From positions 800,001 to 864,000 of the forward strand of contig CAVPLT010000004.1 of the NCBI GenBank assembly GCA_963706325.1: DNA of 64,000 bases, in the 5' to 3' direction. Of the stretch, positions 1 to 64,000 are shown piece after piece. How positions within the stretch are numbered: position 1 is the stretch's first letter; each line of letters begins with the position of its first letter. The notes beneath the pieces were generated by a model. The model made no database searches and had not been told where the DNA came from. It saw only the letters and a list, made by a program, of their open reading frames with translations. A program made the position numbers and the translations under genes. This DNA comes from an uncultured Nitrospiraceae bacterium (GTDB lineage Bacteria > Nitrospirota > Nitrospiria > Nitrospirales > Nitrospiraceae).

Positions 1-899
1 GCATGCTTGACGACGTTGAATAAAAGTTCCCGCACCGACTGAAACAACAGGACCGCCTGGTCATCGGGGAGTGTCAACGAGCCCGGTGCGGCCTGGACTG
101 CAACCTTGAGACCATGTTGCTTCATTTGATCGCCCAGCCAGGCCAGCGATTTCAGTAATCCAAATTGATAGAGAATATGAGGGCTGAGTTCCGCGACCAA
201 TGATCGAGTATAGGTCAGGGCCTGGTCCAGCATCTGATCGACCCGGCTTAGTGAAGTCGAGAGGTTCTTGTCCTTAATCTGTAAAATAATTTGCGAGAGG
301 CCGAGGCGACTGGCCACGACCAGCTGGGCGAGGTAGTCATGCAAGTCAGTGGCGAGCCTCCGGCGTTCGCGTTGTTCGGTCAGGGTCAGTTCCGACGCCA
401 GTGCGCGTAAGCGATCTTGAGACCCGCGCAGTTCGTGGGTCCGTTCGATCAGAAGCCGTTCAAAGTCGGTGGCGAGTTGTTGCAATTGACGCTCCGCCTG
501 CTTGCGGGGCGAAATATCCCGGGCAATTTTGGAAGCGCCGATAATACGGCCGGCAGAATCTTTCAGCGGGGACACCGTCAGAGATATCTCCACGAACGAT
601 CCGTCTTTGCGTTGCCTCACGGTTTCATAGTGGTCAATGCGGTCGCCGTTATGAAGACGCTCTAAAATCTGAATTTCCTCATGGCAGCGATCGGGCGGAA
701 TGAGACGATGAATGGGCTGGCCGATCATCTCTTGAGCCGTGTATCCGAAGAGGGCCTCGGCTCCTCGGTTCCAGGTAAGCACGACACCCTGCAGGTTTTT
801 AGAAATGATCGCGTCGTCTGAAAATTCTACGATTGCCGCTGCCTGGGCGAGGGCGAACTCGGGGTTGTCAGATAGGAACGAGGTGGATTCATTACTCAT
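1..899 (-). CDS. PAS-domain sensor histidine kinase, NarL/HisKA_3 type (partial, runs off the left edge)
   Basis: Manual translation from ATG at 899: PAS (DDAIISKNLQGVVLTWNRGAEALFGY...RKDGSFVEISLTVSP), H-box ERRRLATDLHDYLAQ, N-box RELLFNVVKHA. Not in the ORF track because it is truncated. Confidence 0.9.
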   Translation of the reverse strand, partial: MSNESTSFLSDNPEFALAQAAAIVEFSDDAIISKNLQGVVLTWNRGAEALFGYTAQEMIGQPIHRLIPPDRCHEEIQILERLHNGDRIDHYETVRQRKDGSFVEISLTVSPLKDSAGRIIGASKIARDISPRKQAERQLQQLATDFERLLIERTHELRGSQDRLRALASELTLTEQRERRRLATDLHDYLAQLVVASRLGLSQIILQIKDKNLSTSLSRVDQMLDQALTYTRSLVAELSPHILYQFGLLKSLAWLGDQMKQHGLKVAVQAAPGSLTLPDDQAVLLFQSVRELLFNVVKH

Positions 900-1004
900 A
901 CATTCGGTCAGTCCTATACCCCGCCTACCCGTGGTTTCTAGGCACGCGTTGAGGTCGCAATGGCAGTCGGCTATTGCGGGCCAATATACGATCTTAAAGG
1001 CCAC

Positions 1005-1082
1005 ATTTTAAACCAGCATTTAAACTGCGCCACTAGGCAAAACGCTAGCGATGTTTGTGGCCAAATCTAGGGAGACGCCTAG
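1005..1082 (-). promoter_or_regulatory. Two CTAG-N8-CTAG boxes (1033-1048, 1067-1082) and -10 TAAAAT (1005-1010) for the PAS kinase
   Basis: Both palindromes are perfect; the -10 lies 22 nt from the proximal box. Confidence 0.75.
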
Positions 1083-1253
1083 TCCTGTGAGCGTTAAGGA
1101 AGTTACATTTTGGAAGCCTTGCGTATCCAGGTCCCTGCAATCGCTGCTAAGGCGTGAATGAGGGGGGTTCACATAGGAGCTCCTCGGAACGCGGCTTTTT
1201 ATGGCGAGGATTCATGTGAGATGGTACTCTCTGCCGTTGCGTATATTGTCCAA

Positions 1254-1298
1254 CTAGGGGTTCCCCTAGTCCTTCCTCATCTCGAAGCTATCTATAGT
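1254..1298 (+). promoter_or_regulatory. CTAG-N8-CTAG box (1254-1269) and -10 TATAGT (1293-1298) for the poly-HAMP kinase operon
   Basis: Perfect palindrome at 1254-1269, 23-nt spacer, then TATAGT. Confidence 0.75.
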
Positions 1299-1377
1299 GT
1301 TTCGCGCTAGAAATGTTCGGCAATTCTTTTTCCCGCCCATAGGAAGATCGTGTCCACACCACTCGACGGAGGAATTG

Positions 1378-4300
1378 ATGAAAAGCAAGCCGCGTACGCA
1401 GGCGGGTGAGCGACAGGAGTCCGGCCTTCTCCATGATCATGGGCACGATAAGGCTATCCTAAGCATACTTCAGGCGGTCAAGAAGGGTGACTTTTCGGTG
1501 CGGCTCCCCGCAGAGTGGACGGGAATGGCCGGAAAGATCGCCGATGAAATTAATGGTTTGATCGAGTTGAATGCCCTGTTTGCAGAGGAGTTCAAACGGG
1601 TCAGCCACGCGGTCGGGAAAAAGGGAAAATTATCCGAGCGAGCCTCGGTGCCGGAAGCCAGGGGAGAGTGGAAGACCAACATCGAAGCCGTGAACGGTCT
1701 TATCGATGACTTGGTACGGCCGACTACTGAAATGGCCCGTGTCATTGGCGCCGTGGCCAAGGGGGATTTGACTCAATCCGTGGCGTTGGAAGCGGAAGGC
1801 CATCCGTTACGAGGAGAATTCTTGAGCACAGCTAAAACCGTCAACAGCATGGTGGGTCAGCTCGACGCGTTTGCGGCGGAGGTTACGCGGGTCGCTCGAG
1901 AAGTGGGCACGGAAGGCAAACTGGGTGGACAGGCAGTCGTACCAGGCGTCGCCGGCACGTGGAAGGATCTCACTGACAATGTCAATTCAATGGCTAGCAA
2001 CCTCACGAACCAGGTGCGCAATATTGCGGAGGTCACGATTGCCGTGGCCAACGGCGACCTCTCGAAAAAGATTACGGCCGACGTGCGCGGCGAGATTCTC
2101 CAGCTCAAAGACACGATTAATACCATGGTTGATCAATTGCGCAGCTTTGCGGCGGAGGTGACCCGTGTCGCGCGTGAAGTGGGGACCGACGGCAAGCTTG
2201 GCGGGCAGGCCGTTGTGCCAGGCGTCGCCGGGACCTGGAAAGATCTCACTGACAGCGTGAATTCCATGGCCAGCAATCTGACGAATCAAGTGCGGAACAT
2301 CGCGGATGTGACAGTTGCGGTGGCCAATGGGGACCTTTCGAAAAAAATTACGGTAGACGTACGCGGCGAAATTCTGCAGCTCAAAGATACGATCAACACA
2401 ATGGTTGACCAGCTGCGCAGCTTTGCGGCGGAGGTCACGCGCGTCGCGCGCGAAGTAGGCACGGACGGCAAGCTGGGTGGCCAGGCTCAAGTACGGGACG
2501 TGAGTGGGGTCTGGAAGGATTTGACGGAGAGTGTGAACCTTATGGCAGGCAATCTGACGGCCCAGGTCCGTAACATTGCCGATGTGACGACAGCCGTCGC
2601 CAACGGGGACCTCTCCAAGAAAATCACCGCGGACGTGCGGGGTGAAATTCTTCAGCTTAAGGAAGCCATCAATACAATGGTGGATCAATTACGAGGGTTC
2701 GCGGCGGAAGTCACGCGCGTGGCCCGGGAGGTCGGTACCGAGGGGAAGTTGGGCGGGCAGGCCGTGGTGCCAGGCGTGGCCGGGACCTGGAAAGATCTGA
2801 CGGACAGCGTGAATTCCATGGCCAGCAATCTGACGAACCAAGTGCGCAATATTGCGGAGGTCACGACCGCCGTGGCCAACGGCGACCTCTCGAAAAAGAT
2901 TACGGCCGACGTACGCGGCGAGATTCTCCAGCTCAAAGACACGATCAATACCATGGTGGACCAGCTGCGCAGTTTTGCGGCCGAGGTCACGCGCGTCGCG
3001 CGCGAGGTCGGCACGGATGGGAAGCTCGGCGGTCAAGCACAGGTTCGGGACGTGAGCGGCGTATGGAAAGACCTGACCGATAGCGTGAATTCCATGGCGA
3101 GTAATCTCACGGCGCAGGTCAGAAACATCGCGGAAGTCACCACGGCGGTGGCCAACGGCGACCTCTCGAAAAAGATTACGGCCGACGTACGCGGCGAGAT
3201 TCTCCAGCTCAAAGAGGCCATCAACACGATGGTCGACCAGTTACGCAGCTTCGCGGCGGAAGTCACGCGGGTGGCCCTTGAGGTCGGCACGGAAGGCAAA
3301 CTTGGCGGGCAGGCCCAGGTGCGGGATGTGAGCGGCGTTTGGAAGGATCTGACGGAAAGTGTCAACCTGATGGCCGGTAATCTCACCGACCAAGTGCGCA
3401 ACATCGCCGACGTGACGATCGCCGTGGCGAATGGAGATTTGTCAAAAAAAATCACCGTGGACGTGCGCGGCGAAATTCTCCAGTTGAAGGAAGCCATCAA
3501 CACGATGGTCGATCAGTTACGTAGCTTCGCGGCGGAAGTCACGCGCGTGGCCCGCGAGGTGGGCACCGAAGGCAAACTCGGTGGACAGGCGGCGGTGTCC
3601 GGGGTGGCCGGGACCTGGAAGGACCTCACGGACAGTGTCAATTCCATGGCCAGCAATCTCACCGACCAGGTGAGAAACATTGCCTATGTCACGATTGCCG
3701 TCGCAAACGGGGATCTATCGAAAAAGATCACGGCGGATGTGCGCGGAGAGATCCTTCAGCTCAAGGAAGCCATCAATACGATGGTCGACCAGCTGAGAAG
3801 CTTCGCGGCCGAAGTGACGCGCGTGGCGCGCGAGGTCGGGACAGAGGGCAAAGTTGGGCGGGCAGGCACAGGTGCGAGATGTGAGCGGTGTCTGGAAAGA
3901 CCTGACTGACAGCGTGAATCTCATGGCCGGAAATTTAACGGACCAGGTGCGCAACATTGCGAATGTGACGATTGCCGTGGCGAACGGTGACCTGTCCAAA
4001 AAGATTACGGTAGACGTGCATGGCGAGATTCTCCAGCTCAAAGAAGCCATCAACACGATGGTCGACCAGTTGAGAAGCTTTGCCGCGGAAGTCACACGCG
4101 TGGCGAGGGAAGTCGGCACCGAAGGGAAGTTGGGCGGGCAGGCCATCGTTCCTGGCGTCGCGGGAACTTGGAAGGACTTGACCGACAGCGTGAATAGCAT
4201 GGCGCGGAATCTCACGGCGCAAGTCCGGAACATCGCGGAAGTGACGATTGCGGTGGCCAGCGGCGACCTGTCAAAGAAAATCACCGTCGACGTGCACGGC

Positions 4301-7300
4301 GAGATTCTGCAACTCAAAGATACGACGAATACCATGGTGGACCAGTTGAACGCGTTTGCCGCGGAAGTCACACGCGTGGCGCGGGAAGTCGGCACCGAAG
4401 GGAAGTTGGGCGGGCAGGCCGTGGTGCCGGGGGTGGCGGGGACGTGGAAGGACCTGACCGATAGCGTGAATGCGATGGCAAGCAATCTGACGGCCCAGGT
4501 GCGGAATATCGCGGAAGTGACCATCGCGGTGGCCAGCGGCGACCTGTCGAAGAAAATCACGGTGGACGTGCGCGGCGAAATTCTTCAGCTGAAGGACACG
4601 ACGAATACGATGGTGGACCAGTTGAATGGGTTTGCCGCGGAAGTCACCAGGGTGGCGCGAGAAGTCGGCACCGAAGGGAAGCTGGGTGGGCAGGCCGTGG
4701 TACCGGGGGTGGCGGGAATCTGGAAGGATTTGACCGACAGCGTGAACGCCATGGCGAGTAACCTGACGGTGCAATTGCGGGATATGTCGACCGTCGCCAC
4801 CTCCATCGCGAATGGAGATTTGACGAGACAGATCACGGTGGATGTACGCGGAGAGATTCTGCAAATCAAGGACGTCATCAACCGCATGGTCGCCCAGCTC
4901 AGCGCCTTTGCGAGCGAGGTGACGCGTGTGGCGCGAGAAGTCGGCACCGAAGGCAAGCTCGGTGGTCAGGCGATTGTGCCGGGGGTTCCGGGAACCTGGA
5001 AGGATCTGACCGAGAGCGTGAATCTTCTGGCGGCCAATCTTACGACGCAGGTGCGCGCCATTGCTGAAGTCGCCACGGCCGTCACGCAAGGAGACCTCAC
5101 GAGGTCTATTCAGGTTCAGGCGCGCGGCGAGGTCGCGGAGCTGAAAGACAATATCAACGTCATGATCCGGACATTACAGGCGACGACCGATCAGAACACG
5201 GAGCAGGACTGGCTCAAGACCAACCTCGCGAAATTCACGCGCATGATGCAAGGGCAACGGGACTTGACCACAGTGGGTGATCTGTTGCTGACCGAGCTGG
5301 CGCCGTTGGTCAATGCGCAATACGGAGCGATCTATCAGCGTGATACGGCGGACAAGCCGCTGTTGCGGTTGCTGGCAAGTTATGCGGGTGGGGCAGAGGT
5401 GGTGGCGCCCGAGGAGATGAGGGTCGGGGTCGGGCTCGTCGCGCAATGCGCACGGGAAAAACGACGCATTATGCTGACCAACGTTCCCTCCGACTATATA
5501 CGGATTCGCTCGGGACTGGGACAGGCTCACGCGCGTAACGTGATCGTCTTGCCCGTCCTGTTCGAAGGCCAGACCAAGGCGGTCATCGAACTCGCGACCC
5601 TGTCAGAGTTCACCCCGACCCATGTGGGCTTCCTCGGGCAGTTAACTGAGACGATCGGTGTGGTGGTCAATACGATTGAAGCGACGATGCAGACAGAAGG
5701 CCTGCTGCAACAGTCGCAGAACCTGGCCACCGAGTTACAGGCCCAACAAAAGGAGCTGCAGCAAACCAACGAAGAGCTGGCCAAAAAGGCTCAACAGCTC
5801 GCTGAACAGAATGCAGAAGTGGAAATGAAGAACAGGGAAATCGAGCAGGCCCGGCATGCGTTGGAAGATAAGGCGCGAGAGCTGGCTTTGGCGTCGAAGT
5901 ACAAGTCCGAGTTCCTCGCCAACATGTCTCACGAACTACGGACTCCCCTGAATAGCATCCTCATTCTGGCGCAACAACTGGGGGAGAACCCGGACCGTAA
6001 CCTCAGCTCCAAACAGGTGGAATTTTCCAAAAACATTCACGCGGCGGGCGCCGACCTTCTCAATTTGATCAGCGATATTCTAGATTTGTCGAAGATCGAG
6101 TCCGGCACCGTCACGGTCGAGCCGGAAGAAGTGCTCTTCATGAAAGTCCGCGAAGCCACCGAGCGCAGTTTCCGTCACGTCGCGGAAGCGAGGCAGCTGA
6201 CCTTTCAGATCGACATCGATTCGCAGTTGCCCCGCAGCATGGTGACCGACTTCAAGCGATTGCAGCAGGTGTTGAAGAATCTCCTGTCGAATGCCTTCAA
6301 GTTTACCTCTCATGGCCAAGTGACGTTCCGCGTTCGACGCGCCTTGACAGGATGGAGCCTGGATCACGCGGTCTTGAGTACGGTCCCCACGGTGGTGGCC
6401 TTCGAAGTGAGTGACACCGGAATCGGTATCCCGGTGGAAAAGCAGAAGATTGTCTTCGAGGCTTTTCAACAGGCGGACGCAGGGACGAGCCGGCGGTTCG
6501 GAGGCACGGGGCTTGGGCTGGCGATCAGTCGCGAATTGGCCATGCTGCTGGGCGGCGAAATTCGTCTCGTGAGCGCTCCCGGAGAAGGCAGCACATTTAC
6601 GCTGTATTTGCCTGAGGTATATTTGGGCGCGACGCCGGAACTCATTCCTCCCAAGTTTAAATTGCAGGAACAAGCGCCGTTGCTGGTGCAGCAGGCCCAT
6701 CGCCTGGAAGATATTCCGGATGATCGGGAGAGCATTATTCCCGGCGAGCCGACAGTGCTGATCGTCGAAGATGATCCGCATTATGCCCGTGTGCTTCTAG
6801 GAGCCGTTCGGGAGAAGGGGCTGAAGGGAATTGTGACCGCCCATGGACGGTTGGCCTTGAGCTTGACGAGGGAATATAAGCCTGTCGCCATCACACTGGA
6901 TATCTTCTTGCCGGACATGCTGGGCTGGACGGTTCTCAGTCACCTGAAGCAGGATCCCGAAACTCGACATATCCCGGTCCAGATTCTCACCGTGGAGGAA
7001 GAGCGGTTGCATGGTTTGGGACACGGCGCTTTCGCCTACATGATCAAGCCCACCACGACAGAAGACCTGGGCGAGACGTTCGGACGTCTGGTCAACTTCA
7101 CAAAACCCAGACGTAAGCAATTGTTGCTGGTCGAGGATAATGAGATCGAGAGCCGCAGCCTCTGCGAGTTACTGAGCCACGAAGAGGTGGACATCGTGCC
7201 GAGCAACAACGGGACGGATGCCTGGAATCTGCTCTCCCAACGGCATTTCGACTGCGTCGTCTTGGACCTTCGACTGCCCGATATGTCCGGCTTCCAGATT

Positions 7301-7942
7301 CTCGAACGTATCCGTGAACATGAGGCTCTGCGGAACCTTCCCGTCATCGTCTCGACAGGCAAGGACTTGAGCGAGGAAGAAGAAATCCACCTGAGGGAGC
7401 TGTCCCAAGGGATCGTGCTGAAAGGTGTGCAATCGCCGGAACGGCTGCTGGACGAGGCGACATTGTTCTTGCATTTAGTGGTGGCCCAATTACCGCCTGA
7501 AAAGCAGCGCATGTTGGAACGGGTTCGTCAGAGTGACGATGCGCTGGTCGGGAAGAAGGTGTTGGTGGTGGATGACGACATGCGAAATATTTTTGCCCTG
7601 ACCAGTCTTCTGGAGCGCCATGGGATGGACGTAATCAGTTGCGAAACCGGACGAGAAGCGATTCGAAATGTGGAAGAGGATGGCGACCTAGATATGGTCC
7701 TGATGGATATCATGATGCCCGAAATGGACGGCTATGAAACCATGCGCCAAATCAGGCAGAATCCGCAGCATCGGCTGCTGCCCATTTTGGCGCTGACGGC
7801 GAAGGCCATGAAGGGCGACCGAGAACGCTGCCTCCAAGCCGGCGCGTCGGATTATATCGCGAAACCGGTGAACACCGATGAACTGTTGGCGCTCCTCAGG
7901 ATTTGGCTGTTTGGGCGCAAGAAAGCGATGGGTCGTCCATGA
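1378..7942 (+). CDS. Poly-HAMP / GAF / HisKA / HATPase / 3x receiver hybrid histidine kinase (OsaA/Nik1-like); frameshift at ~3851
   Basis: RBS GGAGGA before ATG 1378; 12 conserved 92-aa repeats ([19 protein letters not shown]); [25 protein letters not shown]; three REC domains. ORFs 1297-3909 and 3854-7942 join if one extra A is removed (ggcaaagttggg). Confidence 0.93.
1873..5170 (+). repeat. Intragenic ~276-bp tandem repeat (12 units) encoding the HAMP array
   Basis: Recurring GAGGTCACGCGCGTCGCGCGCGAAGTCGGCAC-like units with a 92-codon period. Confidence 0.9.
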
Positions 7943-8012
7943 TGGCCTTCGTTGTTCACTTGCCACTTCCTAGTCGTTCCTCGCACCGCGGCTTCCCGGT
8001 AAGGAGTCGTCT

Positions 8013-10046
8013 ATGACCAATATCCAGGCAAAAATCCTGTTGGTTGATGACGACGCCAGAAGTCTGATGGCAATGGAAACATTGCTGACGGGTCCCGGAA
8101 GGGTCGTCATCACGGCAGATTCTGGCCAGGAGGCTCTGCGCCAAGTGCTTCGTCACGATTTTGCCGTGATTCTGCTCGATGTCCGCATGCCCAGAGTCGA
8201 TGGATTCGAGGCTGCCGAATTAATACGACAGCGGGAGCAGTCGCGTCACACGCCGATTATCTTTTTATCGGCTGTGGACAAGTTGGACGAAGATGTATTC
8301 CGAGGACTGGCGAGCGGGGCAGTGGACTATCTGTTTAAACCGGTCGTTCCCGAAGTACTGCAAAGTAAAGTTTCTGTATTCGTGGACCTGTATCGTATGC
8401 GCGAGCGGGTGAAGATTCAGGCTGTTCGGCAGGGGGAAGAGCGTTTTAGCCTGCTGGTGGACAGCATCAGGGACTATTCAATTCTCCTGCTGAGTCCGGA
8501 AGGGACGATCACCAGCTGGAATCCCGGCGCCCAACTGGTCGAAGGATACGAAGCGTCGGAAGTCATCGGCCTCAACCATGCCGTATTTTTCGCCAGCGAG
8601 GAGATCACACAAGGTAATCCGGCCCTGACGCTGGAAATGGCGGCAGCCGCCGGTCAGCATGAGGACGAAGGTTGGAGAGTGCGCAAGGATGGATCCAGAT
8701 TCTGGGCCAATGTCGTCACGACCGCCATGAAAGACGAGGCCGGAAAAATCAGCGGGTTTGCCCGCGTCGCCCGTGATCTGACGGAGCGGAAGGCCGCGGA
8801 GGAACAGTTACGAAAGATTGCCGTCGAACTGGAACAGCGCGTCAGCGAACGGACGCAAGAATTGCGCGATTCTCACGTGCGGCTTCGTGATCTCGCGACG
8901 GAACTGACTTTGACGGAACAGCGCGAGCGGCGGAGGTTGGCGGGCGACCTGCACGACTATTTAGCGCAATTACTGGTACTCATCCGGATAAAAATCCGCC
9001 AAGCCTCGGCCCATGTCAAAGAAGCGGCTCCGACGTCCCTGCTGATGGAGGCCGATCAGGCCATCATCGACTCGCTCAACTACACGCGATCTTTGGTAGC
9101 CGAATTGGCTCCTCCCGCGCTACAGGAGTTTGGGCTTCTCGAGGGATTCGGATGGCTGGCTGAGCAAATGCAGAATCATGGCCTGACGGTCACGGTTAAA
9201 AAGAACATCCAACGGGTCGAACTGGATGACGACCAGGCGGTGCTCGTGTTTCAATCAACGCGTGAATTGTTATTCAACGTGTTGAAACATGCCGGCACCA
9301 ATCAGGCGGAAGTCACGATTGATAAAAATGACGACGGCCATCTCGTGGTAAGGGTGAAGGATGAGGGTTGTGGTTTCAATCCCGATGAAGTGATCGCACC
9401 GAGCGATGAGCGAAAGCGATTCGGACTATTCAGTGTCCGAGAGCGCACCGAGGCCATGGGAGGCCGACTTGAGGTAACTTCTCTCAGCGACCGGGGCACC
9501 TGCGCGGCATTGATCGTTCCCTATTGGCCTTCGGCGCCACGCCCGGCGATGAAGCCGACGCCGGCCGCACCGCCGGTAGCGCAGGGAGTCGAGTCACGGG
9601 TGAACTTGGAATCTTCCGCGCTCGATGAAAGAGTCCGTTCAACCGGTGATGATCCTGTTCAGGGTAAGGTCCTACGTATACTCCTGGCTGATGACCATGC
9701 GATGGTCCGACAGGGCCTGCGCAGTATTTTGGACGCCTATCGCGACATCACCGTGGTGGGCGAAGCGGCTGATGGAGAGGAGGCAGTGGCAATGGCCGGC
9801 TTGTTGGATCCCGATGTGATCGTCATGGATGTCAATATGGCGAAGTTGGACGGCATCGAAGCGACACGCCGGGTGAAAGCTAAATGGCCTGAGATCCTCG
9901 TCGTCGGGCTCTCAGTATCCACGCGCGCCCAGGTAGAGTCACTGCTGTTAGAGGCAGGGGCCAGCTGCTACGTGTCTAAGGAGTCGGCCGGCGAGCATCT
10001 GTATGGCGCGATTGTCACGGCGGTGCAACAGCACGCCAACCAATGA
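8013..10046 (+). CDS. REC-PAS-HisKA_3-HATPase-REC hybrid kinase (OsaB-like N-terminal receiver, NarL-type C-terminal receiver)
   Basis: KILLVDDD...LLDVRMP; PAS (WNPGAQ..GY, RKDGSRFWA); ERRRLAGDLHDYLAQ; DEGCGF/FGLFSVRER; ILLADDHAMVRQGL. Confidence 0.92.
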   Translation: MTNIQAKILLVDDDARSLMAMETLLTGPGRVVITADSGQEALRQVLRHDFAVILLDVRMPRVDGFEAAELIRQREQSRHTPIIFLSAVDKLDEDVFRGLASGAVDYLFKPVVPEVLQSKVSVFVDLYRMRERVKIQAVRQGEERFSLLVDSIRDYSILLLSPEGTITSWNPGAQLVEGYEASEVIGLNHAVFFASEEITQGNPALTLEMAAAAGQHEDEGWRVRKDGSRFWANVVTTAMKDEAGKISGFARVARDLTERKAAEEQLRKIAVELEQRVSERTQELRDSHVRLRDLATELTLTEQRERRRLAGDLHDYLAQLLVLIRIKIRQASAHVKEAAPTSLLMEADQAIIDSLNYTRSLVAELAPPALQEFGLLEGFGWLAEQMQNHGLTVTVKKNIQRVELDDDQAVLVFQSTRELLFNVLKHAGTNQAEVTIDKNDDGHLVVRVKDEGCGFNPDEVIAPSDERKRFGLFSVRERTEAMGGRLEVTSLSDRGTCAALIVPYWPSAPRPAMKPTPAAPPVAQGVESRVNLESSALDERVRSTGDDPVQGKVLRILLADDHAMVRQGLRSILDAYRDITVVGEAADGEEAVAMAGLLDPDVIVMDVNMAKLDGIEATRRVKAKWPEILVVGLSVSTRAQVESLLLEAGASCYVSKESAGEHLYGAIVTAVQQHANQ

Positions 10047-10267
10047 GAGAGTGAAGGCTGGGACAGCACTACCGAACGCCGACCCTCCGCCCTAGCAGTG
10101 GACGAGCGACATGAGGTGGCGCTCAAAGACAGCGAAATTCACCGCGGCGATGGAGGAAGCCACAAGAGTCCATCACTGGGAACGACCACCCGTATACAAA
10201 TTTGGGGGCTGCTGTCCTGCGATTTAGACAAGCCTAACCTTGGATAGGGCCCAGTGGTCGGACTCAC

Positions 10268-10642
10268 TCATCTCGGAACCGACGGAGGAGGTAATTCAGG
10301 AGCCGCACTTTCCATCACCCGCACGGCTCGACCTTGTTTATCCAGTTTCAGGGTCACTCTCTGGCCCACCGAGAGATTAATGAAGAGCTCTGGCTTAACG
10401 ATCTGGAATGCAACTTCTTTACCGACATCGGTGGTCAGGGTGCCCTTCTTTTCTGCCACATTCACCATGCCGAGCGTTCCGGAGACCGTGTCATAATTCT
10501 CAGCTGTCTCGGCATGTACTTTTGGAAGGCGATGGATCTGAACCTCCGCTAGGGTGCCAAACAGCAAAGCTGCCGCGATCCCGCCCAAAGCTATGCCTCG
10601 AAGGACCAACCGGCTTATGCCCTGTTCTTTCTGATCATCCAT
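10268..10642 (-). CDS. Hypothetical exported or membrane-anchored protein with an OB-fold-like domain
   Basis: RBS AAGGAGGAG; N-terminal hydrophobic segment; beta-rich GTL..V...GTLT...LSVGQRVTL. Confidence 0.7.
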   Translation of the reverse strand: MDDQKEQGISRLVLRGIALGGIAAALLFGTLAEVQIHRLPKVHAETAENYDTVSGTLGMVNVAEKKGTLTTDVGKEVAFQIVKPELFINLSVGQRVTLKLDKQGRAVRVMESAAPELPPPSVPR

Positions 10643-10694
10643 AATTCTCCTCCTTCAACGGGCGTCCCCTGCAGGCCACGAATGGCTACCCCGT

Positions 10695-10886
10695 CTATTT
10701 AGGCGAACCGGGCATGAGAGGTGGCTGCGGAGTCGATGGCGGAGTCGGCACAGGATCCGTAGGTCTAGGTGGAACTGTCGGGCCTGGACCTGGTTGAGGC
10801 GCCGGCGTGGGCGCCTGACCAAACAAAAGAAGGGCATCAGCGCAGACAATGCCGCAAAAGCCCAATGTAGCCAATAATCTTCTCAT
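10695..10886 (-). CDS. Small Pro-rich secreted peptide
   Basis: RBS AAAGGAG; signal-like N-terminus; Pro-rich tail. Confidence 0.6.
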   Translation of the reverse strand: MRRLLATLGFCGIVCADALLLFGQAPTPAPQPGPGPTVPPRPTDPVPTPPSTPQPPLMPGSPK

Positions 10887-10950
10887 CGAGATTACTCCTT
10901 TCCGCAGCCCCCACTGTCTTGCCGTTATGATCGCCCTTATATGATCGCCC

Positions 10951-11358
10951 TTACTGTGAATTTGCGCCGGACGCCGCAGGCACTGATTCCATCACCACTT
11001 TGTGGCAGATCTCAGCACATTGTCGACAGTCCCTTGCACAGTCTGCACAAAGCGGGTGATGCGGAGCATGTTCCTCACAGACGCCCGCGCAGACCTCACA
11101 CAGTTCCGCGCACAGTGCGCACATGCGGATGGCGAAGGCGGAAGTCCGTCCCATCCATTGGGCGGCGAGCAAACAAATATCGGCGCAATCGCGGCAGAGC
11201 CTGATGCATCGCGCCATTAAATCCTGTGAGGACTGATGGGACATGCCGACCATGTCATCCCCGCAGGTATTGCAAATTCGCGCGCAAGCCAGACAGGCCT
11301 CAATACATTCATTCACATGCTGCCCGACTGAGCGCTGGATGGCGTCGGTTGACTTCAT
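10951..11358 (-). CDS. Four-helix-bundle copper-storage protein (Csp3/DUF326 family)
   Basis: 19 Cys in CxxxC/CxxC helical spacing; no signal peptide; RBS GGAGG. Confidence 0.88.
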   Translation of the reverse strand: MKSTDAIQRSVGQHVNECIEACLACARICNTCGDDMVGMSHQSSQDLMARCIRLCRDCADICLLAAQWMGRTSAFAIRMCALCAELCEVCAGVCEEHAPHHPLCADCARDCRQCAEICHKVVMESVPAASGANSQ

Positions 11359-11405
11359 ACGCGCACCTCCCTAATTTCAGACAGGCCCCACCTATGCATA
11401 TGAGC

Positions 11406-11479
11406 ACTCTAGCAAACTCCCGGAAGACAGCTACTAGGGAAACCTCTCGGCTTCCGAATCACGCTAGGGAAGAGTCCGG
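11406..11479 (-). promoter_or_regulatory. Degenerate CTAG-N8-CTAG boxes (11434-11449, 11464-11479) and extended -10 TGcTAGAGT for the csp3 unit
   Basis: CTAG-N8-CTCG on the + strand; 22 nt to TAGAGT (11406-11411) on the minus strand. Confidence 0.68.
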
Positions 11480-11943
11480 CTGGAAGGAGGCTCAATGATT
11501 GATGAGAGCGCCACGCTGTCAATCGTGCTCTCGGTTTTGCCATTGCAGCGGCTGACCGATCACCTCTTGCAGGGACGGAGAAAGAAGGTTGGGACCGAGA
11601 CAATCGCAATGTGGGAACCGGAGAGAAATGGTTGGTTTCGTGAAGCGGTTGAAAAAAGCTTCGTGCCTTCTCGGCAAAGCCGCCTATTTCACGCGGTTCG
11701 GACCGTGTCGTGGTTACGGAAACTTCATTCCAACAGGGAGTTTTGCCAATGATCTAGAGATAAGCGCCAGAATGGATGCTGCTGGTCAACCCTGTTGTCG
11801 CGGGCCATCTTCGATCTGAATGAACATACAAGCAATCAAATTCATACAGATCGTTACATGAGATCTTTGTGCCTGGTGTTAGCCTCAGCCCGTTTTTCTT
11901 GGTGGCATCGCACCAGGCATATGGCGACCGGCTCTGGGCAGGC

Positions 11944-12408
11944 TTAGGTCTGGGCTACCAGGGATACATCTGAATTTTCCGCAAGTTCGATAGAATACTG
12001 ACCATGACCGAGGTAGCTCAAGCGGATCTGCCCATTCCGGCTCAATCGGTCGACTTCCGAAAATACCTGATTCCACGTCAAGGTTGGGCAGGCCCGGACG
12101 AGCATATCAAGGTCACACTTCTGGACGCTGGAGAAAACATCCAATATTGCGGCAGATGCATTGTTTTGAGCACTGAGCTGTGTGGCGCTTCCTGGCGTTG
12201 TTTCACCGTCGGATTTGCATAATTTGCTGAACTGCGCCGAGCAGTCGGGACAATAGGTGTTGGTGAGGTGATATTCGCCGCTGGAAATGTGATGGGTGTG
12301 CAAAAAAACACCAAGCGTACTCCAGGATTCTTTCCGACTAGCCGGCTGCACATGCTCGCGAACCCGATTACAGACACAACATATAGGGATGACGATGGCA
12401 GCGTTCAT
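11944..12408 (-). CDS. Hypothetical protein: CxxC...CxxC zinc-binding N-terminal domain and putative winged-helix C-terminal domain
   Basis: PICCVC...YCPDC; C-terminal LVRACPTLTWNQVFSEVDRLSRNGQIRL; RBS GGAGGGG. Confidence 0.7.
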   Translation of the reverse strand: MNAAIVIPICCVCNRVREHVQPASRKESWSTLGVFLHTHHISSGEYHLTNTYCPDCSAQFSKLCKSDGETTPGSATQLSAQNNASAAILDVFSSVQKCDLDMLVRACPTLTWNQVFSEVDRLSRNGQIRLSYLGHGQYSIELAENSDVSLVAQT

Positions 12409-12456
12409 TGTACCCCTCCCATGACAGAATGAGGTGCGCGGTGAAACGTGGAGTGA

Positions 12457-12501
12457 ATCGTATTCGCGTTGGGCCCATCAGCAAACTAGGAGGTCCCCTA
12501 G
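12457..12501 (-). promoter_or_regulatory. CTAG-N8-CTAG box (12486-12501) and -10 TACGAT (12457-12462)
   Basis: Perfect palindrome; 23-nt spacer. Confidence 0.75.
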
Positions 12502-12655
12502 TTTCTTTGTGGGAAAATAAGAGCAAGGGAATCACCTTTGTCTGATTGTAGGGATCGGTGGACCCGCTAATTGGATGCATTATGCACTAGGGATCAGGAG
12601 AGAGGCCCGAGACATGGCCTTTGCACTTGGATGTAGAAAGTCCAGCAGGGTGATC

Positions 12656-14375
12656 CTATCCAGCAGTCGGAAGCGTGTACCGTTCCTCGATGGCCGCTCG
12701 AACGAGCCGCCGGCTCTCGCTGACCGGCAGATCAGACTGCTCTTCGATAGCGCGGACAGTTTGAGCGAGGGTATCGTCCTTGATCGCCTCCTTGATCCAG
12801 GCTGAATAGTCGTGGGCCTGCAGATGGTGTAACCAGGTGGCCTCATCCACTCCATCGCCGAGTTGCATGAAAAGACACCAGATTTTGAGCTCGGAGATTG
12901 AGATGTTTCGCAGGACCCGTGAAGTAAAAACTCCGATCCGGCGGGAGTTCGCCTTCGGCATATTTTCGTCGATGCCGCCGGCGTTCTGTGGTGCTTGGTG
13001 CGATCTTCAGCAGGAAAGGGGGTTCCTGCGAGGCGCGATCCCACATCAGGGCGCGACCTGGTTCAAGGTCTGAGCCTCGCACGAATGGGGTCGACTGGTG
13101 GATCGCGGAGCAGTAGGATCCAATCGTCATCTCGGGCGACCTTCCTAACGCAAACACCATGTCCACGCTCGCGAGGATGCACGGCTCGATCTGGTCGGGA
13201 TGAACGGTGACGTACATCATGCCGCTTAACTCTTTTGCGAGGGCCAGCGCCGTGGGATTGCCGTCCGTAGGAAGCAGGTGATGCGTTTCATCCACGAGCA
13301 CCCAATGCGGTCGGCCGGTTTGTGCACGCAGCTCCTGAAGCTTGGGAAGCAATCCTAAGAAAAATGAAGGCCGGTCTTGTATAGGCAGACCGACCAGATT
13401 CACGACGACATGATTATCGGGATTCGCCAAGGCCGTCAGAATTTCAGAGAGGCTGGGACCGCCGTGCGCCGTTCCGAGGACAATCGCCTGGGGAAAGGTT
13501 TCATAATCACCTTCCGGATCGATGACGCACAATTGATACCCTCGTTCGCCGAGCCGCTCAAGGAGGCCGGTGGCCAGGGTTGATTTCCCGCTGCCGGAGG
13601 TCCCGGCTATCAGTAAATTTTGGCGTGCCGGATAGAGGTTCACTTCATCGCCGTTATCCCGGCTTCCAAGGAGGATTCGATGCCTCGACACAGACTGTTC
13701 CCCTACCGCCAGGTCGTTTGACACTAGGTCGTTGATCAGCTCGATGACGCCCCTGCCACGGCTTCCGGCCGTCGTCCGATCCGCCGTTTCTTTGAGCATA
13801 GGCACGGCGTTCGCGACGGCCACGCCATATTCCGAGAGGGTAAGCATCGCATGATCGTTTTCCCCGTCGCCAATTGCCGTCACATTATGTGGCGAGAGAT
13901 TCAACTCTTTGAGCGCCGCCGTGAGGCCGGTGGCTTTGTTGACTCCCGGGGAAAGCACCATGACGGCGCCTTTATTGAAGATGATCCGCAGTTCTAGACC
14001 AAGATCGCGGATGATATCCAGGATGACGGTTTCGTAGGGCACCCGAGTCGCGACGATCGAATGCCCGATGCTGAGATGTTGCACTCCTCGACGCTGCACT
14101 TCGTCCAGGAAGGCCGGGCGAGGGGCGGGGGCGAGCAGGGTGACCTCCTTGGTGGCAGGACGGTAGAGAACCGCGCCGTTTTCTGCCACTACGCGTTCGC
14201 AGAGGGTGATGTGAGGAAAGATCTCCAATAATTCCGGCAAGAGTCGTCCCGTAACCAGGATCAATTTGCGACCGGAGGCCACCAGTCGTTCGATCGCTTC
14301 AACGGTGTCTGGAGTGACGGTTCCGTCAGTAGCTAAGGTTCCGTCATAGTCTGCTGCCAATGCTAAGTAACGCAT
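12656..14375 (-). CDS. HAD-IIB (Cof-like) hydrolase fused to a P-loop ATPase domain; frameshift at ~12875
   Basis: DYDGT, GVNKA, GDGEND; Walker A GTSGSGKST; Walker B VLVDE; C-terminus continues in ORF 12656-12961 (FMQLGDGVDEATWLHHL). Confidence 0.85.
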
Positions 14376-14679
14376 CTCACACGTTCCCTTCCCGACGAAC
14401 TGGCCCCTCTTTCAGCGGCATTGATTCGCCCTATCTGTAGAGTCCTTGGCGTCACGCGTGAGCTTGGAACTCTCCTGTCAGATTCCTAGCTAGCGGCGCG
14501 CATCACCCATGACCACAGAATACAGAGAGGGGAGAGGACCCGATGTCCATGCCCATCATAAGCTTCAACCTTGCTAGTGTTACGTCATGGCCTCTCTGGC
14601 AATCGTCTGTGCGAGATGCACGACGTTTGTCGCGCCAACTCCACAGGGCTTCAGGAAACGAGTCAGCGCTGTGCGCTGC

Positions 14680-16230
14680 CTAAGTCTGGGCTCTTTTCAC
14701 AGGGCTGAGATCGCTGGTCGCAGGGCCATTGAGAACTTTGCCGAGTTTGTCGAACCGCGAACCGTGGCAGGGACAGTCCCAGGTTTTTTCCGAATGATTC
14801 CAGGCCACGATGCAGCTGAGATGTGGGCAGACGGCGGAGCAGGTGTGAAGAATCCCTTGCTCGTCGCGGTACGCCGCAATTTTTGTGAGTCCCTCCCTGA
14901 GCACGGCTCCCTGATCCTTCGGAATTTTCTCTGGACCGTCCACGTCGCCTCCGGTGACCCAGTCGGTATATTGCGCGGCGACGTTCAGGTTTTCGCGCAG
15001 GAATTCGCCGGCGGCGCGAACGGGTTGGCGTGACGGATCATAGAGAGATGCCCAAGCGGATTCACGGCCCATGATCAGATCGGTGATCAAGAGTCCGGCG
15101 ATGGTCCCGTGAGTCATCCCCATGCCGGAGTCACCCGTCGCTACGTATACATTGTCGCTATCACCGGGGTTCCGGCCGATGAATGCTAGCCCATCCACCG
15201 ATTCCATCACTTGTCCGGACCAACGGAAGTCCACTGTCTGCATGAAGGGAAAGCGCTCACGCGTCCAGGCCTCAAGTCGAGCATACCTTGCTTCAGAATC
15301 ATCGGCTTGCCCCGTCTTATGATCCTCACCGCCGACGATAAGAACCGCCCGGTCTCCGCCTTGTGGTAGTGACTGCTGATGGATTCGCACATAGTGGTAG
15401 GGATCCAGCGTATCCCAGAACAACGCCGGTTCAATCGATCCGACCGGTATGGTGGCGCCAATCACGTAACTGATATAGGGGGCCTGTTTGGTATGAATCG
15501 TCACCATGTCGTTGATGGGCGTATTGGTCGCCACCACGACGGCATCTGCGGTCACGACGCATCCTTGGCTGGTTTCCAGCTTAATCTGTTTGCCGCTTTC
15601 GACGGTCGTGACATGCGCGTTGCTGAAGACTCGTCCCCCGCCTGTTTGAATGGCCTTGACCAACCCCGATACATACTTCAAGGGGTGAAATTGACCCTGC
15701 TTGGGAAACCGCAGGCAGGGGCCCGTCATAAACTTTACCCCAGGCAACCGTTCGAGTCGCTCGATACCATCGACGCCGGCCCGTCGGGCGGCCTGCCATT
15801 CTTCGTCGATTACATCGCGGGAATCGTCGGATGGCGCAAAGAGATAGCCGGTCAGCCTGGTGAAATCGCAGTCGATGCCTTCGCTGGTCCGTGTTCTGTC
15901 GATCCAGTCAATGGCTGCCATATGACTACCGGCTGCCAATTTCGCGCCGGATTTCCCGTGGAGACGTTCTATTTCAACGTAGCGGTCGTCGATGGCATTC
16001 GAGAGATGGGCCGTCGTCCTCTGCGTCATGCCACCGCCAGGTTGTCCAGCGTCCAACAAGATAACGGATTTGCCCTCTTTCATCAGGCAGTACGCCGTTG
16101 TGGTCCCGGCGATTCCCGCGCCCACAACACACACGTCGGCGTGAGCTCCTACGTCCAATGGCGGCACAGCCGTTACGTCCTGCAACATCCAGAGAGAAGT
16201 ACTTTGTCCAGATTCGTTGTGCATCATCAT
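14680..16230 (-). CDS. FAD-dependent oxidoreductase with C-terminal Rieske [2Fe-2S] domain (YhfW-like)
   Basis: VVGAGIAG dinucleotide-binding motif; CPHLSC...WDCPCHGSRF. Confidence 0.92.
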   Translation of the reverse strand: MMMHNESGQSTSLWMLQDVTAVPPLDVGAHADVCVVGAGIAGTTTAYCLMKEGKSVILLDAGQPGGGMTQRTTAHLSNAIDDRYVEIERLHGKSGAKLAAGSHMAAIDWIDRTRTSEGIDCDFTRLTGYLFAPSDDSRDVIDEEWQAARRAGVDGIERLERLPGVKFMTGPCLRFPKQGQFHPLKYVSGLVKAIQTGGGRVFSNAHVTTVESGKQIKLETSQGCVVTADAVVVATNTPINDMVTIHTKQAPYISYVIGATIPVGSIEPALFWDTLDPYHYVRIHQQSLPQGGDRAVLIVGGEDHKTGQADDSEARYARLEAWTRERFPFMQTVDFRWSGQVMESVDGLAFIGRNPGDSDNVYVATGDSGMGMTHGTIAGLLITDLIMGRESAWASLYDPSRQPVRAAGEFLRENLNVAAQYTDWVTGGDVDGPEKIPKDQGAVLREGLTKIAAYRDEQGILHTCSAVCPHLSCIVAWNHSEKTWDCPCHGSRFDKLGKVLNGPATSDLSPVKRAQT

Positions 16231-16285
16231 CTCCTTGCCATAGTCGCATCGCATAGACTCAGCCGCGAGCGGAGGTCACGCTGTG

Positions 16286-16407
16286 AGCCTAATGGAGACA
16301 GCGGAGAATACAGCTAGGGATGGGCCTAGTTCATACTGATTCCGATGACGCGCAGGGTCCGCCTAGGGATTATCCGAGTTGGCCGCGCGCGTCGCTACCG
16401 CTATTTT
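16286..16407. promoter_or_regulatory. Divergent promoter pair, each with a box: 16314-16329 (-10 TAGGCT, minus) and 16363-16378 (-10 TATTTT, plus)
   Basis: CTAGGGATGGGCCTAG with a 22-nt spacer; CTAGGGATTATCCGAG with a 23-nt spacer. Confidence 0.72.
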
Positions 16408-16457
16408 AAATCGTCTGATGAATAAACCGGTACAAGCCTGGAAAGTCACACGATTGC

Positions 16458-16649
16458 ATGAAAATTTGCCCCTATGATTGCAACCCTTGCGCAGACCTCT
16501 CTTGTCTGCATGATGGATGCAAACTGATCACTGAATCGGTCCATCTGATTTGCGACGGCTGTGGCGAACCGGTCCGTTGCGTGAATTGCGCGCATCTATG
16601 TGTCGCCTGTGTCCACCTCCCGGATAAGATTTTCATAGAAAACGACTAA
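16458..16649 (+). CDS. Small Cys-rich protein (11 Cys, 4 His in 63 aa), putative metal-binding
   Basis: Several CxxC motifs; ends 9 nt before ku; RBS is weak. Confidence 0.5.
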   Translation: MKICPYDCNPCADLSCLHDGCKLITESVHLICDGCGEPVRCVNCAHLCVACVHLPDKIFIEND

Positions 16650-16658
16650 GGTGTACCC

Positions 16659-17519
16659 ATGCCTCGATCCCTGTGGAAAGGATCCATCAGCTTTGGCCTC
16701 GTGAATATTCCGGTCGTGCTCTATTCGGCCGAGAACCGCAATAGCTTCGATCTCACCCTCTTAGATCGGCGGGATATGCACCCGGTTGGCTTCAAGCGCT
16801 ATAACAAGGAGACCGGGAAAGAAGTCAGTTGGGATCAGATTGTCAAGGGATACGAATATGAGAAGGGTCGGTACGTCGTTCTGACCGACGAAGACTTCCG
16901 GCGCGCCAATGTCGAAGCTACCCAAACCATCGACATTGTAAATTTTGTGCAAGCCGAGGACATTGCGCCCACCGCGTTTGAAATGCCCTATTATCTGGCG
17001 CCCGACAAACGAGGAGAAAAGGGGTATGCGCTCCTGCGCGAAACTTTGAAGAAAACCGGCAAGGCCGCGATCGCGACGGTTGTCATTCGCACGAGACAAT
17101 ATATCGCCGCGCTTCTTCCGTGGGACGACATGATGGTCTTGAACACCCTGCGGTATGCCACCGAGCTTCGTCCTACCAAGGACCTGGAAATCCCGGCCAA
17201 GAGTCTCAAAGCCTCCGGGGTCACTCCGCGCGAGCTGGAGATGGCTGCCAGGCTGGTAGAGGAAATGTCCGAAACCTGGAAGCCCGCTCAGTACAAGGAT
17301 ACGTATCATGACGATTTAATGCGGCTGATCAATAAGCGCATCAAAGCCGGAAAAACGGAAGTGATCACCGCTCCGACAAAAGACCGAGACGATGAAAGCC
17401 CGGGACGCGCGAAGGTCGTCGACCTGATGGCGCTGCTGAAGCGAAGCGTGCAGCAACCCAGAAAAGCAAAACAGCCGCCGTCCAAGAGCGAGCGGGACAG
17501 CAGTCGCAAAACCGCATGA
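16659..17519 (+). CDS. ku: Non-homologous end-joining protein Ku
   Basis: MPRSLWKGSISFGLVNIPV; basic C-terminal tail; VVDLMALLKRS. Confidence 0.97.
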   Translation: MPRSLWKGSISFGLVNIPVVLYSAENRNSFDLTLLDRRDMHPVGFKRYNKETGKEVSWDQIVKGYEYEKGRYVVLTDEDFRRANVEATQTIDIVNFVQAEDIAPTAFEMPYYLAPDKRGEKGYALLRETLKKTGKAAIATVVIRTRQYIAALLPWDDMMVLNTLRYATELRPTKDLEIPAKSLKASGVTPRELEMAARLVEEMSETWKPAQYKDTYHDDLMRLINKRIKAGKTEVITAPTKDRDDESPGRAKVVDLMALLKRSVQQPRKAKQPPSKSERDSSRKTA

Positions 17520-18631
17520 GTCTAGCGATGAAATCCGCCGCCCTTCCCACCAGTCAGGCCGATTCACAACGACTACTTGAGGATTCTATCCGCTCGGCTA
17601 AGGCTGCCGGTTTGCGCTACTGCCTTGACCTCGCGCCGGGGATCGTCCGGAAGGGACCAGGCAAGAAACCCTCCTACATTCGTCCTAACGGCACCGTGGT
17701 CCGGGAGCCCGGATGTCTGAAGAGGATTCGGTCCCTCGTCATTCCACCGGCCTGGACCGACGTCTGGATATGTACAGATCCGCAGGGGCACCTCCAGGCG
17801 ACCGGCCGAGATGCCAGAGGCCGCAAGCAGTATCGGTATCATCCCCGCTGGAATCACATCAGAAATGAGAGCAAATATGATCGCCTGCTCACCTTCGGGC
17901 GGTTGCTGCCCAGAATCCGCAGACGAGTGGCCGCCGACTTAAGACGTTCCGGTTTGCCACGGGACAAAATTTTAGCGACTGTGGTGCGACTGCTTGAGGT
18001 CACGTTAATCCGTATCGGCAATGAGGAGTATGCGCGGACAAACGAATCGTTCGGCTTGACTACGTTGAGGGATCGTCATGTAAAAGTGAGGGGCTCTACC
18101 CTGCGATTTGAATTTCGAGGGAAAAGCGGAATCCGTCACAGCGTGGATATTACCGACCGGCGCTTGGCCCGCATCGTCAAACAAAGTCAGGATCTTCCAG
18201 GATATGAGTTGTTTCAGTACCTGGACGAGGAAGGGGCGCGTCGTTCCATCACCTCCAGTGATGTGAATGGGTACCTGCAGCGGGTGGCGGGTCAAGAGTT
18301 TACGGCGAAGGACTTCCGCACGTGGGCCGGCACGGTGTTAGCCGCGCGGGCGCTCAAGGAATATGAAGACCAATGCGAGTCTGTCACCAAGGCAAAACGA
18401 AACGTCGCCGCGGCGATTGGGGTCGTTGCCCGGCAATTGGGCAATACGAAGGCCGTCTGTCGCAAGTGTTATGTGCATCCTGGAATTGTTCAAGCCTACT
18501 TGGATGGGACATTGCTGGACCGTCTCAGCCGGACCATGGGACGAGAATCATCTCGGTCATTACGGCATCTCCCACCTGAAGAATGGGCCGTTCTTGAATT
18601 CCTGCGTGAGCGCCTTCTGCCATCAGACTAA
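17516..18631 (+). CDS. DNA topoisomerase IB (bacterial/poxvirus type)
   Basis: IPPAWTDVWI, GHLQATGRDARGRKQYRYH, RIGNEEY, FRGKSG, KDFRTW, LGNTKAVCRKCYVHP; catalytic residues intact; ATGA overlap with ku. Confidence 0.95.
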   Translation: MSLAMKSAALPTSQADSQRLLEDSIRSAKAAGLRYCLDLAPGIVRKGPGKKPSYIRPNGTVVREPGCLKRIRSLVIPPAWTDVWICTDPQGHLQATGRDARGRKQYRYHPRWNHIRNESKYDRLLTFGRLLPRIRRRVAADLRRSGLPRDKILATVVRLLEVTLIRIGNEEYARTNESFGLTTLRDRHVKVRGSTLRFEFRGKSGIRHSVDITDRRLARIVKQSQDLPGYELFQYLDEEGARRSITSSDVNGYLQRVAGQEFTAKDFRTWAGTVLAARALKEYEDQCESVTKAKRNVAAAIGVVARQLGNTKAVCRKCYVHPGIVQAYLDGTLLDRLSRTMGRESSRSLRHLPPEEWAVLEFLRERLLPSD

Positions 18632-18638
18632 GGGGGAA

Positions 18639-20564
18639 ATGAGCATGAAAGGGTCGGGCAGAGCGGGCGCGCCGAAGCATTCACCTGTCCATCAAGAGCC
18701 GGTTGGTTCCCGCCACCGCCTCGGAGCCCAGGTGACGGCAGAAGGGATCTCTTTCCGTTGCTGGGCGCCGAAACCCACGCGGGTGGAGGTTATCCTTCAC
18801 CCTCAAGGAACCATTTATGCCATGACCAAAGAGGACGATGGCCATTGGGTTGGAGTCGTCCCCGAGGCGACGGCCGGTATGACCTACCGATACCGATTGG
18901 ATGGAAGGGAACTCTTCCCGGATCCTTGCTCACGGTTTCAACCTGAAGGACCCCATGGGCCGTCATTGATTGTGGACGCTGACGCCTTTGAGTGGAGAGA
19001 TCACGATTGGCTGGGCCTGACCATGCATGGTCAAGTGATCTACGAATTGCACATCGGCACGTTGACGCCGGAGGGAACGTTTGACTCAGCCATCGCTCAT
19101 CTTGACGAACTAAAAGACCTGGGCATCACTATAATAGAAGTCATGCCGGTGGCGGAATTTCCGGGTCGATGGAATTGGGGCTATGACGGAGTGGGGCTGT
19201 ATGCTCCGGCCCATGTCTATGGTGATCCTGAAGCCTTCAAGCGATTCGTCGACGAAGCGCACGCGCGAGGGCTCGGCGTGATACTCGACGTGGTCTATAA
19301 CCATCTGGGCCCGGATGGAAATTATCTGCCCGCCTTCAGTGATCATTATTTTACAGATCGCTATCCCAACGAATGGGGACAAGCCATCAATTTCGACGGG
19401 CCTGGCTCCCAGGGAGCGCGCGAGTTTTTCATTGAGAACGCCTGTTATTGGATCGAGGAGTTTCATTTGGACGGGCTCAGACTGGATGCGGTGCATGCGT
19501 TCCATGATGCCGGTCCCCTTCATGTCGTCGCGGAGCTGTCTCAAGCGGCAAGGAAAGCGGCCGGAAAACGATCGATTATTCTCATAGCCGAATGTGAAGC
19601 GCAGTGGGTCTGCACCATTCAACCGGTCGCGCAACAGGGGTGGGGATTGGATGGAGTATGGAGCGAGGATTTCCACCATGCGGCGCGCGTGGCGGCCACC
19701 GGGCGAAGCGAAGGCTATTTCACCGACTATCGCGGCGCGCCGCAGGAGTTCATTTCATGCGTCAAGCGGGCATTTTTGTACCAAGGGCAACGATACCAAT
19801 GGCAAGAGAAACCGCGTGGGACCGTCGTCGCGCGCGAGCCTGCGGAAAGCTTCGTGTTTTTTACCCAAAATCACGATCAGATTGCCAATCAATTACGTGG
19901 AGATCGGCTGCATCAGAAAACCAGTCCGGGCGTGTCGCGCGCCTTGACGGCCCTGCTGCTCCTGGCTCCGGAAACGCCGATGTTGTTCATGGGGCAGGAG
20001 TTTGCAGCTTCTGCTCCGTTTTTGTTCTTCGCCGATTTTCCGCCTGGCGAACTCGCCCGGCAAATTCGTGAGGGGAGGAAAGGGTTTCTCGCCCAATTTC
20101 CCAGCTATGGGTCGCCGGACGCACAGGCAGCCATTGCCGATCCTTGCGATCCCGCCGTCTTTCAGCGCTCCAAACTCGATTGGTCGGAACGTGAACGGAA
20201 CGGCGAGTGTTATCGGCTACACCAGGATCTGCTTCGGCTCCGTCGCGAAGATCCGGTCATCGCGCAGCAAGCGCGGAATCGGGTAGAGGGCGCCGTGATC
20301 GGACCGTCGGCCTTCGTACTGCGTTACGCCGGCCAGGAGGGAAACGACCGGCTTCTTCTCATCAATCTTGGGGCAGATTGTAATTATCGTCCAGCTCCGG
20401 AACCTCTGCTCGCTCCATCGGAGGGCTGCGCCTGGTCGCTCGTCTGGTCGAGTGACGCTCCGGAGTACGGAGGTCCCGGCGTGATCGAGCCGTTGACGGA
20501 AACTGGCTGGTTTGTACCGGGTGGATCGGCGGCTTTCTATGCCGCGCAGGACCGTGACGTGTGA
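18639..20564 (+). CDS. treZ: Malto-oligosyltrehalose trehalohydrolase (GH13)
   Basis: PDPCSRFQPEGPHGPS, YELHIGT, NWGYDG, DVVYNHLGPDGNYL, DGLRLDAVH, QNHDQ. Confidence 0.92.
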   Translation: MSMKGSGRAGAPKHSPVHQEPVGSRHRLGAQVTAEGISFRCWAPKPTRVEVILHPQGTIYAMTKEDDGHWVGVVPEATAGMTYRYRLDGRELFPDPCSRFQPEGPHGPSLIVDADAFEWRDHDWLGLTMHGQVIYELHIGTLTPEGTFDSAIAHLDELKDLGITIIEVMPVAEFPGRWNWGYDGVGLYAPAHVYGDPEAFKRFVDEAHARGLGVILDVVYNHLGPDGNYLPAFSDHYFTDRYPNEWGQAINFDGPGSQGAREFFIENACYWIEEFHLDGLRLDAVHAFHDAGPLHVVAELSQAARKAAGKRSIILIAECEAQWVCTIQPVAQQGWGLDGVWSEDFHHAARVAATGRSEGYFTDYRGAPQEFISCVKRAFLYQGQRYQWQEKPRGTVVAREPAESFVFFTQNHDQIANQLRGDRLHQKTSPGVSRALTALLLLAPETPMLFMGQEFAASAPFLFFADFPPGELARQIREGRKGFLAQFPSYGSPDAQAAIADPCDPAVFQRSKLDWSERERNGECYRLHQDLLRLRREDPVIAQQARNRVEGAVIGPSAFVLRYAGQEGNDRLLLINLGADCNYRPAPEPLLAPSEGCAWSLVWSSDAPEYGGPGVIEPLTETGWFVPGGSAAFYAAQDRDV

Positions 20565-20592
20565 GGCGACAGGCACCGAGTCCGAACAGGGA

Positions 20593-22644
20593 ATGATGAG
20601 TTGCCCATTAAAGGCCGACGACATGATTTTATCAGTACCCGCCGACCATCTCCGTGATAGCCATAATCTACTCTCCAAGGAGTGGCTGGTGACGAATGGC
20701 CTGGGTGGTTATGCATCCGGGACGTTGCTGTGTGCTCCCACGCGACGATATCACGGGATATTTGTACCGGATCTCCCGGCGCCATGGGGGCGGACGGTGA
20801 TGATTCCCCGGTTGGACGAAGCAGTCATCGTCGACGGACAATCCCTCCTGCTGAGCGGCGTCGAGTTTGAAGACGGACGCGTGCAAAGCGACCTCACGGA
20901 AGTGCTCGCCGAATTCAGCCGTGAATGGCACACACCGATATGGCGTTGTGTATTCAAAGGGCGCCGCCTTGAAAAGCGGGTCATCATGCCGTACGGCTAC
21001 AACTCAGTCTATGTGGAATATCGCTTGCTAGAGGGTGATCCGATTCGGCTGCATATCCGCCCGTTTATCACATTTCGAATGTTGGATGCGCAGTTGCATG
21101 AAGCCAAGCGGCCTCCCTTTCCGCTCACCGTGCTCGATGGGCGTTACGAAATGCATCTCTGCGAAGGCGCCTCGTCACTCAAGCTGTGCATGCGGCCGCA
21201 CTGCGGGCAATTCATTGCCGACGCGCTCGTGAGTCGCGGGGTGTCGTATCGAGTGGATCGTGACCGCGGCTCTGAACATATCGAGGACCTTGCAAGCCCG
21301 GGATATTTTGGCGCGGATCTGACTTCAGCTCGACCGGTTGCGTTTGTTGCGAGCACCGAGTCGTGGGAGCTCCTCGAGTTCAATTCGGAAGCGGTCTTTG
21401 AGGCGGAAGCACAGCGGCTACAGAAACTGTCCCCGCTTCAAGAGCGAGGCCATGATGAATTGGAAGGGTTGTTGGCGCTCGCGGCGGACCAATTCATTGT
21501 GCTGCCAGGGTCGCGCTTGAATGAGCAGGCCCTTGCGCGCGCTTCCGGTGATGAAGCGCGCACGGTCATTGCCGGCTATCACTGGTTCACCGATTGGGGC
21601 CGCGATACCATGATCAGTCTGGAAGGGCTCACCCTCTGTACCGGACGCTACCGCGAGGCGCGCTCGATTCTGCGCACGTTTGCCAATTATATCGAGGATG
21701 GATTGCTGCCGAATCTTTTTCCCGAGGGGCAACGCAAGGCGCTCTACCATACTGTCGATGCGACGCTCTGGTACTTTCATGCGCTGGATCGGTATCAGCG
21801 GGTCACCGGAGATACCGAGCTGGTCGTCGATCTCTGATGCCTACATTGAAATCCGTGATCGAACATCATGTGAAGGGCACGCATTTCGGTATCGGCGTGG
21901 ATTCGCGCGATGGTCTGTTGCATGCCGGAGCCGAAGGATATCAACTCACCTGGATGGACGCGAAGGTGGATGGATGGGTCGTCACGCCGCGGCGCGGCAA
22001 GCCGGTCGAGATTCAAGCCCTCTGGTTTAATGCGCTCTGTTGCATGGTGGAGTGGGGAAAAATGGCCGGGGAGAACCAGCCAGCCCTGGGCGGAGATGGC
22101 TGAACTGGCCAGGCGATCGTTTAACGATCGATTCTGGCGACAGGATGCCGGCTGCCTGTTCGATGTCATTGAGGGCGAGCAGGGGAATGATACGAGTTTT
22201 CGTCCTAACCAGATTGTGGCGATTGCGCTCCAGCATCCGATTTTGGAAGAGCAGCGATGGCGCGCAGTCGTCGATGCGGTGGCGGACAAGCTCCTCACAC
22301 CGGTTGGCCTGCGTACTCTGTCGAGAGACCATCGCGACTACAAGCCGATGTACTTCGGGGACCTTCGAGCGAGAGACGCCGCCTATCATCAGGGAACGGT
22401 GTGGGCCTGGTTGATCGGACCCTTTATCGATGCCTGGCTGAAAGTCTACAAGGATGCGTCAAAGGCGAGAGGCATGCTGGAAGGGTTCCACTCGCACCTG
22501 GTGGAAGTCGGAATCGGCACGGTCAGCGAAATTTTCGATGCAGAACCTCCCTACCATCCACGCGGGTGTATCGCTCAAGCCTGGAGCGTGGCGGAGGTGT
22601 TGCGGGTCTGCATAAAAACGCGGTTGGCCCGAGAGAATCCGTGA
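20593..22644 (+). CDS. Amylo-alpha-1,6-glucosidase / glycogen debranching enzyme; frameshifts at ~21835 and ~22085
   Basis: EWLVTNGLGGYASGT, IAGYHWFTDWGRDTMISLEGL, QLTWMDAKV..VTPRRGKPVEIQALW, YHQGTVWAW, AQAWSVAE, spread over three frames. Confidence 0.88.
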
Positions 22645-22694
22645 GTGGAGTAATTCGTCTCGAGCTGGACAGGGTGCCTAGGGCGAGCCGGCAC

Positions 22695-23432
22695 ATGCCC
22701 TATGTGCGCATCGGCACTTCAGGATGGCATTACGGGCATTGGCGAGGTCCCTACTACCCACCGAGCGTTCCCCCGCGAGCACTGTTGAATTATTATGCGC
22801 GAGATTTCGATACTGTAGAGATCAACAACAGTTTTTACCGCCTGCCTTCGACGACCACCTTTGACACATGGAGCAAAGCCACGCCGGAGGGATTTTGCTT
22901 TGCCGTCAAGGCAAGCCGCTTCCTGACCCATCGCAAAAAATTGTTGGATCCCGAGCCGGCGCTTGCCCGGTTGTTGGAAGCAGCCGAGAGATTAGGCGGA
23001 AAGCTCGGTCCGATTTTGTTTCAATTGCCACCTAATTGGCGTTGCCATGTCGCTCGGCTCGAAGCCTTTCTCCGCGCGCTTCCGGCAGGGCAACGGTATA
23101 CCGTCGAATTCCGTGACCAGAGCTGGCATACCCGACAGGTGTTGGAATTGCTGCGGGAATATAATGTGGCGTTTTGTATCTATGAGTTGGCCGGGATTCG
23201 CTCCCCGATCGAGGTCACTGCCGATTTTGTCTATGTCCGGCTCCACGGGCCAGGGAACAAGTATCAGGGCGACTATTCGATCAGCTCGCTGAAATCCTGG
23301 GCCGCCCATGTCGAGCGATGGGTAAAGTCACGCTGTCACGTGTACGTATACTTCGATAACGATCAGGCGGGATATGCGGTGAAGAACGCCCGAGAACTCA
23401 AAAGCATCATCACGCCGGAGCCCGATGTGTAA
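22695..23432 (+). CDS. DUF72 (YecE-like) protein
   Basis: RIGTSGWHY, TVEINNSFYRLP, LFQLPP, YVRLHG, YFDND. Confidence 0.92.
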   Translation: MPYVRIGTSGWHYGHWRGPYYPPSVPPRALLNYYARDFDTVEINNSFYRLPSTTTFDTWSKATPEGFCFAVKASRFLTHRKKLLDPEPALARLLEAAERLGGKLGPILFQLPPNWRCHVARLEAFLRALPAGQRYTVEFRDQSWHTRQVLELLREYNVAFCIYELAGIRSPIEVTADFVYVRLHGPGNKYQGDYSISSLKSWAAHVERWVKSRCHVYVYFDNDQAGYAVKNARELKSIITPEPDV

Positions 23433-23559
23433 CCGTTATTCTTTCAACTGGGGAGCTAATCTAGACCGAAACTGGGCACTCCACTCTCTGGGGTGCTCTC
23501 TTTAGTTTCTCCAACCATCTTGGCAGCGCCGCATAGTTCCCTTTCATCACAAGCTGTGT

Positions 23560-24084
23560 GTCGTGCAACTCGTCAATCCGGCGCATCAGGGCCAGCTCGG
23601 CATCGGCCACGGGCGTGGGCTGATAGTAGGCCGTCGAGCGAGCCACCCCGAGCAGTTGGCATTGCCGGACGACAGACGGCGGATGAGGGCGGTCAATCAT
23701 CGCTCTGCGCTCAGCAAGCCTGCCTGGTGAGCGCCCCTTCCAAAGAATCGTTCTCCAGCGCCAGTTGCCCGATTTTCGCGTGAAGCGTTTTGAGATCCGG
23801 TCTCTCTGACAGAGCCTTCGTCCCGCCAAACACCCCCGCGGGTCGCGCCAGCAGTTGCTGCTTCCATTCGGTGGGTGGGGAGGACTCTGAATTGCTCGGC
23901 CAATTCGGCGAGCGCCTTGTCGTCTTTGACGGCGGCCAACGCCACCCGTGCCACGAAAGTCGCTACGTGATTCCCGTCTCGTGCGTGTCATGGCCTCGCT
24001 CCCTTGGTTCGCCACCACCCGGTGGCGTCGGTGAAGCCAGGCTACCACTTATCACACTGTACGAATTTCCGGAGCCCCTCTCTC
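23560..24084 (-). mobile_element. Truncated, degenerate IS3-family element (OrfA and start of OrfB)
   Basis: RVALAAVKDDKALAELAEQF...LHAKIGQLALEND; MIDRPHP..VVRQCQLLGVARSTAYYQP...LMRRIDELH, then breaks off; multiple frameshifts; no integrase core. Confidence 0.85.
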
Positions 24085-24532
24085 TTCATTGTTTGGCCAC
24101 CCGACAACCCAGATAAAGCATAAATTGGTGGATGGACTCTCGAACTAATAAACTGTTGGCGTAGGACTAACGGAATGCATGTCGCATGTCGGAGCTATGA
24201 CCGGACGTCGGGTGGTCCGCGAGCGATGCCCGACCTAATACTTCAACAGCCTCGTGGTGCGTACAAAAGCCTGGATTGGATTAGGCCTCTTGGTCGAATC
24301 TCACGCATGGCGCGGCTATTCCTTGACTGAATGTATTTGCCTGCTAGCCTTATGTCTAAGGTGTCCTCGCAAGCGGCACTGAGTCCCCCACATCAAACTT
24401 ATTAGTTAGGCGCGGAACCTACCAAACAACGAAAGCGATCCCTTCTTCTGACGGATGGGCGGATGAGCTGGCATCTTGTATACGTAATGTCGTGCCAAGA
24501 ACCGTGAACCCTATTGTACTGAGGGAGGAATT

Positions 24533-24940
24533 ATGGACAGAGGCATCCTAACAGGGTTTCTTCTTTGCGTGGCCCTGCTTAGTTCAGGGTGTTCAGTGCT
24601 CATGGCAGCCAATCGGGAAAGCTATCGAGGTGACGTTGGAGTAATACAAGAGGGTGTATCTCGTACTGAGGTGATTGCCGAATTAGGTCAACCAGATTCC
24701 TTCTTTAAGCCCGAAACCGGCGGATTCGACGATCGTTATGTGCTCGATCCAGAAGCTCATCACACGTGGGTCAAAGTGGGTACGGTTGTGGTGCATCTGG
24801 GTGCAGATCTATTTACAGGATTTCTGTGGGAACTCGTAGGCACACCGTACGAACTTGCCGTGCGTGATCGAAAGGTGATTTATCATCTGGCGTACAATCC
24901 AGACGGAAAATTATCCACTATCGAAAAGATCAAGCCTTAG
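24533..24940 (+). CDS. Hypothetical lipoprotein (SmpA/OsmE-like)
   Basis: Lipobox LSSGC; GVSRTEVIAELGQPD; RBS GGAGGA. Confidence 0.75.
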   Translation: MDRGILTGFLLCVALLSSGCSVLMAANRESYRGDVGVIQEGVSRTEVIAELGQPDSFFKPETGGFDDRYVLDPEAHHTWVKVGTVVVHLGADLFTGFLWELVGTPYELAVRDRKVIYHLAYNPDGKLSTIEKIKP

Positions 24941-26076
24941 ATAAAACTGATAGACCTGATGCTTGCATCAGAGCTTCCCTCTCGTCCGATTGAGTCAGCT
25001 TCTAGAGCCCATTTGTTGCAAAACGTTGCTGCTGGCACCTAGGTAAGAGGGTCGTATATCGTCTTGATGCCGCCAATAACTCGATGAGCATAGTATTCAG
25101 CCATGAATATAACGGCACTTTTTGTCAGGGGCCTTCTAGCATAGGTCAAATAGATTTGGGGGTTAAATCTTTACGTAACGAGGCCTTCCTTCCCGCTCTT
25201 GCGAACTCTCGTCTGCGAGTGCGTCCTACTTTGACCATATAGATCAAATGACGGTATGACCCTATGAGAAGAGGTCTTTTCACGTATCCATGGGTCCCCG
25301 TGTTACTGAGACGGGGGTATTCCGCCCGTCCGGCTGTCGCCGGATCGGGCGGCTTTCACCTCGTCACATCACGCTAGGATGTTCCGGGCAACATCCTAGC
25401 GTCCATCCCTCCCTGGCGTAGAAAACACCGATCCGGATACTTGATCCACGGTCCCAACCGACGAGCCCGCAGGTTTCCTGCTGCATCCTCGCTATGAACG
25501 TCCACATTTTCGGGGAGTCTATTATCGGGCTGCGTCCTGAATGGAGCGCTGTTCACTTTTGTGCGGGTGAGTCCTCACTGGAATTGTATAATTCCAGTGC
25601 TCAGCTTCATATTGGGCGGGAACTCTGTTTTAAGGCCGGGAGCGCTCCTGCATTCCCGATCGGCTGGATGCAGGAGGTCCCTCGTAAGTACGCCGTTCAT
25701 CCTCCAACCTGACTTGACCATAGATGAGATAGCCATTATAGGCTCGTGCCGTCTCTCTGGCCCACCTCATCGTCAGCATCGTGAGCATCGCGCAAACAGA
25801 CAGCGTGATGAGGAATCTGAAGCTCCAGCTGTCGTGGAAGTTATTAGTTTTGTTTCACCACCAAGGGTCGCGCTCCCCAGAGGACGAACGAAATACGTCC
25901 AATTCACGGGGCCGAATAGCACCAGGAAGGCGATCGCAAATTCTTGTTCGGCTGCATCTTCCCCAGAGGATTGATGACGCGATCGGTCACCGCAGAGAGC
26001 CTGGGGACGTGCTGGAGTTGGTAGGGTAGAGAAAAGACGAGTCCCGCCGCTGCCGCTACCATGGGCGAGGCAGGGG

Positions 26077-26121
26077 CTAGGGTACCCACTAGCTCCAACC
26101 TGCAGTATTGACCGGTACAGT
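26077..26121 (+). promoter_or_regulatory. CTAG-N8-CTAG box (26077-26092) and -10 TACAGT (26116-26121)
   Basis: GCTAGGGTACCCACTAGC; 23-nt spacer. Confidence 0.7.
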
Positions 26122-26414
26122 GAAGCTGGTTCGTCCTCGGCCCCTGATGCGAGGACCGACCAAAACCTTTGGAAGCGACCATACTTGACAGTGAGGCGCG
26201 TGAGCGACCATCCCCCAGTTAGACTCATTCCGTCGGGGCTGACTCCGGAGGCCGACTTGAACGTCTTGTTGAGCGTCTTATGGTCAGCGCCGATGTCGTT
26301 CCGACCGGTGCGCCGTAAGGCAAGGGCACCTGAATGGAATCCCGACAAAACATCGTCTTCCGTCCATTCTTTGAAGTCGTAGCCGACTGACTGAGGCAGG
26401 GTGAGGTTGATGAC

Positions 26415-27053
26415 ATGATGACCGCGCGGTCCCCGACGATCACTATTCTGTTAGTGGTCCTGCTGACGGCAGGGTTTCTAGCAGCGCGTACCGCCACGGC
26501 AGAATGGTATGTGGCCGGACAGTTCGGCGCGAACTTTGCGGATCAACTCAGCGATATTCGAGGGACCGGCAGTTTGAGCGGATTTCGCGCGCCAGATTTC
26601 GATCTGCAGAACTCCTTCGTCTATGGAGGCAAGCTCGGCATGTTTCCAGGCAACGGATGGTTCGGTCTGGAACTTGATGTGTTCAACAGCACCCCCCATA
26701 TTAAGAATCTCGACAATGTTCCAGGTATTCACATGCGGGTGACAAACGTGGGAGTGAATTTGCTGGCACGGTATCCTGGCGTGACATTCCAACCGTATAT
26801 TGGGATCGGGGCCGGTGCGGCCATTGCGCGAATCGGGGACTCCGCAACTACCCAGGCCAATACTGACGTCGCATCCGCCTTCAACCTCTTGGTGGGCATC
26901 AGAGCCTTCGTCACGCCGTATGTGGCGGTGTTCACCGAATATAAATATAGCCAGTCGACGTTAGGATTCGACCAGGCATTCGGGCCGACCGGTGGATTCA
27001 ATGGACATTATGATGCGCACATTTTGGTTACGGGTCTCTCCTATCATTTTTGA
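26415..27053 (+). CDS. Outer-membrane beta-barrel protein (OmpA/OmpW-like, probably 8 strands)
   Basis: Signal peptide ATA-EWYVAGQFG; PYIGIGAG; C-terminal GLSYHF. Confidence 0.88.
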   Translation: MMTARSPTITILLVVLLTAGFLAARTATAEWYVAGQFGANFADQLSDIRGTGSLSGFRAPDFDLQNSFVYGGKLGMFPGNGWFGLELDVFNSTPHIKNLDNVPGIHMRVTNVGVNLLARYPGVTFQPYIGIGAGAAIARIGDSATTQANTDVASAFNLLVGIRAFVTPYVAVFTEYKYSQSTLGFDQAFGPTGGFNGHYDAHILVTGLSYHF

Positions 27054-27066
27054 AGGCCGGACAGAC

Positions 27067-27789
27067 TTGCGAGAGCTCACCGTCGCGGTCCTCCTTACTC
27101 TGACCTTGCTCTGTGACTGCTTGCGCGCAAAGCGCGCATCAATCCGGTCGAGATGTGCTCGATCAGATTCTGCCCGATAATTTGGAACAAGAAATCGACC
27201 AGACCGTGTCGTTCGCTGACTTGAAGGCCGATCCCGCCGCCTATCAAGGCAAGACCGTTATGGTCAGCGGCATCGTGCTCAAAAGTAAACGGGTGAAGGA
27301 CCGCACCGAAATCGAGGTGCTACAAATCCCCACCGGCTCCGGCGCAATGCCGAGGAAGGATCGCGCGAGGTCGCAAGGCCGGTTCCTTGCCGTCAAGAGT
27401 GGAGAATTTCTCGATCCGGCTGTGGTCGATGCCGGCACACCGGTGACGGTGGTTGGCGAAGTCGGGTCTCCTGTCCACTCGAAGTATGGACGACGGCGAA
27501 TACATCTACCCGGTTCTGGAAATCAAGCACCTGGTGGACTGGGAGGAAGTCGATCCGCGCGGAGGCTCCGTTCCGTACGCCTATCCATATGGAGGTTCCA
27601 TGTACGCCTATCCTTACTCCTACTGGGGACCTTACGGGGGTATGGGAGGTTGGTATGGCGGCTATCCAGGCTATGGCGGCTATGGGTATGGTTATCCATA
27701 CTACGGACCCTTCTTTGGATTCGGGAGCGGATCGTCCGTTCCCAGCGGGCCGCCACCGGCAGTCCGCGCCGCCGCAATTTAAAAAATGA
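27067..27789 (+). CDS. Slp-family outer-membrane lipoprotein with a Gly/Tyr-rich tail; several frameshifts (~27111, ~27470, ~27770)
   Basis: Lipobox VTAC; DPAAYQGKTVMVSG, GRFLA..GEFLDPA, VTVVGEV, YIYPVLEI. Confidence 0.78.
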
Positions 27790-27824
27790 TGTGACAGGCG
27801 CGGCCTCGGCGGCGAAGGAGCCAC

Positions 27825-30428
27825 ATGGGTCTTCGGCAGTATTGGAAAAAACGCGACTTCAAGCAAACACCCGAACCGCGAGGGAAAGAGGTTCCGCCTC
27901 AAGGCCGGTTGCAGTTCGTCATTCAAAAACATGCCGCAAGCCGTCTCCATTATGACTTTCGGCTCGAATTGGATGGCACGTTGAAAAGCTGGGCCGTCCC
28001 CAAGGGGCCCAGCTTGGATCCTGCACAGAAACGGCTGGCCGTGCACGTTGAAGATCATCCGCTTGACTACGCAAGCTTTGAGGGGATCATTCCTGCCAAA
28101 CAATACGGCGGCGGAACGGTGCTGCTCTGGGACCGGGGTTACTGGGAAGCCATTGGCGATGCAGGATCGAGTTACCGTCGCGGACGACTCAAGTTCGTGC
28201 TGCACGGGGAAAAACTGCGCGGTATCTGGAATCTGGTTCGCATGGGTGGTCGACAGGAAGCGGGCAAGGAAAATTGGCTCCTGATTAAGGAAAAGGATGA
28301 GGAAGCGCGCAGTGGGAAAAAAAGCGATGTAACACAGAGCCTTCCGGCGAGCGTCGCAACTGGAAAGAGCATCGAGCAAATTGCCACCGGAAAACATGCG
28401 GTGTGGCAATCTAATAGACCCTCGGATAAACAAGGCCGGGGTGCCAAGGCGCGGCGCCCCGTTAAGAGTGTTTCCGCTCCAGGCGCTGTCAAGGCCGCCC
28501 AAGAAAAATGGGTTGTCCCGCAATTGGCGACGTTGGTCACCGCCTCTCCCGAAGGAGAAGAATGGGTGCACGAACTCAAGTATGACGGGTATCGCATCTT
28601 GTGCCGGATCCAAGGCGGCAGGGCCACATTGCTGACTCGAAATGGAAACGATTGGACCGCCAAGCTGCCCCATATCGCCCGCGCGGCCGCAGACCTTGCG
28701 GTGAAAACAGCCTGGCTTGACGGCGAAGTCGTCGCCTTACTGCCGGACGGGCGCGTCAGCTTCCAAACCCTGCAGAATGCATTCGATACGCATTCCGACA
28801 GCAATTTGGTTTATTTCGTATTTGACCTTCTGTATCTCGACGGCTACGACTTACGGCCCGCCTTGCTGATTGAGCGTAAACGTCTTTTATCGGCCCTGTT
28901 TCAAGACAGCTCCCCGACGGATCTCATTCACTATAGCGATCACATCACCGGCAAGGGGGACGTCGCCTTCACCGAAGCCTGCCGAAGCGGCATGGAGGGG
29001 TTGATTGCCAAACGCGCCGATGCGTCCTATGTGGGGGGGCGAAATCGCAACTGGGTCAAGGTGAAGTGCGGGCGGCGGCAGGAGTTCGTGATCGGGGGAT
29101 TTACCGATCCCTCCGGCTCACGTAGCGGCTTTGGGGCATTGCTGCTCGGGGTCTATGATACGCATGGCCAGCTGCGATTTTCAGGACGCACGGGAACCGG
29201 CTTCTCCCAGCGTTCCTTGAAGGAACTTCACAGCCGACTCAAGAAGCTGGAACAAGATACGTCTCCGTTTTTAAACCCGCCCAGAGAGAGAGGTCTGCAT
29301 TGGGTGAAGCCGACACTGGTAGCCGAGGTCGCTTTCGCTGAATGGACGAATGAAGACCAGTTGAGGCAAGCGTCGTTTCAAGGCCTTCGCGAGGACAAAG
29401 ATCCCCGGAAGGTGATCCACGAGCGACCAGCGCCCGAGGTTTCGCCTGAGATGACGGACAAGCCTTCTCGCTCTCGATCGTGGCGTCGGAAAGAAAAATC
29501 AAAAGGACGACCGTCTTCGAGGAGCGATTCCCAGGAGAGCGCGAATGTCGTCAGCGGTGTGACCCTCAGCCATCCGGACCGAGTGTTGTTTCCCGAGCAA
29601 AGCGTCACCAAACTCGCGCTGGCGCGATATTACGAATCTATCAGCGAATGGATCATCCCGCACGTGGAAGATCGACCATTGACGCTTGTTCGCTGCCCGG
29701 AGGGATACAACAAGGAGTGTTTTTATCAGAAACATGCGAACGATCGCATACCCGAGGCGGTCGGACGCGTCGACATTCCCGAAGATGACGGGACCGCTTC
29801 CTATATGGTGGCGGATTCGCCGGCTGCGCTGGTGGGGCTGGTTCAAATGGGCGTGTTGGAGCTGCATACGTGGGGGTCGAAGCGGGATAAACTCGAACGT
29901 CCGGACCGCATGATCCTCGATCTCGACCCAGATCCCGCGGTCGAGTGGTCTGCCGTCATTGAAGGCGCGCAACTGCTGCGCACCCTGCTGAATGAATTGA
30001 ACCTTGCCTCGTTCGTCAAGACGACGGGCGGGAAGGGCCTTCATATCGTGGTGCCGCTGCAACGCGTCCATACCTGGGACGAGGTGAAGACGTTCTCGAA
30101 AGCGCTTGCCGATCATCTTGTCCATACGATCCCGGAACGTTTCCTCGCAAATATGTCGAAGCACAAGCGCAAGGGGAAAATCTATATCGATTATTTACGC
30201 AACGCGCGGGGCGCGACGGCGGTGGCCGCCTATTCCACCCGGGCTAGGCAAGGCGCGCCGATATCCGTGCCGTTAGCCTGGGAGGAACTGTCGGTCGACC
30301 TGCGATCCGACCATTTCACCATGACCAATTTGCCGGAACGGCTCGGACAGCTGCGTAAAGATCCTTGGAAGGATTATTTTACGGCGAAACAGCGCATCAG
30401 CCGCAAGATGCTCATGAGTTTGGTGTAA
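27825..30428 (+). CDS. ligD: DNA ligase D (phosphoesterase-ligase-polymerase)
   Basis: FVIQKHAASRLHYDFRLE, ELKYDGYR, EGLIAKR, WVKVKC, LSHPDRVLFP, KTTGGKGLH, IDYLRN. Confidence 0.97.
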   Translation: MGLRQYWKKRDFKQTPEPRGKEVPPQGRLQFVIQKHAASRLHYDFRLELDGTLKSWAVPKGPSLDPAQKRLAVHVEDHPLDYASFEGIIPAKQYGGGTVLLWDRGYWEAIGDAGSSYRRGRLKFVLHGEKLRGIWNLVRMGGRQEAGKENWLLIKEKDEEARSGKKSDVTQSLPASVATGKSIEQIATGKHAVWQSNRPSDKQGRGAKARRPVKSVSAPGAVKAAQEKWVVPQLATLVTASPEGEEWVHELKYDGYRILCRIQGGRATLLTRNGNDWTAKLPHIARAAADLAVKTAWLDGEVVALLPDGRVSFQTLQNAFDTHSDSNLVYFVFDLLYLDGYDLRPALLIERKRLLSALFQDSSPTDLIHYSDHITGKGDVAFTEACRSGMEGLIAKRADASYVGGRNRNWVKVKCGRRQEFVIGGFTDPSGSRSGFGALLLGVYDTHGQLRFSGRTGTGFSQRSLKELHSRLKKLEQDTSPFLNPPRERGLHWVKPTLVAEVAFAEWTNEDQLRQASFQGLREDKDPRKVIHERPAPEVSPEMTDKPSRSRSWRRKEKSKGRPSSRSDSQESANVVSGVTLSHPDRVLFPEQSVTKLALARYYESISEWIIPHVEDRPLTLVRCPEGYNKECFYQKHANDRIPEAVGRVDIPEDDGTASYMVADSPAALVGLVQMGVLELHTWGSKRDKLERPDRMILDLDPDPAVEWSAVIEGAQLLRTLLNELNLASFVKTTGGKGLHIVVPLQRVHTWDEVKTFSKALADHLVHTIPERFLANMSKHKRKGKIYIDYLRNARGATAVAAYSTRARQGAPISVPLAWEELSVDLRSDHFTMTNLPERLGQLRKDPWKDYFTAKQRISRKMLMSLV

Positions 30429-30466
30429 CTCTATGAATGGGTGGCTAGGGTGGTTAGGTCAGCGAC

Positions 30467-30511
30467 CTGGGGGGAGTGCTAGTAGAGTCAATTCGGCGGT
30501 CCTGGTATCAG
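30467..30511 (+). promoter_or_regulatory. CTGG-N8-CTAG box and imperfect -10 (TGgTATCAG)
   Basis: One-mismatch box at 30467-30482; 23-nt spacer. Confidence 0.55.
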
Positions 30512-30556
30512 TGAGCATGACAAATGGCCGGTCATTGATTAACCAAGGAGTGCCGT

Positions 30557-30814
30557 ATGAATGCCACGATGTCCTTCCCGCGGAATAAAAAACACACAGC
30601 GGTTTCCGAGCCAGCTCCATGCGATTCGCCCTTCTGCATGCGGTGCGGAGGTCTGCTGGTCGATGAGCGTTGCATGGATATCGGTGAAAGCCTCGGGGGG
30701 TATTGGTTTATCGCCATGCGCTGCGTGCAATGCGGCGATATCATCGATGAGGTGATCTTGCGGAATCGCTACGCGCATCTCGTCCCGGCTCAGGAGGTTG
30801 TGCGAGCTGCCTGA
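30557..30814 (+). CDS. Small zinc-ribbon protein
   Basis: CMRCGG...RCVQCGDIIDEVILRNR; RBS AAGGAG. Confidence 0.75.
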   Translation: MNATMSFPRNKKHTAVSEPAPCDSPFCMRCGGLLVDERCMDIGESLGGYWFIAMRCVQCGDIIDEVILRNRYAHLVPAQEVVRAA

Positions 30815-30852
30815 CAAGCTGCCCGCGCTGTTGTCTGCGAGAAGGAGGCGTT

Positions 30853-31041
30853 ATGGCGCAGTATCTGGATCCGCTCATTCGTTCCGGAGCCATGTGGTCA
30901 TGCGGACGTCAGGAGGGAACCAGATCGCGCCCTGGCTGGTGGTCGAGAGTCTGGAGCTGGCTGGGAGGTAGCCGTCCTGCCCCGCAAAGCTCCAATCTCT
31001 TTCGTAGCCAAATAATTCGACCGGATAAGCCACGGTACTGA
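30853..31041 (+). CDS. Small hypothetical protein
   Basis: Strong RBS AAGGAGG; 62 aa. Confidence 0.5.
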   Translation: MAQYLDPLIRSGAMWSCGRQEGTRSRPGWWSRVWSWLGGSRPAPQSSNLFRSQIIRPDKPRY

Positions 31042-31384
31042 GACGGCATTTTCAGCCTGCCGGAGTCGAGACGGGCTGTTGGACGACAATGGGGAAGTTT
31101 GACTCGACGACACTGACGTAAACCGTATCCGGCGGAATCGGAGCGTGGTCGGCCAGGTCGTTGATGAGACGATGTTTTGTGCGGCGGGCTGGAACAGGGC
31201 CGCGATAGGGCCCGGCTGGTTCGAGATCCGCAAAAATAGAGAGTGATAGAGGCCTCTGCGTCGATGTCGGATGCGTTCAGCAGGCACAACTTTCGTGAAT
31301 GGTCATTTGAGGGGACGGCCCATGACTTTGTGACGGAATATTTCCTTCGGCAAGTAGCCAGCCTGCCAGTCCGCTGGCCTCCAT
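31030..31384 (-). pseudogene. Sensory rhodopsin transducer (ASRT)-family pseudogene
   Basis: RBS GGAGGAG and ATG 31384. Fragments W.LAEG, CLLNASDIDAEASITLYF, EPAGPYR..VPARRTK, NDLAD..PIPPDT, VVESNFPIVVQ, RLDS..QAENA are spread over several frames. Confidence 0.75.
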
Positions 31385-31409
31385 CACTCCTCCTCTACAT
31401 ATCAACTTG

Positions 31410-33161
31410 TTAGATAATCTCCCGAATTTTATTCTCTACCACTGTCTTCATCAGCTCCCATCGGTTTTCTGTTCCCCGGGCGATGGATTTGGTAAATTGC
31501 CATGCCTGTTCGATCGTAATTTTTCCCGGCAGTGGTGGTTCGAAAGGATCAATGACTGCCTGGACTACGACGGGGCCCGGCATGGAGAAGGCCTGCTGAA
31601 GGACCTGTCTCACCTGTCGGGGATCTTCAACGGTCAATCCCGTGGCTCCGCACGATTGGGCAAAGAGGGCAAAATCGATCGGCTGCAGTTCCACGCCATA
31701 TTGTGGGTTGCCCTCGAATGCCAATTGCTCCCACTTGATCATACCGAGCAGATTGTTTTTTAACACGATGATCTTCACGGGAAGCGCGTACTTCACCAGA
31801 GTAGCCAATTCTCCCATTAACATGGTGAATCCTCCGTCCCCTGCAATACAGACGACCTGGCGGCCTGGATAGGCGATGCCGGCTGCGAGACTGTAGGGGA
31901 GGCCGTTACCCATCGACGCCAGTGTGCCGGAGACGGAAAATTCCATGTCGCCCTTCATGCGGATATGACGCGCGGCCCAGGTTGTGACCGTGCCGGTGTC
32001 ACAACACACAATGGCATCCTCCGCGAGAAACTCATTCAGCGCCCGCACGACGACTTGTGGTTTGAGAGGACGGTCCATGCGCGTGCCGCGCTCCTCCATC
32101 AACTCATTCCACTGCCTCACTTTGTCTTGTGTGAATTCCAGAAAGCGGCGATCTGATTTTTTGTCCAAAAGAGGCAGCAATGCGCGGAGCACATCCCAGC
32201 ACTGTCCCACCAGCCCGACTTCGATCGGATAGCGGAGGCCGATTCGGCTCGCGTCGAGATCAATTTGCACCGCTCGGGCCTGGCCCGGTTTTGGATAGAA
32301 CTCCAAATAGGGAAAGCTGCTGCCGGCGATGATGAGGGTATCGCAGCGTTCCAGCGCTTCCTGAGAGGGAGCCGTTCCGAGCAGGCCGATGCCGCCGGTG
32401 GTCAAGGGGTGATCGTCCGGGACGAGGCCTTTTCCAAGAAGCGGTTTGACAATCGGAGCGCCCAGCAGTTCCGCCAGCTGCAGGATTTCATGTTTCGCAC
32501 CCAGACAGCCTCGGCCGGCCAAGATCGCAATTTTTGACCCGGCATTGATGAGCGTCGCGGCCTTGTCGAGTAACGTGCGCGAAGGCAGAGGCAGGGGATC
32601 GCTATAGAGGTCGCCGCTATGCCGGGGAATATTTGCTTTTGAACGTTCATCGTCCACGGTCCAGTCCTGCACATCCTTGGGAATCGTGATGTGCGCCGGC
32701 GTGCGCCGGGAAATGGCCGTCTTGATCGCCATGTCGACCACGTTACCGACATGGGCCGGGCCCATGACCCGCTCGCTGTATGCGGCGACATCGCTGAACA
32801 GCTTATTCAAATCGACATCTTGTTGGTAATGCGTACCGCTTAGGTCGTGGTACGTGTGCCCCGTGATCGCCAACACCGGTTGTCCGTCGCATTTGGCATC
32901 GTATAAACCGTTGAGAAGGTGGATGCCTCCGGGTCCGGAGGTGGCCAGGCACACCCCGAGCCTCCGGGTAAACTTCGCATAGCCACAGGCCGCGAGGGCG
33001 GCGGATTCTTCATGCCGCACGAGGATCAGTTTGATGCGGTCTTGCCGCGTGCGAAGGGCCTCATAAATCCCATTGATCCCGTCTCCTGGCAGGCTGAACA
33101 CGGTATCTACACCCCAATCGATCAACCGCTCAATCAAAATATCGGCCACAGTCTTCGGCAT
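31410..33161 (-). CDS. Thiamine pyrophosphate-dependent pyruvate oxidase/dehydrogenase (PoxB-like)
   Basis: LPGDGING, VRHEESAA, TSGPGGIHLLNGLYDAK, GDGGFTM. Confidence 0.92.
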   Translation of the reverse strand: MPKTVADILIERLIDWGVDTVFSLPGDGINGIYEALRTRQDRIKLILVRHEESAALAACGYAKFTRRLGVCLATSGPGGIHLLNGLYDAKCDGQPVLAITGHTYHDLSGTHYQQDVDLNKLFSDVAAYSERVMGPAHVGNVVDMAIKTAISRRTPAHITIPKDVQDWTVDDERSKANIPRHSGDLYSDPLPLPSRTLLDKAATLINAGSKIAILAGRGCLGAKHEILQLAELLGAPIVKPLLGKGLVPDDHPLTTGGIGLLGTAPSQEALERCDTLIIAGSSFPYLEFYPKPGQARAVQIDLDASRIGLRYPIEVGLVGQCWDVLRALLPLLDKKSDRRFLEFTQDKVRQWNELMEERGTRMDRPLKPQVVVRALNEFLAEDAIVCCDTGTVTTWAARHIRMKGDMEFSVSGTLASMGNGLPYSLAAGIAYPGRQVVCIAGDGGFTMLMGELATLVKYALPVKIIVLKNNLLGMIKWEQLAFEGNPQYGVELQPIDFALFAQSCGATGLTVEDPRQVRQVLQQAFSMPGPVVVQAVIDPFEPPLPGKITIEQAWQFTKSIARGTENRWELMKTVVENKIREII

Positions 33162-33171
33162 AAGGCTCCCT

Positions 33172-34353
33172 TCAGTGAACTGGGGATGACGTCTCAGCGG
33201 CGTTGCTCACGAGCCGGGGGACGATCAATTCCTGAGCGAGAATTTTTAGACAGGCAGCGACAGGAATCGCGAGCAGAAGACCATAAAACCCGCCCAGTGC
33301 GCCGCCGATAAAGACGACGATGAGCACGGTCACCGCGTTCATATCCATGGATTGGCTCTGCACCCATGGTGTCAGCAGCCAGCTTTCAATGAACTGCACC
33401 ACCAGGTACGCCAGAGAAGGCCAGACGACGATCGTCAGCAGTTCAAAGCTCCCCGCGCCTGACAACATATCTAAATATTTGAGGACTATCGCCAAAGGCC
33501 ATCCTATGAGGGACGCATAGGGAATAATAGTGAGGATGCCCGTGATTAGACCCAACAAGAACCAATATCGTATCCCGGTCAGCGCCCATCCGAGCGAATA
33601 CAGGATGCCCGACCCCAGTGCGATGGTCAGTCGACCTCGAAAAAATCCGCTGACGGCCATATCCATTCGATGCGTGATTCGTCGCACTCGGGAACGATAA
33701 GCCAGGGGCACATACCGCTTCAGTTCGGTGAGCGCACTGTCGAACTGCCAGGCAAAGAAGAAGAAATAGATCGGGACGAGGGCGAGGGCCAGGAGGATCG
33801 CGCTCGTGGTGCCGATGACCGCCCCCATCACCCCGAACGCCTGTCCGGTGCTGGAAAAAATCGGGTTGAGAATGGAGAGGGGGTCTTCTTTGAGGCTCGT
33901 AGCAATAGTGGATAGAGGCTTGGAGAAATCGCCGAGACTGAGATTGTATTGCTGGGCGATACTCTGCAGATAGCCCGGCACGCGTTCCGCAAGCGACTGG
34001 ATCTGTTCGGCAAGCAGCGGGCCCAACCATGTCACGAAGCCTCCTAGGACGAGGGCGGCGAGCAGCAGCACGATGGAAATAGAAACGGGCCGGGGAATTT
34101 TCCACTGTTTCTCCGCTTGCCTGATCAAGGGATTGCACAAGTAGGCCAACAAGAGCGCAATCAGAATGGGCGTGAAGACGCCGCGCAAGTAATAACCAAA
34201 CCAGAGTAGAAAAGCGATTCCTCCCGTCCACAGCAAGTCTCGGATCGGTGTGATTTCCCACAGGTGGCGGTCGGCGCAAGGATTGGCAGGCGTGGCCGTA
34301 GTTCGCGCCGGGCTGTCGCCATGGGTCAGCACATCGGAGTAGTCGGGTATCAT
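33172..34353 (-). CDS. AI-2E (PerM) family transporter
   Basis: Multiple TM segments; LLAYLCNP, FFRGRL, IIPYAS, ESWLLTP, GLLLAIPVAA. Confidence 0.88.
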   Translation of the reverse strand: MIPDYSDVLTHGDSPARTTATPANPCADRHLWEITPIRDLLWTGGIAFLLWFGYYLRGVFTPILIALLLAYLCNPLIRQAEKQWKIPRPVSISIVLLLAALVLGGFVTWLGPLLAEQIQSLAERVPGYLQSIAQQYNLSLGDFSKPLSTIATSLKEDPLSILNPIFSSTGQAFGVMGAVIGTTSAILLALALVPIYFFFFAWQFDSALTELKRYVPLAYRSRVRRITHRMDMAVSGFFRGRLTIALGSGILYSLGWALTGIRYWFLLGLITGILTIIPYASLIGWPLAIVLKYLDMLSGAGSFELLTIVVWPSLAYLVVQFIESWLLTPWVQSQSMDMNAVTVLIVVFIGGALGGFYGLLLAIPVAACLKILAQELIVPRLVSNAAETSSPVH

Positions 34354-34386
34354 AGGGTTGTCCAGTTCTGGCCCTGTGTCCCAGTG

Positions 34387-35340
34387 CTATGCATCGGCGC
34401 TCCGGTTCTTGCTCCGCGCGGCGCGAAGGGCTGAGGCCGCCTGTTCGATCTGGGCATTGATTTCTCCACCAAGCAACATCACGACCCCGGTCAGATAAAG
34501 CCACAACATGAGCACGATCACACCTGCAAGAGAGCCATAGGCGGCGTTATAATTCCCAAAATTATCGACATAGGTTTTGAACCCGAGTGAGACGCATACC
34601 CATAGCGACGCGGCGCAGACTGAACCCGGCGTCACCCAGCGCCAGTCTTGCTCGACATTCGGGCAGATGAAATAAATAATCGCCAGGGCCAAGAGCATCA
34701 GCGACACCGCAAGCGGCCATTGCAACAGGTTCCAGGCGATGAGGAACAGCCATCCCAGACCGACGACATCGGAAATCCATTCACCGATGCGAGCGCCGTA
34801 GAGGATCAACGTCATGGAGATGATGATAAAACCGGCGAGCCCGATTGTCAGAAGCGTTGCGATGACCCGCACTTTCCAGTAGGGCCTGGTTTCTTCCGCG
34901 CCATACACGACATTCAGCGCTTCCATAATGGCCGTGACTCCGGTGGACGAAGCCCAGAGTGCCCCCAGGAGACCCAGCGAGAGGATGTCGCCTCCACTGC
35001 CACTGACCACGTTATCCAGGTATCGCTCAAGCAAAGACAAGGCGTCGGACGGCAAGACGGTGCGAAGATACGTCATGAGCTCCGGCATGACCTGCTTGAG
35101 CGGAAATAATCCCAGGAACGCCGTCAAGAACAACAATGCCGGAAACAGTGCCAGTAAAAAATAATAGGCCAACTGTGCTGCTCGGCCGAGGATCTCGTCC
35201 TTCTCACTCTCTTGCCAGAGACGCTGTCCGAAATCTTTCCAGCTGAGCCCGCCGAGCTTCCACGGGTTCAAACGCGGCGACTGACTGGTGAGGGAAGCGG
35301 ACACAGAACCCTCGGAAGCAAGGTCGGTGAAAATAGGCAT
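34387..35340 (-). CDS. YihY/BrkB family membrane protein
   Basis: AAQLAYYFLLALFP, LWASSTG, ALNVVY, YNAAYGSLAGVIVLMLWLY, GGEIN. Confidence 0.93.
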   Translation of the reverse strand: MPIFTDLASEGSVSASLTSQSPRLNPWKLGGLSWKDFGQRLWQESEKDEILGRAAQLAYYFLLALFPALLFLTAFLGLFPLKQVMPELMTYLRTVLPSDALSLLERYLDNVVSGSGGDILSLGLLGALWASSTGVTAIMEALNVVYGAEETRPYWKVRVIATLLTIGLAGFIIISMTLILYGARIGEWISDVVGLGWLFLIAWNLLQWPLAVSLMLLALAIIYFICPNVEQDWRWVTPGSVCAASLWVCVSLGFKTYVDNFGNYNAAYGSLAGVIVLMLWLYLTGVVMLLGGEINAQIEQAASALRAARSKNRSADA

Positions 35341-35498
35341 GTTAAAGCAGCGGCGCTAGCCTTTGAGCCGATGGCTCATCTAGAGGCCGCACCGGTGGCT
35401 GCTGTTTTGACATCCCTATGACCCATAGCCAGTGCGGACCCTACTGCCCCGTGTCGGTGTGATTCGACCCCTACGACGAAGAAAAGGGGTCAGCGCAG

Positions 35499-36203
35499 TT
35501 ATAGGGTCCTCGCAGATTGGTGCTCCTGTGAGCCCGTACGCTGCCGCCCAGCCGGGGATGGTGGCCGCCTGCTCGGTGAATCCTTCTGCTTCTCAAATTG
35601 GGAGGACAGATTGACTCCGAGAGAACGCGCGATTTCCGGCACGGCTTTGCGGACTAGCTCAGTCAGCAGGGAACGACCGGCTTGCAGCAAGACCGCCTTC
35701 GCCTCCTCAGCCTCTTGGCCAAATTCCCGCGACATACTGCTCCATAGGCTTGGGTGGTGTGCGCTCTGGAACTGCGGTCCGGATGGATAATAATCATAGA
35801 CACCTTGTGCCTGGTCGGTGGTGGCTTCGGTCTCACGAGCAGAATCCGGCATGACCCTCGATGCCCGAGCTCGCGCGGGATAATAGGGATAGACGCCACT
35901 ACGCTCGGATCGCGAGCGTGAGTCCATTAAGCCAATGGCAAAGCCCGCGCATATAGCGCCGCCCAGCATGAGCCATGGGTACTCTTCGACCTTATGAATC
36001 GGATCCAATGCGGACTTGGTTTTATCGACCATCTGGTTGACGGTTTCGGTGGTGTCCTCCAGCATGCGGGAAAATTTCATCGTGGCTCCCTCCGCCGTAT
36101 CGATAATACGTTGCTCCAACAGCTCAAGCTTCTCTGCGATTGCCACTCGCGTGTCGACGATTTCTTTTACGTCCTGATCGATAGTAGTTGTTCTTTGATC
36201 CAT
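35499..36203 (-). CDS. Hypothetical protein (DUF3618/DUF883-like)
   Basis: IVDTRVAIAEKLELLEQRI; YPWLMLGGAICAGFAIG; RBS AAGGAAG. Confidence 0.7.
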   Translation of the reverse strand: MDQRTTTIDQDVKEIVDTRVAIAEKLELLEQRIIDTAEGATMKFSRMLEDTTETVNQMVDKTKSALDPIHKVEEYPWLMLGGAICAGFAIGLMDSRSRSERSGVYPYYPARARASRVMPDSARETEATTDQAQGVYDYYPSGPQFQSAHHPSLWSSMSREFGQEAEEAKAVLLQAGRSLLTELVRKAVPEIARSLGVNLSSQFEKQKDSPSRRPPSPAGRQRTGSQEHQSARTL

Positions 36204-36574
36204 CGGATATCTTCCTTTATGGAATGAACGGTACGGAAAGGCCACAGCCGCAAGCTGGCCCCCACAGTGAACATGTTGTACAAAAAGAGACCGCTTAGCG
36301 CGGCAGTGACGACGGCCACTAGTCCATAACAAGCCCACAATGCTATGCCGGTCGTGGCGTGAACAAGGTGAACCAGCATCACGAGAAATAACCCTATAGC
36401 CACCAAGCTCAGCATGATACCGAGAGCAGCATGGAGCAACCCCCTGGCCGCCTTTCCTAGTTCGAACTGCATCTCGTGTTGAGCTAATCGAACCTCCTGC
36501 GAAACAAGTCGACGGAGATCCTCAACTAGCCCCGTTGCCAACGCTGCGATTGAAATGGGATGCGGATTATCCAT
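36167..36574 (-). CDS. Holin-like membrane protein (Phage_holin_3_6/YqjE type)
   Basis: LVEDLRRLVSQEVRLAQHEM, two TM segments, RTVHSIKEDIRW. Confidence 0.82.
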   Translation of the reverse strand: MDNPHPISIAALATGLVEDLRRLVSQEVRLAQHEMQFELGKAARGLLHAALGIMLSLVAIGLFLVMLVHLVHATTGIALWACYGLVAVVTAALSGLFLYNMFTVGASLRLWPFRTVHSIKEDIRWIKEQLLSIRT

Positions 36575-36602
36575 CGCTGTTCCTTTATGCCTGTATCGCT
36601 TC

Positions 36603-36944
36603 TCAATCTGGACGGAACCGCGATAGCAAGTATCCACAACCGACCCCCACTAATAGGGTTTGAAGCGGATAGCGCCGGATGAGAACCTCGAGGTCTTCGA
36701 TAATGCCGCTCATCCCTTCACCCTTTAAGTAGTCGGCGGTTTGCTTGACACCCCGGGACATCGCGTCCGCAGCTTCGCCCATCATTCCACTGTCCGGCAA
36801 ATGCCGCCGAAGGGTTTCCCCTGCGGACCCAAGCGCCTCTGTTGCCTGCTCAGACAGGCCAGCGGTCGAGGCCGCGGTATCCTTTGCGGCTCTTTTGAGG
36901 GTCGATCCAACGGATTCATCCATGCTGAGTTTCTCCCGCTCCAT
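36603..36944 (-). CDS. DUF883/ElaB-YqjD-like tail-anchored protein
   Basis: Helical N-terminus; IRRYPLQTLLVGVGCGYLLSR tail. Confidence 0.72.
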   Translation of the reverse strand: MEREKLSMDESVGSTLKRAAKDTAASTAGLSEQATEALGSAGETLRRHLPDSGMMGEAADAMSRGVKQTADYLKGEGMSGIIEDLEVLIRRYPLQTLLVGVGCGYLLSRFRPD

Positions 36945-37018
36945 ACGATACCCCCATTTGCAGCTTGGTTTAAGACACGAGTCCGGTCGTGAATCTATTC
37001 CTGGCTATGTATGATCAG

Positions 37019-37063
37019 AGGATAAGGCGATCGCCCATTTTCCTGAACTGGGCAAAGCCCTAG
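37019..37063 (-). promoter_or_regulatory. Box (37048-37063) and -10 TATCCT (37019-37024)
   Basis: CTAGGGCTTTGCCCAG on the minus strand; 23-nt spacer. Confidence 0.68.
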
Positions 37064-37152
37064 AGGTCTAGTCGCCCCGACGCATCGACTCTTGTGGCTA
37101 CCTGTACTATCGCGGCGACAGAAAACATGTCAGCGATAGGATTCGATTCCAG

Positions 37153-37581
37153 TTATTCCAAATCTTTTGATGGAAGCGTTGCCAAAAGCGGAAACATGTC
37201 ACGTTCCTCCGTCAAAAAATGTGCGCGAACCGTCTGCATCATGTCTTCAAAAAATTCGTCCAACGCTTGGTCGTCGTCGGTCTCTGCTTGCTGCAACTCG
37301 GTCATCATGGCCTTGATTTCGTCATGCTCCAGCAGCGCTTCCTGTACGAAGTGACGACCCGGTTCGCTTGCGTGTTGAATGACACTGTAGAGCATCTCTT
37401 CCTCTGCCTTGAAATGCGCGGCGAGCTGATCCAGGATTTGATCCACAATAGGTTTTCGCGAGTCGGCTTCCGCGCTTAAATACAACTGAAAGAGAACCAG
37501 AATATGTCGATGCTGCTCCCGGACGGTTTTCTGCACGTCGTCGGCTCCTATGGCCGTGCCATAGTCTTTTTCGTGGATCAT
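37153..37581 (-). CDS. Hemerythrin-domain (HHE) protein
   Basis: EQHRHI, AHFKAEEEMLY, EHDEIK, AHFLTEERDMF. Confidence 0.88.
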   Translation of the reverse strand: MIHEKDYGTAIGADDVQKTVREQHRHILVLFQLYLSAEADSRKPIVDQILDQLAAHFKAEEEMLYSVIQHASEPGRHFVQEALLEHDEIKAMMTELQQAETDDDQALDEFFEDMMQTVRAHFLTEERDMFPLLATLPSKDLE

Positions 37582-37628
37582 ACAAGGGCCTCCCTCGATG
37601 GCCGATGGTGACTCTATTCTCCAACCAG

Positions 37629-37672
37629 AATTTAGCAGTTTAAGACTGGGCGCTAACTGGGCAAGACCCTAA
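37629..37672 (-). promoter_or_regulatory. Degenerate box (37657-37672) and extended -10 TGcTAAATT
   Basis: TTAGGGTCTTGCCCAG on the minus strand; 22-nt spacer. Confidence 0.62.
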
Positions 37673-37771
37673 TCGTCCTATAGATCAAAGCGCGTTACAG
37701 GTGCAGCAGGTCAGCTAGATGGGTCACGCTTATCACGGGTGAGGAAACTATTCGTCAATCTCTTTCCGATC

Positions 37772-37800
37772 GGCAGGGGCTGCGGTAGGCAGCCCCTGCC
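37772..37800 (-). terminator. GC-rich hairpin after the DUF4403-like gene
   Basis: GGCAGGGGCTGC-ggtag-GCAGCCCCTGCC, 12-bp perfect stem 6 nt past the stop; no clear U-tract. Confidence 0.6.
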
Positions 37801-37806
37801 TGGGAC

Positions 37807-39285
37807 TTACCGGGCTTCCTGTCTTGACAGAGTGCGGCTCCCACTATCCTCAATCGCGATATGGCCTTGGGCACTCGCCGTTCCCTGAAGCAAGATCGTG
37901 GCGATCAAGGCCTGGGGCGTCGAGTGCGCTTGATCGGGCTGTTGGCCTGTGACGAGGATGTCCATCGTCATCGACCCTACCGTGTGCTTTCCCGTCAGCG
38001 CCTGTTTCATCTGGTCAATTTGCGGTGAAAAGTCAGTAGTCACAGCCTGGCGAAGTTTAGTTCTTAATTCTCTATCCACCATTTGCCAATAGCCCACGCG
38101 GACAGAGTCAAGCGCCGCCCGCGATTCGTTGGCCATCTGGAGGTCAGGAATGGATAACGTTTTTCCGTTATCATCGAGTCGTGGAGTCCCCCAGTAATAG
38201 ATAGTGCCCTTTAGGTCGCCGCTGGTCTCGACCGCCAATAAAATACGACCGTTCGCATCTGTCGCGTTGACTTGTTCAATGATGGCGCTCTCTGTTCCGG
38301 AGCCATCTAGCACAATCGTTTGGTGAAACAGTTTGCTTTGCGCCTGATGACTAAGATTGGCGTACGGCAAGGGAATTTTGGCCAGGATCACGAACGGCTT
38401 AGAATCTGGCGAGGGCGTTCCTGAATTCACGAGCGCAGTGGTCGGTGGCGCTTCTGCGCATGATTGATCGAAACTGACCACCGGCATCTCCCTTGCAAAT
38501 CCCGAGATGATTGTCTCCTGGGTCGTCCCCCGTTGCTGCCCTAGTATCACCTCGCGTGGATTCCCGTATAAACAGGCCCGAGTGTTGAGTGCGGAGATTG
38601 GGACAGACAAGGGACCTCCGAGGTCGTCCCACAGGCGCTGAAATGGGATACTGAAAGTTTCTGGCTGAACCGACTCCGCCAGGGCGCTCTTCGCATCCGA
38701 GATGGAGAACAGTTCAGGCAACTGATCTTTGACGGGAATGTTGAACATATTACACCGGGCGTCGCTCTCGGGCTTCAGGCCGACGGCGGTCTGTCCCGGT
38801 TCAAAACCGAACGCCACGGATTCGCGGTCTTGCAACAGCACCAGTTTCCCTGTCGCGTCTAAGGTCGAGTAGACCGGATCCAGTCGGCAGGTCCCAGCTC
38901 CGCCTCGGGTTTCGATAAACCCTTTATACTCAGCATGCACCGCGACCAGGCCATCCTGGATCCGAACTTGGGGTGGGCCATTGCGAACAAAGGTCCATCT
39001 GAAATCCTTCTCCAGCGCATGTCCCGTTTCCGTGAAGCGCTCGGGGATTGCGTCCCGGATAGCAGTTTGCAGCGGGGTGAGGTCCGTTTTGATTTGTAAC
39101 GGCACCTGAGAAAGGGGGGCCTTGGGTTGTTCCTTGTTCATGGCCGCGAAAGATGGAACGGCGCTGGTGATGGGTGGCGGAACCGGCTTGGTTGCAGCCT
39201 GGGGAATGGTGTGGCTGCAGGCGCCGACGACGAAAACCATGGGCACAAGAGCCATGGTGATGGATCTTGAACGGTGTTGCATCAT
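37807..39285 (-). CDS. DUF4403-like lipoprotein
   Basis: Lipobox VVGAC; LKGTIYYWGTPRLD..GKTLSIPDL. Confidence 0.72.
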   Translation of the reverse strand: MMQHRSRSITMALVPMVFVVGACSHTIPQAATKPVPPPITSAVPSFAAMNKEQPKAPLSQVPLQIKTDLTPLQTAIRDAIPERFTETGHALEKDFRWTFVRNGPPQVRIQDGLVAVHAEYKGFIETRGGAGTCRLDPVYSTLDATGKLVLLQDRESVAFGFEPGQTAVGLKPESDARCNMFNIPVKDQLPELFSISDAKSALAESVQPETFSIPFQRLWDDLGGPLSVPISALNTRACLYGNPREVILGQQRGTTQETIISGFAREMPVVSFDQSCAEAPPTTALVNSGTPSPDSKPFVILAKIPLPYANLSHQAQSKLFHQTIVLDGSGTESAIIEQVNATDANGRILLAVETSGDLKGTIYYWGTPRLDDNGKTLSIPDLQMANESRAALDSVRVGYWQMVDRELRTKLRQAVTTDFSPQIDQMKQALTGKHTVGSMTMDILVTGQQPDQAHSTPQALIATILLQGTASAQGHIAIEDSGSRTLSRQEAR

Positions 39286-39402
39286 GAGCCTCCTTGAGAT
39301 CCGACCTGAATGGATTCCGCTAGTGACGCCTTGGGGCGTCTGTCCAGACTCTGAGCAAAACCGAAATCACTCGCGATATTTATCAATGCATGCTCCAGAG
39401 CC

Positions 39403-39717
39403 TTATGGCTGCTGGATTTGCAGATTGTTGTTCACGGTTCTCACGCCCTTGACATCACGGGCCACTTCCGCGGCTCGGCTCTTCTGATCAGCAGACTTCA
39501 CCACACCGTTGAGTGTGACGACCCCGCGTTCGGTATCGACGTCGATGCGGGAGAAGTTCGACAAGCGATCGGAGGTTAATTTGGACTGCACTGAAGCCGT
39601 GATGGTCGCATCATCAATGTTTTGCCCCGCGGTCTTTCCGGTCGTAGACTGACAACCCACGATCGAGAGACATGAGACGGCAAGAGCAATGCAAGCGAAT
39701 CGATTGATCATAGTCAT
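39403..39717 (-). CDS. BON-domain lipoprotein (OsmY-like)
   Basis: IVGCQSTTG; DDATITASVQSKL; IDVDTERGVVTLNGVV; VRTVNNNL. Confidence 0.92.
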   Translation of the reverse strand: MTMINRFACIALAVSCLSIVGCQSTTGKTAGQNIDDATITASVQSKLTSDRLSNFSRIDVDTERGVVTLNGVVKSADQKSRAAEVARDVKGVRTVNNNLQIQQP

Positions 39718-39745
39718 TCTCCTGCGAGGGATGAAAGCATATCGG

Positions 39746-40072
39746 CTATCCGCGTCGGGAAACGGCTTCAGCGGCGCCCTTTTCAACTGTCTGCGTGGTT
39801 TCATCCACGAACTCCCGGGCGGCTCGTCCTGCATTGCGAATGGCCTGCTTTCCACCCTCGACATACTCTTGCCCTCGCTCAACAGCCGTATCCCAGGCGG
39901 CGCGTCCTTGCTCCGTGGCCTCGTCCAATTCGTCCTTTGCTCTCGATGCGTAGTCGCGGAGAGACGTGCGAAGCTCCGATCCCGATTGAGGCGCTACTAG
40001 CAATGCGATGCCGGCACCAATAAATGCGCCCGCCAAAAACGCTGACCAATTAGAAGAATCTTGGGTTTGCAT
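39746..40072 (-). CDS. YtxH-domain general stress protein
   Basis: FLAGAFIGAGIALLVAPQSGSELR. Confidence 0.92.
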   Translation of the reverse strand: MQTQDSSNWSAFLAGAFIGAGIALLVAPQSGSELRTSLRDYASRAKDELDEATEQGRAAWDTAVERGQEYVEGGKQAIRNAGRAAREFVDETTQTVEKGAAEAVSRRG

Positions 40073-40158
40073 GCTCGTCCTCCTTTATCCCTGTGGACAT
40101 GTGCGATGGGTGATTGTGCTGTGTTGGCCTACCGGCTCGACAGCCGTTGTGTACCCAC

Positions 40159-40202
40159 AGTCTAGCAACATGTCGGAAATCTCTAACTAGGCAAGGCCCT
40201 AG
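40159..40202 (-). promoter_or_regulatory. CTAG-N8-CTAG box (40187-40202) and extended -10 TGcTAGACT
   Basis: ACTAGGCAAGGCCCTAGT; 22-nt spacer. Confidence 0.75.
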
Positions 40203-40619
40203 TCATGATGGATTGTGATCCCAGCAGGATGAGCCGAAGCTGGTGCATGCGATGTTGATGTGTCGCGCATTTTCGAGCTGGCATAGCTGTCAAGTACTAT
40301 ACGTAGTTGTGGTATCGGTTTCCGGTGCCCGTCGCATGTCTAGGTGAAAACTCCAGGTATGAGACTGTTCGGCCGATGGGCTCATGGCAGCCCGCACGGT
40401 GCTGCGTAGCGTGATATATCGGATCGATTCCGTGATCTTTGAGTTGATCCGTTCAATGAAGTGTGGGAGGATTGCCGACACACAATCGATGGGCTCCCTA
40501 TGCAGGCGAAAAGAGCCCTGCATGGTCAGCGCCATCGAGGGCAATTACAGAATGGCTCTACGAAAAGATATGCACTTTACACAGGCTGATTGATTGACTT
40601 AGCGGAGGGAGAAGAGCCG

Positions 40620-41030
40620 ATGCCGACAACGACGCAATTCGTGGTGAGTGGACAGAGCAAGCCAGGGGTGCTGGCCGAGGTGGCTGCGGTGCTGGGAGCA
40701 GCGGGGGTCAACATCAAGGCATTCTCGGCGCCAGAGGTCACCGGTCCGGGCAAGCTGCGGTTGATCGTGGCGGATGTCGATGCCGCGCGTATCGCATTGC
40801 GGAAATCCAAGATCAAGTTCCGCGAAGAGACGGCATTAATTTTGAGCTTGGAAAACAAACCGGGGGCGTTGAAACAGGTGGCGGATTCCCTCACCAGAGC
40901 CCGCATCAATGTGAAATGCGGGTATTGCACCCCCTCACGGGAAGGCAAGCGGGCCATTGTGGTGCTGACCGTCTCGAACACTACTAAGGCGCTCGGGGTC
41001 CTACGCACCCAATCACTGGATGAGTTTTAG
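40620..41030 (+). CDS. Tandem ACT-domain protein
   Basis: SKPGVLAEVAAVLGAAGVNI; ENKPGALKQVADSL..ARINV. Confidence 0.88.
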   Translation: MPTTTQFVVSGQSKPGVLAEVAAVLGAAGVNIKAFSAPEVTGPGKLRLIVADVDAARIALRKSKIKFREETALILSLENKPGALKQVADSLTRARINVKCGYCTPSREGKRAIVVLTVSNTTKALGVLRTQSLDEF

Positions 41031-41041
41031 TCCCTCTCACC

Positions 41042-41743
41042 ATGGAGGAGAAGAGGACAGACAGCCATCGTCATCTTCTTCTCCTCCTTCTTTTTCTCGC
41101 CGCATGGTTTAGTGGCTGCTCCGGCGGGAGCCCGGTGCGGCCGTCCTATCCGCCTGGTTACCCGCTGGGATATGTCGAGCGGGGGAGCGCCTCCTGGTAT
41201 GGGCCGGGCTTCCACGGTAATCGCACCGCGAACGGTGAGCGGTATGATATGCATCAACTGACGGCGGCGCATCGTACATTGCCGCTCGGATCGGTGGCTG
41301 AAGTGCGATCCTTGTCCACCGGCCGCCAGGTGACGGTGCGCATCAACGATCGAGGTCCATTTGCGCGTGGGAGAATTCTGGATTTATCCTTTGCCGGCGC
41401 CCAGGCGATGGGCATGATCGCCCGCGGCACGGACGATATCGAGCTGCGCGTCATCCGTTACCAAGGAAAGGCCGGGGAATTTGGGGTCATGCGGGTCCAG
41501 GTTGGTTCATTTGCTGATCCGGCCAATGCGCGCGTCTTACTGGAGCGGCTGAAGGGGCGCTACCCAGGTTCGAGGGCGGTATCGGTCGATTTACCTGAGG
41601 GCCGTCGCTATCGGGTCTATGCCGGTCAGTTCCAGACGGAGTCTGCGGCTGAGCAGGCTGCGGCTCAGCTAAGAAGGAGCTTGGATACCGATCCGTTTAT
41701 CATCCGGGATGACACTGAGAGACTCACGACAGGGGATCCATAA
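41042..41743 (+). CDS. rlpA: RlpA-family lytic transglycosylase lipoprotein with SPOR domain
   Basis: FSGC lipobox; GSASWYGPGFHGNRTANGE, TAAHRTLPLG, RINDRGPF; VQVGSF. Confidence 0.92.
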   Translation: MEEKRTDSHRHLLLLLLFLAAWFSGCSGGSPVRPSYPPGYPLGYVERGSASWYGPGFHGNRTANGERYDMHQLTAAHRTLPLGSVAEVRSLSTGRQVTVRINDRGPFARGRILDLSFAGAQAMGMIARGTDDIELRVIRYQGKAGEFGVMRVQVGSFADPANARVLLERLKGRYPGSRAVSVDLPEGRRYRVYAGQFQTESAAEQAAAQLRRSLDTDPFIIRDDTERLTTGDP

Positions 41744-42010
41744 GGGCGACGGCCTGAAAGTACACAACAGAAAGGCCTGATTTGGTGATTCGATATCCCG
41801 CAGGTGGAAGTACTGTAACCCTTGATGCGCCTCGCTGCCTATGCTATCTGTAGAGCTGATGGATGACAGTGACCCGAGAAGACCGTTTCCCGTCATCTTC
41901 CCACGCTCCAGGGTAAGCCTTGCAAATCGGACCACGGGCTCCGAATTGATCCAAGGATCCGTCAGTTACACCCATTACTGCGTCCGGCTCTTACACCCTC
42001 AATAGGTCTT

Positions 42011-47218
<5,208 letters not shown>

Positions 47219-47219
<1 letters not shown>

Positions 47220-48178
47220 TATCGGCCAGGATGTAGAGGGTCATCGCTCTCGAAGAAAAAATCGCCTAACCCTTGAGGCAAGGCCTGGTCGCCGAGGGCG
47301 CGCTTGCGCCGCCGCGACTGAGTCGGCAAATCCAGGGCCTCTTCGCCCAGCACCTTGAGGAGGGATTCACGCCAGGCAGCATCGGCAGAAAGCGGGTCAG
47401 CCGGATCCTGCGCACGACGTTTCAGGGCGTATTGCAGGAGGTGGATCCCATCGCGAACCGAATAGTCGAGATTGAGTTGGTGGGCCTCCTGAAGAAATTC
47501 GACGGTCACAGCGAGCATCTCCGCCGGAGCAAAGGGCAGATGGTAGCGTAGAATCGCCAACTCATCCTCGCGAGCGGGAAATCCCATGCCCAGCGTCGGC
47601 TGCAGGCGTGACAGAATATAGTCTGGAATCTCATACGTCGAGGCGTCCTCGTTCATGGTGACGCAGCAGCGAAAATCCGCATGGGCCTTGATCAGAATTC
47701 CGGCGATGATCGACTCTACGCAACGCCGGTGATCCAGCAGTGGAGCCAAGGACGCCCAGCTCTTCTCATTCATGCGGTTGCCCTCGTCCAGCACGCAAAT
47801 ACTGCCTGTCAGCACCGCGGTGATTAAGGGGGATGCGTGGTAGCTGATGGTGCCTGACTCAGCCAGCACGGGCGTTATCAGCAAATCTTCGGGACGCGTG
47901 TCCGCTGTGCACTGAAAAATATACAGATCTTGTTTTCGTTCTCGTGCGCCGGCCATCGCCAATGTGGTTTTGCCGATTCCTGGTTGGCCGGTGATACGTG
48001 GCGACAGGGGCAGATCGCGCTCATCGATGACCAGCCAGCAGGCCAGTAGTTGTTTAAGTGTTTCCCGGTTCCCGATCCATTCTTGGCCCATCGTCATGGG
48101 TTGCGCGAGGTGCAGGGTGATGCCTTCAATAGCGAGGGTGCGAGACGCCGACGGTGTTGCGCTGGATGACATGGTCAT
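47219..48178 (-). CDS. AAA+ ATPase (MoxR/AAA_5-like)
   Basis: Walker A GQPGIGKT; Walker [22 protein letters not shown]. Confidence 0.85.
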
Positions 48179-48406
48179 TGTGTGGGCCGATTGGTTAGAA
48201 TAGGTGCAAATCTGTTGCGACCGTAGCATAGGGGCGGGGAGAGGGTCAAACGAAGGTCCGGCCCAAATCTCTTTGACTTTCGCTGCCTTGGACCGTATTC
48301 TTACCACTCTCGCAAGCCGCGAAGGCGAATCGGACGAACCACCCACTTGCTCGTCTCGATCGCATGCGGAAGCAACCCATGCATATCAGCGCAGCCAAGG
48401 AGCCAC

Positions 48407-49093
48407 ATGATGAGCGAGCGTAACGGACAGATGAGACGCGCAGTTAGAGTTCCCATCGGGTTGCTCATGGTAGGTAGTCTGACCCTGAGCGGATGCGTCA
48501 TGTCGGAGAAATATGAAGCGGAGAAGGCGCGCAGTCTGAATTTTCAGCGGCTTCTGGCGCAAGAGGAAAAGCGAAGTTCAGAACTTGATAGTGAAGTAAA
48601 GCGCGCCAAGCGCGAACTCGGCGACTATGAAGCGCGGAATCGGGAGCTCGGCGCCCAAGTGGAGGCGGTACGCCAGCAAGCGGCTCAGATTCAGGAAGAG
48701 GCTCAAGCTATGAAGGAAGCATCGCTGTTGGAGAAGCGCGCGCATGAAGATATGAAGCGCCTCACCACCATCCCGTCAAGGGGGAAAAAGGCAGCCCAAG
48801 CGGCGAAGAAAGATTTTTCTGCCGCTGTCGATGAGGCGTTGAAAACAGATGTGTCCTCAGAATTGAAGATGGAATCGACGAAAGAGGTCCTTGGCCAGGA
48901 GTCTACTGCTTTGGATGCCTTCAGCGCCGATCTGTCTCCTGAGGCCGCCGACACTCATACGGTGCGGGCCGGCGACACGCTCTATCGTATCGGTCAGAAA
49001 TATCATGTCGGGGTCGACAAGTTACGCAAGTGGAACAACCTCACGAAGGACAACATTGAAGTGGGACAGAAGCTGATCGTCAGCCGACCCTAA
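48407..49093 (+). CDS. Coiled-coil LysM lipoprotein
   Basis: LSGC lipobox; coiled coil; HTVRAGDTLYRIGQKY...WNNL..IEVGQKL. Confidence 0.85.
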   Translation: MMSERNGQMRRAVRVPIGLLMVGSLTLSGCVMSEKYEAEKARSLNFQRLLAQEEKRSSELDSEVKRAKRELGDYEARNRELGAQVEAVRQQAAQIQEEAQAMKEASLLEKRAHEDMKRLTTIPSRGKKAAQAAKKDFSAAVDEALKTDVSSELKMESTKEVLGQESTALDAFSADLSPEAADTHTVRAGDTLYRIGQKYHVGVDKLRKWNNLTKDNIEVGQKLIVSRP

Positions 49094-49113
49094 CGCTCGC
49101 GATCTGTAACGGG

Positions 49114-50611
49114 ATGAACAAGCCTCACTATTCTCTGACACTGGATGAGTTTCGCGCCCTCGCGGCTGAAGGCAACCTGATCCCGCTCTTTCGCGAAATT
49201 TTGGCGGACTATGAAACGCCTGTGTCGGCGTTCGCCAAAATCGATCATGGGCCGACGGCCTATCTGCTGGAGAGCATTGCGGGCGGAGAAAACTGGGCGC
49301 GGTATTCATTTTTGGGAAGCGGATCTTCGGCGGTGATCCACGAAGAAAACGGCGATTTACGGGTGACGCGGGGGAAGAAAAGCCTGCTGCTCCAAAGCGG
49401 AGGCAATCCACTGGAGCGATTACGCGAGTTGATGGAAGAATACCGACCGGTGACCGTGCCGGGCTTGCCGCGGTTCGTCGGCGGAGCCGTGGGTTATTTC
49501 AGCTACGATATGGTGCGGAGCTTCGAGGAGCTCCCCACTGCTCGCAGGGAGAGCGTCGGACATGCCGGACCTCGCGTTTCTCCTGACGGACACGTTGCTG
49601 ATCTTTGACAATGTCTCGCAGAAGATCAAAGTGGTGGCCAACGCCTATGTGGAGTCGTCGAAGGAGCGGGACGTACGCGACGCCTATCGGCATGCGACCG
49701 CAAGAATCGAAAAGATGATCACGCGCTTGAAGCGGCCTGTGCGGCAGCCTCGGCAAAAACGGCGCCGCAAGCCCATTACGTTTACGCCGAACATGAACAA
49801 GGCCGACTTCGAAAAGATGGTCGTGCGGACGAAGGAGTATATCCTCGCCGGAGACATCGTGCAGGCCGTCCTGTCCCAGCGATGGGAAACGCAAATCCAT
49901 ACCACGCCGTTTCAGCTCTACCGTGCCCTACGGGTGATCAATCCCTCGCCTTATATGTACTATTTGCGCGTGGCCGGTGTGGAATTGGTCGGCTCGTCGC
50001 CCGAAACGCTGGTCCGTTGCGAGGATGGGCATATCTCGTTGCGTCCCATTGCCGGCACGCGCCGTCGTGGCCAGACCGGGCAAGAAGACCAGGAACTCGG
50101 ACGCCAATTGTTGGCGGATGAGAAGGAGCGGGCTGAACATGTCATGCTGGTGGATCTGGGGCGGAATGACGTGGGACGGATTGCGGCGCGCGGTTCGGTA
50201 AAGGTGGACTCGCTGATGCAGGTCGAACGATATTCTCACGTCATGCACATCGTCTCGCAGGTCACGGGGGAGCTGGAGAAAGGCAAGTCGGTGTATGATG
50301 TCATGCGAGCCTGCTTTCCAGCCGGAACCGTGTCCGGCGCGCCCAAAATTCGCGCGATGGAGATCATCGAAGAACTGGAGCCGACTCGCCGCGGGCCTTA
50401 TGCCGGGGCGGTGGGCTACTTTGGATTTTCAGGCAATATGGATCTGTGCATCAACATCCGCACCGTCGTCATCAAGGGCCGTCAGGCCTATATTCAGGCC
50501 GGCGCCGGCATCGTCGCCGATTCAATTCCTGAGCATGAATACGAAGAGACCTGTAATAAGGCGCGGGCGATGATGAAAGCGATCGAGCTCGCCGAGCAAG
50601 GGTTGGAGTGA
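49114..50611 (+). CDS. trpE: Anthranilate synthase component I; frameshift at ~49560
   Basis: ETPVSAF, YLLES, GGAVGYFSYD; NPSPYMY, PIAGTRRRG, EHVMLVDLGRND, GTVSGAPK. Confidence 0.93.
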
Positions 50612-50612
50612 G

Positions 50613-50700
50613 CACGTCAATCGTCAATCGTGAAGCGTGAAGCGCCGGAACGGCAGGTCGACGAGACACGATTCACGAACAACGAGCGTCGGGTAGGTCT
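50613..50700. repeat. Heptamer (CGTCAAT/CGTGAAG) tandem and inverted low-complexity repeat
   Basis: cgtcaat cgtcaat cgtgaag cgtgaag ... gattcacg aacaacg. Confidence 0.6.
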
Positions 50701-50701
50701 T

Positions 50702-51265
50702 ATGTTGTTGATGATCGATAATTACGACTCCTTCACCTATAACCTCGTGCAATATTTCGGCGAGTTGGGGGAAGATGTCCAGGTCTATCGCAACGACAAG
50801 ATTTCCCTCTCTGAAATCGACGCGCTTAAGCCCCGCCGCCTGGTCATTTCTCCCGGTCCCTGTACGCCGAAAGAAGCGGGTATTTCCGTGGAGGCGATCC
50901 GTTACTTCGGCGGAAAATTGCCATTGCTCGGGGTCTGTCTGGGCCACCAATCTCTCGCCGTGGCTTTCGGCGGTGAAGTGATCCGCGCGGAACGTCTCAT
51001 GCACGGAAAAACTTCCATGGTTCGGCATGACGGGCGTACGATCTTTCGCAAGCTTCCCAACCCCTTTGAGGCGACCCGCTACCATTCACTCATCGTGAAC
51101 CGCAAGACCTTGCCGGACTGTTTTCAAGTCAGCGCTGAAACGGCTGAAGGGGAGATTATGGGGATGCGGCACAAGACGCTGGGTATCGAAGGTGTGCAAT
51201 TCCATCCCGAGTCGATCCTCACCACCGCCGGCAAGGAGCTGCTGCGAAACTTCCTGAAGTTGTAG
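50702..51265 (+). CDS. trpG: Anthranilate synthase component II (glutamine amidotransferase)
   Basis: [36 protein letters not shown]. Confidence 0.95.
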
Positions 51266-51306
51266 CGGCGCCATCGACCGGCTGTCGCCAGCCATCAGTT
51301 CTTGAA

Positions 51307-52356
51307 ATGATCAAAGACGCGCTGCAAAAATTGGCCGATCGTGCCAATCTTACGGAACTGGAAGCCGACACCGTCATGGGTGAAATCATGGACGGCACGG
51401 CGAGCGCCGCCCAGATCGCAGCCTACCTCATGGGACTGCGAATGAAAGGCGAAACCGTTGAGGAAATTGCCGGCTCCGTGCAGGCGATGCGTGTTCGCGC
51501 GACCAAGATCCGGGTGGGCGACCTCCAGGTGGTAGACACCTGCGGGACGGGTGGGGACTGCGCGCACACGTTTAACATTTCAACCACCGCGGCCTTCGTC
51601 GTGGCTGGGGCTGGCCTGACGGTCGCGAAGCACGGCAATCGCTCGGTGTCATCCAAGTGCGGGAGCGCCGACGTCTTAGCGGCGTTGGGTGTACAGATCG
51701 ATCTTCCGCCCGAGCTGGTAGCGGATTGTGTGAACGAGATCGGGATTGGATTTCTCTTCGCCCCGCTCTACCACCGCGCCATGAAACACTGCGCTCTTCC
51801 CAGGCAGGAGCTGGGAATTCGCACCTTACTCAACATCCTCGGGCCACTGACAAACCCTGCGGGAGCTCGGTTGCAGGTCGTCGGCGTGTTCGATGCCGGA
51901 TTGACAGAGCTATTGGCCAAAGTGCTGGTGCATTTGGGTGCGCAGCACTGCTTTGTCGTCCATGGTATGGATGGGTTGGACGAGATCACGTTGACCGATC
52001 GAACCAGAATTTCAGAAGGCAAGGCGGGGGTGGTCTCAAGCTATCTGGTCGATCCATCTGAATTCGGCCTGCAACGGGTCAACCCGAAGGACCTCGTCGG
52101 CGGCGGGGTGGAAGACAATGCGGCGATGACCCGTGACATTCTTCGAGGGCGGAAGGGGCCGAAACGCGACATCGTGTGTCTGAATGCGGCGCCGGCGTTG
52201 GTGGCTGGACGTAAAGCGAAGACCCTGCAGGAAGGATTTCTGCTGGCCCAACGAACGATTGAGACGGGTGCCGCGATGGATAAATTGGAGAGACTCATCG
52301 GCTTTACAAAAAAGGCAGAACCGTATCGTGATTCTGGATCAAATTCTCGAACATAA
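51307..52356 (+). CDS. trpD: Anthranilate phosphoribosyltransferase
   Basis: DTCGTGGD, NISTT, KHGNRSVSSKCGSADVL, GPLTNPA. Confidence 0.96.
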   Translation: MIKDALQKLADRANLTELEADTVMGEIMDGTASAAQIAAYLMGLRMKGETVEEIAGSVQAMRVRATKIRVGDLQVVDTCGTGGDCAHTFNISTTAAFVVAGAGLTVAKHGNRSVSSKCGSADVLAALGVQIDLPPELVADCVNEIGIGFLFAPLYHRAMKHCALPRQELGIRTLLNILGPLTNPAGARLQVVGVFDAGLTELLAKVLVHLGAQHCFVVHGMDGLDEITLTDRTRISEGKAGVVSSYLVDPSEFGLQRVNPKDLVGGGVEDNAAMTRDILRGRKGPKRDIVCLNAAPALVAGRKAKTLQEGFLLAQRTIETGAAMDKLERLIGFTKKAEPYRDSGSNSRT

Positions 52357-53152
52357 GCGAGCAGAGCTCCGGCGAAAAAACAGCCGAGGGTATCTCGCGG
52401 ACCTGAAGAACAAAATCCGCGATGCCGGGCCGACGATGGGATTTGCTGTGACCCTCGATGCGCGGCGAACGGCAGCCAAACCCGCTCTCATTGCTGAAGT
52501 GAAGAAGGCTTCGCCTAGTTTGGGGCTCCTGCGGCCTGAGTTCGCGCAACGGTTCGAGCCGGTGACCATTGCGGAAGGTTATCGTGAGCACGGCGCTGCG
52601 GCCGTCTCCGTGCTGACGGATAAAGATTTCTTTCAGGGAAGTCTGGACTATTTGGCTGCGGTGAAACAGAAGGTTGGACTTCCGGCGTTGAACAAAGAGT
52701 TCATGGTCGCGGATGTTCAATTCTACGAGGCGCGTGCCTATGGGGCGGACGCGGTGCTATTGATCGTGGCTGGTCTGGAGAAACGACAGCTCGTAGACTT
52801 TGCGGCCCTAGCCAAGGAGTTGTCGCTCGACGTGCTGGTGGAGACGCACCACGAGCGGGAGTTGGATATTGTGCTGGAGTGGTTGCCCGACGTGCGGCTA
52901 ATCGGCATCAACAATCGTGACCTCAAGACGTTTTCAACGGATCTCCAGGTCACCGTTCGGCTGGCGAAGCGTATTCCCGGCGACAAGTTGATCGTCAGTG
53001 AGAGCGGAATTCACAAACGGGACGATGTCGTCCGGCTGGTGGAGGCAGGCGTGCATGCCATGCTGATCGGGGAGTCGCTCATCAGAGCCCAGGATGTCGG
53101 CGCGAAAATTCGTGAGCTGCTGGGAACCGAGGCGAAAAAGGAGACGCGATGA
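52328..53152 (+). CDS. trpC: Indole-3-glycerol phosphate synthase
   Basis: IAEVKKASPS, SVLTDKDFFQGS, GINNRDL, VSESGI. Confidence 0.95.
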   Translation: MILDQILEHKRAELRRKNSRGYLADLKNKIRDAGPTMGFAVTLDARRTAAKPALIAEVKKASPSLGLLRPEFAQRFEPVTIAEGYREHGAAAVSVLTDKDFFQGSLDYLAAVKQKVGLPALNKEFMVADVQFYEARAYGADAVLLIVAGLEKRQLVDFAALAKELSLDVLVETHHERELDIVLEWLPDVRLIGINNRDLKTFSTDLQVTVRLAKRIPGDKLIVSESGIHKRDDVVRLVEAGVHAMLIGESLIRAQDVGAKIRELLGTEAKKETR

Positions 53153-53463
53153 TGCGGATGTGTGTCGTGGCGGTCTCGGCCATGTTGCTGACCCTTGCGG
53201 GCTGCGTCAATCAAGAGGTTCATGAATACTCGCCCAAGTGGGATTCCTGGATGGGGAGCAGCAAAGACGATCGCATCAAGGAAATGGGCATTCCCACCAG
53301 GTGTCATTCCTTCAAGGACGGCGGGGAAGTGTGCGAGTGGTCGGTGCCTCAGCAGGACGGGCGACAGGACCTGATCGGGCTGACGTTCAACGCAAAAGGG
53401 CAGGCCTGTCACTGGTCCTACCGCGGGTTTTACGGCATGCAGAAGAGCAAGACGAGCTGTTAA
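53149..53463 (+). CDS. Hypothetical small lipoprotein inside the trp operon
   Basis: LAGC lipobox; RBS AAGGAG; ATGA overlap with trpC. Confidence 0.75.
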   Translation: MMRMCVVAVSAMLLTLAGCVNQEVHEYSPKWDSWMGSSKDDRIKEMGIPTRCHSFKDGGEVCEWSVPQQDGRQDLIGLTFNAKGQACHWSYRGFYGMQKSKTSC

Positions 53464-53467
53464 GGCC

Positions 53468-54100
53468 ATGACGGTCAAGATCAAAATCTGCGGACTCACG
53501 AACGCCGAAGATGCAGCGGTGGCCGTCGAGGCCGGCGCGGATGCAATCGGGTTTGTCTTCCATAAGAAGAGCCCGCGCTGTGCGGAGTCGGCGGTTGCGA
53601 AGGCGATCGTCAAGACGCTTCCCCCGTTTGTGTTGGCTGTCGGCGTGTTCGTGAATGAAGAGGCGAAGGTGGTTCGCGACCTCATGGACAGTTGCGGCTT
53701 GGCGCTCGCGCAACTCCACGGCGATGAAACCGCGGCCTATTGCGAGGCGCTCGGGCGTCCGCTGCTGAAGGCGATTCGCCTCCAGGATCGTCGATCGTTC
53801 TTGCCCTTGGCCGAGTTTCAGGGCCGCGCCGGTGTGAGAGGGTTTCTGGTGGATGCCTTTTCGCCCGATGCGTATGGAGGCACGGGGCGGGTTACAGATT
53901 GGTCGCTGGCCGCTGAAGCGGCATCAACTACTACCATTCTGCTGGCAGGGGGACTGACGCCGGAAAACGTGGCACAAGCCATTCGACAGGTCATGCCGTA
54001 CGGCGTCGATGTCAGCAGCGGCGTCGAAGCGAGTCCGGGCAGGAAAGATCACGACAGGGTGCGGGCGTTCGTACAGGCTGTCAGACTTGTGTCATCATAG
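53468..54100 (+). CDS. trpF: Phosphoribosylanthranilate isomerase
   Basis: KIKICGLT, QLHGDE, GGTG, LAGGLTPENV, GVDVSSGVE. Confidence 0.96.
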   Translation: MTVKIKICGLTNAEDAAVAVEAGADAIGFVFHKKSPRCAESAVAKAIVKTLPPFVLAVGVFVNEEAKVVRDLMDSCGLALAQLHGDETAAYCEALGRPLLKAIRLQDRRSFLPLAEFQGRAGVRGFLVDAFSPDAYGGTGRVTDWSLAAEAASTTTILLAGGLTPENVAQAIRQVMPYGVDVSSGVEASPGRKDHDRVRAFVQAVRLVSS

Positions 54101-54146
54101 TTTCAGCGTTTATACTTTTATTCTTTAAACAGCTGAAGGAAAGTAT

Positions 54147-55337
54147 ATGGCGATACCAGATCGACATGGGCGGTTCGGACCTTACGGTGGTCGGTATGTG
54201 CCCGAAACCCTGATGCCGGCCTTGTTGGAATTGGAAGAGGTCTATCAAGGCACACATCGGGACAAGCGATTCCAAGCCGAGCTCAAACACTATCTGAAAG
54301 ACTATGTCGGACGTCCCACCCCGCTATATTTTGCAGAGAGGCTGACGAAACGCCTGGGCGGCGCCAAAATTTATCTCAAGCGCGAAGACCTCTGTCATAC
54401 CGGCGCCCACAAGATCAACAATGCCATTGGGCAGGCGTTACTTGCGAAGCGTATGAAGAAGCCCCGTCTCATTGCTGAGACCGGGGCGGGTCAGCATGGC
54501 GTGGCGACCGCGACCGTGGCGGCCATGTTCGGTCTGGAATGCGAGATTTATATGGGGACCGAGGACATGCAACGGCAGGCGTTGAATGTCTTTCGGATGC
54601 GATTGCTCGGCGCGACCGTCACGGGGGTCGATGCCGGTAGCCGCACGCTGAAGGACGCCATCAGCGAAGCTATGCGCGATTGGACCACGAACGTGGCGAC
54701 GACTCATTACGTGCTGGGGTCCGTACTCGGCGCGCATCCCTATCCGATGATGATCAGAGATTTTCAGTCGGTGATCGGGCGGGAAGCCCGCAAGCAGATT
54801 CTGGCCGCGGAAGGCCGCCTGCCTGATGCTCTTATCGCTTGCGTCGGCGGTGGAAGCAATGCGATTGGACTGTTTCACGCCTTTGTCCCGGATAAGAAGG
54901 TCAGGTTGGTCGGTGTCGAAGCGGGAGGCCTGGGCATCGAAAGCGGGAAACATGCGGCACGGTTTGCGGGTGGCCGGCCGGGTGTACTCCAAGGCACAAT
55001 GACCTATCTGCTTCAGGACGATAACGGCCAGGTCAATCTGACGCATTCCGTATCGGCCGGCCTGGACTATGCGGCGGTAGGGCCTGAACACAGTTTTCAC
55101 AAAGAAACGAACCGTGCTCAATATACGTCCGTGACGGACGATGAGGCTTTAGCGGCGTTTGATCTGCTCGCGCGGGAGGAGGGAATTATGCCGGCGCTGG
55201 AGAGTGCTCACGCTATTGCCGAGGTGATGCGATCGGCCCCAAAAATGAAGAAAAGCCAAGTCCTCATTGTGAACTTATCTGGGCGCGGAGATAAGGACGT
55301 GCAGCAGGTCGCCAGGATGAAAGGCGTGACTCTGTAG
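54147..55337 (+). CDS. trpB: Tryptophan synthase beta chain
   Basis: [38 protein letters not shown]. Confidence 0.98.
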
Positions 55338-55461
55338 CAGGATGTTGAAAACGGCCGGCAGCTTTGTTCTCGCGGCGCTCAGAGGCTCGACGTACCGGCT
55401 GGAGTACGCCTCACCTCTTCGCTTGCTGCGGCCGCGCTGGCAGCCCTTTTGAACATCCTGC
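55337..55461. repeat. ~125-bp MITE/REP-like element with terminal inverted repeats
   Basis: GCAGGATGTTGAAAA...TTTTGAACATCCTGC; related copy at 61569-61694. Confidence 0.82.
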
Positions 55462-55505
55462 AAGGAAGATTGTGAGAGACTAGCGAGAGGCACAGGTATA
55501 CCGAT

Positions 55506-56306
55506 ATGAATCGCTTGGATGAGACATTGGATCGGCTGAAGGCAAAGGGCGAGAAGGCGCTCATCACGTACATTATGGCGGGCGATCCATCCCTCCAGGA
55601 GACGGAGCAATTGGTGCTTGAATTGGAGCGCGCCGGAGCTGACGTGATCGAGTTAGGGGTGCCTTTTTCCGATCCCATCGCCGATGGGCCGGTGATTCAG
55701 AAGGCGGCTGAGCGCGGCCTGCGAAGCGGGACGTCACTACGAATGATACTTGAGTCTGTCCGGCGCCTTCGCGCCGACACACAGATTCCCATCGTGCTCA
55801 TGGCCTACTACAATAATATCCGCGCTTTTGGTGAAGCAGAGTTCTGTCGCAGGGCTGTCGAAGCCGGAGTGGATGGATTGATTGTCCCGGATATGCCTCC
55901 GGACGAGGCGGGACCTCTGCGGGATCCTGCCCGCGAGGCCGGTCTTCACGTGATCTTTTTGCTGGCCCCGACCAGCACGGCTGCACGGAGGGCGTATGTG
56001 GCGAAAGCTTCCGGCGGATTTGTCTATTATGTTTCCATCACCGGCATCACTGGGGCTAAACTGAGCGACATTGCGGGGGTGCGGGAGAACGTTGCCAAAA
56101 TCCGAAAGTATACGAAGACGCCCGTGGCTGTGGGGTTTGGGGTCGCCACACCGGACGATGCCGCCCGATTGGCTGACGTCTCCGACGGCGTCATCGTGGG
56201 CAGCGCCATTGTCCGTCGGGTAGGGGAGCATGGACAGGATGGTCGGCTTATTCAGGAAGTGGGCGCCTTTGTTCGTTCCCTCAAGGCGGCGATGCAGCCT
56301 GCCTGA
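55506..56306 (+). CDS. trpA: Tryptophan synthase alpha chain
   Basis: IELGVPFSDPIADGPVIQ, YVSITGITG, VGFG, GVIVGSA. Confidence 0.97.
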   Translation: MNRLDETLDRLKAKGEKALITYIMAGDPSLQETEQLVLELERAGADVIELGVPFSDPIADGPVIQKAAERGLRSGTSLRMILESVRRLRADTQIPIVLMAYYNNIRAFGEAEFCRRAVEAGVDGLIVPDMPPDEAGPLRDPAREAGLHVIFLLAPTSTAARRAYVAKASGGFVYYVSITGITGAKLSDIAGVRENVAKIRKYTKTPVAVGFGVATPDDAARLADVSDGVIVGSAIVRRVGEHGQDGRLIQEVGAFVRSLKAAMQPA

Positions 56307-56519
56307 CGGACAGGTCTACGCCGTCTGTTTTCATGCGGTAGGTCTCAGTTCATTCTTCCGCGATGATCATCGCTCGTTTCCCAGGACCCGCGTCCGAAAT
56401 CACTATTCTCTCTCGTTAAAATCCACCAAGTATCCTATCGTTTCTTCACCTGGCACGCAGGTATCGCATCAGGGTGCTGTGCTGTCTTGCAACGACTAAC
56501 GGTTCAACGAGGAGCGCTT

Positions 56520-57594
56520 ATGGCCGCAGTGCGACGAATGGTGAATCCTACGATTCGCAAGAAGCCATCGAAACCTGCGGCAAGCGTAACACGCCGCAAG
56601 GCTGTGTCACGAAAGGTGAGGCCGTTATCCGGCGGTCGCTTGATCCGAAGCCTGCAGCAGCGGCTGCTCGAGGCTGTCAGTAGTTCAGCGGAGGAAGGTC
56701 GCTCGCCCATCGGTGTCTCAGCGGTGTTTGTGCAGTATTTTTGGCAACTGACAAAGGTCGATGCGATCGCCATTTATGTTCGTGATGAGCAAACCCGTGA
56801 TATGACCTGTCTGGCGGAGGCCGGTCGTGGTGATGCGTCGATCGCCGCCGACTGGCGCAAGGTGCTGATAAGGGCAGAACATCAGGCGCATGTCACAAGC
56901 GGTGATCTGCATGCATTCCGGCTCCACCGCATCGGCCGATTGGAAGGTCTAGTGATGCTTCAAACTGGACCCGCTCAACGGTTGGCCGAGCGCAAGCTCT
57001 TGACCGTGTTGAGAGCGATTGAGCCCTGGCTGGCGGTGGCCCTGGATCATGCCCGATTGACCGTCAAGTATGCCGCCAAAATTCTCCGGATTCAGCATAT
57101 GGAGCAGGTCAGCGATGTGCTCAATTCCTCGCTGGTGAAGGAGGAGAAACTGCGGCGGGCGTTGGATGCTGCCATTCGCCTGGTCGAAGCCGAAGCGGGC
57201 GCGCTCTTTCTGGAATCCCAAGACGGCACATTACAGCTGTACGCATTGAGTGGAGACCGAATCGCTGCCGTGCCATCGCTACGGTCTTCCGTCGCTGCCA
57301 CTGTGCATCGCACAGGCCAACCGGTGCTGATCACGCACGGAGATCAAGATAGCCGCGTGACGTCACAGGAGGGATGGCACGGCCGTCATCCCTGTAGCGT
57401 CACTGGTATCTGTTCCGATCCGAGCCGGAGTCCAGGCAGTGGGCGTGTTGGAAGTCGTGAATAGACGCAGCGGGAAGCCGTTCAGCAACTGGGATGTGCT
57501 CGAGCTAGCCAGTCTGTCCAATCAATTCGGTCTGGCCATCGAGAACTTTCGGAGAGGAGCGACAGGGGCGGATGCATTGAAGCAGACGGGATAG
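56520..57594 (+). CDS. Tandem GAF-domain protein without an output domain; frameshift at ~57390
   Basis: GAF-like segments; C-terminus in another frame (VGVLEVVNRRSGKPFSNWD..LSNQFGLAIEN) ending at TAG 57594. Confidence 0.72.
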
Positions 57595-57596
57595 GG

Positions 57597-58202
57597 CTAG
57601 CGTTTTTCAGGCGGCATGAATTTGATCATATCTGAGGCCAGCTTTGTCGCCAGATCCCGCATGTCCGGGCGGATGAAGAGGTAACTTTCTTTCACTTGAT
57701 GCCGCGCCTTCCAGACAATGGCGCCGTTCACGGCGTCAACGAGCCGCATGCTAAGGCCCACCCTGGCGATATTGTCGCCTTCCTCCCTCGTGTATTCCCA
57801 CGCGTTGACCTTCACCACCAACAGTGAGTCCGCGCCTAAGGCTTGGCCGATTTTCACGGCCGAGCTTTTGTCTGACTGGCCTGTCGTTTCCATGCGAGAG
57901 AAGTATGTCACCAGCGCATCGAAGGCGTCCTTAGTCGTTTGGAAGGTATCAGTCACCTGGTCTGGAGGCACTACTTTTTCGACTCGGCGGCTCTTGATCA
58001 ACACTTTGGCTATGACTTCTTCCACGTCCTCCCGAGCGCTATCGTAATTTCCTGAGATTGGAAGAATGGCCATCGTTTTGGGATAGAAGCCACGCGCAGC
58101 AGGCCCTTCCCACATCTCTTGAAGACCGCCGCAGCCGGTCAGCAGCGCAAACAGCAGGAAAGTGAATAGGAGGCTGATCGGTGAAGGTTTCGGATTCGTC
58201 AT
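57597..58202 (-). CDS. Lipoprotein (DUF799/CsgG-like fold)
   Basis: LTGC lipobox; MAILP; IGQALGADSLLV; SMRLVDAVNGAIVWKA. Confidence 0.75.
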   Translation of the reverse strand: MTNPKPSPISLLFTFLLFALLTGCGGLQEMWEGPAARGFYPKTMAILPISGNYDSAREDVEEVIAKVLIKSRRVEKVVPPDQVTDTFQTTKDAFDALVTYFSRMETTGQSDKSSAVKIGQALGADSLLVVKVNAWEYTREEGDNIARVGLSMRLVDAVNGAIVWKARHQVKESYLFIRPDMRDLATKLASDMIKFMPPEKR

Positions 58203-58248
58203 GGCTCTAAAGGAAGTGTAGCAGATTGAATCAAGCTTGAAGCGTACC

Positions 58249-59391
58249 TTAGAAGGTCAAGGCTATGGAGCCGGATGCCAGGGCAGCTTGGTCTCTGAAA
58301 TCATATCCGCCGGCGATGTCGATCCGCAAGTCTAGGATACGTAAACCGAATCCCGCCGTGGGAATAAATGGGGTCTTAGCGTCCTGCATATTTTTAAACG
58401 CGCCGAGCCTGAATGACAGGAGTTCCGAAAGAATGGTCTGCTCGGCACCGAGGCTCAAGAGCTGGCTGTAGAGGTCGGGGGTGAGCGTATTGTTCTTCGT
58501 GATGTCCACATCTGCAGTCAACGTCAATGAATTGTACGGATTGACGGCTAAGCCGGTTCTTATCTGAGGCAGCAGCTTGAATTGATCCCCGTTCGGGGCA
58601 TCAAAGGTCGGCGCGGTGATGTCCTTGGCGACAATACCCATCCGAAGCCAGGAGGCGGGCCGGAACATCGCTCCTAGGTCGAGACCGAGTGCCGTTGTGA
58701 TCTTAGCGCGGCCGATATCTTTGAAGATCCGAATGTCGTCGCTGGCTCCTTGAATGTCGGTGGCGCCCGTATAGGCTGCGCCTTGAATGATTTTCCCGGA
58801 GACGCCGATCGAAAATATGCGATCCATGAACGCGTAGGCGTAAGACAGGACGGCTTGCCGGGCTTCCAGTCCGTTCATGGAAAATTGTCCGTTGACCGTC
58901 AGATTGCTGCCGTTATTGGTGAAACCGACCGGACTGCGCAGGAAGCCGCCGCCCGTGGCAACGTCGGAAATGTTGAATCCAAGCGCGTGTTCCCCGAAGT
59001 TGCCCTTGATGTAGAATCCTCCGGAAGCGGTCGCCGTTAAATTGGTGCCCGGTTGGTTGATACGGTTCACGAACTGCTGAAGGCGGGCGACGTTGGCAGG
59101 CGACGTATCGTTCAAATTGATGGAATTGATGTCCTTGATCGAATCGAAGACGTCGCCGCGGTCGATCCCCTGACCGCCACCTTGGATTCGGATATCGAAC
59201 TTTTTACTCATCACCATCCCAGCAGGGTTCCAGTAGGTTGCGAGGGAGTCGGCTGTTGTTGCTACGCCGGCTCCGCCCATACCCATCTGCCGAGATCCAA
59301 CAAACACAAATTCTGCGGCCGCCGCTTGGAACGGCAGGAGGATGGTCAGAAGAACAGCAATGGCCCGGATGCATGACGCTATCTGTTTCAT
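58249..59391 (-). CDS. TraF_2/FadL-like outer-membrane beta-barrel protein
   Basis: Signal peptide; GSRQMGMGGAGVA...YWNPAG; C-terminal Phe. Confidence 0.78.
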   Translation of the reverse strand: MKQIASCIRAIAVLLTILLPFQAAAAEFVFVGSRQMGMGGAGVATTADSLATYWNPAGMVMSKKFDIRIQGGGQGIDRGDVFDSIKDINSINLNDTSPANVARLQQFVNRINQPGTNLTATASGGFYIKGNFGEHALGFNISDVATGGGFLRSPVGFTNNGSNLTVNGQFSMNGLEARQAVLSYAYAFMDRIFSIGVSGKIIQGAAYTGATDIQGASDDIRIFKDIGRAKITTALGLDLGAMFRPASWLRMGIVAKDITAPTFDAPNGDQFKLLPQIRTGLAVNPYNSLTLTADVDITKNNTLTPDLYSQLLSLGAEQTILSELLSFRLGAFKNMQDAKTPFIPTAGFGLRILDLRIDIAGGYDFRDQAALASGSIALTF

Positions 59392-59534
59392 AGGATATGG
59401 GAAATTCGCAAATCAGCTCGACGACGGGCCAGTCTACGAAAAGATATGAAAGGCGTCAAGAAATCACGATCATGGCCCTCGCCGCCCCGTCTTTGGAATC
59501 AGATATGGCGTGGACGGCTGCGGTGGAGGTCCGC

Positions 59535-60203
59535 CTACTGAGAGACGATCATGCCGTCCTGCATGGACACGATCCGATCGGCATGCGCAGACAGTTTGTC
59601 ATTGTGAGTCACGATGACGAAGGTGGTTCCACGCGAGCGATTCAGTTGACGAAGCAGGGCAAACAGGGCATCTCCGGTATGGCTATCGAGGTTGCCTGTC
59701 GGCTCGTCGGCTAGGACGAGGTCCGGTTGCTGCATCAGGGCGCGCGCGACGGAAACCCGTTGTTGCTCACCGCCTGACAATTCCCCAGGCTTATGGTGTA
59801 GTCGTTCACCTAAGCCGACTTCGCACAGGAGCTTTGTCGCTTCACCTGCAACGTCCGCGAGATCGCGTTTCTGGATCATGGCCGGAAGACAGGCATTCTC
59901 CAGGGCTGTAAATTCCGGCAGCAGATGGTGAAATTGAAACACGAACCCGACTCGTCTATTTCTAAATTCTGCCTGTTGTTGTTCGGTGAGTTGAAACAGA
60001 TCCTGTCCTTCGAACGACACCGTGCCCTTCGTCGGACGATCTAACGTGCCCAGAATCTGGAGGAGGGTGCTTTTTCCGGCTCCGGAGGCTCCCATGATGG
60101 CAATGAGTTCCCCACGCTGGATCTGGAGATTGATGTTGTTGAGTACCACCAGCTCTCGCCCGCCCATGGGAAATGATTTGTAGAGTCCGACGACGTCAAT
60201 CAT
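59535..60203 (-). CDS. lolD: Lipoprotein-releasing ABC transporter ATPase
   Basis: [43 protein letters not shown]. Confidence 0.93.
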
Positions 60204-60272
60204 GCCTTAACGGCGCTCTCTGATGTTGAATGCCACTTGGCAAGTGTCAAAATATCTCGGTACCCGGATTGG

Positions 60273-61550
60273 CTATTCATATCGCAACGCTGCAGCCGGG
60301 TCGAGCTTCGCCGCTTGAAGCGAGGGATAGAGCGTGGCGACAAAGCTGATCACGATGGCTGAGCCTGCCACGAGCAACACATCCGATCCCGTGACGTGGA
60401 CTGGGATGCGGGATATGTAATAGACGGTCGGGTCGAACGTCCAAAACGTCTGGATCAGCCAGAGGAATGCATAGCCGAGCGGGACGCCGATCGCGGCGCC
60501 GGAACAGCCGATGATGAGGCCGTTGAGCATGAAAATACGCATGATGCCCTTGCGGGTCGCTCCCATCGCCTTGAGGATGGCGATCTCGCGCTGCTTTTCC
60601 GTCACGATCATGGTGAGGGTGCTGACGATATTGAACGAGGCCACAATCGTGATCAGCACCAACAACAGGAACATCATGGTCTTCTCAAGTTTCAGCGCCG
60701 AGAACAGATTGCGATTCATCTGCATCCAATCCCTGGCCCAGAAGGAAAAGCCGAGGCTCTGTTCAATCGTGCGGCCGATATCCGCCGCGCGGAACACGTC
60801 GGTCACCTTAACCTCAATACCCGTCACGCTGGCGCCCATATTGAAAAACTTCTGCGCTTCGCCCAGTTCGATATAGGCGAGAGAGGAGTCGTACTCATAC
60901 ATGCCGGACTGAAAGAGGCCGACCACGACGAACTGCCGGATCTTCGGTGTCATGCTGGCACCTGTCACCGGGCCGACCGGGGACACGACATTCAACGTGT
61001 CGCCGGTGAAGACGCCCAGCCGCATCGATAATTCTTTCCCCAGAATAATGCCTGGTCGCATGGCTGTGTCGGGCCCGTTGGGTTCGCGCTCCTTCTCAGG
61101 AATAGTCACCTTAATCGGGCGCGACAATTCATCGAGGTTTCCGCCCAGGAGGTTGTGCGCCAGTTCCGTGACGGTGCCTTCGCGCGCCGGATCGATTCCC
61201 CGGAGAATGATGCCCTGGACGCCCGATGGTGAGGTCAGGAGGACTTGGCGGAAAATGAACGGGGTAGCAGCGAGCACATCCGGGACGGCCGCGACCTTCT
61301 TCACCTGCTCCTCGTAGTCGACCATCGACTCTTTCATACGGTCATTCACCAAGATGTGCGCCGTGGTGCCGAGAATCTTGGCCTGAATATCTTCCTTGAA
61401 CCCGGTCATGATGCCGACTGTGCCGATTAATGCCGCGACGCCGAGCGTGATCCCAGCGATGGAGACAATTGTATTGAAAGAAATGGTGCGGTTGCGGCGT
61501 TTCGCGCGCAGGTAGCGCAGTCCGATAAAGATCTCGTAGGGAAGCGCCAT
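60273..61550 (-). CDS. lolE: Lipoprotein-releasing ABC transporter permease LolC/E
   Basis: FIGLRYLRAK, GMYEYDS, WMQMNRNLFSALKLEK, EIAILKAMG, DPAAALRYE. Confidence 0.92.
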   Translation of the reverse strand: MALPYEIFIGLRYLRAKRRNRTISFNTIVSIAGITLGVAALIGTVGIMTGFKEDIQAKILGTTAHILVNDRMKESMVDYEEQVKKVAAVPDVLAATPFIFRQVLLTSPSGVQGIILRGIDPAREGTVTELAHNLLGGNLDELSRPIKVTIPEKEREPNGPDTAMRPGIILGKELSMRLGVFTGDTLNVVSPVGPVTGASMTPKIRQFVVVGLFQSGMYEYDSSLAYIELGEAQKFFNMGASVTGIEVKVTDVFRAADIGRTIEQSLGFSFWARDWMQMNRNLFSALKLEKTMMFLLLVLITIVASFNIVSTLTMIVTEKQREIAILKAMGATRKGIMRIFMLNGLIIGCSGAAIGVPLGYAFLWLIQTFWTFDPTVYYISRIPVHVTGSDVLLVAGSAIVISFVATLYPSLQAAKLDPAAALRYE

Positions 61551-61568
61551 GTCTACTTTTCCGGCCTG

Positions 61569-61694
61569 CCAGGCTGTTGAAACACGCCTCCGGCTTTGTT
61601 CTCGCATCGCTCAAAGCCTCGACGTAGCACAGTGAGTACGCCTCGGCTTCTCGCTCGCTGCGGCCTCGCCGAGAGGCGCGTTTGAACAACCTGG
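61569..61694. repeat. ~126-bp MITE/REP-like element (second copy)
   Basis: CCAGGCTGTTGAAAC...GTTTGAACAACCTGG; shares GCTTTGTTCTCGC, CTCGACGTA, GAGTACGCCTC and GCTGCGGCC with the copy at 55337. Confidence 0.82.
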
Positions 61695-61719
61695 AGTAGG
61701 AGTAAGGTGTGCTGTTGTG

Positions 61720-63201
61720 TCATTTTTCCGGCCTGAGCTGGGGGAAGAGGATGACATCTCGTATGGAAGCTTGATTGGTGAAAAGCATGACCAGGCGATC
61801 GATGCCGATGCCTTCGCCGGCGGTCGGCGGCATGCCATATTCGAGGGCGCGAAGAAAATCCTCGTCGATTCGATGGGCTTCTTCGTCACCGGCTTCATGC
61901 TGGGCGGCCTGGGCTTCGAAGCGCTCACGTTGATCGAGAGGATCATTCAACTCCGAGAAGGCGTTGGCGATTTCGCGGCCCGCGATATAGAGCTCGAAGC
62001 GATCGGTGAGCGAGGGATCCGTGTCCTTCCTGCGCGCCAGCGGCGAAATCTCAATCGGGTAGTCCGTGATGAAGGTTGGCTGCTGCAGACCCGGCTCGAC
62101 CGTTTCCTCAAAGATATTGTTCAGAATACTGACCAAGGACTCTGTGGGAGAGACTTCGACGCCCAAGCGTTGCGCGGCTGCCAGAGCCTCGTCGCGATTC
62201 TTGAGGACAGAGGGAGGCAAATGGTTCACCTCCAGAATCGCTTGATGATAAGACCAACAGCGCCAGGGCGAGGCGAGGTTGATCTGCGTGCCCTGATAGT
62301 CGATGGTCGTCGTGCCAAGGATGTCTTGCGCCAGCCGGGAGACGAGGGCTTCCGTTAGTCGGATCAAGTCCTGGTAGTCGGCATAGGAGACGTAAAACTC
62401 CAGCATGGTGAACTCGGGATTGTGAATCGTCGAGATCCCCTCGTTCCGGAAGTTGCGGTTGATCTCGAACACCCGCGGAAAGCCGCCGACGATCAGCCGC
62501 TTCAGATACAATTCCGGCGCGATGCGAAGATAGAGGTCTGTCCCCAATGCGTTGTGATGGGTGACAAAGGGCTTGGCGGCCGCCCCGCCGGGAATGGGAT
62601 GCATCATTGGCGTTTCCACTTCCAAGAATCCGCGCTCGATCAGAAACGCGCGAATACCTGAAATGATGCGACTGCGTAATGCGAAGATCTGATGGACCTG
62701 GGGATTGGCGATCAGATCGACGTACCGCTGCCGGTACCGAGTCTCGACGTCGGTGAGACCGTGCCACTTTTCCGGCAAGGGACGAAGCGCTTTGCTGAGA
62801 AAGGTGAGGGTCTTGACCTCCACCGTAAACTCGTTGGTCTTCGTGCGAAACAAGACGCCGGTGACCCCGATCCAGTCTCCCAGATCCAGCCCTTCTGAAA
62901 TGTGGTGGGCTTGTTCACCCAGCGTATCTTTCTTGAGATACACCTGCAGCCGGTCCGATCCGTCTTGCAGGACCGCGAAGGCCGCCTTGCCGAACCGCCG
63001 GAGTCCGACCACGCGCCCGGCAATCGTACAGCTGATCTGTTCCTGCTCGAGCACCTCTTTGGATTTGTCGCCGTGTAGTTTGACGAGTTCGCCGGCGTGA
63101 TCTTTGACCTCAAAGCGCGTGCCGTAGGGCTGCACGCCGAGCTGCCGGAGCTGATCGAGTTTCTTGATGCGTTGTTGGCGCTGATCGTTGATTTCATCCA
63201 T
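61720..63201 (-). CDS. lysS: Lysine--tRNA ligase (class II)
   Basis: RYRQRYVDL, YLRIAPELYLKRL, FRNEGIS..HNPEFTMLE, YGMPPTAGEGIGIDRL. Confidence 0.98.
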   Translation of the reverse strand: MDEINDQRQQRIKKLDQLRQLGVQPYGTRFEVKDHAGELVKLHGDKSKEVLEQEQISCTIAGRVVGLRRFGKAAFAVLQDGSDRLQVYLKKDTLGEQAHHISEGLDLGDWIGVTGVLFRTKTNEFTVEVKTLTFLSKALRPLPEKWHGLTDVETRYRQRYVDLIANPQVHQIFALRSRIISGIRAFLIERGFLEVETPMMHPIPGGAAAKPFVTHHNALGTDLYLRIAPELYLKRLIVGGFPRVFEINRNFRNEGISTIHNPEFTMLEFYVSYADYQDLIRLTEALVSRLAQDILGTTTIDYQGTQINLASPWRCWSYHQAILEVNHLPPSVLKNRDEALAAAQRLGVEVSPTESLVSILNNIFEETVEPGLQQPTFITDYPIEISPLARRKDTDPSLTDRFELYIAGREIANAFSELNDPLDQRERFEAQAAQHEAGDEEAHRIDEDFLRALEYGMPPTAGEGIGIDRLVMLFTNQASIRDVILFPQLRPEK

Positions 63202-63288
63202 CGGTATAGTCGTTCGTCCCTCGTCGTTCAGGCTCCCGTCACTCGCACGACGCTTTACGAGATTCGCTTCGCGTGTCGTGTCTTGCGG

Positions 63289-64000
63289 CTAGAGGTCGTC
63301 GTCCTTCATGGCCACCGGTTCCGGGGCCTTGCCGCCCGTCAGCTTTTTCTGGAGATAGGCCTGGATGAAACCGTCGAGTTCACCATCCATGACGGCAGAG
63401 ACCTGACCGACCTCGTAGCCTGTCCGGTGATCTTTGACCATCTGATAGGGCTGGAATACGTATGAACGGATCTGGCTGCCCCAGGCAATGTCTTTTTTCT
63501 CGCCGACGATGGCATTGAATTCGGCTTCTTTCTTGCGCTGCTCCACTTCGAACAAACGGGCCTTCAAAATCTTCATCGCCCCATTGCGATTCTGCAGTTG
63601 GGACCGTTCGTTCTGGCATTGCACCACGATGTTCGTGGGAATGTGGGTGATACGAATGGCGGTCTCAACCTTATTCACGTTCTGACCGCCGGCGCCGCCG
63701 GCCCGAAACGTGTCGATCCTGAGGTCTTTATCATCGATTACTACCTGGACATCATCGTCGAGTTCGGGATACACGAAAACCGACGCAAACGAGGTATGAC
63801 GCCGTTTGTTTGCATCGAAAGGGGAGATGCGCACCAGACGGTGCACCCCGGCCTCGGCCTTGAGGTAGCCGTAGGCATAGGGGCCGGTCACGGACAGGGT
63901 GGCGCTTTTGATCCCGGCCTCGTCTCCTGCGAGCAGGTCTAGCGTTTCAACCTTAAAGCCCTTTCGCTCGGCCCACCGCACATACATGCGGAGGAGCATC
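63289..64000 (-). CDS. prfB: Peptide chain release factor 2 (N-terminus outside the window)
   Basis: SPF motif (RLVRISPFD), [14 protein letters not shown]; directly upstream of lysS. Confidence 0.96.

Follow-up and report, generated by a model that had tools for sequence, protein, structure and literature searches.

A conserved CTAG-N8-CTAG promoter box as putative operator of NarL/FixJ-family regulators of a stress gene set in a Nitrospiraceae bacterium

A 16-bp palindrome, CTAG-N8-CTAG, that recurs at stress-gene promoters of an uncultured Nitrospiraceae bacterium is probably the operator of a NarL/FixJ-family dimer with the recognition helix K-T-[IV]-E-F-H, most likely of a regulator pair encoded in the same genomic island, which would activate a general-stress gene set. 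We detected it in a stretch of 64,000 nucleotides (the window). The box, its spacing, orientation and conservation, the identity of its targets and the co-occurrence of box, regulator pair and a kinase clade lead to the operator reading; the regulator is judged from sequence comparisons.

The seven perfect boxes of the window were all found where a previous, sequence-only reading had placed them, compared with 0.14 expected, and none of 100 shuffles reached seven. The four one-mismatch copies of that reading were also present and we added two more (Table 1). Taken alone, the matches with one mismatch at most are not significant (13 vs 7.96 expected, with 6 of 100 shuffles reaching 13). Genome-wide counting gave 49 CTAG pairs at spacer 8 vs 2-11 at spacers 0-7 and 9-24, and 41 of these 49 boxes are intergenic by the gene calls made in this analysis. 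The supposed under-representation of CTAG applies here, although mildly (3959 observed vs 5211 expected). Regarding controls, the reversed pattern contains GATC and is unfair for box counts, and the neighbouring spacer CTAGG-N7-CCTAG matched mostly GTTCGA/GTTCAA loops, presumably typical of tRNA T-arms. The oriented consensus is CTAGGG-N4-(C/T)CCTAG-TT, a 16-bp inverted repeat (7-2-7 or 6-4-6) as is characteristic of NarL/FixJ operators.

Genome-wide, a TANNNT hexamer follows at 22-24 nt, with the mode at 23: 17 of 98 flanks have it at offset 23 (the mean at other offsets was 0.94), as do 14 of 84 when only flanks outside the window are counted. The ten hexamers claimed for the window all read as described, half of them at 22 nt and half at 23 nt, so that the range of 22-23 nt stands there and is widened to 24 by the rest of the genome. 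A gene start is faced by 39 of 47 units of box plus TANNNT vs a background of 53%. Among high-scoring intergenic boxes, 49 of 105 (both strands counted) have TANNNT at 22-24 nt and about half are without it. A control with CTAGG-N5-CCTAG (up to two mismatches) peaked at offset 23 too (13 vs 4.9), likely by catching the proximal half of true boxes; stricter controls with 6-bp half-sites gave no such peak. Directly after the box there is a TT, at the point at which the -35 element would start given a 17-nt spacer; among the 30 promoters spaced at 23 nt the two bases occur in 18 and 15. This -35 is weak. If the -10 element occupies -12 to -7, the 23-nt spacing predicts a box centre near -43.5, which corrects the value near -42 put forward before. 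Three soil metatranscriptome runs, available as contigs only, matched 5-6% of words and provided no start sites, contig placement giving scattered pieces.

A matrix built from 39 promoters outside the window recovered each of the ten promoters of the window but no promoter in its housekeeping half. The description of this half as box-free thus holds for promoters, but not for a one-mismatch match inside a gene and without a -10. In the whole genome we predict about 60 promoters with the box, 18 of them within a 72-kb island. The stress island suspected from the window is present, but it reaches about 30 kb further left and most of the regulon lies elsewhere. Target identities were as first stated, and box-preceded genes include Ku, LigD, TreZ, glycogen enzymes, Dps/ferritin, SOD and hemerythrins, besides BON, YtxH, YflT, DoxX-Usp and RsbR/S/T.

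Table 1. Boxes, predicted -10 elements and associated genes in the window
Feature	Position	Strand	-10 element, spacing	Genes faced or remark
Orphan hybrid kinase, PAS-HisKA_3 part	3..1004	-		Likely start near 899; HATPase and REC beyond left end of window; one of the seven-kinase clade
Perfect box	1033..1048	-	TAAAAT 1005-1010, 22 nt	PAS-HisKA_3 hybrid kinase
Perfect box	1067..1082	.	TANNNT absent at 22-24 nt	Probable accessory site to the 1033 box, 34 nt away
Perfect box	1254..1269	+	TATAGT 1293-1298, 23 nt	Poly-HAMP hybrid kinase and REC-PAS-HisKA_3 kinase
Soluble poly-HAMP-GAF-HisKA-3xREC hybrid kinase	1297..7942	+		Likely start near 1378; spans two reading frames (1297-3909 and 3854-7942)
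REC-PAS-HisKA_3-HATPase-REC orphan kinase	8013..10046	+		One of the seven-kinase clade
One-mismatch box	11434..11449	-	TAGAGT 11406-11411, 22 nt	Csp-like copper-storage gene 10951-11358 (DUF326)
Weak second copy	11464-11479		TANNNT absent at 22-24	Beside the 11434 box
Perfect box	12486..12501	-	TACGAT 12457-12462, 23 nt	154-aa ORF 11944-12408, no known family
Perfect box	16314..16329	-	TAGGCT 16286-16291, 22 nt	DAO-Rieske oxidoreductase and HAD hydrolase
One-mismatch box	16363..16378	+	TATTTT 16402-16407, 23 nt	Ku, topoisomerase IB, TreZ, glycogen debranching enzyme, DUF72 (16659-23432)
Extra one-mismatch match	24344			
Perfect box	26077..26092	+	TACAGT 26116-26121, 23 nt	Outer-membrane beta-barrel, Slp lipoprotein, LigD (26415-30428)
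One-mismatch copy	30467..30482	.	TANNNT absent at 22-24 nt	Matrix score 9.4 (low); doubtful
One-mismatch box	37048..37063	-	TATCCT 37019-37024, 23 nt	Gene run 36944 down to 31410: Holin-X, BrkB-like, AI-2E transporter, TPP enzyme
Two-mismatch box	37657..37672	-	TAAATT 37629-37634, 22 nt	Hemerythrin 37153-37581
Perfect box	40187..40202	-	TAGACT 40159-40164, 22 nt	YtxH, BON, DUF4403 (40072 down to 37807)
Extra one-mismatch match	58674		Absent	Housekeeping half; inside gene

Of 46 genomes examined from this family, 38 have the box, which is rare elsewhere and is kept at orthologous promoters while the flanks diverge; orthologous Ku promoters had it in 14 of 18 cases. Acidobacteria showed no wide spread of the box: strict copies numbered 0-4 per genome across 201 members of the phylum, and 0-3 across 201 members of the order to which G278 belongs (its locus carries the title Candidatus Angelobacter). 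The seven regulator matches in the Acidobacteria searches had no box at one mismatch or fewer, those inspected having the R-type helix described below, and four other Ku-bearing genomes had 0-1 boxes. We found no published Nitrospira motif or regulon of this kind in the portions of the literature available, RegPrecise and subscription journals being outside the scope of the search; the string CTAG is absent from the main text of PMC3333781.

The readers of the box are likely NarL/FixJ-family regulators with the K-T-[IV]-E-F-H helix, chiefly a kinase-less pair located 10 kb left of the window (C4:790072 and C4:790944 of our genome G000). Both proteins combine a receiver with a LuxR-type HTH (PF00072 and PF00196) and conserve the acceptor Asp (IVDIALP and LLDISMP). 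When metagenomes were searched by the motif only, the 80 loci retrieved contained eight distinct LuxR-HTH genes, seven of them with KT[VI]EFH; this helix occurs in 4 of the 25 such genes of our genome and in none of the three found in 866 kb of control loci. A box was found near 60 of 72 K-helix genes vs 0 of 16 paralogues with R at that position, the 72 loci being mostly orthologues and including those of this genome that were fetched because of their boxes. The helix K aligns with K180 of RcsB, a base-reading residue in the available text of (PMC7913699). In G203, G194, G147 and G036, K-helix regulator genes have a box immediately upstream; in our genome neither island regulator has a clear box with TANNNT of its own. 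The R-helix loci contain a variant like CTCGTA-N4-TACGAG in 10 of 16 cases (control spacers 2 of 16), a motif that was drawn from the same 16 loci; genome-wide it is not enriched (17 vs 19 and 22) and we take it as a lead only.

As to the kinases, seven orphan HisKA_3 proteins form one clade with support 100/100. They have no adjacent regulator, four of them are box-preceded and one ends a stressosome operon. In the genus, the 16 genomes with an orthologue of C4:790072 have 6-22 strict boxes, and the eight without it 1-15 (median 3.5). The clade is present in 16 of 16 genus genomes and 10 of 10 from other genera with the orthologue, and missing in 6 of 8 and 26 of 27, respectively, without it; these counts include kin genomes that are not independent. 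Genomes with more orphan-clade kinases tend to have more boxes, with Spearman coefficients of 0.81 for 24 genus genomes and 0.57 for 37 others, and Ku is missing in all five module-less genomes. In part this co-occurrence is linkage, since the regulator, some kinases and many targets share one island. Three genomes (G221, G147, G153) have the C4:790072 orthologue with just 1-2 strict boxes.

The earlier proposal of a NarL-family activator fed by HisKA_3 kinases has thus gained several comparative lines of support, but its "one activator" falls short: the helix is common to four paralogues, and the island pair is missing from two genomes rich in boxes. We consider it rather unlikely, yet worth keeping in mind, that the main reader is another K-helix paralogue, for example the core regulator C7:696210, whose own kinase is membrane-linked or adjacent, or that all four overlap and the pair is one input. 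C7:696210, which has a kinase of its own and a conserved box, is matched throughout the genus and is thus a possible reader; the box just downstream of it is kept even in island-less genomes, and in our genome all four K-helix genes have a box within 2.5 kb. Island-regulator orthologues are absent from three genomes that do have boxes. G022, in 650 contigs, has 15 boxes and 9 kinases; G179, 99% complete and in 210 contigs, has 9 boxes and none of the clade kinases; G019, 84% complete, has 6 boxes. However, genomes with only the core paralogues have mostly 0-4 strict boxes, and box number follows that of orphan kinases that no regulator accompanies.

It is improbable that the box is a repressor operator or serves a regulator of another family, such as CRP/FNR or a sigma-54 activator. 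Polymerase can be blocked from a site that touches the -35, the genome has five CRP-family genes and an NtrC-type gene stands at the left edge of the island, but the constant placement of the box, entirely on the upstream side of a poor -35, agrees with activation, the -10 elements are of sigma-70 type, and it was KT[VI]EFH regulators that appeared beside the box in the motif-only search. None of the five CRP genes is in the island or is the first gene at the 47 listed promoters (only first genes were considered); a CRP-family gene does stand behind a box in two foreign contigs. As CRP/FNR/NtcA sites the boxes were rejected, the consensus being unlike their half-sites. The lux/las-box lead failed as well: the autoinducer-binding domain PF03472 of AHL quorum sensing had no match in this 96% complete genome, and the E. 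coli control was positive.

Even less credit is due to recognition of these promoters by an alternative sigma factor, RpoS-like or second group-2, with CCTAG-TT as an extended -35 and the palindrome as secondary. The targets of the box resemble RpoS/SigB regulons, the genome encodes an RpoS-like sigma (329 bits, cut-off 394) as well as a second RpoD-like one, and the proximal half-site is somewhat better conserved than the distal one. Yet the distal half is strongly kept as well (C 30, A 29, G 29 and G 28 of 30, in sites picked for palindrome closeness), the -10 signal with 6-bp half-sites is limited to the 4-nt spacer (10/29/5 vs 0/0/0 and 2/2/0), and the central bases of the -10 show no bias of the RpoS kind. 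Such a sigma may also act jointly with the activator. The idea that the system replaces RpoS was not borne out, an RpoS-like sigma being encoded; none of the 14 sigmas passed the cut-off as SigB/F/G-type. Chance, composition or scars of a mobile element are refuted by the box counts and practically negligible, for although some insertion sequences target CTAG, the excess is spacer-specific, the -10 spacing fixed, the box kept at orthologous promoters, the palindrome interiors free in sequence and Rfam without a match.

Returning to the NarL/FixJ-type operator, the orphan HisKA_3 kinases would phosphorylate the island pair, and the dimer would bind just upstream of the weak -35, centred at about -43.5, and recruit sigma-70-type polymerase in the manner of E. 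coli NarL at the yeaR promoter. Kinase genes behind boxes would close a feedback loop, and the signal may be a broad stress such as drying, osmotic or oxidative stress, or starvation. More tentatively, and with clearly less confidence than in the operator itself, this could be a Nitrospira general stress response in which 3-12 orphan kinases converge on two NarL-type proteins and about 60 promoters, gained and lost as a unit. Its kinases would be an expandable HisKA_3 clade, one wired behind the stressosome and one behind the poly-HAMP kinase. A DNA-binding pair, perhaps a heterodimer, would replace the released sigma factor and act also on the kinases' own promoters, and paralogous regulons would be kept apart by a switch between K and R in the recognition helix. 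Nitrospira play a key part in nitrification in soils and water works and are genetically hard to handle. The box provides about 60 predicted promoters with named candidate regulators and kinases, and a marker dividing lineages with and without this putative stress programme; it also suggests a further design of bacterial general stress response and a stressosome output other than SigB.

By analogy with FixJ, RcsB and NarL, the proposed mechanism is of a known kind. The FixJ site of Sinorhizobium meliloti fixK is given as TAAGTAATTTCCCTTA in the accessible part of (PMC4999443), again a 16-bp 6-4-6 inverted repeat read by a NarL/FixJ-family HTH. Its right half CCCTTA is close to CCCTAG of our box, the R-helix variant echoes its left half, and the FixJ helix RTVEVH (PDB 1x3u) resembles KT[IV]EFH. 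The half-site sequence as such is a different one, FixJ controls mainly fixK whereas here there are dozens of predicted direct targets, and the kinases here are HisKA_3 hybrids; at 69 and 73 bits against a FixJ cut-off of 255, and with helices KTIEFH and KAVEFH, the regulators are not FixJ orthologues. NarX is a HisKA_3-type sensor, so that this family is common to the NarL system and ours. In the text available for E. coli yeaR, one 16-bp NarL site has its centre at -43.5 and directly precedes the -35 (PMC10853779), which is the length and predicted position of our box. The DNA sequence, the helix and the targets differ (stress here, not nitrate respiration), and the NarL profile reached 110 bits vs a cut-off of 250. 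The site and helix of staphylococcal NreC are presumably similar to the box and the K-helix. NreC, a NarL-family activator binding a GC-rich palindrome as far as the consulted part of (PMC8139620) goes, differs in controlling nitrate and nitrite reduction.

The RcsB box, TN(G/A)GAN4TC(T/C)NA in the same available text (PMC7913699), has the layout of our inner 14 bp, TAGGG-N4-CCCTA, with G instead of A as the fifth base of each half. RcsB also shares the aligned lysine and, within the source available, a large stress regulon including osmB and osmC. The sensor relay, judged from the island only, is not of Rcs type, and 88 bits against a cut-off of 235 do not indicate an RcsB orthologue. In alphaproteobacteria, according to the partial accounts available, many kinases converge on PhyR and then EcfG in the general stress response. 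Bacillus has the stressosome-SigB general stress pathway, and its RsbR/S/T genes are present here, box-preceded. With both, the system described here would have in common several orphan kinases feeding one regulator and targets such as NHEJ, trehalose, Dps, CsbD and YflT, but its final step would be DNA binding by a NarL-type dimer and not the release of a sigma factor.

The seven perfect CTAG-N8-CTAG boxes that the sequence-only reading placed in the window were confirmed, against an expectation of 0.14. The whole genome (4.24 Mb, 8 contigs) had 49, vs 2-11 at any other spacer length between 0 and 24, and 41 of them were intergenic by our own gene calling. A -10 hexamer, TANNNT, followed perfect boxes at 23 nt in 17 of 98 flanks, at 22 nt in five and at 24 nt in three (mean 0.94 at other offsets), and outside the window the 23-nt spacing appeared in 14 of 84 flanks. 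Near-match boxes showed it in 13/114 intergenic and 0/42 genic flanks. Besides, 39 of 47 intergenic box-TANNNT units pointed at a gene start (background 53%). A matrix trained solely outside the window recovered all ten box promoters that had been named there by inspection. At a score of 11 it detected 64 units across the genome, vs 1-11 at control offsets; 18 fell in the 72-kb island of stress genes that includes the left of the window (expected 1.1). The box is a real feature. Other spacer-specific palindromes occur in the intergenic DNA in numbers comparable to the box: CGTAC-N7-GTACG (25), GTATC-N6-GATAC (21), GTACC-N5-GGTAC (19) and CTGTC-N6-GACAG (11).

Coordinates of the features discussed (G000, genome under study; C4 and C7, its contigs; L, fetched loci; G036, a small genome of another family)
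Feature	Position	Observation
Window	G000:C4:800001-864000	
Poly-HAMP hybrid kinase	window 1297-7942	two frames, break near 3850
154-aa ORF	window 11944-12408	good ribosome-binding site, perfect box upstream; no Pfam or NCBIfam match
Glycogen debranching gene	window 20512-22644	two pieces
trpE	window 49114-50611	two pieces
Regulator pair, first gene	C4:790072	REC-LuxR, convergent with the second
Regulator pair, second gene	C4:790944	REC-LuxR
Core K paralogue	C7:696210	
69-aa ORF	L287:2281-2487 (G000:C7)	no family; preceded by the box downstream of the core K-helix regulator, a box kept genus-wide
RsbR-RsbS-RsbT operon	G000:C7:8618-16492 (L350:618-8492)	perfect box, RsbR-RsbS-RsbT, kinase-like gene, hybrid HisKA kinase, orphan HisKA_3 kinase
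Locus of the K-helix regulator of G036	G036:C18:4823-8458 (L102)	one such gene; two boxes with -10 hexamers upstream

Oriented by the -10, the consensus reads CTAGGG, four mainly pyrimidine bases, (C/T)CCTAG and then TT. At 23 nt this TT occupies the start of the -35 hexamer for a 17-nt spacer; the remainder of that hexamer shows no conservation. Given this spacing, and taking the -10 as -12 to -7, the box would lie at -51 to -36, centred at -43.5. An RpoS-like or a second RpoD-like sigma, both encoded, may serve these promoters; none of the 14 sigma-70-family genes scored over the cut-off as SigB/F/G-type, and the stressosome genes RsbR-RsbS-RsbT sit in this same genome.

The left 40 kb of the window codes for signalling kinases, Ku, LigD, topoisomerase IB, TreZ, glycogen debranching enzyme, a Csp-like protein, hemerythrin, BON and YtxH, and the right 24 kb for ligA, trp genes, a class II tRNA synthetase and a release factor. 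The three genes found interrupted (Table) may be assembly indels. Leftward the island continues for ~30 kb with a glgC-like gene, PRC-barrel, SOD, CBS, ferritin/Dps, CsbD, DUF1328 and the regulator pair. Outside the island, where 100 of 189 nearby proteins were scanned, the box targets included a second hemerythrin, BON-YflT, DoxX-UPF0047-Usp, YceI, RsbR/S/T, two glycoside-hydrolase genes (glycogen/trehalose type), a zinc dehydrogenase, an MFS transporter and ABM, and many had no family match. Such a gene make-up is typical of general stress regulons.

The window Ku shared 67-98% identity with Ku from records whose titles mostly read Nitrospira or Nitrospiraceae and no more than 64% with any others, which makes this a Nitrospira-type genome. 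Across 281 kb, 18 Nitrospira-like Ku loci (two, titled Nitrosospira and Legionella, were included for 80-83% Ku identity) held 38 perfect boxes, vs 0-1 at spacers 4-7 and 9-12; the 62 remaining Ku loci (866 kb) held one. The Ku promoter had a box in 14 of the 18. The SOD promoter adjoining the regulator pair carried one in 16/17 loci, with the -10 at 23-24 nt in 14 of these. Of the family's 46 genomes, 38 had the strict form, CTAGG-N6-CCTAG, as did 5/22 of a sister family and 5/182 of the rest of the phylum, with 1-2 copies in the latter two. Beyond Nitrospiraceae the box looks local instead of genome-wide; for the regulator and boxes of G036, transfer or bin contamination is possible.

Seven of the 25 LuxR-type HTH genes share a T/A-[VI]-x-F-H-K helix, preceded by K in four (K genes) and by R in three (R genes). 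A box lay within 2.5 kb of 4/4 K genes, 0/3 R genes and 4/18 of the remainder. In other loci, mostly orthologues and hence not independent, it was near 60/72 K genes and 0/16 R genes. A CTCGTA-N4-TACGAG-like variant near 10 of these 16 is a lead only, being circular (the motif was drawn from those loci). Such a site often follows R-helix paralogues of Nitrospira, of the order of the genome G278 and of a Rhizobium plasmid (L105-L110, L293, L294, L327-L334), in several cases upstream of a receiver-like gene. A metagenome search for the exact box plus TT and -10 matched at least 123 stretches, and the 80 with flanks were examined, most of them non-Nitrospira by protein identity. Among the matches listed, 7 of 8 distinct LuxR-HTH genes had KT[VI]EFH, vs 4/25 in our genome (Fisher p 0.0005); the control loci (866 kb) had three such genes, none with KT[VI]EFH. 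Atlas clusters nearest one of these proteins were mainly Acidobacteriota, with few members labelled. Behind the metagenome boxes, among the matches listed (61/76 scanned), were receiver-only proteins, CRP-family regulators, a HisKA_3 kinase, an AI-2E transporter, beta-barrels and Ysc84 proteins. Within the island no CRP-family gene was found. The lux/las-box, or quorum-sensing, lead of the sequence-only reading was dropped because no autoinducer-binding LuxR was found in the genome.

An orthologue of C4:790072 was present in 16/24 genomes of the genus, with 6-22 strict boxes, vs 1, 2, 2, 3, 4, 6, 6 and 15 in the eight without it (p 0.0012, inflated, as all our co-occurrence tests are, by linkage and kinship). 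Among 37 genomes of other genera the median was 4.5 in the 10 carriers and 1 in the other 27. As counter-evidence, G022, G019 and G179 lack both pair regulators yet have 6-15 boxes, G221, G147 and G153 have the regulator but 1-2 boxes, and the core K paralogue is matched in the whole genus.

No kinase adjoins the pair. Seven of the 20 HisKA_3 kinases lack an adjacent regulator and form one clade (support 100/100), two in the window, one ending the RsbR-RsbS-RsbT operon and four elsewhere; a box and -10 lie upstream of four of them or their operons. This clade was present in 26/26 genomes with the regulator, in 2/8 of the genus without it (the incomplete or fragmented G022 and G019) and in 1/27 of other genera without it (G110, whose kinases lie next to a 52% match to the second regulator). 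Kinase number tracked box number (Spearman 0.81 in the genus, 0.57 in other genera). We propose that these kinases would feed the pair, which would bind the box and activate the stress genes.

A literature search without RegPrecise and most subscription journals found no published account of the operator, regulon or kinase fan-in. The mechanism is of the known NarL/FixJ/RcsB kind. The helix K aligns with RcsB K180, in the available part of PMC7913699 the sole residue hydrogen-bonding bases. FixJ has a helix of the R type; its fixK site is given as TAAGTAATTTCCCTTA in the portion available of PMC4999443. As described in the accessible text of PMC10853779, E. coli NarL activates yeaR through the C-terminal domain of the alpha subunit, from one 16-bp site just upstream of the -35 and centred at -43.5, matching the predicted centre of the Nitrospira box.
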